Of a stretch of DNA of 64,000 nt, positions 1 to 64,000 are shown piece after piece. A model generated the notes under the pieces. It did not search any database, was not told the DNA's origin, and worked only from the letters and a program-made list of their open reading frames with translations. The stretch is from Blastocladiella emersonii ATCC 22665 (Eukaryota; Fungi; Blastocladiomycota). The DNA is taken from positions 186,001 through 250,000 of the forward strand of contig JANHCV010000002.1 in the NCBI GenBank assembly GCA_025594325.1, written 5' to 3'. The translations under genes and the position numbers were made by a program. How positions within the stretch are numbered: position 1 is the stretch's first letter; the number at the start of each line of letters is the position of its first letter.

Positions 1-10
1 CGCCTCGACC

Positions 11-1594
11 ATGGCCACGATTTGGCCAACCCACTATTCATCCACGCCCACGCCCGCTTGGCTCGAGCAGCGCGCCGCGCCCGCCGACGCGTGGGCGGCC
101 GCCGGCCGGCTTCCTGCTCCCGCGGCGCGTCCGACTCTCGGCGCGACGGTGCTCGAGCCGCACTCGGTCCCGTCGGCGGCGCTGCGCGCGATGCTGCAGG
201 CCAAGGACCAGCTGTCGGGCGCGTTTGCCCCCGCGCACGTCAAGCAGCGCCCTCGATGCGCTGTGGCCGATCCCGCCTCGGACGATTGCCCTGTCGGTGC
301 GTCTCGCTGCCTGGCCGCCACGACACCCGCACCCGCACCCGCTCTGGCGGGTGAGCACGGCGCGCGAGATCGTCGTCCCGCGGCGAGTGGGAGCGGTCCC
401 GTTCCCGATCGTGGCCTCCACGGCGGCGACGCGGCGCGCCCGCCATCGATTGCGGGCGCGCGGCCAGGTGCGGACACGGTCCCTGGCGCGCCGCCGCCGC
501 CGCCGCCGCCGTCGCGTCTCCGCGTTCGCGGCGCCGTCCGCACCCACGTCCCCGTCGCGCCACACGGCGCAGCGCGTCGCGCGCACCTCCCGCCCCAGCC
601 ACCCCCTGAACTCGCCCGCTTCGGCACCTCGCGGGGTAAGGCACCTGCCACGCTGCCGAGTGTGGGACGGCGCCCCGCCCGATGCGCCCCGGACGGGGGC
701 GCGCCGCCGCGCGCGGCCGGGTCCCACGGAGCGCGCGACATGGCCGGCGCCATGTCCCGATCCGACCCCCGCCTCCACCCCGTCCTCACCGCCGCCGCGG
801 ACAGGGGCGTCACGCGCCCACCGGCGTTCCCCACGCTCACGGCGCCGCGGGCCGACGTGCTGCGCTCGCACGGCCGCGGGCGCGACGCATGCCACCCCGA
901 TCGCCCCGCCCGGCCCCATCTGCCGCCCGCTGCGGACACGCGGCCCGCCCTCCGCGGACACTGGCCGCCCTGCGCGCCCGTCCCGATCGGCGCCGCGCCG
1001 CCACGTCCCTCGCTCCACTCCCACGCTCACGACTGCCGCCACGCGCCCGCCTTCGTCGCGTGCTGTCCGACCCCGCCCTCGAGCGACGACGGCGCGACGC
1101 CCGGCCCACGGCCCGATCTCCTCCGCTTCGCCTTCTTCCCGTCCTCCTCGCAGCAGCCGTCCAAGCTCGCAACACCGCCCGCACCTCCTCCTCCTCCTCC
1201 TCCCCCTCCCCCGCCCCCGCCGCCGCCGGCCGTGTCGCTCTGGGTCAAGCAGCAGCAGCAGCCCGGCGTGCACCGCCGCCCCCACGGCCCGCGCGCCGCG
1301 TTCGAGTTTGTGATCCCCGTCGACCTGCGGCCTCCACGGCGGCCATCCAAGCTCGCTGCGAGCAGCACCGGCGCGTTCGTCTTCTCGCTCCCGCCACCTG
1401 CACGGTCCAGCAGCGACGCGCGGCCGGGGTTCGACGCGGCGACGCGCCGCCGGCACGTACGCGCGCACCCGTACGCTGCTGCTGCGCGACCCATCGTCTT
1501 CACGCTGCCCGTCGTCCCCGCCGCGTCGCCCGGACCACGGTCGACGGCGGCTGGGTTCGAGTTCACCATGCTTGCGCCGCCGTTGCGGTGTTGA
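11..1594 (+). CDS. Hypothetical Pro/Ala/Arg-rich, probably disordered protein (527 aa) with repeated F-x-F-x-hydrophobic-P-like motifs
   Basis: ATG in good context (GACCATGG). Long ORF with a poly-Pro tract (~1183-1225) and recurrent aromatic motifs in the C-terminal third. No recognisable domain; long ORFs arise easily at this GC content. Confidence 0.5.
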   Translation: MATIWPTHYSSTPTPAWLEQRAAPADAWAAAGRLPAPAARPTLGATVLEPHSVPSAALRAMLQAKDQLSGAFAPAHVKQRPRCAVADPASDDCPVGASRCLAATTPAPAPALAGEHGARDRRPAASGSGPVPDRGLHGGDAARPPSIAGARPGADTVPGAPPPPPPPSRLRVRGAVRTHVPVAPHGAARRAHLPPQPPPELARFGTSRGKAPATLPSVGRRPARCAPDGGAPPRAAGSHGARDMAGAMSRSDPRLHPVLTAAADRGVTRPPAFPTLTAPRADVLRSHGRGRDACHPDRPARPHLPPAADTRPALRGHWPPCAPVPIGAAPPRPSLHSHAHDCRHAPAFVACCPTPPSSDDGATPGPRPDLLRFAFFPSSSQQPSKLATPPAPPPPPPPPPPPPPPPAVSLWVKQQQQPGVHRRPHGPRAAFEFVIPVDLRPPRRPSKLAASSTGAFVFSLPPPARSSSDARPGFDAATRRRHVRAHPYAAAARPIVFTLPVVPAASPGPRSTAAGFEFTMLAPPLRC

Positions 1595-3852
1595 GCTCTC
1601 ATACAAACCCTCAGTGACGTCTTCTCATACCTTGAGGCGCAGCGCGCGACGCGCCACGATGAGCGCAAGCCTCGAACAGCGAGCCTGAGTGGCTGCACCG
1701 CACAGCGAACCCAAGGACGCCGTGCGTCGGCGCCGACCACAAGTGAGTGACGATGGTGGCCACGGGTGCGTGAGTGGCGCTGGGGCTGAGCGCCGCCATC
1801 GCCTCGCGCCCCTGCCCACGCTGGCCACGGCACGGCCATGACCACCGTGGCGCCGACGCGCAGCGAACCATGGCCGGCGGAAATTTGGGTGACGTCGCCA
1901 GAAGTATGAGCACTTAGACGCGTCGTCGCCTGACCGACGCGGCGCGCGAGATGGTCGTCGACCGCGACGCGCCAAGTTTCAGGCACGGTGCAGCGTTCTG
2001 CGTCACTAAATTTATGTGGTCGGCTATTCGTGAGGGCGAGTGGCAGGTTTCGGGCCGAGCTGGCCCCATGTGGCGCTCACGCCGTGCGTTTCTTCGTCGC
2101 CCCCCCTGCCGCCGCCGCCGGTCGCTCGCTCACCTTCTTCTCCTCTCTCCCCGCACGCTCTGCTCTTGCTCCTGCTGTCGCCTCCTGCCCCTGCTCTGCA
2201 CCCGTACACGCCGTCTTGACGCACTTGCTGCGGCATACACGGGTACGTCACTCTCTACGTCTCGCTCGCGTCCTCGCCGTCGTCCTCGCGTGATCCCGGC
2301 CGTGATCGTCTTTGTCGCTCCCCTCCCCTCTTGCTCGTCGTGGCCCCTCCTCATGCCCCTCCACTGCCACTCCGTCGCTGGCCGCTCAGCCTCTGCGCAG
2401 TCGCCACGTCGGCCGGCTCGCGTCGGCCTCGCCGTCCTCCGCGTCGCTCTCGCCGTCTCGCTGCACTTCTCGCGCTGCCCCTCCTCGGCGTCGGCCGTCC
2501 GTGTCTGGTGCTGACAGCGCGCGCGCGACGACGACGATGGCGGCGGCCGGCGTGGCTGACCTGGGGCCAGCCCCACCGCCATGAGCGCGTTTCACTTCCT
2601 TTCTCCGCCCTGGCGCTGCCGCCGCCGCCGTCGTCGACAAGGACCCAGGCGCTCGGCTCGCTCGATCCACAGGTGTCCTTGTCTGCCGGCGTCGGGGCTC
2701 GGCGGCTCGCGCGCGTCGAGGAGGCGTGGATCGCGACGCGCGACGCGGTCACGGCGGCCACGGTGGCCGGCCGTCGTCGACGAGGGCCTCGCGGCCGCTT
2801 ACCAGCGCCGCACACTCGTCGACGGCGACGACAGTGCCGACGATCCCGACGGTGGCCGTGCCGTGCGCCTCCCTTCCGCATTCCCCGCATCGCTCGATTT
2901 CACGCGCCAGGATCATCAGGCGCGGGCCGGATGAACCCGCTGGACCCGTCCTCGCTGCTCTGCATCCTTCCGGCCGGTGCGCTGGACCCACGCAGGCTCG
3001 CATGGGCCGCGTGGGCCCAGCCATGAGCGAGCAGGTTTGCGCACGCCCGGTGTTTCGCCTCGGAGACGCCCCGGCCGCCCGCCGCCCACTCGCTGCGCCG
3101 CCGCCGTCGCCACACGCGAGCTTCTCGATTCCTTGTGGACCCAGGCTAACAACGAGTGTCGTCGCCACACTCCCTCCCCCGCACCCGCCTGCCCGCCGAT
3201 TCTCTCTCTTCTCCCTCGCCGCTCTCTCGTCTGCTCGCCCGTCGCCTGCTGCCGCTGCACCATACCACCCCCTATAGACTTCGCTGCACTCGCACGGCTG
3301 GCTGCGCGCTCTCGCTCGCAAGAGATCCCCCCCACTCAGCAACTACCCACCCCCGCCCAGTCCAGGAGAGTCGCTGCCGCCTACACCCGCGCGCTCGCTC
3401 CCCGCTGCCCCCGACTTAGACTTATAGACGTAGAGGGCGTGTGTGTTGTGTGTGATTCGTGAGCTTTCCTCTGCTGGTCTGCCTCGCCTGTCCCCTCCCC
3501 TGCCCATTTTCTACGTGTGCGCGCCGTGCTCGTGTGTGTCCTCCTCGTCACCCTTGCACCGCTGCCCCCCTCGTGTGTGTGGTCCTGGCCTAGTCGCGCT
3601 GTCTCTCCGAGTACGTTCTTCCCTTCTCTTCGGCTGCTGCCCCTGCGTCGTTCGTCGTCGTCGTCGCCGTCGCCGTCGCGGAATGCGGTCGGCGGCCGGC
3701 GACGGCGACGGCGAGGGTTGCAGCTTGCTGCCGCGACTGCGTTTCGGATCACGCATCTCATCACCGCCCACCCGATCTCGTCGCGTCCTTCTAGGCCCTC
3801 GCGTAACTCCACCCATATTCCCACCACCACCACCACCACCTTCACCGCCACC

Positions 3853-6800
3853 ATGGTCGCCGCCTCCGACGCCCACGTGGCCCCGGCCGGCGTCAACCAC
3901 GCCGAGACGGTCGACATCTACGTGCGCAACGTCAACGACGCCGGCACCGCCGACCCGCGCGAGCTCGACGACCGCGACGACATTGTGCGGTCCGGCGCCA
4001 AGGGCTCGGCCGGCGCTGCCGCTGTGGCGACGCCGACCGGCTGGCGCGGGCTCCTCCGCACGCGCCGGCGCAAGGTCCTGGCGTGCTGCCTGTCCTTCTT
4101 CCTGGTCCTGATCCTGTTCGTGGTCATCGCCTACTTTGCCATCGTGCCCAACATCGTGCGCGGCAAGTTCGCCAAGTCGCAGCTGTTCCTGTACCAGAAC
4201 TCGGTCGACGTCGACCTGTACGCCAACTCGCCGCAGGTCAACGTCAAGATGGACTCGGAGCTGTTCGTCTACGGCACCGACATCGAGACCAAGTTCGACC
4301 CCGAGACGTGGGTCGTCAAGACGGGCGACGGCGTCACCATCGTCGACGAGCTGCCCATGCCCGCCAAGACCACGTACATCGACAAGCGCTACAACATGGT
4401 CATGGACGCCCCCGTCAAGCTCGGCAACCTCGACAAGCTCGGCGAGCTCCTCCGCATGCTCTCGTCGCCCGAGGGCATCTCGGACGCCGTCGGCAACATC
4501 GAGATCCACACCAAGATGGGCGTCACCCTCTTCGGCATGCACCTCTACTCCAACCTCGACGCCGTCAAGAAGTACGACCTCCGCGGTCTCTCGTTCGCCA
4601 AGATCTTTGACAACATGCTCACGGGCAAGCCCCTCCCTGGGTGTACGTTTGCTCTCTACTCTCTCGTCGACTTGCTCGACCTGACCACTCACACTCGTAT
4701 CGCACCCAAACAACTAGTCCTCGGCGAGAAGATGCCCGAGGACCCGACCCTGGCCAAGTACCCGCGCCCCGCCCCGCGCAAGGCCGACCCGCTGCAGGTC
4801 AAGTCCGTCGTCATGACCACCAACGACAAGGGCTTCTCGGTGACGGCCGACCTCGACTACGACAACCCGACGCCCTTCGCCACCAACATTGGCGGGCTCT
4901 CGCTGGTCGTCAAGCTCTACGACACGCCGGTCCTCCGCATCGGCGTGCGCGACGTCAACCTCGTCCGCGGCAAGGGCAGCATGAAGCCGTCGCTCGACCT
5001 CGAGCTGCTCGAGGACTACCCCAAGATCGGCGACCTCCTCCGCAACGCCGTCGTCGACTTCATGGGCAAGGGCACGCTCCCCGTCGCCATCGCTGGCCCC
5101 ATCAACCTGCTCGCCAAGGAGAACGCCTCCGCCGGCGCCAAGGTCGTCCCCGCAGAGTGGATGAACAAGGCCACGGCCCCGCTCGCCATCACCATCCCGC
5201 CCGCGCTCATCGCCAAGGCGACCGCCGGTGACGCCAAGGACGCCAACAAGTCGGCTGCTTCGGCCGCGCCCTCGCTCCTGTCGCAGCTCGGCATCAAGGT
5301 CGGCCTCGCCATGGACGCCGACAAGATCACGGTCCCCGTCAAGGTGACCCTGCCCAAGTCGCTGTCGCTCCCGCAGCTCAAGCTCGACTACAACCTCGGC
5401 GTCAACCTGTACGCGGACGCGGCCAAGTTCCTCGGCATCTCGGTCAACGACCTGCAGATCGCCAAGCCCAAGGACACCGACTCGGGCAACGTCGCCTCCA
5501 CCACCATCGTCCTGACCCCCGACAACTCGGCGCCCGCCGCCGCGGGGATCGCCAAGTTCGTCGAGAACGTCCTCTACTCGGACTCGATCGCCCAGCTCAC
5601 CGTCAAGGACATTGCCGTCACCCCCGCCGCCAAGGACGCGGCCGAGTGCAAGTGGTGCACCGCGCTCTTCGCCAAGCTCGACTTCCCGCTGCCCATCCAG
5701 TCCGTCCCGCTTAAGAAGACGCTCATCGACCTCGTGTCCAAGCCCGCTGCTCCCGCCGCCGCGGCTGGCGCGTCGTCGGCGCCCGGTATCAAGATCAACG
5801 GCATCGACATCAAGCAGGAGGCCGACAGCCCCGCCATCACGGTCACGGCCGACCTCGACCTCGCTGCGCCCATCGCCATGATCGACACGGTCAACGTGCC
5901 GTTCGCCAAGGTCGACTTCCAGGTCGACGACGCGACCGCCGTCACCGTCTCGCTCCCCTCGGGCGTCCAGGTCAACGGCGACTCGGCCAAGCTCAAGGTC
6001 GCGGTCCGCGCCACCTTCGGCAACTCAGCCGACGTGCAGACCAAGATCGCCGCGCTCGTGTCGCGGTTCCTCGGCACCCAGGACGGCGCGTCCAAGCTCG
6101 CCGTCACGGGCGTCGCGTTCGGCGCCGCCGACAAGCCGTTCAAGACGTTCGAGCTTGTCAACGTGCACCTCACGACCGACGACGTCAAGGAGATCCTCGC
6201 CGCCAAGCCCGCGTCGGGCCCCGGCCTCGTCCTCCCGCCCGGCCTCATCAAGCCGACCGGCGTCGACGTCGCCATGACCGCCGCCAACACCATCATGGCG
6301 TCCGTCTCCGCGCAGATCATGAACCCGTTCCCGATTTCGGCGTCCATTGGCTCGCTCTCGCTCTCGGCCCTGCTCAACGACCAGACGCTCGTCACCGTGA
6401 CCCTGCCGCCGCTCGCCATCTCGGCGTCGGGCACCAACGCGCTTGAGCTCAAGGACATCAAGATCGAGCTCGGCACCTCGGACGCGCTCCCGCCCATGAT
6501 CGCCGACCTCGTCGGCAAGGTCCTCGCCAAGCAGCCGCTCACCGGCACGGTCGGCGTTACCGGGATTAACCTGGGTGCACCCGCCAGTGGCAAGCCCGAG
6601 GCCACGATCCAGACGCTCGCCCGCGTCCGCATCACCAAGGACCTCGCCGCGCTCGCCGCGGCGCCCGCGTCGTCGGCTGGCTCGGTCCTCGACACCTCGG
6701 CGCTGATCCCCGCCGGCGGCCTCGCGCTGCCGACGCCCAAGCTCGTCTCGGCGTCGGTCGCGACCAAGGAGGGCGCCACGCTCGCGCTCGGCGTCGCCCT

Positions 6801-9800
6801 TGACATCGCCAACCCGCTCCCCGTCTCGGTCAAGATCCCGTTCATCGGGCTCTCGGTCGGCCTCGACAACGCCGGCGAGGTCGCGGGCGTCTCGATCGAG
6901 GGGCTCGACCTCAAGCGCGGCACGGGTCGCCTCGCCCTCACCGTCACGCTGCGCATGAACAACGACGAGGCGGTCCAGAACCGCGTCGCGCAGGTCGTCG
7001 CGCAGGCCCTCGCCGGCCAGAACGTCGACGGCGCGCTCATCATCTCGCGCATCCTCCTCGGCGTGTCGCCGTCCGAGACCACCAAGCTGCTCTCGGCCGT
7101 CAGCGTGCCTGTCCCGCTCGCCTCGCTCGTCAACGGCGCCGGCAGTCTCGGCGCGGGCAACAACCCCGACGCGCCGTCGCCGCTCTCGGGCGCGCTCGCC
7201 GGGTTCGACAAGCCCGAGATCAAGAACATCCGCGTCGCCACGCTCGACGGCGGGCGCGTCGCCGTCAGCCTCGCGGCCGCCTTCAACAACCCGCTCCCCG
7301 TCTCGGTCGATATCGGGTACCTCGCCCTCCAGACCCGCGTCTCGGGCGCGCCGTTCATTGGGATCTCGGCCTCCGGCATCAAGGTCGCCGCGGGCGGCGC
7401 CAACAACCTCGAGCTGACCGTCAACCTCGACTTCGCGTCGGGCGAGGACACCCAGGTCGCCGTCAAGAACCTCGTCACCGAGCTCCTGTACCTCAAGGAG
7501 TGGAAGTCGACGGTCGGCGTCGGCTCGCTCGTCCTGGGCGTCAACGACAAGGACACGATCCGCACGCTGTCGCGCGTCAACGTCGACCTGCCCGTCACCA
7601 CGTTCGTGACCCCCGCCAAGCTCGCCGAGCTGACCGCGGGGCTCGGCAAGAGTTCGGGTTCGTCGGGTTCGGGTGCGTCGCCGCTCGCCATGCTCAAGGA
7701 CCTGAGCGTCGACGTGCAGCGCGGCGACCGCATCAACGTCAAGACGACGCTCGCGCTCGCGCTCCCCGTCTCGCTCGACATTGGGTTCGTCAGCGTCACG
7801 GCGCGCCTCAACCGCATCGCGGCCGCCGTGCTGCAGCTCAACGGGCTCAAGACGGGCGACAAGCCCGAGCTCGCCGTCAACCTCGACATTACGATCCAGG
7901 ACTCGGACGCGCTCGCCAGCGTGATCGCGGGTCTCGTGCGCGACGTGGTGGCCAAGAAGCCCGAGCTGCCGTACCTCGTCGGCATCACGGCGCTGCGCTT
8001 CGGCAAGGACCCCGCCAAGCCGATCGACACGTTTGCGCGCGTCGAGGCCGACCTCCCGCTCGCCATGCTGGGTCTCCCCGGCAAGTCGACCGACGGTGCC
8101 CCCTCGCCCCTCGCGGGCCTCGTTAAGCTCAACGGCATCAAGGACGTCAAGGTCGCGACCAAGGGTGGCAAGCGCGTGCAGGCCGACCTCGTGGCCAACC
8201 TCGGCCTCCCCTTCAAGGTGTCGCTCAACGTGCCCGTCATCATGGTGCGCGTGCGCGTCGATGACACGCAGATTGTCACGGTCCAGACGGGCGTGTCTCT
8301 GAAGCCCGACTCGGCGGACCTCGCGCTCTCGGTCGGCGTCACATTCGACGACAACGACAAGACGCAGGGCATGGTCGCCGCGCTCGTGCAGCAGGTGCTC
8401 GGCGGCAAGGGCGGCGACGTCGCCTCGCAGCTCATTGTGACCGGGATCGAGGTCGGAGCCGCGTCGGACGATACCATCACGGCGTTTGCCAAGGTCGAGG
8501 TCGCCGTGCCCCTGCGCGACCTGCTCAAGGGCGGTCTCCCGTCGCTCCCCGCTTCTGGCGGCAACAGCACCGCGTCGCCCGTGGCGCTGAGCGACGTCAA
8601 GGTCGAGGCCAAGACGGGCGCCGTCGTCGACGTGAGCCTCAAGGCCGCGCTCGGCTTCGCGTTCCCCGTGACCGTCGATGTCGGGTACATTGCCGCCACG
8701 ATCGGCCTCAACCGCAACGACATGGTCGTGCTCTCTGTCTCGGGCCTGCAGGCGTCGCCCGCGACCAAGGAGCTCGCGCTCACCATCTCGGCCAAGTTCC
8801 TGACCTCGGACGCTCTCTCGGGAGACCTGTCGGCGACCGCCGGCGCCGTGCTGCGCAAGCTCGCCGGCGATTCCATTGACGTGCCCGGCTCCGTGTCGGT
8901 CGGCGGCATCGTTTTCGGCGTTTCCGCGTCGGACAACATCGCGCTGCTGTCCAAGGTGTTTGTCGACCTTCGCGTCGCCGACCTCCTGGCCAAGCTCCCC
9001 GCTGGCGGTGCCGGCGGCGATGCGCCTAAGCTCCTCGGCGGCGTGTCCAACATCACGGTCGCTGCGCTGCCCGGCGACGTCATCAAGGCCGGCCTAGTCG
9101 CGCAGATCAACCTGCCCATGAAGCTCGACGTCAACATCCCCTACATTGGCGTTGGCGCCGCGCTCGACAACGTGCTGCTCGCGCGCGTCGCCGTCGAGGG
9201 TCTGCGCATCACGCCGCAGTCCAACAACGTCGCCATCAACCTGAGCGTGCTCATCGAGGACAAGGAGGAGGCGCAGAACAAGATCGCCGACGTGGTCAAG
9301 GCCATCCTGTACTCCAAGGACCCCGTCCCCAATTTCGCGGTCGTGACCGGGTTCGAGTTTGGCCTGTCGCCGACCGATCGCGTCACCACGTTCTCGGCCG
9401 TCAAGGCCGGCGCCAAGGTGGCCGACCTCGTCAACAAGGTCAAGGAGATTGTGTCCGCGCCACCCACCGCGGGTGCGCCGTCGCTGATCGCCGGTGTGCG
9501 CGACATTGCCGTCGACGTCAAGCCGGGCGCCACGGTCGAGGTCGGGCTCACGGCCGAGCTCGCGCAGGCGCTGCCGCTGTCGCTCGACATTGGGTTCGTG
9601 ACGGCCACGCTCGGCCTCAACAAGTCGCCGCTCGTGACGCTGACGCTCGGCGCCATCAAGGCGAGCCCCGCGTCCAAGGACCTCTCCCTGAAGCTGTCGG
9701 CCAAGTTCTACGAGTCGGCCGAGCTCGGCGCCGACCTCAAGGCGCTCGTGCTCGCGGTCCTGAAAAAGTCGGAGCTCACGGGCTACGTCTCGGTCGCCAA

Positions 9801-12800
9801 TTTCGCGTTAGGCGCCAAGCCCGACGACAACGTGGCGCTCTTCTCGCGCGCCGTCGTCGCGCTGCCCATCGGCACGATCATGTCCAAGATCCCGGCCAAC
9901 GGCGCGGGCGCGGGCGCGTCGCTCCCGATGCCCAAGATCAAGGGCTTCAGCAACCTGCGCATCTCCAGCATGCCCAAGGACGTGCTCAACGCCACGTTCG
10001 GCCTCGGCCTCGAGCTGCCGTTCAAGGCGTCCATCAACGTGCCGTTCGTCGGCGCGGCCCTCGCCATCGACACGACGCCCATCCTCAAGGTCGGCGTGTC
10101 CGGGCTCAAGGTCACGCCCGAGAACTCGGATCTGTCGCTTGGCGTCATGGTCCAGTTCATTGACACGCCCGAGGCGCAGGCCAAGATCGCGGCGCTCGCG
10201 CAGGCCATTTTCGTGGAAAAGAAGCCCGTCGAGTCGCTGCTCATCGTGACGGGCGCGACGGTCGGCGTTTCGGCCGAGGACGCCGTCAAGACGTTCCAGC
10301 AGGTCGTCGTGCCGCTGCCCATCAAGGACCTCGTCGCCCAGATTGGTTCCGGAAATGGCGGGATCGCGCTCCCCGCGCCCGCCAACGGCACGGCGCTCGT
10401 GTCGGTCAAGGACGTCAAGGTGGCCGCCGTGTCGGGCGGCATCGTCGAGGCCAGCGCCGTGGCGGCGCTCGGCGTCTCGTTCCCCGTCTCGGTCCAGGTC
10501 GGGTACATTGGCGTCAACGTTGGGCTCAACGCCAACACCATGGTCGTGCTCTCGGTCTCGAACCTCGACGTGTCGCTGCAGTCCAAGGAGCTCGCCGTCA
10601 AGGTGTCGGCCAAGTTCCTGACGTCCGACTCCCTGTCCAACGACCTTTCGGCGACGGTCGGCGCCGTGCTGCGCAAGCTGTCGGGCGAGGCGGTCGACGT
10701 GCCCGGCGCCCTGTCCGTCGGCGGACTCGTGTTCGGGTCGTCTGAGTCGGACAACGTCGCGCTGCTGTCGGGCGTCACGGTCCAGAAGCCCGTTGCCGAG
10801 CTGCTCGCCATGCTCCCCACGACGCCGGCGCAGCCCGATGCGCCCAAGCTCCTCGGCGCCATCTCGAACGTGACGGTCGCGGCGACGACGGGTGACGTGA
10901 TCGCGGCGAGCCTCGTCGCGCAGATCAACCTGCCCATGAAGCTCGACGTCAACATCCCCTACATTGGCGTCGGCGCCGCGCTCGACAACCAGCTGCTCGC
11001 GCGCGTCATGGTCGACGGGCTCCGCATCTCGCCGGCGAGCAACGCCGTGTCGGTCAAGGTCGCCGTCAAGTTCGAGGACACGGACGAGGCGCAGAACAAG
11101 GTCGCCGACGTGGTCAAGGCCGTGCTCTTCTCCAAGGACCCCGTCAACAATTTCGCGGTGGTGACCGGGTTTGAGTTTGGCCTTTCGCCCTCGGACCGCG
11201 TGACGACGTTTGCGTCGGTCAAGGCGGGCGCCAAGGTCGCCGACCTGGTCAACAAGGTCAAGCAGATCATCGCCGCGCCGCCCGCTCCGGGTACTCCGTC
11301 GCTCATCACGGGCGTCAAGGACATTGTTGTCGACGTCAAGCCCAAGAACACGGTGGAGCTCGGCCTCACGGCGCAGCTCGCGCAGGCGCTGCCGCTGTCG
11401 CTCGACATTGGGTACATTGGCGGCGTGCTCGGGCTCAACAAGAACCCGCTCGTGGCGCTGTCGATTGGCGCGATCCGCGCGACGCCCGAGTCCAAGGAGA
11501 TCTCGCTCAAGCTGTCGGCCACGCTCTTTGAGTCGGCCGAGCTCGGCGCCGACCTGCGCGACCTCGTGCTCGCCGTCGTCAAGAAGACCGAGGTGACGGG
11601 CTACCTGACCGTTTCCCGGCTCGCCCTCGGGGTCAAGCCCGACGATTTCATTGGCACCTTCTCGCGCGCCGTCGTCGCCGTGCCCATGGGCACGCTGGTC
11701 GCCGCGATCCCGCAGCAGGGTTCGGGCGCCTCGCTCCCGATGCCCAAGCTCAAGGGCCTGCGCGATCTCAAGGTCGCGACGCTGCCCAACGACGTGATCC
11801 AGGCCTCGTTCGCGCTCGGCCTCGACATGCCGTTCAAGGCGTCGCTCAACCTGCCGTTTGTCGGCGCCGCCGTGGCCGTCGACCGCACCGTGATCGCCAA
11901 GGTCGGCGTGTCGGGCATCAAGATCACGCCCGAGAACGCGGACCTGTCGCTCGGCGTGCAGGTGCAGATCGCCGACACGCCCGAGGCGCAGGACATGGTC
12001 GCCAAGCTCGTGCGCTCGGTGCTGTTCGAGACCAACCCGATCACCAACATCCTCATGATCACGGGCGTCCAGCTGGGCATTTCGGCTGAGGAGAGCATCA
12101 AGACGTTCCAGCAGGTCGTCGTCCCGATCCCCCTGCAGGACCTGGTCAAGGACATTCCCAAGGGCCTGCCCGCGATTGGTGGGGGAGACAAGCCGCTGCC
12201 CATTTCGGCCAAGGACATCAAGGTCGCGGTCCGCCCCGGCGGCGCCGTTGACCTGAGCCTTGTCGCCGTGCTCAACAACCTCACGTTCCCCGCGGACGTG
12301 AACGTCGGCTTCGTCTCGGCGACGCTCGGCCTCAACTCGCACTCGCTCGTGACGGTCGCCGTCGACGGCCTCAAGGTGTCGCCCTCGACCAAGGAGCTGG
12401 CCCTCGCCGTGTCGCTGCAGTTCAGCAACGCTGACGACATTGCGGCCGACCTCGCGCAGCTCGTCGACGCCGTGTTCAACAAGAAGGAGGTGACCGGGTT
12501 CGCCATGATCACGGGCGCGGCCTTTGGTGCTTCGCGCCAGGACAATATCGCGCTGCTGTCCAAGGCGGTGGTCGCGATCCCGCTCTCCCAGTTCTCCAAA
12601 CAGCTCGGCGCGCTCCCCGACGCCCTCGGCCAGGCGCTCGCCGGCGTCGGCAAGGGCCCGTCGCCCGTGCAGATCAAGTCGCTCGGCGTCGCCGCCAAGG
12701 AGAACGCGCTGATCGAGGTCAGCACCGAGCTCGCGCTCGGCATCCAGATCCCCGTCTCGGTCGACGTCGGCTTCATCAACGTGGACGCGCAGCTCGGCCC

Positions 12801-15258
12801 GCTCAAGGCCGTGTCGCTGCAGATCCTCGGCGTCAAGGTCGCGCCCGACACCAAGACGCTGGCGCTCGCGCTCCGCGTCCAGGTGTACGACACGCCGCAG
12901 CTCGCGCAGGTGATTGCCAAGGTCGCGGGCGACATTGCCGGCGGCAACCTGAACCAGGCCATCACGGTGACGGGCGTTTCGGTCGGTGTTTCGGCCGAGG
13001 ACTCGATCCGCACCTTTGCCAAGATCGCGCTCCCGATCAACCTCGCGCCGGTCCTCGGCGCCGCGCCCGCGATCCCGGCCGACGTGGCCAAGGACCCCAA
13101 CTCGCTGCTGGCCAAGCTCAACCCGAAGCTCGGCGAGATCAAGCTCGTGACGCTGCCCGAGCGCGTGATTGCCCTCACGGCCAAGGCGTCGTTCTCGAAC
13201 CCGCTGCCCGTCAACGTCGACCTCGGGTTCCTGAGCGTCGGCATCGGCATGGACGGCGAGCGCATCGCCGACATTCGCCTGCGCGGCTTCAAGATGGCGC
13301 CCGGCGACAACGGCATCAACCTCGACCTGTCGGTGCAGCTCGCGCAGGGCGACGCGGCCAAGGTCGGCGGCGCCATCATGGACGTGCTGCAGGGCAAGCT
13401 CGACGGCCACCGCATCACGGTGCTTGGCCTCGAACTAGGATCGAGCGAGCAGAACCACATTCGCGCGCTCGGCCTCGCCCGCATCGAGCTCCCCGTTGCG
13501 CGCCTGACCACGCCCGAGGCGATTGGCAAGTTCCGCGCCTCGCTCCCCGGCCTGATCGCTGGCGGTGCTGGCAACGGCAATTCGACGGCCTCGCCGCTCG
13601 CGCTGTCCGACGTCAAGATCAACATGCAGTCGCCCGGCCCGATCATCATCCAGATCGCCGGCGAGCTCAAGACGCCCACGAGCGTCGACGTCGACGTTGG
13701 CTTCGTGCAGGCCGCGTTTGCGCTCGGCCCCGACCCGAACTCGATGCCGAACCCGCCGCTCGTTGGCCTGCAGGTCCGCGGGCTCAAGGTCGGCGGCAAC
13801 AAGCTCGGCCTGGTCCTCGTCGTGAACCCGTACGACACGGAGGCCAACCAGAACCTGGTCGCGGCGCTCGTGGCGTCGCTCCTTGGCGGCAAGGAGCTGC
13901 CCGACGTGACCGCGTTCGCGGCCGGCCTCTCGATCGGCGCGAGCGACTCGGACAAGTCGGACATTCTGTCGCGCACCGCGCTCGCGCTGCCCGTCAAGGC
14001 GCTCGTCAAGGGCCCGATTGCCCTGCCCAAGCCTGGTAGTGGCGGTGCGGCGGCCATGCCCAAGATCAACCCGACCGACATTTCGGTCTCGATTGAGAAC
14101 AAGTACACGGTCCGCATCGGCGCCAAGATCGCCATCAACAACCCGACGCCCGTCTCGGCGGTCGTGGGCTACGTGGCGGCCAACATCGAGGTCAACGGCC
14201 TGCTGTTCGGCAACTTTGCCATCGACAAGCCGATTGCGATCGGCAAGGGCGACAACACGCTCGACCTGTCGCTGGCCATCAACCTGAACCAGGACCCCAA
14301 GCTCGAGGACGCGGTCGCGGGTCTCGTCAAGGCGCTGCTCGGCGGCGAGCTCAAGGGCATCGACGCTGGCGTGTCCGGGCTCGTCATTGGCGCCAACAAG
14401 GACGCGGCGACCAAGCTGCTGTCCAAGGCGTCCATCAAGCAGACGGTGAGCCTCGAGGGCGCGCCCAAGCCCGAGGTCCCCGCCGTGAAGCTCGACCGCG
14501 TCGTGGCGGCCATCACGCCCGCGGGTCTCGACGCGTCGGTCCCGATCGTGCTGCCCTTCAAGTTCTCGCTCGCGGGCATCAAGGACCTGAACGTGGACGT
14601 GTTCGCCGGCGGCAACCCGATGCTGCACGCGGCCATTGGCGGGCTCGCGGCCGACAAGTCGGACCGCCTCACGCTCAAGGCCGTGACCACGGTCAACGCG
14701 CAGGTGGCCGCGCCCGCGCTCAACGGCGTGTACGAGGCCATCAAGGCCGGCAAGCCGATCCAGGGCCTGTCGGTCGGCGGCGTCAACCTCGCCCTGTCCA
14801 ACGGCGAGACCTTCTCGCTGCTGTCCAAGATCTCGGCGTCGATGCCGCCCAAGACGATCGCCGACCTCCAGTTCGAGGTCAAGCTCCACAACGCCTTCAA
14901 GGGCGAGATGGACACCAAGACGCTGCTCGACATCCCGATCCCCATGGAGCTGACGGCGGGCAACCTGTTCTTCGAGGTGCACTCGCCGCGCGGCAAGACG
15001 GGCAACGTGAACCGGCGCCTCATCGTGCGCAGCGAGGACAAGGGCTTCATCGTCCGGATCAAGTCCACGCTCGGCTGGGACCTCATCGAGATGGGCAAGG
15101 TCGTTGCCAACATGGAGAGCGAGATGAAGTTCTTGAAGAAGTTCGACCTCAAGACGCTCGACAACAAGCCGGTGCCGTGGTTCAACACCGTGGCCAACGG
15201 CATCAACGTCCGCCTGACCCCGAAGTGGGCCAAGTTCGACTCGCCCGACGATCTCTAA
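3853..15258 (+). CDS. Giant type-II single-pass membrane protein (~3,776 aa spliced) of ~23 tandem ~150-aa beta-rich modules; LEA-2/DUF3712 (Tag1-like) family candidate
   Basis: 11.4-kb ORF with strong GC3 bias. ATG 3853 lies in CCGCCACCATGG context. One hydrophobic helix (VLACCLSFFLVLILFVVIAYFAIV) follows RRRK. Repeated modules show xKDIxV...PxxVDIGY/F...GxSxxDxI. In-frame 75-nt intron 4643-4717 (GTACGT...ACTAG). Possible 5'UTR intron 3611-3794. The family call is by pattern recognition. Confidence 0.85.
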   Translation: MVAASDAHVAPAGVNHAETVDIYVRNVNDAGTADPRELDDRDDIVRSGAKGSAGAAAVATPTGWRGLLRTRRRKVLACCLSFFLVLILFVVIAYFAIVPNIVRGKFAKSQLFLYQNSVDVDLYANSPQVNVKMDSELFVYGTDIETKFDPETWVVKTGDGVTIVDELPMPAKTTYIDKRYNMVMDAPVKLGNLDKLGELLRMLSSPEGISDAVGNIEIHTKMGVTLFGMHLYSNLDAVKKYDLRGLSFAKIFDNMLTGKPLPGCTFALYSLVDLLDLTTHTRIAPKQLVLGEKMPEDPTLAKYPRPAPRKADPLQVKSVVMTTNDKGFSVTADLDYDNPTPFATNIGGLSLVVKLYDTPVLRIGVRDVNLVRGKGSMKPSLDLELLEDYPKIGDLLRNAVVDFMGKGTLPVAIAGPINLLAKENASAGAKVVPAEWMNKATAPLAITIPPALIAKATAGDAKDANKSAASAAPSLLSQLGIKVGLAMDADKITVPVKVTLPKSLSLPQLKLDYNLGVNLYADAAKFLGISVNDLQIAKPKDTDSGNVASTTIVLTPDNSAPAAAGIAKFVENVLYSDSIAQLTVKDIAVTPAAKDAAECKWCTALFAKLDFPLPIQSVPLKKTLIDLVSKPAAPAAAAGASSAPGIKINGIDIKQEADSPAITVTADLDLAAPIAMIDTVNVPFAKVDFQVDDATAVTVSLPSGVQVNGDSAKLKVAVRATFGNSADVQTKIAALVSRFLGTQDGASKLAVTGVAFGAADKPFKTFELVNVHLTTDDVKEILAAKPASGPGLVLPPGLIKPTGVDVAMTAANTIMASVSAQIMNPFPISASIGSLSLSALLNDQTLVTVTLPPLAISASGTNALELKDIKIELGTSDALPPMIADLVGKVLAKQPLTGTVGVTGINLGAPASGKPEATIQTLARVRITKDLAALAAAPASSAGSVLDTSALIPAGGLALPTPKLVSASVATKEGATLALGVALDIANPLPVSVKIPFIGLSVGLDNAGEVAGVSIEGLDLKRGTGRLALTVTLRMNNDEAVQNRVAQVVAQALAGQNVDGALIISRILLGVSPSETTKLLSAVSVPVPLASLVNGAGSLGAGNNPDAPSPLSGALAGFDKPEIKNIRVATLDGGRVAVSLAAAFNNPLPVSVDIGYLALQTRVSGAPFIGISASGIKVAAGGANNLELTVNLDFASGEDTQVAVKNLVTELLYLKEWKSTVGVGSLVLGVNDKDTIRTLSRVNVDLPVTTFVTPAKLAELTAGLGKSSGSSGSGASPLAMLKDLSVDVQRGDRINVKTTLALALPVSLDIGFVSVTARLNRIAAAVLQLNGLKTGDKPELAVNLDITIQDSDALASVIAGLVRDVVAKKPELPYLVGITALRFGKDPAKPIDTFARVEADLPLAMLGLPGKSTDGAPSPLAGLVKLNGIKDVKVATKGGKRVQADLVANLGLPFKVSLNVPVIMVRVRVDDTQIVTVQTGVSLKPDSADLALSVGVTFDDNDKTQGMVAALVQQVLGGKGGDVASQLIVTGIEVGAASDDTITAFAKVEVAVPLRDLLKGGLPSLPASGGNSTASPVALSDVKVEAKTGAVVDVSLKAALGFAFPVTVDVGYIAATIGLNRNDMVVLSVSGLQASPATKELALTISAKFLTSDALSGDLSATAGAVLRKLAGDSIDVPGSVSVGGIVFGVSASDNIALLSKVFVDLRVADLLAKLPAGGAGGDAPKLLGGVSNITVAALPGDVIKAGLVAQINLPMKLDVNIPYIGVGAALDNVLLARVAVEGLRITPQSNNVAINLSVLIEDKEEAQNKIADVVKAILYSKDPVPNFAVVTGFEFGLSPTDRVTTFSAVKAGAKVADLVNKVKEIVSAPPTAGAPSLIAGVRDIAVDVKPGATVEVGLTAELAQALPLSLDIGFVTATLGLNKSPLVTLTLGAIKASPASKDLSLKLSAKFYESAELGADLKALVLAVLKKSELTGYVSVANFALGAKPDDNVALFSRAVVALPIGTIMSKIPANGAGAGASLPMPKIKGFSNLRISSMPKDVLNATFGLGLELPFKASINVPFVGAALAIDTTPILKVGVSGLKVTPENSDLSLGVMVQFIDTPEAQAKIAALAQAIFVEKKPVESLLIVTGATVGVSAEDAVKTFQQVVVPLPIKDLVAQIGSGNGGIALPAPANGTALVSVKDVKVAAVSGGIVEASAVAALGVSFPVSVQVGYIGVNVGLNANTMVVLSVSNLDVSLQSKELAVKVSAKFLTSDSLSNDLSATVGAVLRKLSGEAVDVPGALSVGGLVFGSSESDNVALLSGVTVQKPVAELLAMLPTTPAQPDAPKLLGAISNVTVAATTGDVIAASLVAQINLPMKLDVNIPYIGVGAALDNQLLARVMVDGLRISPASNAVSVKVAVKFEDTDEAQNKVADVVKAVLFSKDPVNNFAVVTGFEFGLSPSDRVTTFASVKAGAKVADLVNKVKQIIAAPPAPGTPSLITGVKDIVVDVKPKNTVELGLTAQLAQALPLSLDIGYIGGVLGLNKNPLVALSIGAIRATPESKEISLKLSATLFESAELGADLRDLVLAVVKKTEVTGYLTVSRLALGVKPDDFIGTFSRAVVAVPMGTLVAAIPQQGSGASLPMPKLKGLRDLKVATLPNDVIQASFALGLDMPFKASLNLPFVGAAVAVDRTVIAKVGVSGIKITPENADLSLGVQVQIADTPEAQDMVAKLVRSVLFETNPITNILMITGVQLGISAEESIKTFQQVVVPIPLQDLVKDIPKGLPAIGGGDKPLPISAKDIKVAVRPGGAVDLSLVAVLNNLTFPADVNVGFVSATLGLNSHSLVTVAVDGLKVSPSTKELALAVSLQFSNADDIAADLAQLVDAVFNKKEVTGFAMITGAAFGASRQDNIALLSKAVVAIPLSQFSKQLGALPDALGQALAGVGKGPSPVQIKSLGVAAKENALIEVSTELALGIQIPVSVDVGFINVDAQLGPLKAVSLQILGVKVAPDTKTLALALRVQVYDTPQLAQVIAKVAGDIAGGNLNQAITVTGVSVGVSAEDSIRTFAKIALPINLAPVLGAAPAIPADVAKDPNSLLAKLNPKLGEIKLVTLPERVIALTAKASFSNPLPVNVDLGFLSVGIGMDGERIADIRLRGFKMAPGDNGINLDLSVQLAQGDAAKVGGAIMDVLQGKLDGHRITVLGLELGSSEQNHIRALGLARIELPVARLTTPEAIGKFRASLPGLIAGGAGNGNSTASPLALSDVKINMQSPGPIIIQIAGELKTPTSVDVDVGFVQAAFALGPDPNSMPNPPLVGLQVRGLKVGGNKLGLVLVVNPYDTEANQNLVAALVASLLGGKELPDVTAFAAGLSIGASDSDKSDILSRTALALPVKALVKGPIALPKPGSGGAAAMPKINPTDISVSIENKYTVRIGAKIAINNPTPVSAVVGYVAANIEVNGLLFGNFAIDKPIAIGKGDNTLDLSLAINLNQDPKLEDAVAGLVKALLGGELKGIDAGVSGLVIGANKDAATKLLSKASIKQTVSLEGAPKPEVPAVKLDRVVAAITPAGLDASVPIVLPFKFSLAGIKDLNVDVFAGGNPMLHAAIGGLAADKSDRLTLKAVTTVNAQVAAPALNGVYEAIKAGKPIQGLSVGGVNLALSNGETFSLLSKISASMPPKTIADLQFEVKLHNAFKGEMDTKTLLDIPIPMELTAGNLFFEVHSPRGKTGNVNRRLIVRSEDKGFIVRIKSTLGWDLIEMGKVVANMESEMKFLKKFDLKTLDNKPVPWFNTVANGINVRLTPKWAKFDSPDDL
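8578..12192 (+). repeat. Intragenic tandem duplication of a four-module block, period ~1818 nt (606 aa)
   Basis: CAGATCAACCTGCCCATGAAGCTCGACGTCAACATCCCCTACATTGGC occurs at 9103 and 10921. Module starts pair up: SDVKVEAKTG/KDVKVAAVSG, SNITVAALPG/SNVTVAATTG, RDIAVDVKPG/KDIVVDVKPK, SNLRISSMP/RDLKVATLP. Confidence 0.9.
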
Positions 15259-15733
15259 GCAGCAGCAGCAGCAGCAGTGTGTTCCGTTTGTTTTCTTCCT
15301 TACAGTATTCCGTAGACGTCCCGAAAGAGTTTCTAAAATAGACGTCAAAAAACTTTTCTTTCCAATCCTCGCTTTCGCCGGTCTTGCTCTAATTCCTCAG
15401 CTCAGTTTCATGCTCCTCATTACCGTCGGCGGCCAAGGACACCGTGTCAGCGCGGTTGGCAGTGACCATGGTCGCCCGGCGGCGAGGAGGAGCGGTGGAG
15501 CGACCGCAGCGAGTTGTTTCAAGTTCGCGATGCGCCACTGTGGCGCAAGCTTTGATCCCGGTCCGATCCACCTGTCAACTCCGCTCACTGAACGGAAGCT
15601 GTGGCTTAAGAAGTAAACTCGTAAATAACACTCGCTTGAAAAGCTTTGCGAGCCGTGCGAAAGGTCGCACCGCACCCGCGCGCGAGCGGAAAACGGCTTT
15701 AATCGATGCACTCGGGCACAAGGCAAAACGCAA

Positions 15734-16589
15734 AGCCCGCGCAACGAGATTGACGACCGGTTCCGGCACGTGTTTGCGCTCAACGCGTACCAGATCCAGG
15801 CCGACGTGCACGACGTGAGCTTCTACTACAAGAAGAAGACGGGGTTCCCGAAGCTCAAGGACTGGGGCGTGGCCGATCTCTCGGTGCGTTCGTTCGTTGT
15901 CTGGCTCGTGGACTTTGCTGCAGTGTGCGGCTGACTAACTCGCGTCTTGCACCACTGCGTCCCAGATTGCCGGCGAGGGCATCCACATCCACGCGGCGTT
16001 CGAGTACGACCGGCACGCGGCCAACCAGACGGTGGTCCCGCTGCGCGTGCAGGTCAACGTCGACGACATTCGCGTGACGCTGCACCACACCAAGCACGAG
16101 TACGGCTCTCTAACATCTCGTGTCTTGACCCGCTCGCTCGTGCGTTCCCCAAACTGATCCGCCCATGCTCGCCCACGCTCGCTCGCTCGCTCGCACAGCA
16201 CGCTGTACAAGCTGGTCGCGCCGGCCATCAAGTCGGCGATCCGCAAGGCCATCATCACCAACCTCGAGCAGACGGTGCTGTCGTGGCTGCTGTTCGCCGA
16301 CGCCCAGCTCACCACGTACAAGACGCCGTCGCGCCGGTTCCGCCCGGGCACCGCGCGCCGCGCGCCCTCGTTCATGCGCTCGTTTATTCCGGGCTTCCTG
16401 CGTGGCTACGGCGGCGGTGGGAGCGGCACCCACGGGCTGTACGGCCACGGCGGTCACGGCCACGGCGGTCACGGCCACGCTCACGCTCACGGACACGCTC
16501 ACACTCACGGACACGCTGAGTCGCACCGCCACGCGTCGCGGTCGCGCTCGCGTCACCGCGCGGCGGCGGCCCGCGAGGCCGAGGTTTAA
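15734..16589 (+). pseudogene. Duplicated 3' fragment of the HAM1-like gene (end of exon 3, exons 4-5), lacking promoter and start
   Basis: Reverse complement of 22525-23380. Begins mid-exon at AGCCCGCGCAACGAG. Introns at 15884-15965 and 16100-16198. Confidence 0.9.
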
Positions 16590-17803
16590 GATCGATGGGC
16601 GGTCGCGCGGTCGCGCGTTCGAGAGAATACCCCCTGTACCCGAAGCTGTTGTTGTTGCTGTTGCTGTTGCTGTCGCGAGAGCGAGAGTGAGTCGAGTTGA
16701 GTGTATGATATGATTATTGCCGAGCAATGGAAGACTCAGATTGTGTCGCCGGTTCTGCATGCTCCACTCCACGGTCGCTTAACGGCCTCGGTCCGCGCCA
16801 CGGTCGCTGAACGGCTGCTCGTTCTTGCGACGCGCTCTCGTTCGCCACTTGGCTGTGCCGTAACTCAGGCTAGAAGCTCACGGCTTTGCCGACAATGTAA
16901 GTCGGAGAGGCTGCCGGTAGCAGGCAGCGCAGCAGAAGTCAGAGCGTAGTTCTGCGCTCTGCGCCTAGTTTGGTCGCTGCGTGCGGACATGTGCAAGAAC
17001 GTTGAAGAATGAAGAAACCCCCACGCGTCGTTTTTGATTGTCCAATGCTGTTTCATGTATTTATTATGCGAAGTAGCGAGGTTTTTCGGAACGGCCGGGG
17101 AGTGTGGAGAGTGCCTTCAAAGTGGCTGTGCGCCCTGCACGCCGAAGCGCGTTTCAGCCTCGCGTGACCGCGTTGCTCATGTCAACTCTTCGGCAGACCT
17201 CTCCTCCCCATGATCGGTAGTCGCCTCTAGGTTGCTACTTACCCATGGTAACTCTCACCCTGCACGACCGTGTTTCGGTAGCGCGTTGGAGGGCAATCCA
17301 AGGTCGTCCTCGCTTGTGTGAAGGAACGGGCAAGGATCCAGCCGAAAAGCGAGCATTCAAGGGTGAAGCTCCCGACATTGAACTCGATTATATTCAGGCT
17401 CTGTAAATTCACATTCGAATCCCGTCATAGCCGTTTCGTGCCGAACGCGACCCTCCGGTCCAATGTCAACAGCGTACACGAAGTCAAATTGTATTAATAT
17501 GCGTGGCACATCCTCGTCCACGGCCCACCTACCGCTTCGCCGCATTTTCCTTAATGTTCTTCCACGCCTCGGCGGAAATACCCGACGCAGTCTCGACTTC
17601 GGGGTGCACGCGGCGCAGAAACTCGATCGCAACTTCGCCGTACCCGTGCGCGAGTAGGTCCTTTGCCGCGCCGCACGCAAGCGGCAGCGGTACCACGCGC
17701 GCAATAATTGACTCGGCGCCAGTAACTGACGCGAACGAGGCCCAGACCCAGCTGGGCGTCCGCGGGTGCCAGTCGATAACGCGCGTCGCGACAAACTCGG
17801 CGT
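15734..17803. repeat. Left arm of 2,070-bp inverted duplication (partner 21311-23380)
   Basis: Mirror ORFs all have coordinate sums of 39114. Spot-checked segments are exact reverse complements. Both ends are abrupt. Confidence 0.95.
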
Positions 17804-19840
17804 CGTGGCGGACGAGGTCCTGGAAGATGGCCTGCGCATACCTGGCAATCCGCCACCCGTCGTACCACTCGCTGGACCCGCCCGTCAGCTTCCACGCGTT
17901 GCGGTACCCGTAGTGCGCGCGGAGCACGGCCTCGAGCGGCGACCGCGGCAGCCGCGCGCTTGCAACGAGGAGGTCCGGGAACGCGGCGAGCAGCATCTTG
18001 ATGGCGCCCGCGGCGGAGTTGCGACGCGTCGCCGTTTCGGACTCGCCAAAGTATAGATGAAGCGACCGCGGATCGTGTTCCGAGTCCATGTCCGGCCCAT
18101 CGCGCTCCCGCCGCGTCGTGACGGGAACGCTGGCGCACACCACGATGAGGATGATGGCGATGGCCGTGCGACGGTCAACAGCCGCGTCGTCGATACCCGC
18201 GAGATCGGCAAGTATCTGCGCGGCCGTGAGATGCATCGCGCTTGCCGCAGGTTCTCGAGAGACGGGGACGGCGGCGGCGGCAGCGTCTTCATTGGCCGAA
18301 AGCGGGGCAATTAAGTAAGCGACGAGAGGCTCGAATCCGCCCCTGGTCACGCAATTGTCGCTGGTGATGGAGCTGAGGAGGAGCTGCCACAGCAGCGGTC
18401 GAACGTGGGTCGGGAGCGCCGTGGCAAACTGCCATCCGAGAAAAGTGTCCCAGGTCGCGGACTCGAAATGAGGGCGGATCAGATCGGCAGGTTCCAGCCC
18501 AGCAAGAGTGCCAAGTTCGAGCGCGGCGGCCCCGTACTTGACGCGGCCAAGCGGATCGCGGATGAACATTTTCATGGCTACAGTAGGTCATTGGTCAAGG
18601 GGATACTGACATCATTGCGCGTGGGCACTGTATGCCCGCGGATATACATACCATGGCGAGCAAGGGGCCCGAAACGGCGTGGTGGGACCCACGTCTTGAC
18701 CAGGTCGCAATCCAGACCGGTCGACTTGCCATAACCAAGCACGAGAACCGCCCAAAGGTCGAGGCCGATCAAGTTGAGCTCGTCGAGCCAGTGGACCGCA
18801 GGCACGTCACGCGGGTCCGAGAGGAAGAAAACCTGGCGCTCAATGCAATCGCGTAGCTGCTGGTCCTGCAAATCAACGCGTCCGTGGTCGAGTCGCCGAA
18901 AAATCTCGACGAAGCGGCCAAATCGCGTCAGGTCGGATTGATTTGTCTCTGGAACCATCGGTTGACTGTTCATTCGTTCCGCCTGGCCTAGCAGAGCGAC
19001 GAAGGAAAGCGTGGTATCGCCATTTTTGAGCCCGTCCCACCCGATGCCCTCGAGCCATTGAATCGTTTCGATGACGCGGTCTGGTGCGTAGCAAGGCCAG
19101 TGTGCGGTTGCCACAAGCAGATGCTGCCCGCCAGACGAGCTGAAAAAGTCGACTAGCTCGGATGTCGTCACGCCGTAGTTGGTCCCGTTTTCACCGAGCA
19201 AGAGCTTGGTGGCAGGAACATTCCACTGCATCACTGCAGCAACCGCAAGCGCTGCAGCAAATGTCGCGAGCTCGTCGCCTGATCGTTGCGCGAGGTAGCA
19301 GGGGTCACGACGACGACCACATAGTGGATTTTGGAGACCGAGTTGAATCACGCTAAGCCAGTCAAGGTGTTTCCGCTTCTTCGTAAGCAGATCGGGCTGC
19401 AGGCCGAGCAAGAGGTCGAGCGTCATGCGCAGATGTTCGAGATCACCGATGTGGAGAAAGAAGTCGGCGAGGACAAAGCCTTCGGGACTGGCGCCGAACG
19501 ACGAGTTCGCCAAGGGACGACAGATCGAGGACAAAACGCTTGCCGTGAATGGGTGCTTGAGAGGGCTACTGCGGCCGTGGTGCGCTGCTACGAGATGTCG
19601 CAAGTACGCGGCCAGTGGAATCTGCGACAGTTTGACGTCACCCGAATCAAAGTAGGCTAGGGGCGGAATGTAGCCGCTCTTGCGCATCTTCGGTATCCCA
19701 CGGTGTATCCAGGAACGCCGGACCGAAGTCTCGCCGGTCGCAAGTGCCAGCATCCGCGAGGCAGCTGGAACAGCTGAAGCCGGCTTAGCTAGGGCGATCA
19801 CGCGTTCATAAATATCTTGCGGCAAGTCCATGGGCTCCAT
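17529..19840 (-). CDS. Uncharacterised ~745-aa protein with an F-box-like N-terminus; two exons, complement(join(17529..18577,18652..19840))
   Basis: A 74-nt phase-1 intron 18578-18651 (GTATGT...TGTAG) joins the 453-aa and 348-aa track ORFs in frame. The N-terminus MEPMDLPQDIYERVIALA resembles an F-box LPxEI motif. Less GC3-biased than its neighbours. Confidence 0.65.
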
Positions 19841-20154
19841 TTTTCTCGCTTCATACATGGATGCGAGATGTACTGGGTGGATGAGATATCTCGGGGCACT
19901 GTGGGAGTGGGCGACGCGTCGCGTTTTCGAGTGGCGCAAAGCATCAGGTGATGTCCCGCGCCGATGAGTGCCGCGTCCTCGGGATGCCTCGGGCGTGTCC
20001 CCAAAAATGCGTGCAATTCGTGAACCTTTTTTACTTGAGCCACCTAGACGCTTCGCGTCTGGTCTTCGATGGAGAGCTAAAACCCTTCGTCACGTTGGAG
20101 CAATGGGTCGCGCGGGAGACCCGGCGTACTGAAAATCGTACGAGTCGTTTGATG

Positions 20155-20673
20155 TCACGTCCCATCATCAAATTTCCTGCTCCACTGCTGCTCTAGCAGC
20201 TCCGCGGCGCAATCGAGCTCATGAAACCGCTTGGATAGCTCGCCAGCAGCGACGCCCGCGAGGTGGAGCCACCGCATCGCCTGGTACAGCAGCAGCGGCG
20301 CGGACCTGTACGAAAAGATCCCGGTGGCCGCCGTGTGCAGGAACAGCGCGGTCATAGTCTCGGGAATCTCCATGGTGTTGCCCGACATGTGGTACGCTAG
20401 CGAAAGGAGCTTCTTGTGGCCGCGCGAGGTCGAGTCGTCCTGCGCGCCGAAGCGATCGTGGCGCGCCTTTAACGCGGCGACGATGGCGCCGTGGTTTTCG
20501 ATGACTTTGCGCGCCTTGGTTGAGTACTTGGTCGCGCAGAAGGCAACGAGCGATGTGCCGAACGCTGCGAGGATGCGCAGGTCCATGATCTTCACCACAA
20601 CGTGCAGTAAGTGTTGAGCCAGCAGGTGATCATCTATGGCGTTGGCGGACGCGGTCGGTGAGTTACACATCAA
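20155..20673 (-). CDS. Hypothetical protein or exon (172 aa), possibly part of a multi-exon gene extending toward ~21050
   Basis: Protein-like helical composition. An upstream exon-like stretch (ATRVHALTSDQLLHHYLELAITNL...) is followed by a GTGCGT donor near 20950. The model could not be completed. Confidence 0.3.
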   Translation of the reverse strand: MMCNSPTASANAIDDHLLAQHLLHVVVKIMDLRILAAFGTSLVAFCATKYSTKARKVIENHGAIVAALKARHDRFGAQDDSTSRGHKKLLSLAYHMSGNTMEIPETMTALFLHTAATGIFSYRSAPLLLYQAMRWLHLAGVAAGELSKRFHELDCAAELLEQQWSRKFDDGT

Positions 20674-21310
20674 CGTCGGCTAGCTGCCGCTCCTGGCCGA
20701 AGTACTCATAAATTCCGTACCTAGCCTCGAAACCCGCAATGTACGATGAGGATGCACTCGCGCGGGAAGACATAGCAGGACACCTTGCTCTCGCCGTCCT
20801 TGTCCTTGCTGCGACATTTCGTACAGCTCAAGAGGTGGGGGTTCACATGCATCTGGTTAAGACGCAGCAGCTTGGTTAGCTGGATGACGCGCACGTTTTG
20901 AACCTCGGACAGCCCGCTGGTCTGCTTGGAAAAGAAGCTGATGTACGCACTGGTGCACAGCTCGCGCTGCTCGTCTGTGGCGAGGTTAGTGATAGCGAGC
21001 TCGAGGTAGTGGTGGAGGAGCTGGTCGGACGTGAGGGCGTGGACACGCGTTGCTGTCGCACATCAGAAACTGGAGGAACCGACGCGTCGCCCGCTTTGGG
21101 TGTGGTGCGCGACTCGTACGCGGCCATGGTGGCGGCGCAGACAGCCGCGACCGGCGGTGGTACGTTGGTCTTGGCGCGGTGGGGAGTACGTGGCCGGGAT
21201 TTCAATGGCCACGAGGTTTGAGGCGCACGACATGCCGTCGTCGTGTACAAGAGGACACGGAAGGTTCTTGACGAACGGGTGCTTGCTGATCGCGAAGCTG
21301 CCGCTTAGCA

Positions 21311-21585
21311 ACGCCGAGTTTGTCGCGACGCGCGTTATCGACTGGCACCCGCGGACGCCCAGCTGGGTCTGGGCCTCGTTCGCGTCAGTTACTGGCGCCG
21401 AGTCAATTATTGCGCGCGTGGTACCGCTGCCGCTTGCGTGCGGCGCGGCAAAGGACCTACTCGCGCACGGGTACGGCGAAGTTGCGATCGAGTTTCTGCG
21501 CCGCGTGCACCCCGAAGTCGAGACTGCGTCGGGTATTTCCGCCGAGGCGTGGAAGAACATTAAGGAAAATGCGGCGAAGCGGTAG
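21311..21585 (+). pseudogene. Duplicated 3' end (~90 codons) of the F-box-like gene fused to unrelated spacer sequence
   Basis: AEFVATRVIDWHPRTPSW...ENAAKR is identical to the C-terminus of the 17529-19840 gene. Homology stops abruptly at 21311. Confidence 0.85.
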
Positions 21586-23380
21586 GTGGGCCGTGGACGA
21601 GGATGTGCCACGCATATTAATACAATTTGACTTCGTGTACGCTGTTGACATTGGACCGGAGGGTCGCGTTCGGCACGAAACGGCTATGACGGGATTCGAA
21701 TGTGAATTTACAGAGCCTGAATATAATCGAGTTCAATGTCGGGAGCTTCACCCTTGAATGCTCGCTTTTCGGCTGGATCCTTGCCCGTTCCTTCACACAA
21801 GCGAGGACGACCTTGGATTGCCCTCCAACGCGCTACCGAAACACGGTCGTGCAGGGTGAGAGTTACCATGGGTAAGTAGCAACCTAGAGGCGACTACCGA
21901 TCATGGGGAGGAGAGGTCTGCCGAAGAGTTGACATGAGCAACGCGGTCACGCGAGGCTGAAACGCGCTTCGGCGTGCAGGGCGCACAGCCACTTTGAAGG
22001 CACTCTCCACACTCCCCGGCCGTTCCGAAAAACCTCGCTACTTCGCATAATAAATACATGAAACAGCATTGGACAATCAAAAACGACGCGTGGGGGTTTC
22101 TTCATTCTTCAACGTTCTTGCACATGTCCGCACGCAGCGACCAAACTAGGCGCAGAGCGCAGAACTACGCTCTGACTTCTGCTGCGCTGCCTGCTACCGG
22201 CAGCCTCTCCGACTTACATTGTCGGCAAAGCCGTGAGCTTCTAGCCTGAGTTACGGCACAGCCAAGTGGCGAACGAGAGCGCGTCGCAAGAACGAGCAGC
22301 CGTTCAGCGACCGTGGCGCGGACCGAGGCCGTTAAGCGACCGTGGAGTGGAGCATGCAGAACCGGCGACACAATCTGAGTCTTCCATTGCTCGGCAATAA
22401 TCATATCATACACTCAACTCGACTCACTCTCGCTCTCGCGACAGCAACAGCAACAGCAACAACAACAGCTTCGGGTACAGGGGGTATTCTCTCGAACGCG
22501 CGACCGCGCGACCGCCCATCGATCTTAAACCTCGGCCTCGCGGGCCGCCGCCGCGCGGTGACGCGAGCGCGACCGCGACGCGTGGCGGTGCGACTCAGCG
22601 TGTCCGTGAGTGTGAGCGTGTCCGTGAGCGTGAGCGTGGCCGTGACCGCCGTGGCCGTGACCGCCGTGGCCGTACAGCCCGTGGGTGCCGCTCCCACCGC
22701 CGCCGTAGCCACGCAGGAAGCCCGGAATAAACGAGCGCATGAACGAGGGCGCGCGGCGCGCGGTGCCCGGGCGGAACCGGCGCGACGGCGTCTTGTACGT
22801 GGTGAGCTGGGCGTCGGCGAACAGCAGCCACGACAGCACCGTCTGCTCGAGGTTGGTGATGATGGCCTTGCGGATCGCCGACTTGATGGCCGGCGCGACC
22901 AGCTTGTACAGCGTGCTGTGCGAGCGAGCGAGCGAGCGTGGGCGAGCATGGGCGGATCAGTTTGGGGAACGCACGAGCGAGCGGGTCAAGACACGAGATG
23001 TTAGAGAGCCGTACTCGTGCTTGGTGTGGTGCAGCGTCACGCGAATGTCGTCGACGTTGACCTGCACGCGCAGCGGGACCACCGTCTGGTTGGCCGCGTG
23101 CCGGTCGTACTCGAACGCCGCGTGGATGTGGATGCCCTCGCCGGCAATCTGGGACGCAGTGGTGCAAGACGCGAGTTAGTCAGCCGCACACTGCAGCAAA
23201 GTCCACGAGCCAGACAACGAACGAACGCACCGAGAGATCGGCCACGCCCCAGTCCTTGAGCTTCGGGAACCCCGTCTTCTTCTTGTAGTAGAAGCTCACG
23301 TCGTGCACGTCGGCCTGGATCTGGTACGCGTTGAGCGCAAACACGTGCCGGAACCGGTCGTCAATCTCGTTGCGCGGGCT
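21311..23380. repeat. Right arm of 2,070-bp inverted duplication (partner 15734-17803)
   Basis: Reverse complement of 15734-17803. Confidence 0.95.
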
Positions 23381-25440
23381 GAGCTGCGCCCGGTTCACCA
23401 TCTCGATCTCGAACAGGTTCGGCAAAAAGTTGGCGCTCGTCAGAATCACGTTGTCGAGAATCAGGTCCATGTCCGCGTCGCGGTGCTCGATGCGCGGCAG
23501 CGCCAGGTACTTGACCTGCGCGATCAGCGCGGGCAGGAACACGACCCGGAAGTCGTTGACCAGGTCGGGCTTGAACGTCATGCGGCCCGACGACTCGTAC
23601 AGCAGCGTGCTGTACAGCTTGGTCACGTCGCGCGCCAGCGCCGTCGTCACCCGGTCGTTGCGCAGCGCCTCGGTGAAGGCGATCGCCTGCTGCAGCGCGT
23701 CGCGCACGTACGGCATCGACGACCACACGCGCCCGCGGTCGAGCAGCACGCCGAGCTTGGCCTCGAAGTCGCCGCCCCCGCCGTGCTCGAGGTCCGTGTA
23801 CCCGGGCTCGCGCATCGCGCGCTCGAGGAACGACCGCGCATCGACGAGGTAGTCGCGCAGGTGCGGGTCGCGGCGCATCTCGAGCGTGAACCGGTAAACG
23901 GACTCGAGGAACGGCGTGAGCGAGGTGCCCGCCATGGCCTCGAGCAGCCGCTTCATCTCGATCGCCGTCGAGTACACGTTGGCGTCGACGTGGCGCGGCG
24001 CGTGCGCGGCGCCCGGCGTGTGCGCGAGGACCCGCATCGACGAGAAGAGGTAGTCCAGCGAGCCCTGGTACGCCGGGTTGGCCGCCAGCTCGGCCAGCAC
24101 CGCGCGCAGCCGCTTCGTCAGCCGGCGACGCGCCGCCTCGGGCACGTACGACCGCACCGCCGACACGATGCGCGTGGCGCGCTCGGGCATGGCGCGCTCG
24201 AGGACCGCCGTCGCGTGCTCGATGCCGCCGCCGCCCGTGGTGCCGAGCGTGGTGGCCGACGCCATGGCCGACTTGCGCTGGTACATGCCCGCCGACGCCG
24301 CGGTGGCGGTGGTGTAGCGCTTGGTCTCGGCGGCCGTCTCGAACTCGGACGTCTCGTACTCGCCCTCGGTCTCGGTGATGTCGCCGAGGTACACCTTGCG
24401 CTCGGGCGGGATGGTGCGGGTGAGGATCGGCTCGCCGTAGTCCCACGACGCGCGGCGCGACGTGGTGGCGGTCGTGGTGTGCAGGATCGGCGATTCCTCG
24501 TAGTAGGCCGAGTCGAACTGGGCGCGGCGGCCCGTCGTCGACGCGCGCGACGCAAACGACACGTCGGGGTCGAGGACCGAGGTCGCGCGGCGGTCGTAGT
24601 AGCTCGTGTCGGCCTCCTCGCCCAGGATCCCCGAGTCGTCGGCATAGGTGCCGGTGCGGTCGCGGTCGCGGTCGCGGTACGTGTCCGTGGGCTCGGGCGG
24701 GAGCGGGCGCGACTTGTATGCCGACGACGAGGACGGGCCCCCGTCGCCGCCACCCACGTCGCCGCCGACCCCGAGGCGCTCCTTGACCGTGTGCGAGAAG
24801 GCCTCGCCGTAGATGGAGCGGACAATCTACGGTGGCGTTCAGGGAGCGTGTGGTGATCAGTGGCCGGATCAAAGAGGGTCCGAGACACGCGGGCGTGTGA
24901 GACGTACGTCGGTCAGCTCGGCGAGGAGCAGGCGGAACTGCTGGCTCGTGAGGAGCAGGCGCACGAGCGTGTTGATCTCGGAGGCGCCGCGGTACGCCTC
25001 GGGCGGGAGGCCGCCGACTAGACGACATGGGTGCGAGACACGAGCAGTGAGTGGTCAAGCGTTGGGGTCGCGATTCGCGCGGCAACGGCGAGACACGAAC
25101 GGCCGAGGTCGGACGGGATGTGGGTAGCGCGCGCGGCGAGGGCGGCGTGGAACACGAGCTTCTGCAGGATCTCGTCCTGGTTCTTCTCGGCGAGGAACTG
25201 GGCGAGGGTGATGAGCAGCGAGTCGACGTCGGACACGAGCTCGCGGCCGTCGGCGCTGAGGCGGTAGCGGTGCGAGGTGCCGAGAATGTCGTCGAGCGCG
25301 GCGCGCAGGCTCTCGAGCACGCCCGTCAGGTGCGCGTTGCTCGGGAGCTGGCCCGCCTGGATCTCGGCCAGCGCGTCGAGCAGGCCGAGCGGGCGGCCCG
25401 CAACCGCCTCCTTGACCTCCTGCGGCGTCACGTCGGTCAT
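22525..25440 (-). CDS. HAM1-like fungal protein (DUF5923/DUF4449-type), ~856 aa, 5 exons: 25440-25101, 25017-24908, 24826-23231, 23148-23015, 22915-22525
   Basis: Motifs GQLPSNAHL, LLLTSQQFRLLL, LPRIEHRD..DLILDNVIL...LPN, DVSFYYKKKTGFPKLKDWGVAD and IAGEG. Four canonical introns restore a single frame (2571 nt). His/Gly-rich C-terminal tail. Confidence 0.8.
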
Positions 25441-26474
25441 GGCGCCGACGCCCGGCCGCGCGCGCACCTCCTCGTGGACGGGCCGAACTCCTCCCTACGC
25501 GCGTGTGCGTCGGCGGTGAGTCCTCGGCGCCGTGCGGGTGCTGCGACAGGGCGGAAGTGCGTACAAAGAGCGGCATCGTGGCGTGATGGTGATGATGTGC
25601 CGGATGATCAGCGCGTGCTGTGTGGACGGCGGTGGCCGATGGTGGTCGCGATGGTCGGGTCGTGTCTCGCTCGGGTCGGGACGGTGCACTCGGCGGCGTC
25701 GTTCAGTCGGCGCGGTCAACTGGGCAAGAGCGGGAGCGAGGGCGAGGGGGGGGGCCGCGGGGCACCGCCCGCTGGAAATGGAAGGCGGGCGGCGGCCGTC
25801 TTGCGCTCATCGTGCGGGGCCGCCGCTGTCACTCCATCGGCGACTCCCCAGCTGCGTTGCATCGAGTGATGAGCCTCAGACACGGGTGCGCTGCCGGGCC
25901 GGCCAGGGTGGGGCTGATCGCTCGCACGGCCACGCCGCCGCGAACACGCGGGCTGGTCGCGCGTCTCAGGCATCACGTGCACCTGGCCTGATTTCCTGAC
26001 GCGTCGAGTCCCGTGTGTGGCGCCGCCGCCCGTGATCGCGCTTTACGAGTTGCTGCCGTTGCCCCCCTCAGGAGTATCACATACTCGCTGCAACCCTCTC
26101 CCAATCGTATTGCACTGCCAGCCCATGTATCACCATGATCGAGCGATGCGTCCCACCGGTCTGGGCCTCGCTCGCCCGCAACGCCCCTTTGCTGCTCGGC
26201 CGTGGTTCTCGCCTCCCCTGAAGGGCTGCCGGCCGCCGTGTATCCCGCTGCTCCAACCTTGCCCTCAGTGCTCGACCACCCTCCTCACCGACATCGCCCT
26301 CGCCCACATCTGATCGCCGCCGCGGAACGAGTCTGCGATACCCTGCAACACTCCGCCCTTTCACCCCCTGCAACCCACCAAGGGGTCCGGCCTCAGGCCT
26401 TCCTTTGATACTACGCCACCGCCACCTCCGCCGCCCCGGCGACTGCGCCACCACCACCACCACGACCCGCGGCC

Positions 26475-27627
26475 ATGTCGACCGCGCCGGGCCATCCTCG
26501 GCCTGCGTCCGGCGCTCGACCATCGGCTCGCCGTCCATCGGCACCGACTACCGCAGCCCGCGGCCGCCTGCCCGCGGACCTGCCGCACCCGAGCGATGCA
26601 CCGAAACTGCCCGTCGCCAAGGGCGCCGTGCCGGCCAACCCGCCCGCTGTCCCCGCTGCCGGCGTGACCGCGTCCGCGGCCTCGGCACCAACTACCAGCG
26701 CGGCTGGCGGCCCACCTCCGGCCGGAGGAGGCTCGCCGCGTCGACCCACCGTCGTGACGCTGCAGCCGACGGCCCAGGCCATCCGGCCCCCCGAGAACCG
26801 CATCATCGACGAACGGATATGGTGCGCCGCCGTCCACCGCTCGCTCACTCGCTCCGTGCCGCTCCCTCACTCACTCGCCCGTTCCCTCGCGTAGGGCAGA
26901 TCGAGTCGAGCGCGAGCTGCGCGCCCAGCGCGACTACGAGCAGCAGTGGGGGTTCATGCTGCCGCTGCAAAAGGACCGCGTCACGGAGCTGCGCGACCGC
27001 AAGGCCAAGGAGGTACGACGCCCGTGCCGCCGCCGCGGTCCATGCCGATTCGACTCAACTGTGTCCCTCGTCGCCGTGTAGGGTCTCGCCTCGTCGCCGT
27101 TCAACGTCCACTCGATCATGCACCCACCGACCTCGACGCGCGTCAAGCCGCTCGCCGCCAACGGCGGCACCGCGGGCGCTGCTGCACCACCCAAGCCGCT
27201 CAACCAGCACATTGACCTGCGCCTGCACCGGTACCAGTCCGTGTACAAGTCGGCCTTCACGCCGACCGTGTTCGCCGACGCGCGCGCCGACACGGGCCGC
27301 AAGCCGCCGCCACCCGCGGAGACCGGCTCCGGTACCGGGACCGCCGCGGCTGCGACGTTGCCGAACCGGTACGCGGCGCTGCCCAACAAGAAGGACGCGG
27401 CGCGCGTGCTGCGGCAGTTCCAGGGCGACTGGAACCCGACGCCCGTGTCGTCGACGGCCTTCCCGACCACCAGCAACTGCGAGTACGGGTGGAAGTGGCG
27501 CGGGTGCAACCCGCTCGAGCGGTTCGGGTCCACGTCCGCCGACCTCCGCCGCAGCCACGCCATCGCCGGCGGCCGCGGCAGCAACGGGATCCAGCCCACG
27601 ATCCCGCGCGACTCGCGCCGAACGTGA
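26475..27627 (+). CDS. Putative ciliary microtubule inner protein (CIMIP1/C20orf85-like motifs), 336 aa, join(26475..26821,26895..27012,27082..27627)
   Basis: Introns of 73 and 69 nt restore the frame. Motifs DERIWADRVERELRAQRDYEQQWGFM and PTTSNCEYGW...LERFG. The family call is by recall. Confidence 0.6.
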
Positions 27628-27890
27628 TGCGGGCTACGAGGTCGTGATCATATAAAACTATTCTAGTGCAACTGGCTGGACGGTGAGAGGGGGAGAGAGT
27701 GAGCAGGTCGATGGCAAAGGGCAGGGATCATGGCGCGGGTGAACTGGTCAGCGACGCGTCACCTTCGCGCTCGCGCCCCCTCGTCGTGATCCCTCGGCGG
27801 CCCCGCGAGACACTTTTCGAGTCGAACAAGCGTCCCGGCAGGTCGCACGGAGACTTGTCACTATCGCACACTTGATGAATCGCTCATAGA

Positions 27891-29000
27891 ATGGCCTCTC
27901 GCACACTGACGCGCCTCGCCAAAGCCGCGCCTGCCCTCCGACTTCTCTCGCGCTCCCCACCTTGCACCACTCTCGCAACGTATAACACGCAACTTGCTCA
28001 GCTGCACTTGCTGCAAACCCCCTGCACGACTCGCCCGCTCCCGCCCCCGTCTCCAACAACCATGACGCTCGGCTCGACCGAGGCCCTGCACCCGACGGTG
28101 GTCGCCGTCCCGCCGACCGCGATCCACGCGACGGCCGTCGAGCACCCGGCCGTGACGCTGCCGTCCAAGTTCCTGCCCGAGCGGCCGGCTAAACCGACGG
28201 CCTTCTTCTACTTTGACCTCGACGGCACCGTGTACTCGCACGGGCGCGGCGTGCTCGACGAGATGCGCGACCTCATCCAGGCGTACTTTGCGCAGCACCT
28301 CAGCCTGACGCGCGACGAGGCCGTCAAGCTGCAGAAACAGTACTACCTCCAGTACGGGCTCTCGATCCGCGGGCTGCTCAAGAACCACCACGTGGATCCC
28401 GTCGACTACGAGTACGCATGCTCCTCGCGGTTCGCAGCACACGGATCAACCATGACTGACGCCTCTATCCCGCCCGCGCTACGTAGCCAGAAGGTAGACC
28501 AGGCCGTGAACCTGCCCAAGTACGTGCAGTCGGACCCGGAGATGCGCGCGATGCTGCAGCGGCTGCGGCCCGATATCGTGCGGTGGGCCTTCACCAACGC
28601 CGGCATCCAGCACGCGCGCCGGGTCCTCGACCTCGTCGGGATCAGCGACATGTTCCACGGCATGGTACGCTGTTTCGCCCCGCTACACCCCCTCGCACAC
28701 GACCACTGACCCCCGCTCGCCCACCGGATCGCGTAGACGTACTGCGACTACACGCGGCCCAACTTCTCGTGCAAGCCCGAGCCCGAGTTCTACGAGCAGG
28801 CGTTGCAAGAGTCCGAGTACGCGCGCGCGGGCATCCCCGTCTACTTTGCCGACGACAACCTGCCCAATCTGACGGCGGCCAAGAAGCGCGGGTGGGTCAC
28901 GATCTGGATCGACCTCGAGCGCCGGTCGCACGCGGACGCGGACTTTACGATCGCCGACCTCAAGGAGCTCCCGTCGATCCTTCCGCACCTCTTCGTCTAG
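27891..29000 (+). CDS. SDT1: HAD-superfamily pyrimidine 5'-nucleotidase (SDT1/PHM8-like), join(27891..28411,28487..28664,28737..29000)
   Basis: HAD motif I FYFDLDGTVY; YYLQYGLSIRGL; FTNA; TYCDY; CKPEPEFY; FADDN. Introns of 75 and 72 nt. Alternative start at 28062. Confidence 0.85.
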
Positions 29001-30254
29001 ACCCAGCACGAGGGTCTTGTTTGCGCTGTTAGATATCTGCCGTCATTGCTCAACTGTCCTCATTTGCACATACAAATCTGACTTGCTCAAATGCCGGCCT
29101 CGGTCGCGCGGGCCCGCGTGGGCACCGCCAGGGACACAATGTGGCGCAGCCGACTCGCGAGAGACATCCCCCGCGAGACATCACGTGTGACTCGGTCCCG
29201 TCCCAAGTGCTTGGACAGCGCGCGACGGAGCGGAGCTTTGCTCGGTGGCCGTTTCAGCGTCGAACCGGCCCGACTATTTCAGAATGCGGTCGCGTGCGGA
29301 TTTTCGCCAGCCACGACGGGCGCCGCCTCAGGTCGCCGCCGCCGCCACCGCCTCCTCCGCCCCCGCAACGAGCGCGACGCGTCGATCCACGACGACGACC
29401 CATGCGGACGCGACGACGGCGGCGATGCAACACCAGTGCGGCGTCGTCGGCCACCGTGGACATCCCGAAGGCAGCGCGGTGGTTGTGGCGAAGCTGCCGT
29501 GACGTCGCCATCGCTGCTGCGGCCCACCGGGTCCTCGTTAGGGAAAGTAATTCATCAGTCCCGCTGATCCGTTTCATCAGGGATGGGCACGCATGGGCCA
29601 CACGGCAAACGAGCGTGGCGAGTCGGAGCTTCCCTCCTGCACGCACAACTCGCGTGCACGCTTTGCGGCGCGCGATCCTGCCGTCGATAGCGCCGCCCAC
29701 ACCTCCTGCTGCTGAGCCACCCACGCCTTGACGCTGCGTGAATGGTCAGGCCATGATGAGGATCAGCGGCTCAGGACGTTGTTCTCGGGTTGGACACGGC
29801 GACGACGGCCGCGATAGCGCGCGCGACGCGCCACCATGGCGACTCACGCCCCAACGACTCACGGCGCGGCCGCGTCGCCGACGACGACGAAGCGGACGCG
29901 GGCGGATGAACGGAGGCCAGGTCCCGCAACATCGCCCGGGAAGAAATGCTTGCCCAATCGCCGCCCAGGACCACGGACGCTGCATAATTTTAGCGCGGGG
30001 GCGGCGGCGCTGTGGCACCTCCTCACGTTTGAGGCAGCCCCCTGGACGGCACGATCTCGCCTGGGCGTCGGCCACACACGCTGCACTGTGGTCGGACGGA
30101 CCGTTGTGCTCGGCGCTCCGGCCAGAGTACAAAAGCCGTCGTCGGGCCTCGCCCTCCCTCTCGCTCCCGCATCCTCCGACCCGCTCGCTTTGATCGTCTG
30201 CCACGCCTCATCTCGTCGCCGATCACCGAGCTTCCTCTCTCCCTCACTACTGCA

Positions 30255-31751
30255 ATGACACAAGAATTTACCCTCGACTCCAAGGCCGTCGAGTCCGGCG
30301 AGCGCGCGCCGCAGACGTGGACCGACGCCGAGGAGGCCGCCGCCGTGCGCAAGGTCGACTGGCGCATCCTGCCGTTCCTCGCCATCATCTACCTTATGTC
30401 GTTCCTCGACCGCGCCAACATTGCCAACGCGCGCGTCGCCAACAAGGGTACGCGCTCCGACACTCGCGAGCCGCGCCGTCGTGTGGCGCCGCCGTGTGGC
30501 TCAGCGCGACGGTGGCGCTGATCTCGCTCACCATGGTCACCTCACTGATGATTCGTTGCCCGTGGTCTAGACTCGAAGCACGACATGGGCACCGAGCTCG
30601 GCCTCACCGACAGCCAGGCGCAGCTGGCCGTGTCGGCCTTCTTTTGGCTCTACGTCGCGCTCGAGGTCCCGTCCAACCTCATGCTCAAGCGCGCGACGCC
30701 GCGCGTCTGGATCTCCCGCATCATGATCACCTGGGGCGCCTGCACCATGGCCCTCGGCGCCGCCAACAGCCCGCTCGCCCTGATCCTGCTCCGTCTCGCG
30801 CTCGGCGCCGCCGAGGCCGGTCTGTTCCCGTCGGCCATCTTCTACCTCACCTTCTGGTACCGCCCCATCGAGCTGTCGTGGCGCATTGCGCTGTTCTACT
30901 GCACGGCCACGCTGTCCGGGTTCGTGGGCGCCATCGTCGCGTACCTGATCACCATGATGAACGGGTTCCTCGGTCTCGCCGGCTGGCGGTGGATCTTCAT
31001 CCTCGAGGGTCTCCCGACGGTCCTGCTCGGCATCTTCTGCCTGTGGTACCTCCCCTCGTACCCCGAGACGTCCGAGTTCCTGTCGGATAAGGAGCGCGAG
31101 ATCATCGTCAACCGCCTCAAGGGCTACTCGGTCAACAAGCACGACGAGGAGAACTTCAACCTCAAGTCCTTCATCGCCACCGTCACCGACATCCGCGTGC
31201 TCAGCTTCTGCGTCGCCTACGTCCTGATGGTCATCCCGCTGTACTCGTTCACGTTCTGCTTCCCCACGATCCTGTCGCTGCTCGGGTACAAGGACCTCAA
31301 CGCGCAGGTCATGAACGCGCCGCTGTACTTCTGCGCGTTCCTCGGCGTCCTCGCGAGCGCGTGGTACTCGGACAAGATGCGCGACCGCTCCATCTTCGCG
31401 CTGGGCGCGCTGGCCGTCTCGTTCGTCGGCTACATCGGGCTCACGCTGTTCACGGACCCGCTGCTCCGCTACTTCTCGGGCTTCCTGTGCGTGTGGACGT
31501 ACGTGGCCGTCGGTCCGTTCCTGACGTGGCTCGCCAACACCAACGTCGGCAGCACGCGCGCCGCGGCCGCGACGGCCATGGTCATCGGGTGCGGCAACAT
31601 TGGCGGCATCATCGCGCCGTACCTGTACCCGATCGCCGACAAGCCCCTGTTCCGGTCGGGCAACATCATCTCGCTCGTGTGCCTCGCCCTCTCGATCGCC
31701 ATCATGTTCGCGATGCGCGTCTCGTTCCGCCGCGAGGGCAAGCAGATCTAG
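30255..31751 (+). CDS. MFS transporter, anion:cation symporter (Dal5/Tna1-like) family, 457 aa, join(30255..30447,30571..31751)
   Basis: KVDWRILPFLAIIYLMSFLDRANIANA, EVPSNLML, LGAAEAGLFP, LAGWRWIFILEGLPT and multiple TM helices. 123-nt intron GTACGC...TCTAG. Confidence 0.92.
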
Positions 31752-32259
31752 ATCGGTGTGGGTTCTGGGATGGTTGTGTTGACTCTTTCTTATACTCTAT
31801 GATACACGCCTGATGGCACCGTTTTGGTAACTCGCTATGGTAACCCGCGTCAGGCTGGACTAGGAACGGCATCGCCCCATGGTCATGGTCCTGGCCATGG
31901 TCGCGCTTCCCGTCCGCGCTTCAACTCAGATCCAAAGCTCACTCGCTGCCAGAATCAAACCTTTTGCTTGCGCGCTCAAGGTCACGCTAACTGCGCTTCA
32001 ACGTCAACTTAATCGTCCGCCCGGACGCGTGGTAACTTGTTGCCTAGTCGTCCGAGACGCGAGACGCGTCGCGTCCGACCCTTGCAGCACGCGCCGCGCC
32101 ACACCGTCGACGAGGTTGGCGAGCACGCCTCGTTGGGCTTTTCCCTCTCGCTCCTCATGTCGCTTAGTCGCACGGCGGAGCGGACGAGTAACTTCAACTT
32201 GAACCACAAAACATGTATTCGCAAACTAAGCCACAGATCGGCGTGTTGTGGCGACACGC

Positions 32260-32991
32260 TCACGAGTAATCCTCGTCGCCCCATGTATGCCACGCCTCGG
32301 CGTTGTACGTAGGCCACACGGTGCCCGCGAGCGGCTGGCCCGACCAGCTCGACCACGCGCGAGCGCCAGGTGCAACCATGGCCGGCGGCGCGCCGCAGTG
32401 CAAGCACAGCGGCGGGCCGTACATGCCCGGCGGCGATGCCGTGGCCTCGCGGTCGGCGGCAGCAGCTCCACGCGCGCCGCCCTGCCAGTTGGCCCCGCCG
32501 TAGATGTACGGCGGCTCGTACTCCTACCAGGCATCAACGGTCCCCGTCGGCTAGTCGTCGCCGTACAGGTACCCGCCGCGAGCGCCGGGAGCGCCGCGCG
32601 ACCAGCCGCCCGCGCCGCCGCCGTAGACATACGAGGGGACCGACTCTTGCCAGGAATCGTGCAGTTCCGGCGGGTACGGGTTGCTGAGGTCGCCCATGAA
32701 GATCGGACCGATACCGGGACCACGTGCGCCGACCGTCATGCTCGGGTGAGGGGCGGGACCGAACCAGGGAGGCGAACTGCGACTCGCCGCGACCGGCCAG
32801 ACCGGCGGCGCGCCGCGAGCACCGCCGTACGACCGGTACGGGGGCAGGACCCAGCCGCGGGGAGTGGCGCGGTGCCAGCCCGGCGGCGAGCCAGTTGGTG
32901 GATGCGTGGCCGGTGCGGCGGGCGTCTGCTTGCCGGTGCCGGTGGCAGGGGCCGGGTCGGCGGGTGGAGTGCTGGACGCCACGATGGTCAT
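32260..32991 (-). pseudogene. G/P/W/Y-rich small gene: 146-aa ORF whose frame continues to 32260 through two in-frame TAG codons
   Basis: TAGs at 32551-32553 and 32524-32526. The downstream frame repeats the upstream motif (DSWQESVPSYVYGG vs DAW*EYEPPYIYGG). TATAAAA lies upstream. Confidence 0.45.
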
Positions 32992-33073
32992 GGTGATGGT
33001 GCGTGTTGTTGGTTCGTAGCAGTCACAGGTCGTTTGAGGAGCGGAGAGAGAGTCGAGCGCCGGGCCCCGCCGG

Positions 33074-33080
33074 TTTTATA
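33074..33080 (-). promoter_or_regulatory. Candidate TATA box (TATAAAA) ~80 nt upstream of the 32991 ATG
   Basis: TATAAAA on the minus strand in an otherwise GC-rich context. Confidence 0.5.
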
Positions 33081-33763
33081 GCCCGCGTCGAGGGATGGCC
33101 GACCCGTTTCGTCAGCCTCGAGCGCAACGCGCGAAAACGGTGAGCGAGGTCGGGTGCCCGAGCTTCCGTCCCGTTTTAGGAGTTTGCGAAAACATCCAGG
33201 TTTCGCTTCGTTCTCACTCGCGGCAAACCCCACTACCGAAAAATCCGGCGAGGAACGTGTCCTGTCGTGAGGCGAACAGCCGCTGTTAATCCTCAAAGTT
33301 GTTCGCAACGCGACGCAGAAGTCTGGATACTCATACTTGTACGAGAACCTGCTTTCCTGAGGCTTTTGCAGGAGGTTACAGCCGTTCAAGGACGGAAGCG
33401 ACGCACCAGCAGCCGGCAGCGGGCGGCGGAGAGGGGCGCGCTGCGCCACTCACGTGCCGCTGAGACCCGTTCAAATCGCATTTCAGCGCGCCTCAGCGCG
33501 CCGCAACCAACGTATGGGCAGGTTGGCGCGTGGAAGAGTTGGAGCATGTTCGACTGAAGCGAGGCACAATAGGGCACTCCTTGCTTGAAGGAACTTATCC
33601 AACCAGTCCTCGTCGTAGCCGCGTGGCTACCGATCACGCTCGCCCATCATTATCACCACTGTCCCAGAAGCTATGCAAATCATCCAGGCATTTCCACGTG
33701 TATTGCGTGTGCGACTTGCAATAGCAACCACGAGAGCCCGCTGCAGGAGCCATCCGAGCTGAC

Positions 33764-35698
33764 CTAGCTTCGCGACGCGTCATACGGCGAAGCCCGCTCA
33801 TTCGAACGCTGGCTCGACGTCGACCTCGATTCGTCACCGCTGACGCTGCTCAAGACCGAGGGCGTTGATGTCTGCGGCGGGTTCACGCCAGGCTCGTGGC
33901 GGTGCAGCTGTGGATCCACTGCAGCCGCGAGTACAGGCCCGCTCGCCGCGAACTGAGAAGCGACAGAAGCCATGCCGCCGAGCCCCTGGATCAGCATGGA
34001 GGCGTAGAGATTCAGATTGGCAGAGAAAGCCACGAACGCCGCCTGCAGCTGCAGCGCGTGAACAAAGTCTTGCTGAGTGAACGAGGGAAGCGCTGGAGCG
34101 GGTGGCTCGGGATACGACGGCGCTGCCGAAGAAGGATGTGAGGTCGGAGCAAGTCCACTTACGTCCGGATAATAATAGTTGTAGGAAGAGTCCGCCTCGT
34201 CCGCCGGCCCGCGGACGTGTGAATCGTAGTGGTTCAGGCGAGAGAACGAAGTCGGCGGCGAGGATGAGCGCAAATCAGCGTGCGAATCGTGGCGGTGCCA
34301 CGAGGGCGACCGCGATCGGCTGCGGCGCTCGCTGCTGTGGTCGTGGTAGGCGTGCTGGTCTCCGTCAGCCGAACTGCTACGGCCGCGCGAGTCGGGAGGC
34401 GAGCGGCTACGGCGGCGAAACTGGCCTCGTGGAGAGTGATAGGAAGACTCGTACTGATTGGGGCTGCGAACTGGCGCGGACGCACGTCGGTTGGTTTGCC
34501 AAGCACCGCGGTCATTCGAGTACGAGCGAGAATGTGACTGAGAACGTGAGCGTGAACGTGAACGTGTGCGGGATCGCGGACGAGGGCGTGAACGTGAGCG
34601 AGAGCGAGAGCGAGTGTAAGAATGAGAGCGTGAACGAGACGGCGAGCGCGAACGGGACTGCGAGCGAGAACGGTCAGGATCGGGCCCGCACTTGATCTCC
34701 TCGAGAGTGATGGTGCCTGCTCGGTGCGGATGCAAGTCAGGCTCGTGCTCCTGGTCCGTGGCGTCTGCGAAGGGGCAGGGAAGCGAGTTGGCCCATCTCG
34801 GACGGAGGCCCGGTGGGATCACGATGGATAGGTCCAGGACCTTTTGGACGGTATCGCTAAGGCAGGTCGCAGGTTAATCTCGCCGCTTCGCACCGAAGAA
34901 CGAGGATGCGTACATGCTCGACTGATCCCACGCGAGCTGGACGTAGAAGGCAGCGTCCTTGGACCAGGACTGATTCAACTTCGTGCACGCCTGTAAGCGT
35001 GCACGGACGTCGAAGAACTCGACGAAAGCAACCAGCAAACCTCTATATGATCCGTCGAGTAATCGTCAGCCGGGCGTGTGGTAACGAGACGACGAGCGAG
35101 TGGTCCACGTACCGGCGAGACTCCTCCTCGACGAGCTCAAATGACCGCAGCTCGCCAAACTCGGCCAGCCGCTGCTGAAGCCAAGCAGCGCTGAGCAAAG
35201 GATCAAGCGGAGCGGACTTGGACTGCAGCTCGATGCGAAGCGAGCCCTGGCTGATGGCGGCCGAGCACGGTGTTCGATGGCGCACGGGATCGCTCGGCAC
35301 CATGTGGTGGCCCTCGATGCGGACGCCCCAGTGCTGCCGCCCGTGCCACTGCGCCAGCGCTGATTGCGCGTCGCGAAGATCGTGCTACGGTTCGAGGTGA
35401 GTGAACGCATTAGGAGGAGGGATCAAACGAGCGAATAAGCACGCACAAAGTTGATGATGGCGAGCTGACTCGCGCCGGCAGCGAGCGGCGCCGTGTAGAG
35501 GTACACGCGCTGTACGCCGGCACACTGGTCCATGAGCTCCTGGCGGTAGTCGATGCGGCTCCGCTTGTCCAACTTCCAAACAAGACGGATGGATCGGCTT
35601 GGTGGTATCTTGGCCCACACGCCGTCGTCGCCCACGGCCGCCGCTGAAGGCGTGCCGGCCTGCGCAGCGTTTGGGGAATACGAGGCCTCGGACATCAT
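33764..35698 (-). CDS. SR-like paralog A': 2 RRM-like domains + RS-rich + low-complexity tail, 581 aa; exons 35698-35447, 35384-35113, 35042-34914, 34856-33764
   Basis: Introns of 62, 70 and 57 nt (phases 0,2,2) give one frame. SIRLVWKL (RNP2-like), LLVAFVEFF (RNP1-like) and RSRSQSRSRSPSRSRS. Confidence 0.8.
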
Positions 35699-36033
35699 TT
35701 CGCGTTGGTGTTGTCGATGTTGCAGCAAGTCAAGCGTTGCAACGAGTGACCATCAGCTTCATGTGACTGCGGGTCCGGGGAGAATCAGCGGAGTGGAAGT
35801 TCAACGCGACGCGTCGGCTCCCCGCCCGAGCGACTCGGCGGACGGACTCGCGTCGCTCATCTCACCCGAGGCCAGCACTGCGTTCAAACCATGTTTTACA
35901 GGCCGCAGCCAAGTCTGTTACGGCCATGAAAGTGTGTGGGGGAGAGGATACAGAAAAGGGGGAAACATTCAAACACGACGGCAGGGAGCGAGCCAGAGAG
36001 CTTCGTCGCGGTCGTCAGCGAACCGTGCGCCGC

Positions 36034-38583
36034 TCAACGACGGCCCGACTGGCGGCGGTCGGCCGAGGTCGCGCGGCCGTCGGCGTTGGCGGCCGCGGGG
36101 GCGGCCTGGCGCGGGATCGCGGCGAGGAGCGCCGCCGTGACGTTGTTCGGCTGCTGCTGCTGCCACAGCTGCTGCATGAGGGCGAGCGTGGTCATGACGG
36201 GCGAGTACTGGACCTGCGGCTGCTGGACCTGCACCTGCGGCGGCGGCTGCTGCTGGTGGTGGTGGTGGTGCGGGTCGGCCGTGGCCGCGGCGGCGGTCGC
36301 TGCGGTAACGGCCGCATTCGGGTTCTGCATCGCAGCCATGGCCGCGGCCACCATGTACGGGTTCGTCTGCATCTGCGACTGAAACTGGGCCATCATCTGC
36401 ATCATCTGCAGCGCCGCGGCGGGGTTCACGGGCGCATGGAGCCCGGCCGGTGCGAGCTGGACCGCGGGCGGCGGGAGCTGGACGGGCGCCGGCGGGCCCG
36501 CGGGCGGCGGCGGCAGCGCGCGCTCACGCTTGTGCTCGCGGTCGCGCGTGCGCGGCGGCGGGGGCGACCCGCGGCGCGGCGAGTAGGAGCGCTGGCGAGA
36601 CTGGCGATGGGTGCGCGACTGCGACTGCGGCGGAGGGGGCGGCGAAGCGTGGCGCGAGCGCGACGCGCGCACGGGCTCGGGGCTCCAGCTGCGATCGCGC
36701 TGCTGGTGCTGGTGCTGCGACTCGCGCGGGCGCTTGTACTCGGCGGGGTCGCGGTCGCGGCGGTACTCGGGCTCGCGCTCGCGCTCGCGGCGGTACTCGG
36801 GCTCGCGGCGGTACCCGGCGTCGCGGGCGTACTCGGCGTCGCGGGTGCGCGTCTGGCGCGGAGCAGCGGGGGCGTCGCGGCCGTAGCCCGACGACGACGG
36901 CTCGCGCTGCTGCAAGTACTGCTGGCGCGACGAGGACGGAGGCGGCGAGTCGTCGCGGTGCGAGTAGCGCGCGTTGGTCGGCGCGTCGCGGTACTGGCTC
37001 GAGCGGTGCGCGGTCGAGGAGGGACCGGCCCGACTGCGCGGCGGCGAGCGCGAGCGCTGGCGCCCGCCGTTGGCGTACCGCGAGGAGCCGTAGTCGCCGC
37101 GGGCCGCCCGGAGCGAGCACCGCGGCTGAACGACCCGTCGCCCGAGTTCTCGGGCGGCATGCGGCCGGTCTCGACGATGCGCAGGGCCCACACGGGCAGG
37201 AAGCGCTTGGGGATCGACCACTCGCCGGACAGGAGCTGGTGCGGGGCGTCGCTACATGGTGGCGGGCAGAGTGTGAGATGCGGCTCCGAGCGTGAGCCAC
37301 AAGGGAGTCGAAACGTACAGCGAGAGCTTGTCCCACGCGAGCTGGGTGCGCATCGTGTAGTCGTCGAGCTTCTCGCCGTTGAGCGACTCGCACGCGTCGT
37401 TGCGCTCCTTGCTGCTGAAGAACTCGATGTACGCGTAGTACGAGCTAGATCCGAGGCATCGCCATGGGTCAGCTCGGCAACCCGCCAGCGATACATGCCG
37501 CCGAGGCGTGCAACGTACCCCTGCGAGTCCTGGTCGAGCTCAAACGAGTAGATCTCGCCAAAGGCGCCCAGAGTAGCCTTGAGGCGCTCGGCGCGCGGCG
37601 GCTCGGTGGGCTGGTCCTTGCTGGGCACGAGGTCGACGCGCAGCGAGCCCTGGCTCCAGCGGTGCTCGCACGGGGTGCGGCGGCGGACGAGCTCGCGCGG
37701 CAGCATGTAGTGGGCGTCGACCTGGGTGTCCCACTGCTCGCGGCGGTGCCAGTAGGTTTTGGCGTTGATGGCGTCGCGCAGGTCGTTCTACGGCGATGGC
37801 AACGGCGAGGTGAGCCTTGGGGATCGAGTCGAACGAGGTGGAAAGCGACGAAAGCGAAGGCGCTCGAGTCGCAAGCGAGGTGGCGAGCGGCGAACGCGAA
37901 GGGATCCGAGCCATATTCGAGCCGCATAAGGCGGCGAGAGGCGAGCGGCGAAAGCGAAGGAGACCGAGTCGCAAGCGGGGAAGCAGCAAGGCAAAACGCA
38001 AGCGAAAGCGAGAGCAAAAGGGGCGTACGAAGTGCAGGATCGCCTGGAAGTCCTCGCCCTTGGCAAGCACGTCGACCTTGTTGACGCCCTCCTCGCGGGC
38101 GAGCTCGCGGCGGTAGACGTCGACGCGGTGGTGGCCGGGCAGGTTGAGCAGGCGGACGGTGCGGGTCGGGGGAAGCGCCGTGACGCCCGCCGCCGCGTCG
38201 CCGCCCTCGGCAGCCTCGCGGTCGTACCGAGAGAGCTGCTGACCGGGCTCACGGTCGTCCTCGTCCATGGGCTCGTCGTCGCGGTCGCGGTCGTGGTTGT
38301 CGCGATCGTCGCGGTCGTCGTGGTCGTCGCGATCGTGGTCGTCGCGATCGTCACGGTCGTCGTGGTGGTCGCGCTCGTGGTCGCGGTCGTGGTCGCGCTC
38401 GGGCTTGGGGTCGGAGTCGACATGTGGCATGGGCGAGCGCGACGGGGAGCGCATGCGCTCGTGCTCGCGCGGCAGGTAGCGGGTGGGCGACGAACCGGGC
38501 GACGCGGCGGGCGACGGGGCGGAGGCGCGCGCCGCGGCGGCGGCGGCGGTCGCGGAGCGGGTCTGCCGCTGGTTGGTGTCCAT
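36034..38583 (-). pseudogene. SR-like paralog B': mirror copy of B with a net 22-nt deletion (frameshift) early in exon 4 at ~37100
   Basis: Exons 38583-38029, 37787-37519, 37444-37319, then from 37251. Reads GGGCGGCCC-GC-GGCGACTAC where B has 24 nt between the same anchors. The shifted frame stops at 36426; the ancestral frame stops at 36034. Confidence 0.75.
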
Positions 38584-41309
38584 GATGCACCGAGTGGATG
38601 GGGTGGGTGAGCTTGATTCGCTGGCCGGGGGAGCGGAGAAGTGAAAGGCGAGAGAGAGAGAGCGGGCGGCGATCACGCCCACCCGCCTGGCGCGTGGCGA
38701 CCTGCGTGGCGACCACTTCGCACCTCCGCCGCACGCCTTGGACAGCTAAAACCTGCGGCGCCTGCACGCGCACGCACACCAAAAAATCCAGAAGCCAGCT
38801 CTCAATAAATTTCGGGCCCGAGACCTGTGCGAGGTTCGCCCTCGCAGCCATGAATTTGTAAATCTAGTCGTCGGCCGCCCCAAGAGGCGAAGAGGCCGGA
38901 AGGTCATGGAATACAGCAGAACAAAGTCGCCGACAAGTTGCTCAAGGTGCCGCGCCTTGCAACCTCCGTGACGGACTTCAAGCAAATTCGGGTGGGATTT
39001 ACAAGTGCGGGGCGGGCGTCGAACCAGTTGTAAGTAGGTCCAGCTGAAAGTCGATCCAGCGAACGAAACGTCGCGCGGCACGGACTTGGGGCCAAGCGAG
39101 GGCGCAAGCGACTTGAGTGCTGGATCGAAGACTGTGGAAGCGGGCGAGCATAGAACGTGGGCGATACGTAAGCGACAGGCTCCAGCTTGGTGTGGTCGCA
39201 AGTATCGAGGCCAATCGTACCCGAAGGCCGTGTTGAGTTGAAAAGCGTCGTGTCGAGCCGAGGCCAAAGAGTCAAAATTGACCTTGGAACCGTTGGAGTT
39301 GGTGGAAATCGAGTGTGAAGGACTTGTTGGCGATTTGACGTCGAACAGCGACCAGGCCGAGGTGCTGGGCAAGAAAGGGTGCTACGGAGGTGACGAAGAG
39401 AGAAGTGTCAACAAGCGAGCGACGCGCCGTCGTCGCGTATGCGCAATCTTAGCGGCTCGAGCAGCGCCATCGAGTCGTTCAAAAGCGGAGACGGGACTAC
39501 CGAAGCGATGATGAAGGGCTTGGATGCTGACGCGAGCCGGGGGTTCGAGCCGCCGGTCCGATCGCCGAGAAGCGTTGATGTACGAGGACACTGGAATGTC
39601 CACGTTCGAGCCGCGCTACGTACCGACAGGTTGGCGCAGTAAACCAAAAGCGAGAGCTGAGACCACGGAAAACCTCGATGTTCTCGAAACTAGGTGAGAT
39701 TAGGGCGTGAAGAAGATCCATTCGGGCACGAGTTGCGTGTCAAGCAGTCCGAAAGTCGAGAACACGACACGGGAAGCGGAGGAGAGCAATCGGTGCGTGC
39801 GCCCACCGCCGACTCGACGTCGCCGAGTTTCAGGGCGGGCGCAGGAGGAGCATCGAGGTCGACGTATCTGTCATAAAGAGCAGAGTGCATGAGGTCGCAG
39901 CTTGGCTCGGGGCTTACATTCGCTAGCATGAGGTGGGGTGGTGGGGAGCGGGAGCGGTGGCGGCGGTGGGAGCCGCTTTGGCCACGCCGCTCCCTCCGCC
40001 ATCACGCGCTGTATCGCGATGCTCCTCATGCGCGGCGAATACGTCCTCGCCGCTCGAGTATACGCTCAGCTTATGGGTAATGATAGCTGAAGCCTTGTGC
40101 GATCATCATCGCGCGAGTCACCGCCCGCGTCGCGGTGGAGTCCTCCAACGATGGCCGCGGGCACCACAACCTCACACCATGACGATGGCCGCGAGCACGA
40201 TCGCGACTCCGCGATACTTGTACACAACAGCCCACCCACCCTATATCTCTCCCGCTCACATCGCCACACGCCTCCTACACCTCCCCCGGCTCGGGCGACG
40301 ACCCGATCCCAAGCAGCTCCCGCTGGAGCGCGAGCGATCGCGACCCTCCGCTGCTGCCAACCCTGTCCGCGACGGGCCGCTCCGGCGTCGGCTGCGCCTG
40401 CATGAAGGAGCTTGCAAGCATGGACCCGGGCTGCAGCATGGCCGCGGGCACCGCGACCGCCGTAGCGGGCGCGAGGAACTGCTGGATCCCCGCGGCGGCG
40501 CTGAGCTGCTGCTGCTGCGCCTGAGCCTGCGCGAGTTGCTGGAACACGGCGGCCTGCTGCTGCTGCTGTTGCGCTGCCGCGTTCGATTGCTGTTGTTGCT
40601 GGAGCAGGGCAGCCTGCTGCTGCACGGCATTCGTCTGCTGCTGCTGTTGCTGGAGCAGCGCGGCCTGGAGCGTCGCCTGCAGCTGGAGGTACGGCTGCAT
40701 CACCTGCTGCATGAACGGCGCGAGCGCCGCGGTCAAGTCCATTGTGATCGGGTCCACCACCACCTGCGCGGGCACGACCTCGTCCACCACCTCCCCGGGC
40801 TCGGGCGACGGGGACCGCGAGGAGCCCGTGCTCATGGGCGAACGAGACCGCGACCGCGACCGTGAGACCGAGCGTGAACTAGAGCGGGACCGCGACCGCC
40901 GCGGCGAAGGCGACCGCGACGCGGTACTCGATCCACGGCTGTCCCTGCTCCGGCCGCGCGTAGACGAGCGGCCGCGGCGCGAGGAACCGCGGTCGCGGTC
41001 ACCGTCGCCGTCGGTCGCGTAGCGCGCGAGCCGCGGACGATCCCGAGTGCGGTCACGCTCGCGGTCGCGACTATCAGACCGCGAGCGGCCGCGGCCCGCT
41101 TCCCGCACGGGCGGCGGCGAGTAACTACGCCCGCGACGGCTTGCGGAGCGGGAACGGGAGTGCGACCGACCGCGCCTGCTCTGGGCGGCAGTTGCGGTTG
41201 GTGCGGCGGGCAGCCTGCATTGACGCTCCAGGGCCGCGGCCCAGTTGGGCAGCAGGTGCGGGGCGAGCTTGAGTGCGCCCGTGACGATCTGACGCGAGAT
41301 ATCACTGTT
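37120..41309. repeat. Apparently identical 4,190-bp core of the large inverted repeat, left copy
   Basis: All mirror ORFs have coordinate sums of 97198 and identical translations. First mismatches at 37119/60079 and 41310/55888. Confidence 0.92.
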
Positions 41310-42224
41310 TTCACACGTGAGGGCGGGGGTGAGCATGAGGGCGGACACGGGTGGCGAGAGAAGAACGTACACTGCGTCCCAGTCCCACGAGAGCTCGGCC
41401 GTGATCTCAAACCCCTCGAACTCGTCGCCGTCGAGCCGTTCGCGGGCGAGGAGGCGGTCACGGATATCGTACCACTCGACGTGGGCGACGTACGTGCTAC
41501 ACGGTGCGAACAGCGATGAGCAACCAACCTCGAAACCAGCGTCAGACCCGAGCAAGCGCACCTAGCTGACTCGGCGACGAGCTCGAACATGCGGACCTGG
41601 CCGAACCGGGCGACGAGCTTCTTGAGGCGGTCGGGGCGGGGCGCGCGGTCCCTCGCGCTGCCACCGGTCGAGATGCGGCGCAGCAGCATGCGGATCGACC
41701 CCTGGCTCCGGCGGTAGTCGCACGGGGTGCGGTGGCGGACGCACTCGTTGGGCAGCATGTAGTGGGCGCGCATCAGGACGCCCCACATCTCGCGCAGGTG
41801 CCACGCGCCCATGGCCATTTCGGCCGCGCGGAGATCGTACTAGGCATCACGGGTTGTGAGCGGGGCACCAACTGGAACGAGCGACGCGGGTACGTACAAA
41901 CTGCACAATGGCGCGGTAGGCGCCGCGCGGGCGGTGGTCGGACCGGGGCACGGCGCGGTCGCAGCTGAGCCGGACAAAGGCGACGCCCGGGTACCGCGAC
42001 AGCTCGCGGTGGCACTTTTCGGGGCTGACCCACCCGGGCACGCCCAGCAGCCGCACGCACCGCGACGGCGGCGGCGTCGTGTACCCTTCGCTGCCGTCGT
42101 CCGAGTCTAGGTCGTCGTCCGAGTAGTAGTCGCTGTCCGAGGCGCCCGCGTCCGCGCGAGACGCCGCGGGCTGCGGGTCGCGGTCGAACCGCGACGAAAA
42201 GGTCTGAGATCGGTTGCTGCTCAT
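40275..42224 (-). CDS. SR-like paralog C: 2 RRM-like + RS + poly-Q tail, 586 aa; exons 42224-41898, 41839-41562, 41496-41371, 41304-40275
   Basis: Introns of 58, 65 and 66 nt (phases 0,2,2). CVRLLGVPG, YVAHVEWY, long RS tract and Q-rich block. Confidence 0.82.
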
Positions 42225-42487
42225 GTTGCGCCGACTCGGGCTAGGTGTCCATGGAGTAGTGCGTAGGAGGTGACGGATCAAGGTTGGATCCAGAGCGAAC
42301 GAGCGGAAGCAAGCAAGCGGCCAGCTCATTGCGCGTGACTCGATCTTGCGCCGCCGCTCAGCAACGCAGCACGTCTCGCACCCCTGCGCGTCACGGGCAC
42401 GTCTCCATCTCTCACCAGTCCCGGGTTGTGCCATCGTATCTGTACATTCACGATCGGTACAAGTCCAAACTCACAAATCGCGCGTCC

Positions 42488-44312
42488 TCACGAGGCGGGC
42501 CGCCGGCGCGGATCGCTCGACTGCGGACGGCTCGCCTCCGCCGCCGCTGCTCCCGGTGCCGCTTGCACCCCATTCACACCATTTTGCTGCTGCTGCATAC
42601 CACGCGCAAACGACGCCAAGAGGTCCGCGAGCGAGTTCCCCGCTTGCGGCGCAAACGGCGACCAGAACGGGTTGCCCGACATCTGCATGGCCGCGGCGAG
42701 CTGCTGCATCGGGTTCGGGGCGGGCGGCGGCGGTGCGCCCGATGCGGCGGCAAGCAGGGTGGCGAGGTTGGCGGGCGGCGCGAACGCGGGCGGGGGTCCT
42801 GGTGCCGGCGCTGGTGCGCGCGGGGCCGACGAAGCAGGCGCGCGATCGAGCGAGGCTGCCGAGTCACGGAGCTCGCGCGGCTGCGGAGCAGGTGCTTGTG
42901 CGCGGGGCGACGTGATCCGCGCCCGCGACGACGGCGGCGGGGACGCGTCCCGGCGCGCGTTTGAGCGAGCGGGTGACCGGCTGCGGCGGCGCGGATCGCG
43001 GCGACTCGATGGTGGCGGCGGCGGCGACGATGTGCGGCTGTGCCTACGCTCTCGGCGCGGTGGCGAGCGTGAACGGGACCGGGACCGAGGGCGGTTCCCC
43101 CCGCGGCGATCACGATCACGATCACGGTCGCGGTCGCGGTCACGGTCGCGGCTTGGACTCCGCCGCCGCGCGCCGGTACGGTTTCGGCTTGGGCTATGGC
43201 TTCGCGACTGTCGGCGGGCGCCGCGGGCGCGGTGCGGGCTCGGTGAACGGGCCGATCGCGAGCTGCTAGGCGCAGACCGGCGAGGCGGCGGTGGCGAGCG
43301 GCTCCGCGGGCGAGGGCGCAGGCGCGGGATCGTGATCCCGGCGGGCGGAGGTGCGGGTGCGCCGGAGCCGGACGCAAGCTCCGCCATGCGCTTGTTGCGG
43401 AGGTGCTGCTCGATGCACTGGCCGGCCCACGCGGGGAGGAAGGCGCGCGGGACTTTGGTGGTGCCGTCGAGGACCTCGTTGACAAAGTTGCTACACGGCG
43501 GATGGGACGTCGTGAGTTGGCCGGAGTGGCATGAGCGAGGGCAGAGCAGGGGAGTACGTACATGGTCGACTTGTCGTAGGCAAGAACCGCGCTCAACCGG
43601 AACCCGTCGAGCCGGCCGACGTACTCGTTCAGCTTGCGGTACGCGTCCAGCCGCTTGCCCGAGTCGTAGTATTCGGCGTAGGCAAACCACTCGCTAAACA
43701 GCAATCTTCGCGTCAGCTCTCATCGCCCTCCACGCGCGAACGCACAAATCCGTACCTCGGCGACACCTGCTGAAGCTCAAAGTCGAAAAAGTCGCCGTAG
43801 CTCGCGAGCAGTTTCTGGAGGCGCTGCGGGCACGGCGGCGCGACGGGCTCGGCTCCGGGCTCACCCCGCAAGCTGATGCGGAGCGACCCGACGCCCATGC
43901 CGTGCGGGCACGGGACGCGGTCGCGGAGGGGCTCATTGGGCAGCTTGAAGTGGGCCGTGATCTCGGCGTCCCAGTGCACGCGCTTGTGCCAGTAGTCGCG
44001 CGCCTTGATGGCGTCGCGCAGGTCTTGCTACGGCGCGCGGAAGGCGCGTGGGGCGCGCGGTTCGCGTCAGCCGGGGACGGCGGGCGTCGGACGCATGCGC
44101 GAGGGTGAGGGTGAGGGTGGGCGTACAAAGTGCATCATGGCCTGGAACGTGTTGAACGGCTTCCCGCGCTTGTGCATCACGTCGACGGAGAAGGTGCCGC
44201 GGAACGCCTTGAGCTCCCGCTTGTACTCGTGCGCCGTGCCCCGGCCGGGCAGGCCGAGCAGCCGGATCGACCGCGCCGCGGGGATGTGCGACAGGTCGAC
44301 GTCGTCGTTCAT
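42488..44312 (-). CDS. SR-like paralog D: 2 RRM-like + RS/RD + Pro/Gln tail, 530 aa; exons 44312-44127, 44027-43756, 43693-43562, 43490-42488
   Basis: Introns of 99, 62 and 71 nt (phases 0,2,2). SIRLLGLPG, WFAYAEYY and RSPSRDRDRDRDRDRDRDR. Confidence 0.82.
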
Positions 44313-44615
44313 GTTAATCAGTGGAGCTTCATAGGTTCGCGTGTGCTGCGGGGGAGAGGGGAAGGCGCGAGCGCAAGGCTCCCCTGAAGACACCGGGCGA
44401 GAGCGAGCGGAGAGAAGGAAAAAATGCGACGCGCTGCGCCCCAGCGACGCGTCAGCCCGCATCACCTGACCTTGAACACACTCCCCGCCTGCACGGCCGC
44501 CACTGCGAGCCACGCGCCGCCGCGACGATCATCGTTGGCGCCAGACGACGACGTCGGAGGGTAACCTGCACGCAGCACAAACTCACAGTACCTGCAACGC
44601 ATCAACACATTCACC

Positions 44616-46312
44616 ATGTCGGCGCGGCCCTCCTCCGGAACCAAGGCGGTGGTGGTCAAGGAGCCGCTCGCGACCAAGGGCGCGACCATGGGCGCGGGCC
44701 GGACGCTGTCGCGCGGCAAGGGCCTCGCGGCCGCGCGCGCGACGGCGGCGGCCAAGGCAGCGGCCAAGGAGGCGCGCGAGAAGCGCCTGGACACCAAGGT
44801 GCTGCTGACGCAGGACGCGGGGTACCTCGAGGCCGAGGAGCCCATGGAGCGCACGCACAAGCTGGCGCAGGACGTGCTGCGCGACGAGCACCTGGACCTG
44901 ACGAACCAGGCCAAGGTGTTCCAGCTGCAGCTGCCCGAGTTTGGCCCCTACGGCGCGCTCGACTTCACGCGCAACGGGCGGCATCTGCTGCTCGGCGGGA
45001 AGAAGGGCCACGTCGCGGCCATGGACTGGAAGCGCGGCAAGCTGCACTGCGAGCTGCACCTCGGCGAGACGGTGCGCGACGTGTGCTGGCTGCACAACGA
45101 GTCCATGTTCGCCGTGGCGCAGAAGCACGCCGTGTACATTTACGACAATACCGGGCTCGAGATCCACGCGCTCCGCAAGCACCGCAACCCGCAGCAGCTC
45201 GAGTACCTGCCGTACCACTTTTTGATGGCGTCGATTGTGCGTTCTCGCTCGCTACAACTCCTACTCGATGCATGCTAACCACCCTGAGAACTGAATAGGG
45301 CGACCCAGGGATCATCACGTACCAGGACGTGTCGACGGGGATGGTGTCGGGCGAGCTGTCGACCAAGCTCGGCAAGTGCCAGGTGATGACGCAGAACCCG
45401 TGGAACGCGGTGCTGCACTGCGGGCACAGCAACGGGACCGTGACCATGTGGGCGCCCAACTCGGGGGTCCCGCTGGTCAAGATGCTGACGCACCGCGGTG
45501 CGCTGACGGCCATGGCGGTGGACCCGCGCGGGCGGCACATGGCGACGGCGGGCGTCGACGGGCAGATCAAGCTGTGGGACCTGCGCAACGGGTTCAAGCC
45601 GGTGCACCAGTACTTTTCGCGGGCCGCGGTCAAGGACCTGAGCTTCTCGCAGCGCGGCCTGCTCGCGGTCGGGTGGGGCACGCACACGACGGTGTGGAAG
45701 GACGTGGCGGTGCCCGACGCCAAGGCGCACGCGCCGTACATGACGCACACGATCGGCGGCGGGTCGCAGGCGGCGCGCGTGCAGTTTGTGCCGTTCGAGG
45801 ACGTGCTCATGTACGGGCACGACGGCGGGGTCGGGACCATGGTGGTGCCCGGGGCCGGCGAGCCCAACTACGACGCGCTCGAGGCCAACCCGTACGCCAA
45901 CTACAAGCAGCGGCGCGAGGCCGAGGTCAAGCAGCTGCTCGACAAGCTCCCCGCCGACTCGATCTCGCTCGACCCGAACGCGATCGGCGCCCTGGTCACG
46001 GCCAAGGACGGCCGCGCCGCGCACTTGCCGGGCAGTCGCGAGCGCGAGGCGCCCGCGCCGCTCGACGACGAGCCCGCCGACAACGAGGACGAGGCGACCA
46101 AGCAGCGGCGCGAGAAGCGCGAGAAGAACACGACGTCGGGCATCAAAAAGTACCTGCGCAAGCAGACCAACGTGATCGACGCCAAGAAGGCCAAGCTGCG
46201 CGCCGACATGGAGCGCAAGCAGCGGCAGCGCGACCGCGGGGCGTCGGCCGAGGACGCGGCGGGCAACCCGCTGGCGCGGTTCCGTGCGCCCGCGCTGGCC
46301 AAGAAGCCGTGA
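44616..46312 (+). CDS. UTP7: U3 snoRNP/SSU processome WD40 protein Utp7 (WDR46/BING4), 544 aa, join(44616..45236,45299..46312)
   Basis: FGPYGALDFTRNGRHLLLGGKKGHVA, YLPYHFL, YQDVSTG, and BING4CT-like PGAGEPNYDALEANPY...RREAEVKQLLDKLP. 62-nt intron with a GCTAAC branch point. Confidence 0.93.
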
Positions 46313-47717
46313 TGACGGTGGGCGGCGGCGGTAGATAGAATATTAGTGTAGTCATTCTGTATCCATGCTCGGCCGGGACGCGTGTGCGACATGTTGATCG
46401 GAGGCGTGATCGGGCGGGGATGCACGCACACGCGCGTCGCGTCACAGCACGGCGCGCGGCGGTGGGAGGTGGGCGACGCGGCGCCCATGGCCGCCGCCAA
46501 CGCGCAAAAAGACGGGTCGCGACCGCGCCGATCGGGTGGGACGTGGAGCGCAGCTGAGGCGACGTGCGCGTTGGTTGCGGTGGGGCGGGGGCGAAGAAGA
46601 CCGATGCGGACGCAAGCCGCGCGCGTGTGGCGCGCCGGCAGGGCGACTGACGGTCCCTTCCCTTCCCCTTCCTCCTGCCCCGCAGCGGCTCTCGCTCCCG
46701 CACCGCGCGCTTCCTGCAACCCCCGCTCCCCGCCCCGCTCGCTGAATACGGCGCGACTTGCTGCACTGCGCTCGCGTCCGCTGCCCCGCCCGCTCCTGCG
46801 TCTGCGCATCCATCCGCCCGCGACTCCCGCCCCTCGACCGGTCGTGCCGCGCCGCGCATCCATCCATCCGACCAAAGACGCTGCCCCCCTGCGCGTCCCG
46901 CCCACCACCCACCTCGCCGCGCTGCAACAGCACCGCGCGGCCGTCCCGCCACCACCGTATGTGCTGTGCTTGTTACCGACCCGCCCTCCCCCATCACGGC
47001 GCACCCCGCCCGTCCCGGACCGCGATCGCGGCGAGCGACGCAAACTCAGCGCGCGGGCCGCAGCGATTGCCCGTGCGGATCGGGGCGTGCGTGGTGGCAG
47101 GCCAGCCTTGTTTGTGCGCGCGCTCCCGCCCGCCCGCCCGTTTGCCCCGTCCCGGCTGCCCGCACCGACGCCGAGTCCGGGGCACCGCCACGCACCCCCC
47201 CGATGGACCGCGCAGTCCGGGCGCGGCGGCCTGGAATCGGCGTCCCTCCGTGGCGGCCGCGGGCGGCGAGATCGGGGCGCGCGAGTCGCGGCCCGCGTGT
47301 CCGCGCCGCCGCTGCGTGTGTCCCCCGCTCTCCGCCGCTGCCGCCGATGGACCAGTCACGGTGGCGCCGTGACGTGGGCGCGCGCGCGCATGTGCAGTGC
47401 AGTCGCGGCCATTGCTGCGCGCGCGGCGGCGGCGCGTCGCCCCGATCATTGCTCCTCCCGCCCCGTTCGATTCGATTGCCCCGTTCCCCGCTCGATTGCC
47501 TTTTCGCTGATTGCGTGTCGTGCCCGATTGCACTTGGCTCACCTTTGCCCGCTCGCTCGTCTGCGTCCACCCTCCCGCCCATCCTCCTCACCACCGCACC
47601 AACCCGCTCGCTATGCGCGGCCCCACCACCACCCCCGGCCTTCTCTCCACGGCACCACCACCACTCGTCTCCGCAACAGTACCAGCTCCCGCACCGACAC
47701 CACCAGCATCCGCCACC

Positions 47718-50700
47718 ATGGTCGCCACGCTCGTCGTGTCCAACGAGCAGTTCGAGCTCATCTGGCGCGCCCAGACCTACTGCTTCATGACGACGCAGGC
47801 CATCCACGACCTCAAGCGCGTCCACCCGGCATTCCTGCGCGCAAAGGCCCTCACCGGCACCGCCTTCACGTACGTTCTTCTCATCCTCCGCTCTGCCCGA
47901 TTTGCTGCGGCCGCGCGCCGCGTTGCTGAGCTGCCTCGCGCCGCCGTTTGCAACGCGCGCGCGAACGGCGGCGGTGCGTCGTGGGAGGCGCCCGTGGGGG
48001 ACACGGGGGACACGGGGGACATGGGGGACATGGGGACGCGTCCGCTCTCTCCTCCCTGTATCCCAGCCTGTATCCCCGCAGTGGCGGCGCCACCCCCACC
48101 GAACGCTGCCGCGACCGAGGGCACCCCTGCCGAGGGCGGCTGTCCGATCGCCCCGCTGCATCGGTGTTCCCTCCTCGGCGGCCCGCGGCCCGCGGTTCGA
48201 ACCCCGACCTTGCATCACGCTAACCGGCCGCGCCCCCTCCACAGAACGTCCGGCCGCCGCTACTGGCGCAACCTGCCGCTCCCGCAGCCGCCCGAGCACG
48301 TCCCCGACCCGCTCTCGGTGCTCAACCCGACCACGTGGCCCGAAGAGGTCGAGGAGATGCAGCTCGCCATCAACATGTTCTACCTCGACCGCGACTTTTG
48401 CCTGTGGACCGTCCACCCGCCCGGCGAGCCCGCCGTCCTCGCCGCCACCGTCCGCATCCTCGACTTTGCGCGCCTCGTCCGCTGGATGCGCCCCGAGAAG
48501 CCCGCCCCGCGCGACCCGCGGCGCCGCACCCTCCTCGTCGTCGCCGCCACCGACTGCTCCGTCATCGCAAAGTACCCGCCGTCGGCCACCGACATCCCCG
48601 TCGAGCTCGGCGACGCCCTCCTCCCGCTCGTCCCCGAGTCCGAGCTCCAGAAACTCGACCCCGACAAGCACCGCGAGCTGTTCCGCTCCGTCGCGCCTCG
48701 CAGGCTGCGCGTCCCCGGCGTCAACGGCGCGCCCGACGCGGATTTCGCCTGCGTCCCGATCCAGCTCGCCGACGGCTGGATCCTCATCATCGAGGAGGAG
48801 GAGCACCAGGAGCAGCCCGCCGAGCCGGCCGCCATCACCGTCGTCGAGGATGTGGTCCCCGCCGAGCCCGCGCCCGTCGTCGTCGAGCTGGGCGCGGACG
48901 AGATCGAGGCGCTCGTGGCGCCCGTGGCACCCGCGCCCGAGGCGCCGGCGACGGCTGCTCCTGAGCCCGCTGCGCCTGAGCCCGCTGCGCCTGAGCCCGC
49001 TGCGCCTGAGCCCGCTGCGCCTGAGCCCGCTGCGCCTGCGCCGGCACCTGTGCTTGAACCCGCGATCGTTCCTGCGGCCACCGCCGCGACGTCCACGGCC
49101 TCGCTCAACGCCCTCGCCTCCGTCGCCTCCGCCGCCATGTCCACGGTCGACCACCTCCCCGTCGTCGCTCCGCCACCAGCAGCAGCAGCACCAGCGCCGC
49201 CCGCCGAGCCAGCACCCGCCCTCCTCACCACGGCCCCGCTCCCGCCCACCCTCCCCGCCGTCTCGACCGTCCTCGACACCATCGCCTCGCCCACCTACGC
49301 GCCGCTCTCCGCCTCGTCCGCCACCGGCGCTATCCCGCCGCCGCTCTCGCCCATCGGCCTCTCCATGGGCCAGCTCGAGCAGGTCCCCGCCCACGTCCCG
49401 ATCGTCGGCGCCTCGTCCGACGTGCACCTGCAGTACCAGTACCCGACGGCGTCCGCCACGCCCGCCCCGCTCGCCCTCGAGCCGCCTGCGCATACCTCGG
49501 CCGCCGTGACTACGTCGTCGGCGCTCGCTATGCACCACTCGCACTCGCACTCGTACGCGCACCCGGCTGTCGCAAACCTCTACCCGCCAACGTCTGCGTG
49601 GACTGGAAACCGTGCGGGACCGCCGCTCGCTTCGCCCACGTTCCGCCCACAGCTGCCAGATCACCAGCAGCTGCTGCCGCCGCCCGTGGGCCCAGTTCGC
49701 GACGCCTTCGATGCACCCGCGCCGTACCCGCGCAAGCCGCCGCAGCAGCAGTACCACCCGCACCATGCGACCGAGTACGACCGGTACCCGGACCCAACAC
49801 CGGCGCCGGCGGGGTACTACGATGACGCGGATCACGACTACGCCGACCCGCGCCACGCGTACCGCCCGCCTGCACCTGCACCAGCGACGGCGGGGCTCGA
49901 CGAGTACGGCTTCGCCCAGCCCCGCGCCGCTGCTGCTGCTCCGCGGTACCCCCAGCACCAGTATCAGCAGCAGCAGGCCCCGCCGCCGCCGCTCACCACC
50001 GTCTGGCCGCCCGGCATGCGCCGCGCGCGTGAGGCTGCGGCGGCCGCTGCGTCGGACGAGTACGCGCCGCTTCCGCCGCACCACCACCACCATCGTCCTG
50101 CGCCCGCCCCGCGCGGGTACGACCGGTTCCACCCGTACGCCGCCGCCGCCGGGCACGAGCAGCAACCGCACCACCGCGTCGCGTCGCCGCCACTATCCTC
50201 GGTGCCGCTCCCGCCGACGGCCGAGGACACCTTCGCCTCGCTCGCGGCGCCCGCGGCGACACCAGCTGACGCTGCACCGGCTCCCGCACCGGCTCGGCCG
50301 CGTCCCCGCCCGCACCGCCGGTCGCGCGCTGCTGCGGTTGCTGCTACGGTGGCCGCCGCAGCCGCCGCCGGCGAGTCGGACCCGGCGGCACCGTGTCTCC
50401 TGCGCACCGCGTCGGGCTCGTCGATCGGCGTGCTCGCGCTCGAGGACCCGCCGACGGATCCCGCGCCCAAGGTCCCCGTCGCGCCGATTGCAGCCGTGCC
50501 CTCCGCCGCCGATGCAGCTACCGCATCCGCCGTCATGGCCGCCGCCGCAGCCGTCCCCGTGCCGTCGAGCCGGTTCGCGCCGCCGGGCGAGCGCAAGTGC
50601 GTGCGGTGCGGGACCACCGAGTCCCCCGAGTGGCGGCGCGGCGCATCCGGCGCGCGCGAGCTGTGTAACGCGTGCGGGCTCAAGTACTACCGCGAGAAGA

Positions 50701-51491
50701 AGCAGCGCGAGAAGATGCGCGGGTGGACGGTCGGCGTGTTGCGGGACCAGCAGGCTGGCGGCGTAGCGCAGACGGCGCAGGTCGCCGAACAGCAGCAGCC
50801 GATGCCGCAGCAGCAGCAGGTGATGGTGCCTGAACATCAGCGCCCGCGGCCAGTGTATGCGCCGCCGCAGGGACCGGTCCACCAGCAGCAGCAGCAGCAG
50901 GTCGGCGGGTATCACCACCACCACCACCTCGGCCAGGACTACCCGCCCGCCCCACCGCCACCGCCGCCGCGGCATGACTATGACTACGACTACGAGTACG
51001 ACGACCGCGAGTACGGGTACGACTACGACCACGGCTACGACTACAACGGCGGCGCTGGGTACGACCGCCCGCCGCAGCGCGCACGGTACCCTCCGCCACC
51101 ACCACCACCACCGCTGTCGCGCCGGTACCCCGCCCACGACGCGTACCAGGACGCGTACCCGCCGCACCCGCACCACCACGCTCGGCCGCACTCGAACGAG
51201 TACCGCCACCCGCCGCCGCCGCCGCCGCTGCCCCCACACGTGTCGCGTGCCGCCCCACCGCGGCAGCAGCAGGCGTGGGACGCACCTCCGCCGCCGCCGC
51301 CGCCTCGCCAGCACCACCACCAGTACAGCTATCCCCCACCGCCGCCGCCGCCGTCGCAGCAGCCGCCGCAGCGGCACCACCGCGACCGGCCAGAGTACCG
51401 CCACGGCGGCGGCGGGCGCGGCGGAGTCGCGTCGTCGTACGACGGCGCTGCGCCCGCGCCCGCGCCGACGTCGGCGGCCGGTCGAGATTGA
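47718..51491 (+). CDS. GATA zinc-finger transcription factor (CX2C-X18-CX2C) with N-terminal PAS-like region and long P/Q/H/Y low-complexity regions, ~1,132 aa, join(47718..47869,48245..51491)
   Basis: CVRCGTTESPEWRRGASGARELCNACGLKY. ATG in CCGCCACCATGG. 375-nt intron GTACGT...GCTAAC...CACAG. The PAS-like call is tentative. Confidence 0.8.
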   Translation: MVATLVVSNEQFELIWRAQTYCFMTTQAIHDLKRVHPAFLRAKALTGTAFTYVLLILRSARFAAAARRVAELPRAAVCNARANGGGASWEAPVGDTGDTGDMGDMGTRPLSPPCIPACIPAVAAPPPPNAAATEGTPAEGGCPIAPLHRCSLLGGPRPAVRTPTLHHANRPRPLHRTSGRRYWRNLPLPQPPEHVPDPLSVLNPTTWPEEVEEMQLAINMFYLDRDFCLWTVHPPGEPAVLAATVRILDFARLVRWMRPEKPAPRDPRRRTLLVVAATDCSVIAKYPPSATDIPVELGDALLPLVPESELQKLDPDKHRELFRSVAPRRLRVPGVNGAPDADFACVPIQLADGWILIIEEEEHQEQPAEPAAITVVEDVVPAEPAPVVVELGADEIEALVAPVAPAPEAPATAAPEPAAPEPAAPEPAAPEPAAPEPAAPAPAPVLEPAIVPAATAATSTASLNALASVASAAMSTVDHLPVVAPPPAAAAPAPPAEPAPALLTTAPLPPTLPAVSTVLDTIASPTYAPLSASSATGAIPPPLSPIGLSMGQLEQVPAHVPIVGASSDVHLQYQYPTASATPAPLALEPPAHTSAAVTTSSALAMHHSHSHSYAHPAVANLYPPTSAWTGNRAGPPLASPTFRPQLPDHQQLLPPPVGPVRDAFDAPAPYPRKPPQQQYHPHHATEYDRYPDPTPAPAGYYDDADHDYADPRHAYRPPAPAPATAGLDEYGFAQPRAAAAAPRYPQHQYQQQQAPPPPLTTVWPPGMRRAREAAAAAASDEYAPLPPHHHHHRPAPAPRGYDRFHPYAAAAGHEQQPHHRVASPPLSSVPLPPTAEDTFASLAAPAATPADAAPAPAPARPRPRPHRRSRAAAVAATVAAAAAAGESDPAAPCLLRTASGSSIGVLALEDPPTDPAPKVPVAPIAAVPSAADAATASAVMAAAAAVPVPSSRFAPPGERKCVRCGTTESPEWRRGASGARELCNACGLKYYREKKQREKMRGWTVGVLRDQQAGGVAQTAQVAEQQQPMPQQQQVMVPEHQRPRPVYAPPQGPVHQQQQQQVGGYHHHHHLGQDYPPAPPPPPPRHDYDYDYEYDDREYGYDYDHGYDYNGGAGYDRPPQRARYPPPPPPPPLSRRYPAHDAYQDAYPPHPHHHARPHSNEYRHPPPPPPLPPHVSRAAPPRQQQAWDAPPPPPPPRQHHHQYSYPPPPPPPSQQPPQRHHRDRPEYRHGGGGRGGVASSYDGAAPAPAPTSAAGRD
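48960..49034 (+). repeat. 15-bp coding minisatellite (CCTGAGCCCGCTGCG)x5 encoding PEPAA x5
   Basis: Five exact copies read directly from the sequence. Confidence 0.95.
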
Positions 51492-51603
51492 TGGATGGAT
51501 GCAGAGTTCCGTTTTGTTCATCTCGGATAGGGTTGCTCCCTATCGACGTGCATACATCTATCGGTTCATAGTCGATTTGGACAGACTCGAGGATGAGCGC
51601 CGC

Positions 51604-52442
51604 ATGTCGTTCCGCCTGCTTTTCTCGATTCTTGGCGGCCTCGCTGTGACGGCGGTGTGGCCGCTGCTCTTCCTTGGCCATCGGACGGGTGTGCAGTGCT
51701 TTCTCCAGGTCGCTATCCTCACCTTCGCGTGGGCCGTGATTCTCGCGTGCATGGCCGTCCAGGATCTTCGGGTCTGCTTGATCGTCTCGAGCCCACTGCG
51801 ATGCGTCGCGAGCGATGTGACGCGGGCACTACGGGTCTTCATTCTTGCCATTGTTCTCCTGCAGTGCCTCGGGCCGCTGCTGTGGGGGCTCGTCAGCTCG
51901 CCGGCAGCGACCATGTGCGTCGTGGCCAACGAGTGGGAGGACCTGAAGTGTTCCGCGGGCGCGACTCGTCGAACGGGTGGACGGGCACGACGCGCGCGGG
52001 CGTCGAGTCCTCGCTCGTCACGAACATCGGCTCGGCTGCATCATCGAGCTACCGCGCCCCGGGCTCCATGCCTCGCGGCACGTCGTGGTCGAGCGACGGC
52101 AAGTCCAGCAGCGCTCCAATCCACACGAGCGAGCTGGCGCTGCGCGCCGCCGCGTCCTCGTTCCTCGTCGAGCTGACACCGTGTGTGCCCTGCCAGCTGC
52201 GCGTGTTTCCTGACCAGGCCGTGCTGATCGCGACCGAAAGACCGGGCAACCCGCTGTTCCGCGTGGCCATCGTGCTGCGCACGCTCACGGCTGTTGACTA
52301 CGTCTCGGCGTCGCAGACGTGTCGCCGCCTCCAGCTGCGCGGCCGCGTCGTGGATATCGTTGGGTCCGCGGCGACGAGCGCGACGCTCGTGCTGTGGAAA
52401 CAGGTCTTGGGCACGTTTGTGCGCGAGGAGCCGGAGCGATGA
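51604..52442 (+). other. Possible small membrane-protein gene split over two frames (about 3 hydrophobic helices, then a frame change near ~51930-51960)
   Basis: Frame 1: MSFRLLFSILGGLAVTAVWPLLFLG...VAILTFAWAVILACMAV...VFILAIVLLQCLGPLLWGLV. Frame 2 continues with a globular-looking tail to 52442. No convincing intron found. Confidence 0.3.
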
Positions 52443-52679
52443 TGCTCCGCGTGCGTGATACAACATCTTTTGTTTACTCGGACTATCTTTGTGCTGCGTG
52501 ATCTGGGAGTGGTGTCGGGCATCCCCTCATGTCGTGATGCGGAGTTGATCGCGCAAGTCGCAACAGGGATGGTCGCGACGAACGCGACATGACGCGCCGC
52601 GCCACTCATGTGATCGAATTCGATTCTCTTTACCCAGTGAATCAATCGCAACGATACTATGCGTCTATTGAACTCGTCT

Positions 52680-55241
52680 CTACTTGGCGTCCTTGCTCAC
52701 CGCCACTGGCGTGGGCCCCGACGCAAACTCGTGCTCCAGAATCGCCTTGTTCACCGCCTGATACGTCGTGTGCCCGGCGAGCTGAAGCAGGTGTGCGTAC
52801 TGGCGGACGTACTCGAGGACGCGCGGGTCATTGAGCTGGCGGTTCTCGGCAATCTCGACCGTGACGAGGGTGCCGATGAACTTGGCATCGGCCTTGAGCC
52901 CGCGCGACGGGACGATCTCAGTCGCAACGCGCAGCGCCGCGGACACGTCGTGCAGGCGCAGGTACGCCTCGACGGCGGACGTCCAGACGTTGATCCCGCG
53001 GCCGCCCCACGCCGCGCCGAGGATCTTGTTCACCGTAGCGTCGAGCCGAGCGCGGTCGCCGGCGAACCCGCACGCGTCGAGGACGAGCGCCTGCGTCGCG
53101 CCGTCGGGCGCGATGCCGCGGTCCATCATCGCGTCCCACAGCTCGAACACGCGGTCGAACCGCTTGCCGAGCGAGTACCCGAGCACGAGCATCGACCGGA
53201 TCGGGTGCCGCGGGTGCACCACGACGCCGAGCGACTGGCCGAGCGCGAGCATCTGCTCCATGCGCGGCACGTCGCCTTGCTGCGAGAAGTGGTTGATGAA
53301 GAACCCGAGCGTGCTCGTGGACGGCGCCACGCCGTGCTCCGCGAGCGTCGACCGCCACACGCGCAGCGCGTCGCCCACGCGATCGGCCGCGAGCAACCGC
53401 TCGACCTGCGTGTTGATCTCGTACTCGATGGCGTCGGGTGAGCTCGGGTTCGCGGCCGCCGGGTTGCCCGGCGCAGCACTCGCGGGCGCGGCGCCGAGTT
53501 TACCCGTCACCGTGGGCGGCGCGATCTCGAGCGGCTTGCGCCCGGGCGGCCGGCGGTACTCGAGCATGTGGACGACGGTCGCGTGCGTCGGCGCACCGAG
53601 CCGGACGAGCTTGTGGTACACGGCGACCGCGGCGTCGTACCCGTCCGTCGCGAGGACGGACTTGACCGCCGCCGTGACGTACTGCGACGTGAGGACGACG
53701 CGGCCGGCGCGGTGGTGCGCGAGCGTGTCAGCGTGCATCTGGCGGACGACGTCGCCCTTGCCGAGCGCGGCAGCGGCCTCAAGCGCCATGCACGTGAGCC
53801 GCGAGGTCGCGACCTCGCCCGCGCTGACGTACTCGGCGTACTGCGCGAGCGCCGCCGCGTAGTCCTCGCAGTGCAGCTGCAGCGCCATGAGCGCGTACAT
53901 GGCGTTCTCCTCGAGCGCGATCCCGTGCGCGCGCGCGAGCGCGACGACGGATTGCGCGAGATCGGCCTTGCGCTCGATCGAGCACCGCTCCAGCACCCGC
54001 GCCACGACGCGCGGGTTGTGCGTCGCGTGCGCGTACGCGTCGAGGCCCTCGGCGCCGGCTGCGCGCGGGATCCCACCGGCGGGCGGCGGGGTGCCGCGGT
54101 CGAGCATCTCGCGGAACGCAGCGACGGCAGAATCGGCGTCGGGGCTCGCGTTCACGAGCGCGACGTTGAGGTGGCCCGAGTCAAACGGCGTCGCGATGAA
54201 CCCGCGTTGCGCGGCCGACTCCATGACCTCGCGCACGCCGGTCGCGTCCTTGACGGTCGCCATGGCGGAGGCCGCGGTCGTCATGATGTGCACGGACATG
54301 GCGGCATCCGGGATCTGCGTGCGGTACACGTCGAGCGCGCGGTGCGGGAGACCGGTGCGCGAGAACATGTTGATGAGGCCCGAGTAGAATTTGGACAGGT
54401 CGCCCAGGTTGAGCGGCGCGGTCGGCGGCGGGCGGCGCGACAGGAGCTCGGTCTCGAAGGCCGGGACGCGGGTGCCGAGTTGCCGCCGCGCGATGAGGCG
54501 CGCGAGCGCGGACAGCGTGAAGTCGTTCGGGAACCACGACAGGGCGGGGTCGCGCGAGAGCTCGACGACCTTGGCGAAGAGCAGGTCGTAGCACTCGTCC
54601 CACTGCGGGCGCTGGTCGGCCGTGACCATCGGGCAGCTCGCGAGAATGGTCGAGAGGGTCGACATGACCTGCTTGGTGTCGTCGCGCAGAGCAAAGGCCA
54701 CCGTCAGCGCGTCCTGCGCGCCCCGCGGGTCCTCTACGCGTGCGAGGGATTCGGTGAGGCTGGAGCATGGAGCCGTAGCTATGGTAGTCGACAGCGTACT
54801 CTTGTTCATGGCCTTGAGCAACATCTGCACCGACGGGAAGTAGGCCGGCGGGTAGAGTGGCGGCCGCGAACGCTCTGACTTCTGCCCCTTTTGGCTTTTA
54901 CCGGGAACATCGCGCTCAGAGGAAGAAGAAGAGAAGCTCGGCAGGACCACGTTGTCGGTGCGCCGAAGCACGGGCTCGTCTGGGCGCGGGTACCCCGGCC
55001 GGCCGCCGCTGCCCAAGGGGCGCTTCGGCTTGGACTGGCGGGGATCGGCGTCGCGCTGGCGCTGCTGACCCTCGGAGCGCAGTTTCGGTTTGGGTTTGCC
55101 GCTCGGCGGACCATGCCTCCGCGGCGAGCCGCCGTTGTTGTTGTTGAGAAGCAGTGCCGACGACGCGATCGTTCGCCGAGGCGCCAGCTGGTAGAGGGTG
55201 CCGCGCGGGGCGAGATGCATCAAGTTCCGTATAGATTGCAT
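52680..55241 (-). CDS. Pentatricopeptide-repeat (PPR) protein, probably mitochondrial, 853 aa
   Basis: PPR-like helix pairs (YSGLINMFSRTGLPHRALDVY; LVLGYSLGKRFDRVFELWDAMMDRGIAPDGATQALVLDAC; VWTSAVEAYLRL). Basic, acid-free N-terminus from ATG 55241. Confidence 0.85.
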   Translation of the reverse strand: MQSIRNLMHLAPRGTLYQLAPRRTIASSALLLNNNNGGSPRRHGPPSGKPKPKLRSEGQQRQRDADPRQSKPKRPLGSGGRPGYPRPDEPVLRRTDNVVLPSFSSSSSERDVPGKSQKGQKSERSRPPLYPPAYFPSVQMLLKAMNKSTLSTTIATAPCSSLTESLARVEDPRGAQDALTVAFALRDDTKQVMSTLSTILASCPMVTADQRPQWDECYDLLFAKVVELSRDPALSWFPNDFTLSALARLIARRQLGTRVPAFETELLSRRPPPTAPLNLGDLSKFYSGLINMFSRTGLPHRALDVYRTQIPDAAMSVHIMTTAASAMATVKDATGVREVMESAAQRGFIATPFDSGHLNVALVNASPDADSAVAAFREMLDRGTPPPAGGIPRAAGAEGLDAYAHATHNPRVVARVLERCSIERKADLAQSVVALARAHGIALEENAMYALMALQLHCEDYAAALAQYAEYVSAGEVATSRLTCMALEAAAALGKGDVVRQMHADTLAHHRAGRVVLTSQYVTAAVKSVLATDGYDAAVAVYHKLVRLGAPTHATVVHMLEYRRPPGRKPLEIAPPTVTGKLGAAPASAAPGNPAAANPSSPDAIEYEINTQVERLLAADRVGDALRVWRSTLAEHGVAPSTSTLGFFINHFSQQGDVPRMEQMLALGQSLGVVVHPRHPIRSMLVLGYSLGKRFDRVFELWDAMMDRGIAPDGATQALVLDACGFAGDRARLDATVNKILGAAWGGRGINVWTSAVEAYLRLHDVSAALRVATEIVPSRGLKADAKFIGTLVTVEIAENRQLNDPRVLEYVRQYAHLLQLAGHTTYQAVNKAILEHEFASGPTPVAVSKDAK

Positions 55242-55797
55242 GGTGTGGTTGGGCGTGTGCGAGGAAGGGAACTGGCGAAGAACACCGCGCTGAGCGCTCG
55301 CGCTTGTCGTCAAGGAAGCGAGCATCACGTGCGATGCGAGACACGTTTGTCTCTCGCGTGCTATCGCTTGGCGATGAGCCGCGCGTCCTCGCACACCGCA
55401 ATTCGATGAGCCGTGCTGGAACTGCGGCGCTCCTCCCGCCGCGTCGACCAAGCCCGGCTCCAAGTCGGGCGTCACGGCCGGGGCCCGCGGCGAAAGCGGC
55501 GGCTGGGAGCCGTCGGTGCCGCAGATGTACGCGCCGCGCGCGTGGCCGTACGTGCACGGCGGCGACGACGCGTAAGGGCCGCCGCCATCGTGGTTCTACG
55601 GCGCCCGCGGCCACCGCGGTGCTCCCGTCTGCTACGTGCCCGTTCCCGTCGCCGTCCCTGTCTCGGCAAGCGGTTCGGCCAAGGTCGGAGCGGGTGAGAA
55701 CGACGGCCCCACGGCGTCCAAGCGCCCGGCGGCCCGCGGAGGCGACGAAGAATGGTCAGACGAGTTTTTCGAGCAGTTGTATGCTCGTTAATCGTGA

Positions 55798-56923
55798 GCC
55801 GAGCTCTCGTGAGACTGGGATGCAGTGTACGCGATCCAAACCCACTCTCGCCCCGCCATTTGGCATACGCTCACCTCGTGTGTGATTGAACAGTGATATC
55901 TCGCGTCAGATCGTCACGGGCGCACTCAAGCTCGCCCCGCACCTGCTGCCCAACTGGGCCGCGGCCCTGGAGCGTCAATGCAGGCTGCCCGCCGCACCAA
56001 CCGCAACTGCCGCCCAGAGCAGGCGCGGTCGGTCGCACTCCCGTTCCCGCTCCGCAAGCCGTCGCGGGCGTAGTTACTCGCCGCCGCCCGTGCGGGAAGC
56101 GGGCCGCGGCCGCTCGCGGTCTGATAGTCGCGACCGCGAGCGTGACCGCACTCGGGATCGTCCGCGGCTCGCGCGCTACGCGACCGACGGCGACGGTGAC
56201 CGCGACCGCGGTTCCTCGCGCCGCGGCCGCTCGTCTACGCGCGGCCGGAGCAGGGACAGCCGTGGATCGAGTACCGCGTCGCGGTCGCCTTCGCCGCGGC
56301 GGTCGCGGTCCCGCTCTAGTTCACGCTCGGTCTCACGGTCGCGGTCGCGGTCTCGTTCGCCCATGAGCACGGGCTCCTCGCGGTCCCCGTCGCCCGAGCC
56401 CGGGGAGGTGGTGGACGAGGTCGTGCCCGCGCAGGTGGTGGTGGACCCGATCACAATGGACTTGACCGCGGCGCTCGCGCCGTTCATGCAGCAGGTGATG
56501 CAGCCGTACCTCCAGCTGCAGGCGACGCTCCAGGCCGCGCTGCTCCAGCAACAGCAGCAGCAGACGAATGCCGTGCAGCAGCAGGCTGCCCTGCTCCAGC
56601 AACAACAGCAATCGAACGCGGCAGCGCAACAGCAGCAGCAGCAGGCCGCCGTGTTCCAGCAACTCGCGCAGGCTCAGGCGCAGCAGCAGCAGCTCAGCGC
56701 CGCCGCGGGGATCCAGCAGTTCCTCGCGCCCGCTACGGCGGTCGCGGTGCCCGCGGCCATGCTGCAGCCCGGGTCCATGCTTGCAAGCTCCTTCATGCAG
56801 GCGCAGCCGACGCCGGAGCGGCCCGTCGCGGACAGGGTTGGCAGCAGCGGAGGGTCGCGATCGCTCGCGCTCCAGCGGGAGCTGCTTGGGATCGGGTCGT
56901 CGCCCGAGCCGGGGGAGGTGTAG
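55798..56923 (+). pseudogene. Remnant of paralog C: decayed end of exon 3 and intron 3, plus an intact copy of exon 4
   Basis: GCCGAGCTCTCGTGAGACTGGGATGCAGT|GTACGC versus C GCCGAGCTCTCGTGGGACTGGGACGCAGT|GTACGT (TGG>TGA). Identity starts at 55889, within the acceptor AACAG. Confidence 0.85.
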
Positions 56924-59900
56924 GAGGCGTGTGGCGATGTGAGCGGGAGAGATATAGGGTGGGTGGGCTGTTGTGTACAAGTATCGCGGAGTCGCGATCG
57001 TGCTCGCGGCCATCGTCATGGTGTGAGGTTGTGGTGCCCGCGGCCATCGTTGGAGGACTCCACCGCGACGCGGGCGGTGACTCGCGCGATGATGATCGCA
57101 CAAGGCTTCAGCTATCATTACCCATAAGCTGAGCGTATACTCGAGCGGCGAGGACGTATTCGCCGCGCATGAGGAGCATCGCGATACAGCGCGTGATGGC
57201 GGAGGGAGCGGCGTGGCCAAAGCGGCTCCCACCGCCGCCACCGCTCCCGCTCCCCACCACCCCACCTCATGCTAGCGAATGTAAGCCCCGAGCCAAGCTG
57301 CGACCTCATGCACTCTGCTCTTTATGACAGATACGTCGACCTCGATGCTCCTCCTGCGCCCGCCCTGAAACTCGGCGACGTCGAGTCGGCGGTGGGCGCA
57401 CGCACCGATTGCTCTCCTCCGCTTCCCGTGTCGTGTTCTCGACTTTCGGACTGCTTGACACGCAACTCGTGCCCGAATGGATCTTCTTCACGCCCTAATC
57501 TCACCTAGTTTCGAGAACATCGAGGTTTTCCGTGGTCTCAGCTCTCGCTTTTGGTTTACTGCGCCAACCTGTCGGTACGTAGCGCGGCTCGAACGTGGAC
57601 ATTCCAGTGTCCTCGTACATCAACGCTTCTCGGCGATCGGACCGGCGGCTCGAACCCCCGGCTCGCGTCAGCATCCAAGCCCTTCATCATCGCTTCGGTA
57701 GTCCCGTCTCCGCTTTTGAACGACTCGATGGCGCTGCTCGAGCCGCTAAGATTGCGCATACGCGACGACGGCGCGTCGCTCGCTTGTTGACACTTCTCTC
57801 TTCGTCACCTCCGTAGCACCCTTTCTTGCCCAGCACCTCGGCCTGGTCGCTGTTCGACGTCAAATCGCCAACAAGTCCTTCACACTCGATTTCCACCAAC
57901 TCCAACGGTTCCAAGGTCAATTTTGACTCTTTGGCCTCGGCTCGACACGACGCTTTTCAACTCAACACGGCCTTCGGGTACGATTGGCCTCGATACTTGC
58001 GACCACACCAAGCTGGAGCCTGTCGCTTACGTATCGCCCACGTTCTATGCTCGCCCGCTTCCACAGTCTTCGATCCAGCACTCAAGTCGCTTGCGCCCTC
58101 GCTTGGCCCCAAGTCCGTGCCGCGCGACGTTTCGTTCGCTGGATCGACTTTCAGCTGGACCTACTTACAACTGGTTCGACGCCCGCCCCGCACTTGTAAA
58201 TCCCACCCGAATTTGCTTGAAGTCCGTCACGGAGGTTGCAAGGCGCGGCACCTTGAGCAACTTGTCGGCGACTTTGTTCTGCTGTATTCCATGACCTTCC
58301 GGCCTCTTCGCCTCTTGGGGCGGCCGACGACTAGATTTACAAATTCATGGCTGCGAGGGCGAACCTCGCACAGGTCTCGGGCCCGAAATTTATTGAGAGC
58401 TGGCTTCTGGATTTTTTGGTGTGCGTGCGCGTGCAGGCGCCGCAGGTTTTAGCTGTCCAAGGCGTGCGGCGGAGGTGCGAAGTGGTCGCCACGCAGGTCG
58501 CCACGCGCCAGGCGGGTGGGCGTGATCGCCGCCCGCTCTCTCTCTCTCGCCTTTCACTTCTCCGCTCCCCCGGCCAGCGAATCAAGCTCACCCACCCCAT
58601 CCACTCGGTGCATCATGGACACCAACCAGCGGCAGACCCGCTCCGCGACCGCCGCCGCCGCCGCGGCGCGCGCCTCCGCCCCGTCGCCCGCCGCGTCGCC
58701 CGGTTCGTCGCCCACCCGCTACCTGCCGCGCGAGCACGAGCGCATGCGCTCCCCGTCGCGCTCGCCCATGCCACATGTCGACTCCGACCCCAAGCCCGAG
58801 CGCGACCACGACCGCGACCACGAGCGCGACCACCACGACGACCGTGACGATCGCGACGACCACGATCGCGACGACCACGACGACCGCGACGATCGCGACA
58901 ACCACGACCGCGACCGCGACGACGAGCCCATGGACGAGGACGACCGTGAGCCCGGTCAGCAGCTCTCTCGGTACGACCGCGAGGCTGCCGAGGGCGGCGA
59001 CGCGGCGGCGGGCGTCACGGCGCTTCCCCCGACCCGCACCGTCCGCCTGCTCAACCTGCCCGGCCACCACCGCGTCGACGTCTACCGCCGCGAGCTCGCC
59101 CGCGAGGAGGGCGTCAACAAGGTCGACGTGCTTGCCAAGGGCGAGGACTTCCAGGCGATCCTGCACTTCGTACGCCCCTTTTGCTCTCGCTTTCGCTTGC
59201 GTTTTGCCTTGCTGCTTCCCCGCTTGCGACTCGGTCTCCTTCGCTTTCGCCGCTCGCCTCTCGCCGCCTTATGCGGCTCGAATATGGCTCGGATCCCTTC
59301 GCGTTCGCCGCTCGCCACCTCGCTTGCGACTCGAGCGCCTTCGCTTTCGTCGCTTTCCACCTCGTTCGACTCGATCCCCAAGGCTCACCTCGCCGTTGCC
59401 ATCGCCGTAGAACGACCTGCGCGACGCCATCAACGCCAAAACCTACTGGCACCGCCGCGAGCAGTGGGACACCCAGGTCGACGCCCACTACATGCTGCCG
59501 CGCGAGCTCGTCCGCCGCCGCACCCCGTGCGAGCACCGCTGGAGCCAGGGCTCGCTGCGCGTCGACCTCGTGCCCAGCAAGGACCAGCCCACCGAGCCGC
59601 CGCGCGCCGAGCGCCTCAAGGCTACTCTGGGCGCCTTTGGCGAGATCTACTCGTTTGAGCTCGACCAGGACTCGCAGGGGTACGTTGCACGCCTCGGCGG
59701 CATGTATCGCTGGCGGGTTGCCGAGCTGACCCATGGCGATGCCTCGGATCTAGCTCGTACTACGCGTACATCGAGTTCTTCAGCAGCAAGGAGCGCAACG
59801 ACGCGTGCGAGTCGCTCAACGGCGAGAAGCTCGACGACTACACGATGCGCACCCAGCTCGCGTGGGACAAGCTCTCGCTGTACGTTTCGACTCCCTTGTG

Positions 59901-60078
59901 GCTCACGCTCGGAGCCGCATCTCACACTCTGCCCGCCACCATGTAGCGACGCCCCGCACCAGCTCCTGTCCGGCGAGTGGTCGATCCCCAAGCGCTTCCT
60001 GCCCGTGTGGGCCCTGCGCATCGTCGAGACCGGCCGCATGCCGCCCGAGAACTCGGGCGACGGGTCGTTCAGCCGCGG
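55889..60078. repeat. Apparently identical 4,190-bp core of the large inverted repeat, right copy
   Basis: Reverse complement of 37120-41309. Confidence 0.92.
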
Positions 60079-61279
60079 CGCCCGCTCCGGGCGGCCCGGC
60101 TCGCCCCGCCGCAACGGCGGTGGCGACTACGGCTCCTCGCGGTACGCCAACGGCGGGCGCCAGCGCTCGCGCTCGCCGCCGCGCAGTCGGGCCGGTCCCT
60201 CCTCGACCGCGCACCGCTCGAGCCAGTACCGCGACGCGCCGACCAACGCGCGCTACTCGCACCGCGACGACTCGCCGCCTCCGTCCTCGTCGCGCCAGCA
60301 GTACTTGCAGCAGCGCGAGCCGTCGTCGTCGGGCTACGGCCGCGACGCCCCCACTGCCCCGCGCCAGACCCGCACCCGCGACGCCGAGTACGCCCGCGAC
60401 GCCGGGTACCGCCGCGAGCCCGAGTACCGCCGCGAGCGCGAGCGCGAGCGCGAGTACCGCCGCGACCGCGACCCCGCCGAGTACAAGCGCCCGCGCGAGT
60501 CGCAGCACCAGCAGCGCGATCGCAGCTGGAGCCCCGAGCCCGTGCGCGCGTCGCGCTCGCGCCACGCTTCGCCGCCCCCTCCGCCGCCCCCTCCGCCGCA
60601 GTCGCAGTCGCGCACCCATCGCCAGTCTCGCCAGCGCTCCTACTCGCCGCGCCGCGGGTCGCCCCCGCCGCAGCGCACGCGCGACCGCGAGCACAAGCGT
60701 GAGCGCGCGCTGCCGCCGCCGCCCGCGGGCCCGCCGGCGCCCGTCCAGCTCCCGCCGCCCGCGGTCCAGCTCGCGCCGGCCGGGCTCCATGCGCCCGTGA
60801 ACCCCGCCGCGGCGCTGCAGATGATGCAGATGATGGCCCAGTTTCAGTCGCAGATGCAGACGAACCCGTACATGGTGGCCGCGGCCATGGCTGCGATGCA
60901 GAACCCGAATGCGGCCGTTACCGCAGCGACCGCCGCCGCGGCCACGGCCGACCCGCACCACCAGCAGCAGCAGCAGCAGTTGCTCCAGCAGCAGCAGCAG
61001 CCGCCGCAGGTCCAGGTCCAGCAGCAGCCGCAGGTCCAGCAGCAGTACGCGCCCGCCATGGCCGCGCTCGCCATGATGCAGCAGCAGTGGCAGCAGCAAC
61101 AGCAGCAGCAGCAGCAGCTCCAGCAGCTTCAACAGCAGCAGCCCAACAACGTCACGACGGCGCTCCTCGCAGCGCTCCCGCGCCAGGCCGCGCCCGCCGC
61201 CACCGACGCCGACGGACGCGCGACCTCGACCGACCGCCGTAGAGTGGCCGACGACCGCCGCCAGTCGAGCTGTCGTTGA
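58615..61279 (+). CDS. SR-like paralog B: RD/RE-rich N-terminus + 2 RRM-like + RS/RE + poly-Q tail, 760 aa; exons 58615-59169, 59411-59679, 59754-59879, 59947-61279
   Basis: Introns of 241, 74 and 67 nt (phases 0,2,2). TVRLLNLPG, YYAYIEFF (RNP1-like) and ACESLNGEKLDD..MRTQLAW. Confidence 0.85.
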
Positions 61280-61412
61280 GCGAGCGGTGGACGGTCCACC
61301 GACGGACGACCGCGACGACCGTGACAAAGCTGACCCGGACCATTCGCCCCGCTATCTTGTTTGAGTGTTTCTCCTGTTCTGTATTCTCTCCCCCACACAC
61401 TTTCATGGCCGT

Positions 61413-61418
61413 AATAAA
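61413..61418 (+). terminator. Candidate polyadenylation signal AATAAA of gene B
   Basis: AATAAA ~135 nt after the B stop, inside a 60-nt block conserved with the left arm, where it reads AACAGA. Confidence 0.45.
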
Positions 61419-61620
61419 CGTGGCTGCGGCCTGTAAAACATGGTTTGAACGTACTGACCTCTCGGACGCGATGAGCGCGACGCGACGCGTCGAGTCACAC
61501 GGGTGGCGGGCCGACGACGACACGACGCGTTGGACTTCCGCCTCCCGCCGGACCCGCAGCCAAATGAAGCTAATGAACGACACTTGTCGCAACGCTTAAC
61601 CAAGTGCTACCAACGTGAGA

Positions 61621-63460
61621 ATGTTGTCTTCCGAGACCCCGCCTTCGTCGAACGCAGCCGCGGCACACGACCCGCAGGACGAGTTCCCTCCGAGCCGGGC
61701 CATTCGCTTGATGTGGAAGTTGGACGAGCGGATTCAGGCCGACTACCACCAGGAACTCATGGACGAGTGCGTCGGGGTGCAGCGCGTGCATCTTTCCACG
61801 GCGCAGTTCACTTACGGCGCGTGCCAGTTCGCTATCATCAACTTTGTGCGTTCGTTCTGCTCCCGCTTCGTGGTGCGCTCACTCATCTCGAACCGAGTAG
61901 CACGACCTTCGCGACGCGCAGACGGCGCTGGTGCAGTGGCACGGGCGGCGGCATTGGGGCACCCGCGTCGAGGCCCACTTCATGCTGCCGTGCGAGCCCG
62001 TGCGCCATCGCACGCCGTGCTTGAGTCTCAACTCCCAGGGCTCGCTTCGCATCGAGGTTCAGCCCAAGTCGACCCCGCTTGATCTTGCGGCCTTTGCGTC
62101 GTGGCTTCGTGAGCAACTCGGCGAGTTTGGCGAGCTGCGCTCGTTTACACAGGTCGAGGAAGCGTCGCGCCAGTACGCGATTTGTACTCGTACTGCCACC
62201 GCACGCTGGGCTAACGATCACTCTCCCGGATCGTGTAGTGGGTTGCTGGTCGCCTTCGTCGAGTTCTTTGACGGCCGCGATCGGATCAAAGCGTGCACGG
62301 AACTGAGCGAGGCGCGGTTCGACGGATTCACCATCGATGTCCAGTTTGCGTGGGATCAGTCGAGCGTGCACGTGTCTCCCTTCCTTACCTTCGTGTGACG
62401 CGGCAACCTACACTGATCCGCATCTCATCTTAGTGATATCACGGAGAACATCTTTAACCATTGTGTCGAGCTCCCGATACGACTTCTTCCGAAATGGGCC
62501 AGATCACTTCTCAATCCCACCGACGACGAGGAATACCAACACGAGTTGGAGTTTGCTTCGCGTCGCGCCAGCGCCATCACTCTCGAGGAGCTGAGGGGCG
62601 GGTCCGACCCGCTTCGTTCTCGCCCGCAATCCCGCTCTCGCTCACGTTCTCAGTCTTGTTTGGAGTCCCGCTCTCGCTCTCACACTCGCTCTCCCTCGAA
62701 CGATGCGGGTGCTTGCATCAACCAGCCTGTACCGGCGCGAGGCCACGATCCAGCACAGTATGGGTACTCGACGCCCCGCGACCATTCGCGCGGGCGGTCG
62801 CGCCGCCGTAGCCGCTCACCGCGCGATTCGCGCGGCCGTAACAGTTCCGACGACCGGGATCGGCGCGCCCATCGCGACCGCGACTACGGATACGAGAGCC
62901 GCGGCCGGTCTCGGTCGCCCTCGCGGCATCGTAACGATTCGTTGTCTAGCTTACCTTCCTTCTCGCCGTCATTCTCGAATTTACACCGCTCCGACTCGCA
63001 CGTTCGCGGGCCGACGAACGAGGTCCATCCTTCGCAGAACTTTTACTCCCCGCCGACGAGCGGATTCGTGCCGCCCTTCAATCCATTTCCTGCGGTCGCA
63101 CCTTATCCCGGAACGCCACCGTTTCCCTTGCTCGCTCAACAGCAGCAGCAGTATCATTTCGCCCACGCGCTTGCGCTGCAGGCATCGTTCGCGGCGGCCG
63201 TCGCGTCCGACCCGCCGCTCTACTCTTCCTTGATGGCCTTTGGTTTCGGCGGTATCGCTTCGGTGCCGGCCGAGTTCACAGCGAATAGCCCAATGTTTGC
63301 AGCTGCTTCCGCTCCACAGCCTGTGGGTGAGCCGGCGCACAAGCCCGTTGGGGAGTCCACACCGCCTTCGATTCCGAGTGGTGGTGGCGGCGAGGAATCA
63401 AGTTCGACGGCGGTCCCGCACCCGAATGAGCGGGATCAGGCCGAAGAGGCGGGTAACTAG
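61621..63460 (+). CDS. SR-like paralog A: 2 RRM-like + RS tail, 550 aa; exons 61621-61845, 61901-62172, 62239-62367, 62434-63460 (intron 3 is GC-AG)
   Basis: Exons 2 and 3 are the same length as in A' (272 and 129 nt). AIRLMWKL, LLVAFVEFF and RSRPQSRSRSRSQS. Confidence 0.75.
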
Positions 63461-64000
63461 GTGCGTTGTTGGTTTGATGGTGAGAAAATGGTGATGGAGA
63501 TACGCGAGAGCAGTTTGATGGAGCGGGGAGGCATGGCGAGCTCCTCGCCGCCATCGAGGTCGAGTGCGTAATAAACTTGTAACTGTCGAGCTCGCTAGGC
63601 TCTTTGGAGAGATAGAGCTCCGCTGAGGCGTCTCTGGTTTCATCGCACTCTCGTTCTCGAAGCCGTATCGTTCAGCGACACAGACAACACTGGTCGACTC
63701 AAGCACACGACCTCGGTGCGAAGAGAGCTTGGGGATGCGGCGATGAGTGATTGTTAGGCTGATGGGTTCGCGGGACGCGTGTTGTTGACGCAGGGCAAGG
63801 TCGCGAGAAGTAGAGGGACGGGCTCGGTAAAAATCCCGGTAGCCAGCGGCGGGCGGGAGACGCTACGCGACGCGTTCGAGCAACGCGAGAGACACGTGTG
63901 GATGATACAGCGACGTTGCAAGTTGGGCGACCGGTCAAGTGGCGCCACTCCCTGACTCCGCTTCCGCTCTCCACCCGCAACTCTCCATGGAACTGATGAA

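Follow-up and report, generated by a model that had tools for sequence, protein, structure and literature searches.

The window analyzed here is a 64-kb stretch of DNA from Blastocladiella emersonii ATCC 22665 (contig JANHCV010000002.1), and it raises the question of what a tight cluster of divergent genes, each encoding two RRMs followed by an arginine- and serine-rich tail, represents. An earlier, sequence-only reading took these genes for an unrecognised family of SR-like proteins, locally amplified, fast-evolving and possibly a life-cycle or mating switch. The account considered probable here is that they are in-paralogs of one conserved fungal gene, that they arose by a Blastocladiella-specific expansion and retain the ancestral architecture, and that they would act in post-transcriptional regulation.

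Gene models and layout of the six loci

Six-frame HMM scans locate the two-RRM core at exactly six loci in the 64 kb, all within 33.7–63.5 kb, and the enumeration of GT..AG introns yields one consistent model per locus. Every locus has three short introns (55–241 nt) at homologous positions and in phases 0/2/2. Intron donors in the models are GTACGT, GTACGC, GTGCGT, GTGCGC or GTACGG, and acceptors are TAG or CAG.

Four loci lie on the minus strand. Paralog A' (33764..35698) has exons at 35698-35447, 35384-35113, 35042-34914 and 34856-33764, giving a model of 581 aa. Paralog B' (36034..38583) has exons at 38583-38029, 37787-37519, 37444-37319 and from 37251 onward. Its RRM pair is identical to that of B, and 22 nt are deleted at about 37099, which puts its tail out of frame. 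The RS/Q-rich frame is open to 36034, and the shifted tail instead reads an alternative frame, basic in content and ending at 36426. Paralog C (40275..42224; exons 42224-41898, 41839-41562, 41496-41371 and 41304-40275) encodes 586 aa, and the model of paralog D (42488..44312; exons 44312-44127, 44027-43756, 43693-43562 and 43490-42488) has 530 aa.

On the plus strand, paralog B (58615..61279) has exons at 58615-59169, 59411-59679, 59754-59879 and 59947-61279 and encodes 760 aa. Its N-terminus is acidic (RD/HD), the RRM pair and an RS/RD/RE tract come next, and a long tail rich in Q closes the protein. Paralog A (61621..63460) has exons at 61621-61845, 61901-62172, 62239-62367 and 62434-63460 and a model of 550 aa. 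Its intron 2 (66 nt) is in-frame and stop-free. In its intron 3 a GT donor is missing: GCACGT (GC at 62368) stands at the homologous site, and a weak GTCTCC begins 6 nt downstream (62374). An orphan fourth exon of C, the “C remnant”, also lies on the plus strand (55889..56923). Five of the six paralogs look intact, and B' is frameshifted.

The sequence-only reading had arrived at the same six loci and C remnant, the same three introns and phases, a set of shared motifs and an RS/RD tail behind the RRM pair. The HMM scans, the intron enumeration and the alignments, in which all of the motifs are seen, bear these points out. As a separate observation, the array runs on just beyond the end of the window.

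Fold and membership of a fungal family

Pfam, folding and database queries used GenBank-derived proteins, and A with in-frame read-through of intron 2. The Pfam RRM_1 model (PF00076) matches RRM2 of A' at 31.9 bits against a threshold of 20.7. It has no match in D, and RRM1 was never picked up by Pfam in any protein scanned. Exon-by-exon scans give only sub-threshold RRM_1 scores, with exon 3 alone reaching 16–19 bits. Searching PDB by phmmer with the open frame of A returned chance matches only, and all scores in an ESM Atlas feature search were below 0.9 and uninformative. A word-indexed protein search with the exon 2 motif of B gave no match; its length filter passes over proteins as short as the annotated A and A' models.

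The fold is better seen in an AF2 model of D residues 1–215 (pLDDT 77, pTM 0.72), AlphaFold being the check that the earlier reading had proposed. It contains two βαββαβ domains followed by a C-terminal helix, in agreement with the tandem RRMs expected. RRM2 is predicted confidently (pLDDT 90–97) and RRM1 moderately (54–86), and the input alignment consisted mostly of orthologs, from which the domain arrangement modelled for D may have been carried over. The top PDB matches found by Foldseek are all RRMs or tandem RRMs. In alignments, RNP1 of RRM2 has the form A(F/Y/H)(V/I/A)E(F/Y/W), the RNP1 Phe of RRM1 is replaced by I or M, and Arg takes the place of the RNP2 aromatic residue in both β1 strands.

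A profile built solely from window exons 2–3 retrieves 361 proteins. The best full-span matches outside Blastocladiella are orthologs in other Blastocladiomycota, with E of about 1e-14 to 1e-15. Members of this pan-fungal family, which carries no annotation beyond “RRM domain-containing protein” or “hypothetical protein”, include Catenaria anguillulae ORZ32542.1, Sorochytrium KAL7748110.1, Paraphysoderma KAI9143643/4, Mixia GAA98917.1 and Melampsora EGG01666.1. The profile matches the C-terminal half of RRM1, the linker and RRM2, and the order of parts is the same: the RRM pair leads into an R-rich RS/RD tract and then a Q/M-rich tail, in which orthologs share a QQ(M/L)(L/I)xM(A/I)A-type motif. 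The RS tract is absent in many orthologs, and basidiomycete orthologs have none at all. The first intron of the window genes is matched in position and phase by one in the Catenaria and Sorochytrium genes. The B. emersonii copies have gained a third intron.

The B. emersonii copies all group together in a maximum-likelihood tree (100/99), and the stem of this clade is 2.0 substitutions per site long; long-branch attraction could inflate the monophyly. Sorochytrium, Catenaria and Paraphysoderma are the lineages among which the clade nests (96/97), and the terminal branches of its copies measure 0.3–1.3 substitutions per site. Besides this very long branch, the B. emersonii copies differ from the rest of the family in lacking the canonical RNP aromatics of RRM1, in reading R(T/V)PC...QGSLR where the pan-fungal linker reads CDRDKNQGTL and, in some copies, in having much longer RS runs. 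They also differ in number. At least 11 linked copies are found in B. emersonii, compared to mostly one match each in the other named species, although a few genera recur in the match lists as separate strains or species. The pan-fungal family is apparently low-copy. No conventional ortholog of B. emersonii itself occurs among the profile matches.

Judged by profile search and tree, the cluster genes are in-paralogs (co-orthologs) of this pan-fungal family, produced by a Blastocladiella-specific, long-branch expansion. The earlier view of local, lineage-specific amplification and fast divergence agrees with the single clade of linked copies and with its branch lengths. The label “unrecognised family” does not hold, since the genes are co-orthologs of a conserved and widely distributed one. 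Descent from a known conserved single-copy SR/hnRNP family, the possibility set against that label, is right as to conservation, but the family is itself uncharacterised and counts among neither the known SR nor the known hnRNP families.

The closest named relatives of the family appear to be Mei2-like proteins. An HMM of Mei2 RRM1-2, built from 81 Mei2-like proteins that bear RRM3, scores the fungal orthologs at 131–142 bits compared to 33–63 bits for generic multi-RRM proteins. Alignment of the family against Acrasis MEI2 (KAL0485872.1) by hhalign gives a probability of 99.9 % and E of 7e-33, and the top Swiss-Prot matches in Foldseek are plant MEI2-like 1–5 (TM 0.50–0.54, compared to 0.30–0.35 for other tandem RRMs). 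The N-terminal tandem RRM1-RRM2 of Mei2-like proteins (S. pombe Mei2, plant AML/OML/TEL and protist MEI2) shares with the family the signature RTLFVRN ... YYD(I/L)R ... (I/V)H(Y/F)S(I/L)P ... NQGTL ... RFVE(F/Y)(F/Y)D.R and, in models, the same close packing of both RRMs. By sequence and predicted fold, then, the ortholog RRM pair specifically resembles the Mei2-like N-terminal RRM1-RRM2 type. The link of the window paralogs to Mei2 is transitive, via the orthologs, because direct scores are only 22–31 bits and D scores nothing.

What sets the family apart is the absence of the C-terminal RRM3 that defines Mei2-like proteins, in place of which the window paralogs and the tested fungal orthologs carry the RS/RD tract and Q/M-rich tail. 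Translated exon 4 of A, C and D gives no match to RRM3 (PF04059; Pfam RRM_2), and neither do further GenBank-derived proteins (A' and D among them) or the fungal orthologs tested. Among the first 220 proteins checked, the motif RTT(L/V)M(I/V)KNIPNKY occurs only in the Acrasis MEI2 control, and the 120 matches listed by a word-indexed search with Mei2 RRM3 are all from plants and protists.

These relationships also bear on whether the genes are diverged but ordinary canonical SR splicing factors of the SRSF1/Srp2/Npl3 kind. SR and SR-like proteins (SRSF1-12, S. pombe Srp2 and S. cerevisiae Npl3) likewise have one or two N-terminal RRMs followed by an R/S-rich low-complexity tail, and SR and Npl3 RRMs are among the weak sequence and structure matches to the orthologs. 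The SR criteria of Manley and Krainer from 2010 reportedly require that the RS domain span at least 50 aa and have an RS content above 40 %, and that there be either a single canonical RRM or a second domain that is a pseudo-RRM with the heptapeptide SWQDLKD. The RS/SR content of the best 50 aa is 74 % in A', the strongest of the set, and 60 % in C, but stays below 40 % in A (38 %), D (36 %) and B (30 %). Moreover, the heptapeptide occurs in none of the window models, and the RS tract, so variable among the paralogs and missing from the basidiomycete orthologs, is internal and followed by the long Q/M-rich tail. The window RRMs belong to another lineage, with Mei2-like RRM1-2 rather than SRSF as the nearest specific relatives by profile and fold. 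It is thus extremely improbable that these are canonical SR proteins.

The inverted repeat, selection and decay

The loci stand in mirror order around an inverted repeat whose left arm (37100..41309) and right arm (55889..60098) are each 4,210 nt long and 100 % identical to each other. Identity between the two sides drops stepwise outward to 71–78 % across A/A', and on the left side weaker mirror similarity reaches outward to about 34256. In independently assembled contigs of DNA runs, the depth of the arms is about twice that of the flank, and contigs break at 41309 and at 37098-37120. An assembly artefact was considered as the source of the perfect repeat and is ruled out by this depth, which supports two copies. 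The inverted-repeat arrangement described in the sequence-only reading is therefore real.

The repeat boundary lies 4–5 nt inside intron 3 of C, upstream of the splice acceptor, which was copied together with the orphan exon 4 that starts there. Exon 4 of C is inside the repeat arm, and exons 1–3 are single-copy. The copies probably spread through tandem duplication plus a single inverted duplication (A-B-C exon 4). Its inner 4–5 kb would have been kept identical, most likely by gene conversion from arm to arm or by very recent re-duplication.

The question remains whether these duplicates matter to the cell or are mostly evolutionary debris, that is, neutral segmental duplicates of one functional gene that are decaying to pseudogenes and are alike through recent ancestry. 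The frameshift of B', the orphan exon and the missing GT donor in A are all of the kind that decay produces, and at a GC3 of 0.7–0.94, as in this genome, long open frames come cheaply and say little about function. RNA runs listed for a 3.2-kb stretch and for D alone number none. However, five copies retain frames of 530–760 codons and all nine to twelve splice signals despite a dS of 0.6–1.1 between A and A', and invariant structural positions are kept in all copies. For the same pair, omega is 0.40 (0.26–0.60) in the RRMs and 0.36 (0.26–0.46) in the tail, significantly below 1 in both. For a regulator this dN/dS (about 0.4) is high, but it indicates, as far as sequence comparison can, relaxed purifying rather than positive selection on A and A'. 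In addition, with no conventional ortholog among the matches, there is none to serve as the single functional gene. Debris as the main explanation is thus unlikely. The dN/dS values of older pairs (0.56–1.13) were discarded as unreliable, since dS is saturated and GC3 extreme.

The same values weigh against a hypervariable developmental, life-cycle or mating switch comparable to tra/fem/csd, in which the diversity of paralogs or alleles would carry the signal and the inverted repeat itself might be the switch. Such a locus is suggested by rapidly diverging duplicates with RRMs and RS tracts, by a palindromic arrangement that encloses a GATA transcription factor, and by Mei2 proteins, which regulate development and meiosis in other eukaryotes (PMC12951761). 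However, omega between A and A' is below 1, and inversion of the 14.6-kb spacer would restore identical gene structures and offers no obvious switch, because both arms contain the same C exon 4. No sexual cycle is known to have been described for B. emersonii. A switch locus of this type is therefore judged very unlikely.

A possible role for the cluster

Under the preferred account, a conserved fungal gene expanded in Blastocladiella, and its copies would retain an ancestral layout consisting of a compact tandem of RRMs of the Mei2-like N-terminal type, a short conserved linker and a post-RRM2 helix, followed by an arginine-rich RS/RD tract and a Q/M/A-rich tail. The RRM1-RRM2 unit would recognise RNA, mainly via RRM2, because the RNP1 aromatics are kept there and RRM1 is without the canonical RNP1/RNP2 aromatics. 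RRM1 may instead be a protein-binding domain. Through the phosphorylatable RS/RD tract and the Q/M-rich tail, the paralogs could recruit other RS proteins or co-condense with them. The paralogs would then be post-transcriptional regulators with diversified specificities, acting in splicing or in mRNA storage and translation. Both the splicing-regulator and the developmental-switch readings are speculation.

It is conceivable, though quite doubtful, that the expansion gave rise to stage-specific regulators of RNA fate, for example for stored zoospore mRNAs or for RS-rich Gag-like elements. If so, the paralogs might package, silence or release zoospore mRNAs or restrain such elements, and their diversification would track their RNA targets. 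RRM1 of S. pombe Mei2 has recently been shown to act in granule targeting and translational repression (PMC12951761), and a Mei2-like RRM1-type module could do the same here.

For now, the biological importance of the cluster is modest. It connects fast-evolving genes of a zoosporic model fungus with an unstudied but widespread fungal RNA-binding family, which carries the N-terminal half of Mei2-like proteins and lacks the defining RRM3. The N-terminal Mei2 RRM pair would thereby have an evolutionary life of its own, and the cluster may serve as a natural multi-copy system for the function of this module.

There is also a consequence for annotation. The ab initio GenBank models match introns 1–2 of A, A' and D, intron 3 of D and the 760 aa length of B. 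However, A' (H9P43_002016) is annotated truncated at 229 aa and A (H9P43_002025) at 172 aa, and D (H9P43_002019) has only 452 aa because 78 RS-tract codons are treated as intron. These three models need correction.

Paralog loci and gene models

In Blastocladiella emersonii, a fungal family that is conserved but uncharacterised has undergone lineage-specific amplification, and the copies diverge rapidly. The family has a Mei2-like N-terminal pair of RNA-recognition domains (RRM1 and RRM2), followed by an RS/RD tract and a Q/M-rich tail. In the cluster, the copies form a palindrome, with one copy broken and one present as an orphan exon. The observation made in the sequence-only reading is borne out as a whole, and we infer that the paralogs may act as post-transcriptional regulators.

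In HMM scans of the whole window (GC ~60–75%) in six reading frames, the conserved core was found at six loci and no others, each of them inside 33.7–63.5 kb: A and B on the plus strand, and A′, B′, C and D on the minus strand. For each locus, all GT..AG introns linking conserved reading-frame segments without stops were listed, and one model per gene stands out. The predicted introns are 55–241 nt long, with donors GTACGT, GTACGC, GTGCGT, GTGCGC or GTACGG and acceptors TAG or CAG. A CT(G/A/C)AC-like branch motif precedes the acceptor in several of the introns whose upstream sequence was displayed. Intron phases are 0, 2, 2 at the same positions in the protein alignment. The scans and intron enumeration recover the two-RRM loci with three homologous introns described from sequence. 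The model proteins comprise 530 (D), 586 (C), 760 (B), 581 (A′) and 550 (A) amino acids.

Proteins encoded in the window match GenBank entries of B. emersonii ATCC 22665 exactly, on contig JANHCV010000002.1, where window position 1 falls at about 186,001. The published GenBank annotation of B. emersonii is ab initio. For D it matches all three predicted introns, for A and A′ the first two, and its model of B is also 760 aa. The models of A (172 aa; 61621–63460) and A′ (229 aa; 33764–35698) stop inside intron 3, being truncated because this intron is read through, and that of D (452 aa; 42488–44312) removes 78 codons of the RS tract as an in-frame “intron”. These three models look wrong. In A, the homologous intron 3 donor lacks GT and reads GCACGT (62366–62375); relative to AT/GTACGC in A′, the A donor is mutated to GT/GCACGT (slash, splice boundary). 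Splicing of this intron would therefore need a GC donor or the weak GTCTCC 6 nt downstream.

The inverted repeat and its broken copies

The arms of the inverted repeat (37100–41309 and 55889–60098) are 4,210 nt long and 100% complementary. Outward of them, identity is 99–100%, then 96%, then 87–90%, and then 71–78% across A/A′. In independently assembled contigs of two DNA runs, depth is 271–284x within the arm versus 126–139x in the flank (run X1) and 47.6x versus 21.2x (run X2), and the contigs break at 41309 and at 37098–37120. This roughly twofold depth, together with the breaks at the arm ends, establishes that the two-copy repeat is real, although both runs derive from the same sample as the assembly. 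Arm identity and depth thus confirm the earlier proposal of an inverted-repeat locus with flanking copies.

The inner repeat boundary lies 4–5 nt inside C intron 3, and the right arm therefore holds only an orphan C exon 4 (55889–56923), which is the C remnant noticed previously. B′ equals B through the RRM pair and lacks 22 nt found in B (37098–37100 versus 60098–60122). This deletion, which has GGCGGC-type microhomology on its flanks and lies exactly at the end of the 100% identical arm, shifts the tail into another frame that is open for ~224 codons. The single-copy 14.6-kb spacer between the arms contains C exons 1–3, D, and genes for a BING4/Utp7-type WD40 protein (44616–46312, plus strand), a GATA zinc-finger protein with a 1,326-codon open frame (47511–51491, plus strand) and a PPR protein (52680–55475, minus strand).

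Run X1 depth reaches 690–1,215x at 38273–38666 and 40440–41030, compared to ~270x elsewhere in the arm, with many loose ends. The RD/HD-coding and Q-rich-coding low-complexity stretches evidently recur at many other genomic sites.

Fold and fungal relatives

Since A intron 2 (66 nt) is in-frame and stop-free, window 61901–62395, in which a 22-aa insertion joins exons 2 and 3, was usable as one reference. Its AF2 model, made with an alignment of paralog fragments, gives RRM2 as βαββαβ (pLDDT 70–85), and its leading Foldseek PDB matches are all RRMs, UHM domains among them. The tandem RRM folds for which an AlphaFold check had been suggested are seen in the model of GenBank D residues 1–215 (46 homologs in the alignment; pLDDT 77, pTM 0.72), which has two βαββαβ domains (RRM1 pLDDT 54–86, RRM2 90–97) with an ordered linker and, following RRM2, a helix. 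PDB matches of this model are mostly tandem-RRM structures. Pfam RRM_1 scores above threshold on A′ (31.9 bits) and has no match above threshold on D; RRM1 is never detected by Pfam.

A profile built from window exons 2–3 only, searched against 1.84 billion representative proteins, gave 361 matches at E ≤ 1e-3. The best eight are B. emersonii proteins encoded on the contig of the window. Three lie in the window, H9P43_002016 (A′), 002019 (D) and 002025 (A), and five, H9P43_002026, 002027, 002029, 002030 and 002031, directly past its end. There the array goes on with 002026 and 002027 and later 002029–002031 (L001 6885–16313), interleaved with an unrelated 541-aa gene that has no Pfam match. 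Several of these downstream models have a Q-rich tail without an RS tract.

Next-ranked are full-span matches to single proteins of Paraphysoderma, Sorochytrium and Catenaria, followed by many Basidiomycota, Mucoromycota, Glomeromycota, chytrids and one aphelid. These next-ranked proteins all carry the annotation “hypothetical” or “RRM domain-containing protein”, and their consensus is ERPCRTLFVRN..RGMAF.TYYD.RAAE..DVHYSLPRD..CDRDKNQGTL..RFVEF.DSRAC..FAWD. No Ascomycota occur among 83 orthologs found with a Tilletia query; the family may be absent from Ascomycota or too diverged there. In an LG+C20 tree, all B. emersonii copies form one clade (support 100/99), whose stem measures 2.0 substitutions per site and which is nested with the three other Blastocladiomycota (96/97); A and A′ are sisters (97/90). 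The profile search and tree thus sustain a lineage-specific, rapidly diverging amplification; “unrecognised” requires amendment, as the genes belong to a conserved fungal family, itself uncharacterised.

In Catenaria and Sorochytrium, the gene carries an intron exactly at the paralogs’ intron 1 site, in phase 0 (..TY/YDLRDA versus ..NF/HDLRDA). Their second intron lies ~four codons from the paralogs’ intron 2, and intron 3 is, in this comparison, confined to B. emersonii. RS/RD runs after the RRMs also occur in Blastocladiomycota and Mortierellomycotina orthologs, and a QQ(M/L)(L/I)xM(A/I)A-like motif in the Q/M-rich tail is common to most orthologs. The linker motif H.x(L/I/V)P...R(T/V)P(C/Y) is found in B. 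emersonii proteins only.

GenBank splits the Paraphysoderma sedebokerense ortholog into two models (98 and 275 aa). Logan contigs of 1.6–1.7 kb encode it as an uninterrupted 459–461 aa protein; these contigs may be transcripts, and if so, this ortholog is expressed and spliced.

Relation to Mei2 and selection

One profile match, the Acrasis kona “RNA recognition motif MEI2 protein”, has the signature of Mei2 RRM3 (PF04059), the C-terminal domain defining Mei2-like proteins. Aligned to it with hhalign, the family alignment gives 99.9% probability (E 7e-33) over 166 columns across RRM1–RRM2. An HMM of Mei2 RRM1–2, made from 81 RRM3-bearing Mei2-like proteins, scores 131–142 bits on fungal orthologs, 33–63 bits on generic multi-RRM proteins and only 22–31 bits on the window paralogs, with no score for D. 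Among Swiss-Prot models, Foldseek ranks plant MEI2-like 1–5 first (TM 0.50–0.54 over both domains), and ELAV, PABP and Sxl tandems reach TM ~0.30–0.35. Therefore, the orthologs are solidly linked to Mei2, and the window genes are linked to it transitively, through these orthologs. Unlike Mei2-like proteins, the window paralogs and the tested orthologs have no RRM3 detected by Pfam, and they are not members of the Mei2-like family in the strict sense. RRM1 of S. pombe Mei2 drives P-body recruitment and translational repression (2026; PMC12951761), which may serve as a pointer to paralog function, not as evidence for it.

Between A and A′, most changes fall at third codon positions, and dN/dS is 0.40 in the RRM pair (bootstrap 0.26–0.60) and 0.36 in the tail (0.26–0.46). 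Judged from these substitutions, the data show relaxed purifying selection, not positive selection. Values for older pairs (0.56–1.13) were set aside, as dS is saturated and GC3 is 0.71–0.94.

The term “SR-like” fits as a description, but canonical SR family membership does not. Over the best 50-aa window of each protein, RS content reaches 74% in A′ and 60% in C and is lower in A (38%), D (36%) and B (30%).

Follow-up and report, generated by a model that had tools for sequence, protein, structure and literature searches.

According to our analysis, the 64-kb window of Blastocladiella emersonii ATCC 22665 DNA studied here (contig JANHCV010000002.1, positions 186001–250000, of a PacBio HiFi assembly) contains a gene-bearing palindrome. 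It is probably an old inverted segmental duplication, present in two copies, whose middle has undergone two or more rounds of homogenisation by gene conversion between the arms; any flipping of the loop between the arms would be passive and would not constitute a switch. Both inverted copies are really present in the nuclear genome. The two cores of the palindrome are exact reverse complements of each other over 4,190 bp, with 0 mismatches, as the original prediction of an identical inverted pair had it (Table 1).

The identical cores are enclosed in older arms of ~7.6 kb each, which were delimited by blastn, tblastn and global alignment. Outward from the core the identity decreases in steps, from 100% to 99%, then to 80–89% and finally to 67–78% at 33767 and 63433, giving at least four identity tiers across the arms. 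Inward, identity is lost within ~90 bp past the core, and this stretch of decayed homology holds a 34-bp patch (32/34 identical) that matches the 3′ terminus of C exon 3. Diverged homology thus continues beyond the core in both directions, in agreement with what had been predicted. The transitions are sharp. The first outward differences are found at 37119 and 37116, and these two substitutions, together with a 22-bp indel, are located no more than 21 bp from the outer core edge; the inner edge falls 5 nt into intron 3 of C, upstream of the acceptor of the last exon (AACAG). No difference was found in the 4,190 bp of the core, compared with 8 in 857 bp of the adjacent tier and 11–33% farther out, and at the rate of the adjacent tier the chance of a core without differences is about e^-39. 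B/B′ contributes exons 1–3, a portion of exon 4 and its introns to the core, which also holds the final exon of C and 1.7 kb of intergenic spacer. Scans of the window for tRNA genes and Rfam families gave no match, so no RNA gene accounts for the conservation of the 1.7-kb spacer.

Table 1. Features of the palindrome, its loop and its genes (positions within the 64-kb window).
Feature	Position	Strand	Details
Left identical core	37120..41309		4,190 bp; 0 mismatches; contig ends at 37120 and 41309
Right identical core	55889..60078		Exact reverse complement of left core; inner junction seen in X3, record 22
Whole left arm	33767..41399		Contains A′, B′, the spacer and the 3′ part of C; aligned to right arm (blastn, tblastn, global)
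Whole right arm	55798..63433		C exon 3 remnant, orphan C last exon, spacer, B, A; aligned to left arm
Left 99% tier	36267..37119		Right counterpart 60079–60963; 8 substitutions, among them 36850, 36862, 36867, 37116 and 37119; 3 indels (12, 6 and 22 bp)
Loop	41310..55888		14,579 bp; single-copy depth
A′	33767..35752 (approximate limits)	-	Diverged two-RRM paralog; tblastn to A
B′	36037..38583	-	5′ part identical to B; tail 99% identical, out of frame
C	40275..42434 (5′ limit approximate)	-	Last exon 40278–41304 in core; exons 1–3 in loop
D, RRM paralog	42650..44312 (3′ limit approximate)	-	NCBI gene call; paralog alignment
UTP7/BING4 WD40 gene	44616..46312	+	BING4CT domain, E = 2.6e-36; NCBI model 544 aa
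GATA zinc-finger gene	47718..52442	+	1,293 aa
PPR gene H9P43_002022	52680..54910	-	695 aa; open frame extends upstream to 55595
C exon 3 3′-end remnant, decayed	55798..55831	+	32/34 identical to 41366–41399
Orphan C last exon	55894..56923	+	Last 155 codons (56456–56923) called a gene by NCBI
B	58615..61279	+	Two-RRM protein, 760 aa; RS/RD-rich and Q-rich tail
22 bp in B exon 4	60100..60121	+	Missing from B′ between 37098 and 37099; frameshifting; 1–21 bp outside core edge
A	61618..63436	+	NCBI model 61759–62398, 172 aa; homology to A′ reaches 63433

The arms belong to a cluster with seven RRM paralogs, in which A′, B′, C and D lie on the minus strand and psiC, B, A and E on the plus strand. 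The gene limits in the left arm are approximations made in this analysis, and the structure of B was read from the three frames. The loop has the predicted size, and all of its predicted cargo (UTP7, the GATA factor, the PPR gene, D and the 5′ part of C) is present. The proteins of A and A′ share 67% amino acid identity (dN 0.23, dS 0.40), which indicates that the duplication is old, and the identity of the arms within the core (0 differences in 4,190 bp) is far above the expectation from this age. The 22-bp gap has put the tail of B′ out of frame, and the old frame of the tail is still open. This frameshift between B′ and B, located just outside the identical tract, is a difference that correction has only just missed. 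E is equally distant from both A and A′ (50–51% amino acid identity), and no E′ counterpart was found left of A′.

The tiered identity, together with the diverged homology on both sides, gives good support to the predicted combination of an old duplication and a recently homogenised core. We suggest that ~7.6 kb of a tandem array of SR-like genes with two RRMs was duplicated long ago in inverted orientation, in a segment that started inside exon 3 of C, included B and ended at the 3′ end of A. Divergence of the copies would have followed, and gene conversion, a non-reciprocal form of recombination, would have acted between the arms and overwritten their middle on two or more occasions. The older conversion tract probably reached 36267 and is now ~1% different, and the latest one would correspond to the present core with its zero differences. 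The latest tract appears to end where homology fails, namely at the diverged intron 3 of C on the inner side and at the two substitutions and the 22-bp indel on the outer side, and heterology may well be what stopped it. Read from a single genome, this pattern may reflect concerted evolution of the arms over time. The same recombination intermediates, if resolved as crossovers, would invert the 14.6-kb loop.

Of the two loop orientations, only the flipped one gives a collinear array, D-C-B-A-E, and this gene order hints at a past inversion. We put about even odds on one or more flips of the loop during evolution, with the present orientation as the product of such an event. The same order may instead derive from a larger ancient palindrome, which would have lost E′ on the left and D with the 5′ part of C on the right, or from a copy inserted beside E by chance.

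A further reading is a passive polymorphism, in which frequent crossovers keep both orientations of the loop at appreciable frequency in the culture, among its nuclei or cells. The 4.19 kb of perfect inverted homology would offer recombination plenty of substrate, more than one conversion has evidently taken place, and the geometry of the array suggests at least one historical flip; moreover, as the inversion would be neutral for the genes, nothing would select against flipping. However, a single orientation emerged from the HiFi assembly, within a contig of 2.84 Mb, and the palindrome studied in most depth resolves by crossover only rarely compared with conversion (PMC3723533). On balance, we consider a polymorphism of this kind unlikely. 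A crossover within the identical core creates no new junction and therefore leaves no k-mer trace in contigs of the kind used here. Such a polymorphism is compatible with the conversion history proposed above, to which it adds only that flipping is ongoing.

An extended form of the same idea appears still less likely to us. The loop would flip today as part of a genome-wide habit, in which dozens of gene-bearing inverted duplications are kept letter-identical by very frequent intrachromosomal recombination. If this were true, the nuclei would be mosaics of inversion isomers, and palindromes would represent a general copy-correction device outside sex chromosomes. To our knowledge, no sexual cycle is known for B. 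emersonii.

The original prediction had named the collapse of two similar copies by the assembler as the main alternative. In this scenario, two similar copies were merged into one sequence used twice, or the inverted duplication is false. Consensus building or polishing could indeed yield a perfect 4-kb identity, and the assembly was Pilon-polished with 65–75-nt reads (PMC9730499). As a read-derived check on the assembly we used the Logan contigs of three runs (X1, X2 and X3). All three runs stem from a single sample and study, and the assembly was probably built from them; as evidence they do not depend on the assembler, but they do depend on the DNA preparation. The depth of the core versus the loop was 270–283 versus 126 in X1, 47.6 versus 21.2 in X2 and 11.1 versus 3.2 in X3. 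Thus, the k-mer depth of the core is ~2.2 times that of the loop in X1 and X2 (3.4 times in the low-coverage X3), and the depth check envisaged in the original prediction speaks for about two genomic copies and not for one. The contigs of X1–X3 break exactly at the core edges 37120 and 41309, each flank, outer and inner, is represented in them by both of its versions, and all right-arm alleles of the 99% tier were recovered in the contigs of X1. The arm-specific differences just beyond the core outlived polishing, and the HiFi reads of the strain (mean 10.5 kb, about 186x; PMC9730499) are on average longer than the repeat. Taken together, these observations make an assembly artefact highly improbable, and its standing as the main alternative is lost.

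No variant letters were found within the core in the read-derived contigs of the three runs; such contigs may lose variants, and a rare arm-specific variant of the core could hide in this way. In principle, short-read polishing with Pilon could also remove a very few real core differences. A right-arm-type contig at 36771–37098 with a depth of ~264x was considered as a sign of a third copy and rejected, given that ~84% of its 31-mers are common to both arms, for which a mean of ~1.84x is expected.

It was also predicted that the loop might act as a flip/flop device. Methylotrophic yeasts (Ogataea, Komagataella) switch their mating type in this manner, with identical inverted repeats of a few kb flanking an invertible segment of tens of kb. 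By analogy, a regulated inversion of the loop would alter the expression of the C/D cassette or of B/B′-A/A′. The geometry fits, as identical inverted repeats surround a gene-bearing segment, and gene C crosses the boundary between loop and arm. However, each core contains the final exon of C and the spacer, together with the promoter and 5′ half of B or B′, and therefore the genes encoded are the same in either orientation, with transcription units that stay identical for 4.19 kb to each side. Any flipping would consequently be a passive by-product and not a switch. A Pfam scan of 38 reading frames (of which 23 lie within or next to the loop and arms; coverage of small exons was incomplete) detected no mating-type gene of the HMG, homeodomain or alpha-box type and no recombinase. 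Only GATA, PPR, WD40/BING4, RRM, MFS, HAD, HAM1 and LEA_2 domains were found in these frames, and the GATA factor, the only regulator among them, sits in the middle of the loop. No AT-rich, centromere-like or telomere-like boundary occurs beside an arm (GC 0.61–0.74), and the locus lies 186–250 kb inside the 2.84-Mb contig. Finally, the presence of another palindrome in the same window indicates a generic process. A programmed switch is thus very unlikely, and passive recombination between the arms of a converted duplication is the reading that we retain.

Palindromes with multi-kb conversion tracts and rare inversions have been described (PMC3723533), and the B. emersonii locus shares several features with the human Y palindrome P6: inverted arms, a unique spacer, >99.9% identity in the converted part, multi-kb conversion tracts and a spacer that would be inverted by crossover resolution (PMC3723533). 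Unlike sex-chromosome palindromes, it is located in a fungal nuclear genome without a known sex chromosome, its arms are tiny (7.6 kb, with a core of 4.2 kb), the identity forms an island inside diverged arms, and the cargo is a cluster of genes for RNA-binding proteins instead of testis gene families. Another parallel is found in Caenorhabditis, where inverted repeats formed by gene pairs are actively maintained (PMC1803023). These repeats are likewise autosomal, kb-scale and nearly perfect, include genes with the complete intergenic sequence and have been interpreted as maintained by conversion (PMC1803023). In Caenorhabditis, this maintenance was shown across three species, whereas in Blastocladiella it is deduced from identity tiers in one genome; a further difference is the large Blastocladiella spacer, which is 14.6 kb long and has three unrelated genes in it. 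With the flip/flop loci of Ogataea and Komagataella, the locus has in common the identical few-kb inverted repeats around a gene-bearing segment. It differs from them in that it is known in one assembled orientation, neither MAT genes nor a silencing boundary were found in our scans of the locus, and inversion alters no transcription unit.

Overall, the structure is of a familiar kind and represents ordinary, though unusually legible, gene conversion between inverted duplicates. The legibility comes from nested tracts of different age, tract ends placed at heterologies, a frameshift that correction narrowly missed and a gene order suggestive of a 14.6-kb flip. The genome paper for ATCC 22665 contains neither the word “inverted” nor “palindrome” in its text (PMC9730499). 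The wider value of the locus is that of a data point in a pattern, as two letter-perfect inverted duplications occur in one window, and palindromes might conceivably be employed as extensively in an early-diverging fungus as on sex chromosomes.

Some minor observations concern the surrounding sequence. The second letter-perfect inverted duplication lies, like the first, within the 64-kb window. A scan of the window for tandem repeats detected coding low-complexity repeats only, and a search with the PPR protein of the loop matched exclusively proteins of B. emersonii.

According to the repeat search, two inverted arms (37100-41309 and 55889-60098) lie 14,579 nt apart in the window. The base-by-base check found mismatches on their diagonal at 37116 and 37119 only; therefore, a 4,190-bp core, 37120-41309, matches the reverse complement of 55889-60078 letter for letter, in agreement with the original prediction. 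Of the RRM paralog B and its left-arm copy B', this core contains exons 1-3, the introns and the beginning of exon 4; a 1.7-kb spacer and the paralog C's last exon complete it. Its inner edge lies 5 nt upstream of the acceptor of the C last exon.

For the 34-Mb genome of ATCC 22665, the assembly was built from 6.4 Gb of PacBio HiFi reads averaging 10.5 kb and was polished by Pilon using short Illumina reads; the words "inverted" and "palindrom" do not occur in the text of the genome paper (PMC9730499). Logan contigs of four sequencing runs (X1-X4; single sample, single study) were compared with 36200-42150. In X1, two contigs (37120-38302 and 38274-41309) cover the core without a differing letter, and both core edges are exact contig ends. 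The read-depth comparison suggested in the original prediction placed the core above the loop in three runs: 283 and 271 for the core contigs vs. 126 for the loop-side contig 41280-42150 in X1, 47.6 vs. 21.2 in X2, and 11.1 vs. 3.2 in X3. Outside the core, X1 holds alternative substitutions (36451 T>C, 36554 G>T, 36770 G>C, 36850 C>G, 36862 A>G, 36867 C>T) and indels (+12 after 36626, -6 at 36701) that match the right-arm alleles exactly, and the window's own letters at these sites have approximately single-copy depth. The core depth, the contigs ending at the core edges and the recovery of both flank versions therefore show that the arm is present twice in the genome, each copy with its own flanks, and that the two cores cannot be told apart; assembly collapse, previously the main alternative, and false duplication are rejected. 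The depth of 264 for a right-arm-type contig at 36771-37098 is expected, since ~84% of its 31-mers occur in both arms. One X3 contig leaves the core into sequence unlike the window from 41310 onward (25 positions and 5 gaps differ); this is the inner junction of the right arm. Loose ends of X4 contigs at 38072 and 39088 consist of loxP linker sequence and are an artefact of a mate-pair or 454 paired-end library, not biology.

Gene order was established from frame-specific GC3, Pfam, three-frame reading and NCBI gene calls, and identity tiers from a global alignment of both arms.

Genes of the palindrome region and identity of its left arm to the right arm (window coordinates)
Feature	Coordinates	Strand	Remarks
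A'	~33767-35752	-	diverged RRM paralog
B'	36037-38583	-	5' portion identical to B
C	~40275-42434	-	last exon 40278-41304
D	~42650-44312	-	loop RRM paralog
UTP7	44616-46312	+	WD40/BING4 gene
GATA factor	47718-52442	+	1,293 aa
PPR gene	52680-54910	-	695 aa
Orphan C last exon (psiC)	55894-56923	+	final 155 codons are a gene per NCBI
B	58615-61279	+	760 aa
A	~61618-63436	+	172 aa in NCBI model
E	window-equivalent 64088-66162 (17633-19707 of L003, a GenBank record of the same contig)	+	444 aa; directly past window end
Left-arm segment	33767-35266		identity 67-78%
Left-arm segment	35267-36266		identity 80-89%
Left-arm segment	36267-37119		98.4-99.6% per 250-bp bin; 8 substitutions and indels of 12, 6 and 22 bp
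Left-arm segment	37120-41309		identity 100%

A conserved exon structure is common to A, A', B, B', C, D and E (alignment A1). All seven are paralogs and form one divergent family of two-RRM proteins whose tails are rich in RS/RD and in Q; with E in tandem, they make up a seven-gene cluster within 33 kb. The atlas neighbours of the family were generic RRM proteins only. The search with the loop PPR frame returned two B. emersonii ATCC 22665 proteins, H9P43_002022 (96%) and its paralog H9P43_001991 (77%). The latter is encoded ~97 kb upstream, in a GenBank record covering 131182-153318 of the same contig, in a different neighbourhood (Maf, guanylate cyclase, Dna2).

The protein-level homology of the arms stops at 33767/63433, close to the A' and A stop codons; in the exon conserved between A and A', dS is 0.40 and dN 0.23. 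Inward of the core, ~56 bp of C intron 3 are hardly alignable, followed by the 34-bp end of exon 3 (32/34 identical) and then by decaying similarity with many indels. The diverged homology predicted on both sides of the core was thus recovered, outward in tiers down to 67% and inward in this exon 3 patch. The patch itself (41366-41399 vs. 55798-55831), isolated between the barely alignable intron and the decayed exon, may represent a short separate conversion or chance (post hoc P ~0.01). The core holds 0 differences in 4,190 bp vs. 8 in the adjoining 857 bp, and therefore the two differ in age.

Overall, the tiers and the unbroken identity of the core lend good support to the gene-conversion palindrome of the original prediction, an old duplication with a recently homogenised core. 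In the simplest history, the old duplication would have been followed by conversion extending to 36267 and then by a very recent conversion over the core. Close to the outer edge of the latest tract is a 22-bp indel (37098/37099 vs. 60100-60121) that leaves the RRM exons and the RS/Q tail of B' in different frames, and the inner edge coincides with the start of the diverged C intron; both ends would have been set by homology loss. The B' frameshift looks recent, missed by the latest tract by 1-21 bp, and the old tail frame, still open for ~370 codons, fits this. In sex-chromosome palindromes, conversion tracts of 2 to >9 kb maintain identical arms, and spacer-inverting crossovers are rare (PMC3723533). 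The Blastocladiella structure works like these palindromes; a second parallel is provided by the inverted repeats of gene pairs in Caenorhabditis, which are actively maintained (PMC1803023).

The gene order bears on whether the loop was once inverted. E stands in tandem beside A and is as far from A as from A' (50-51% identity), and therefore is older than the A/A' split; no E' remnant was found left of A'. In the assembled orientation, the array falls into a left part, D-C-B'-A', and a right part, psiC-B-A-E. Flipping the loop yields D-C-B-A-E collinear on one strand and leaves alone psiC-B'-A', the truncated, frameshifted and more derived copy. One duplication and one arm-to-arm crossover would be the simplest account of this order, and we give such a past flip roughly an even chance. 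Alternatively, an ancient palindrome of larger size could later have suffered two deletions, or the insertion beside E could be a coincidence.

A crossover inside identical sequence creates no new junction. Inversion of the loop would be silent, because the last exon joined to the C 5' exons would be identical, as would the core next to the PPR upstream region, and the B and B' promoters sit within the cores. Ongoing passive flipping seems rather unlikely. A programmed switch is highly improbable: besides this silence, neither a recombinase nor a mating-type gene turned up in the 38 reading frames scanned, and no AT-rich boundary was seen. Geometry is the only feature shared with yeast MAT flip/flop.

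Self-BLAST of the window revealed a second perfect inverted repeat (15734-17803 vs. 21311-23380; 2,070 bp, 3,507-bp spacer), whose edges are sharp and whose flanks lack homology. Its left arm starts within a truncated copy of the 3' end of a HAM1-like gene, the full copy of which lies at 23183-24826 (-). A direct tandem repeat of 77% identity at 8593-12147 was also detected; its 1.75-kb units (8593-10335 and 10411-12147) are not homogenised, in contrast to the nearby inverted repeats. They belong to a giant stop-free frame at 3463-15255 (+), with 3,931 codons, GC3 of 0.94 and a LEA_2 match.
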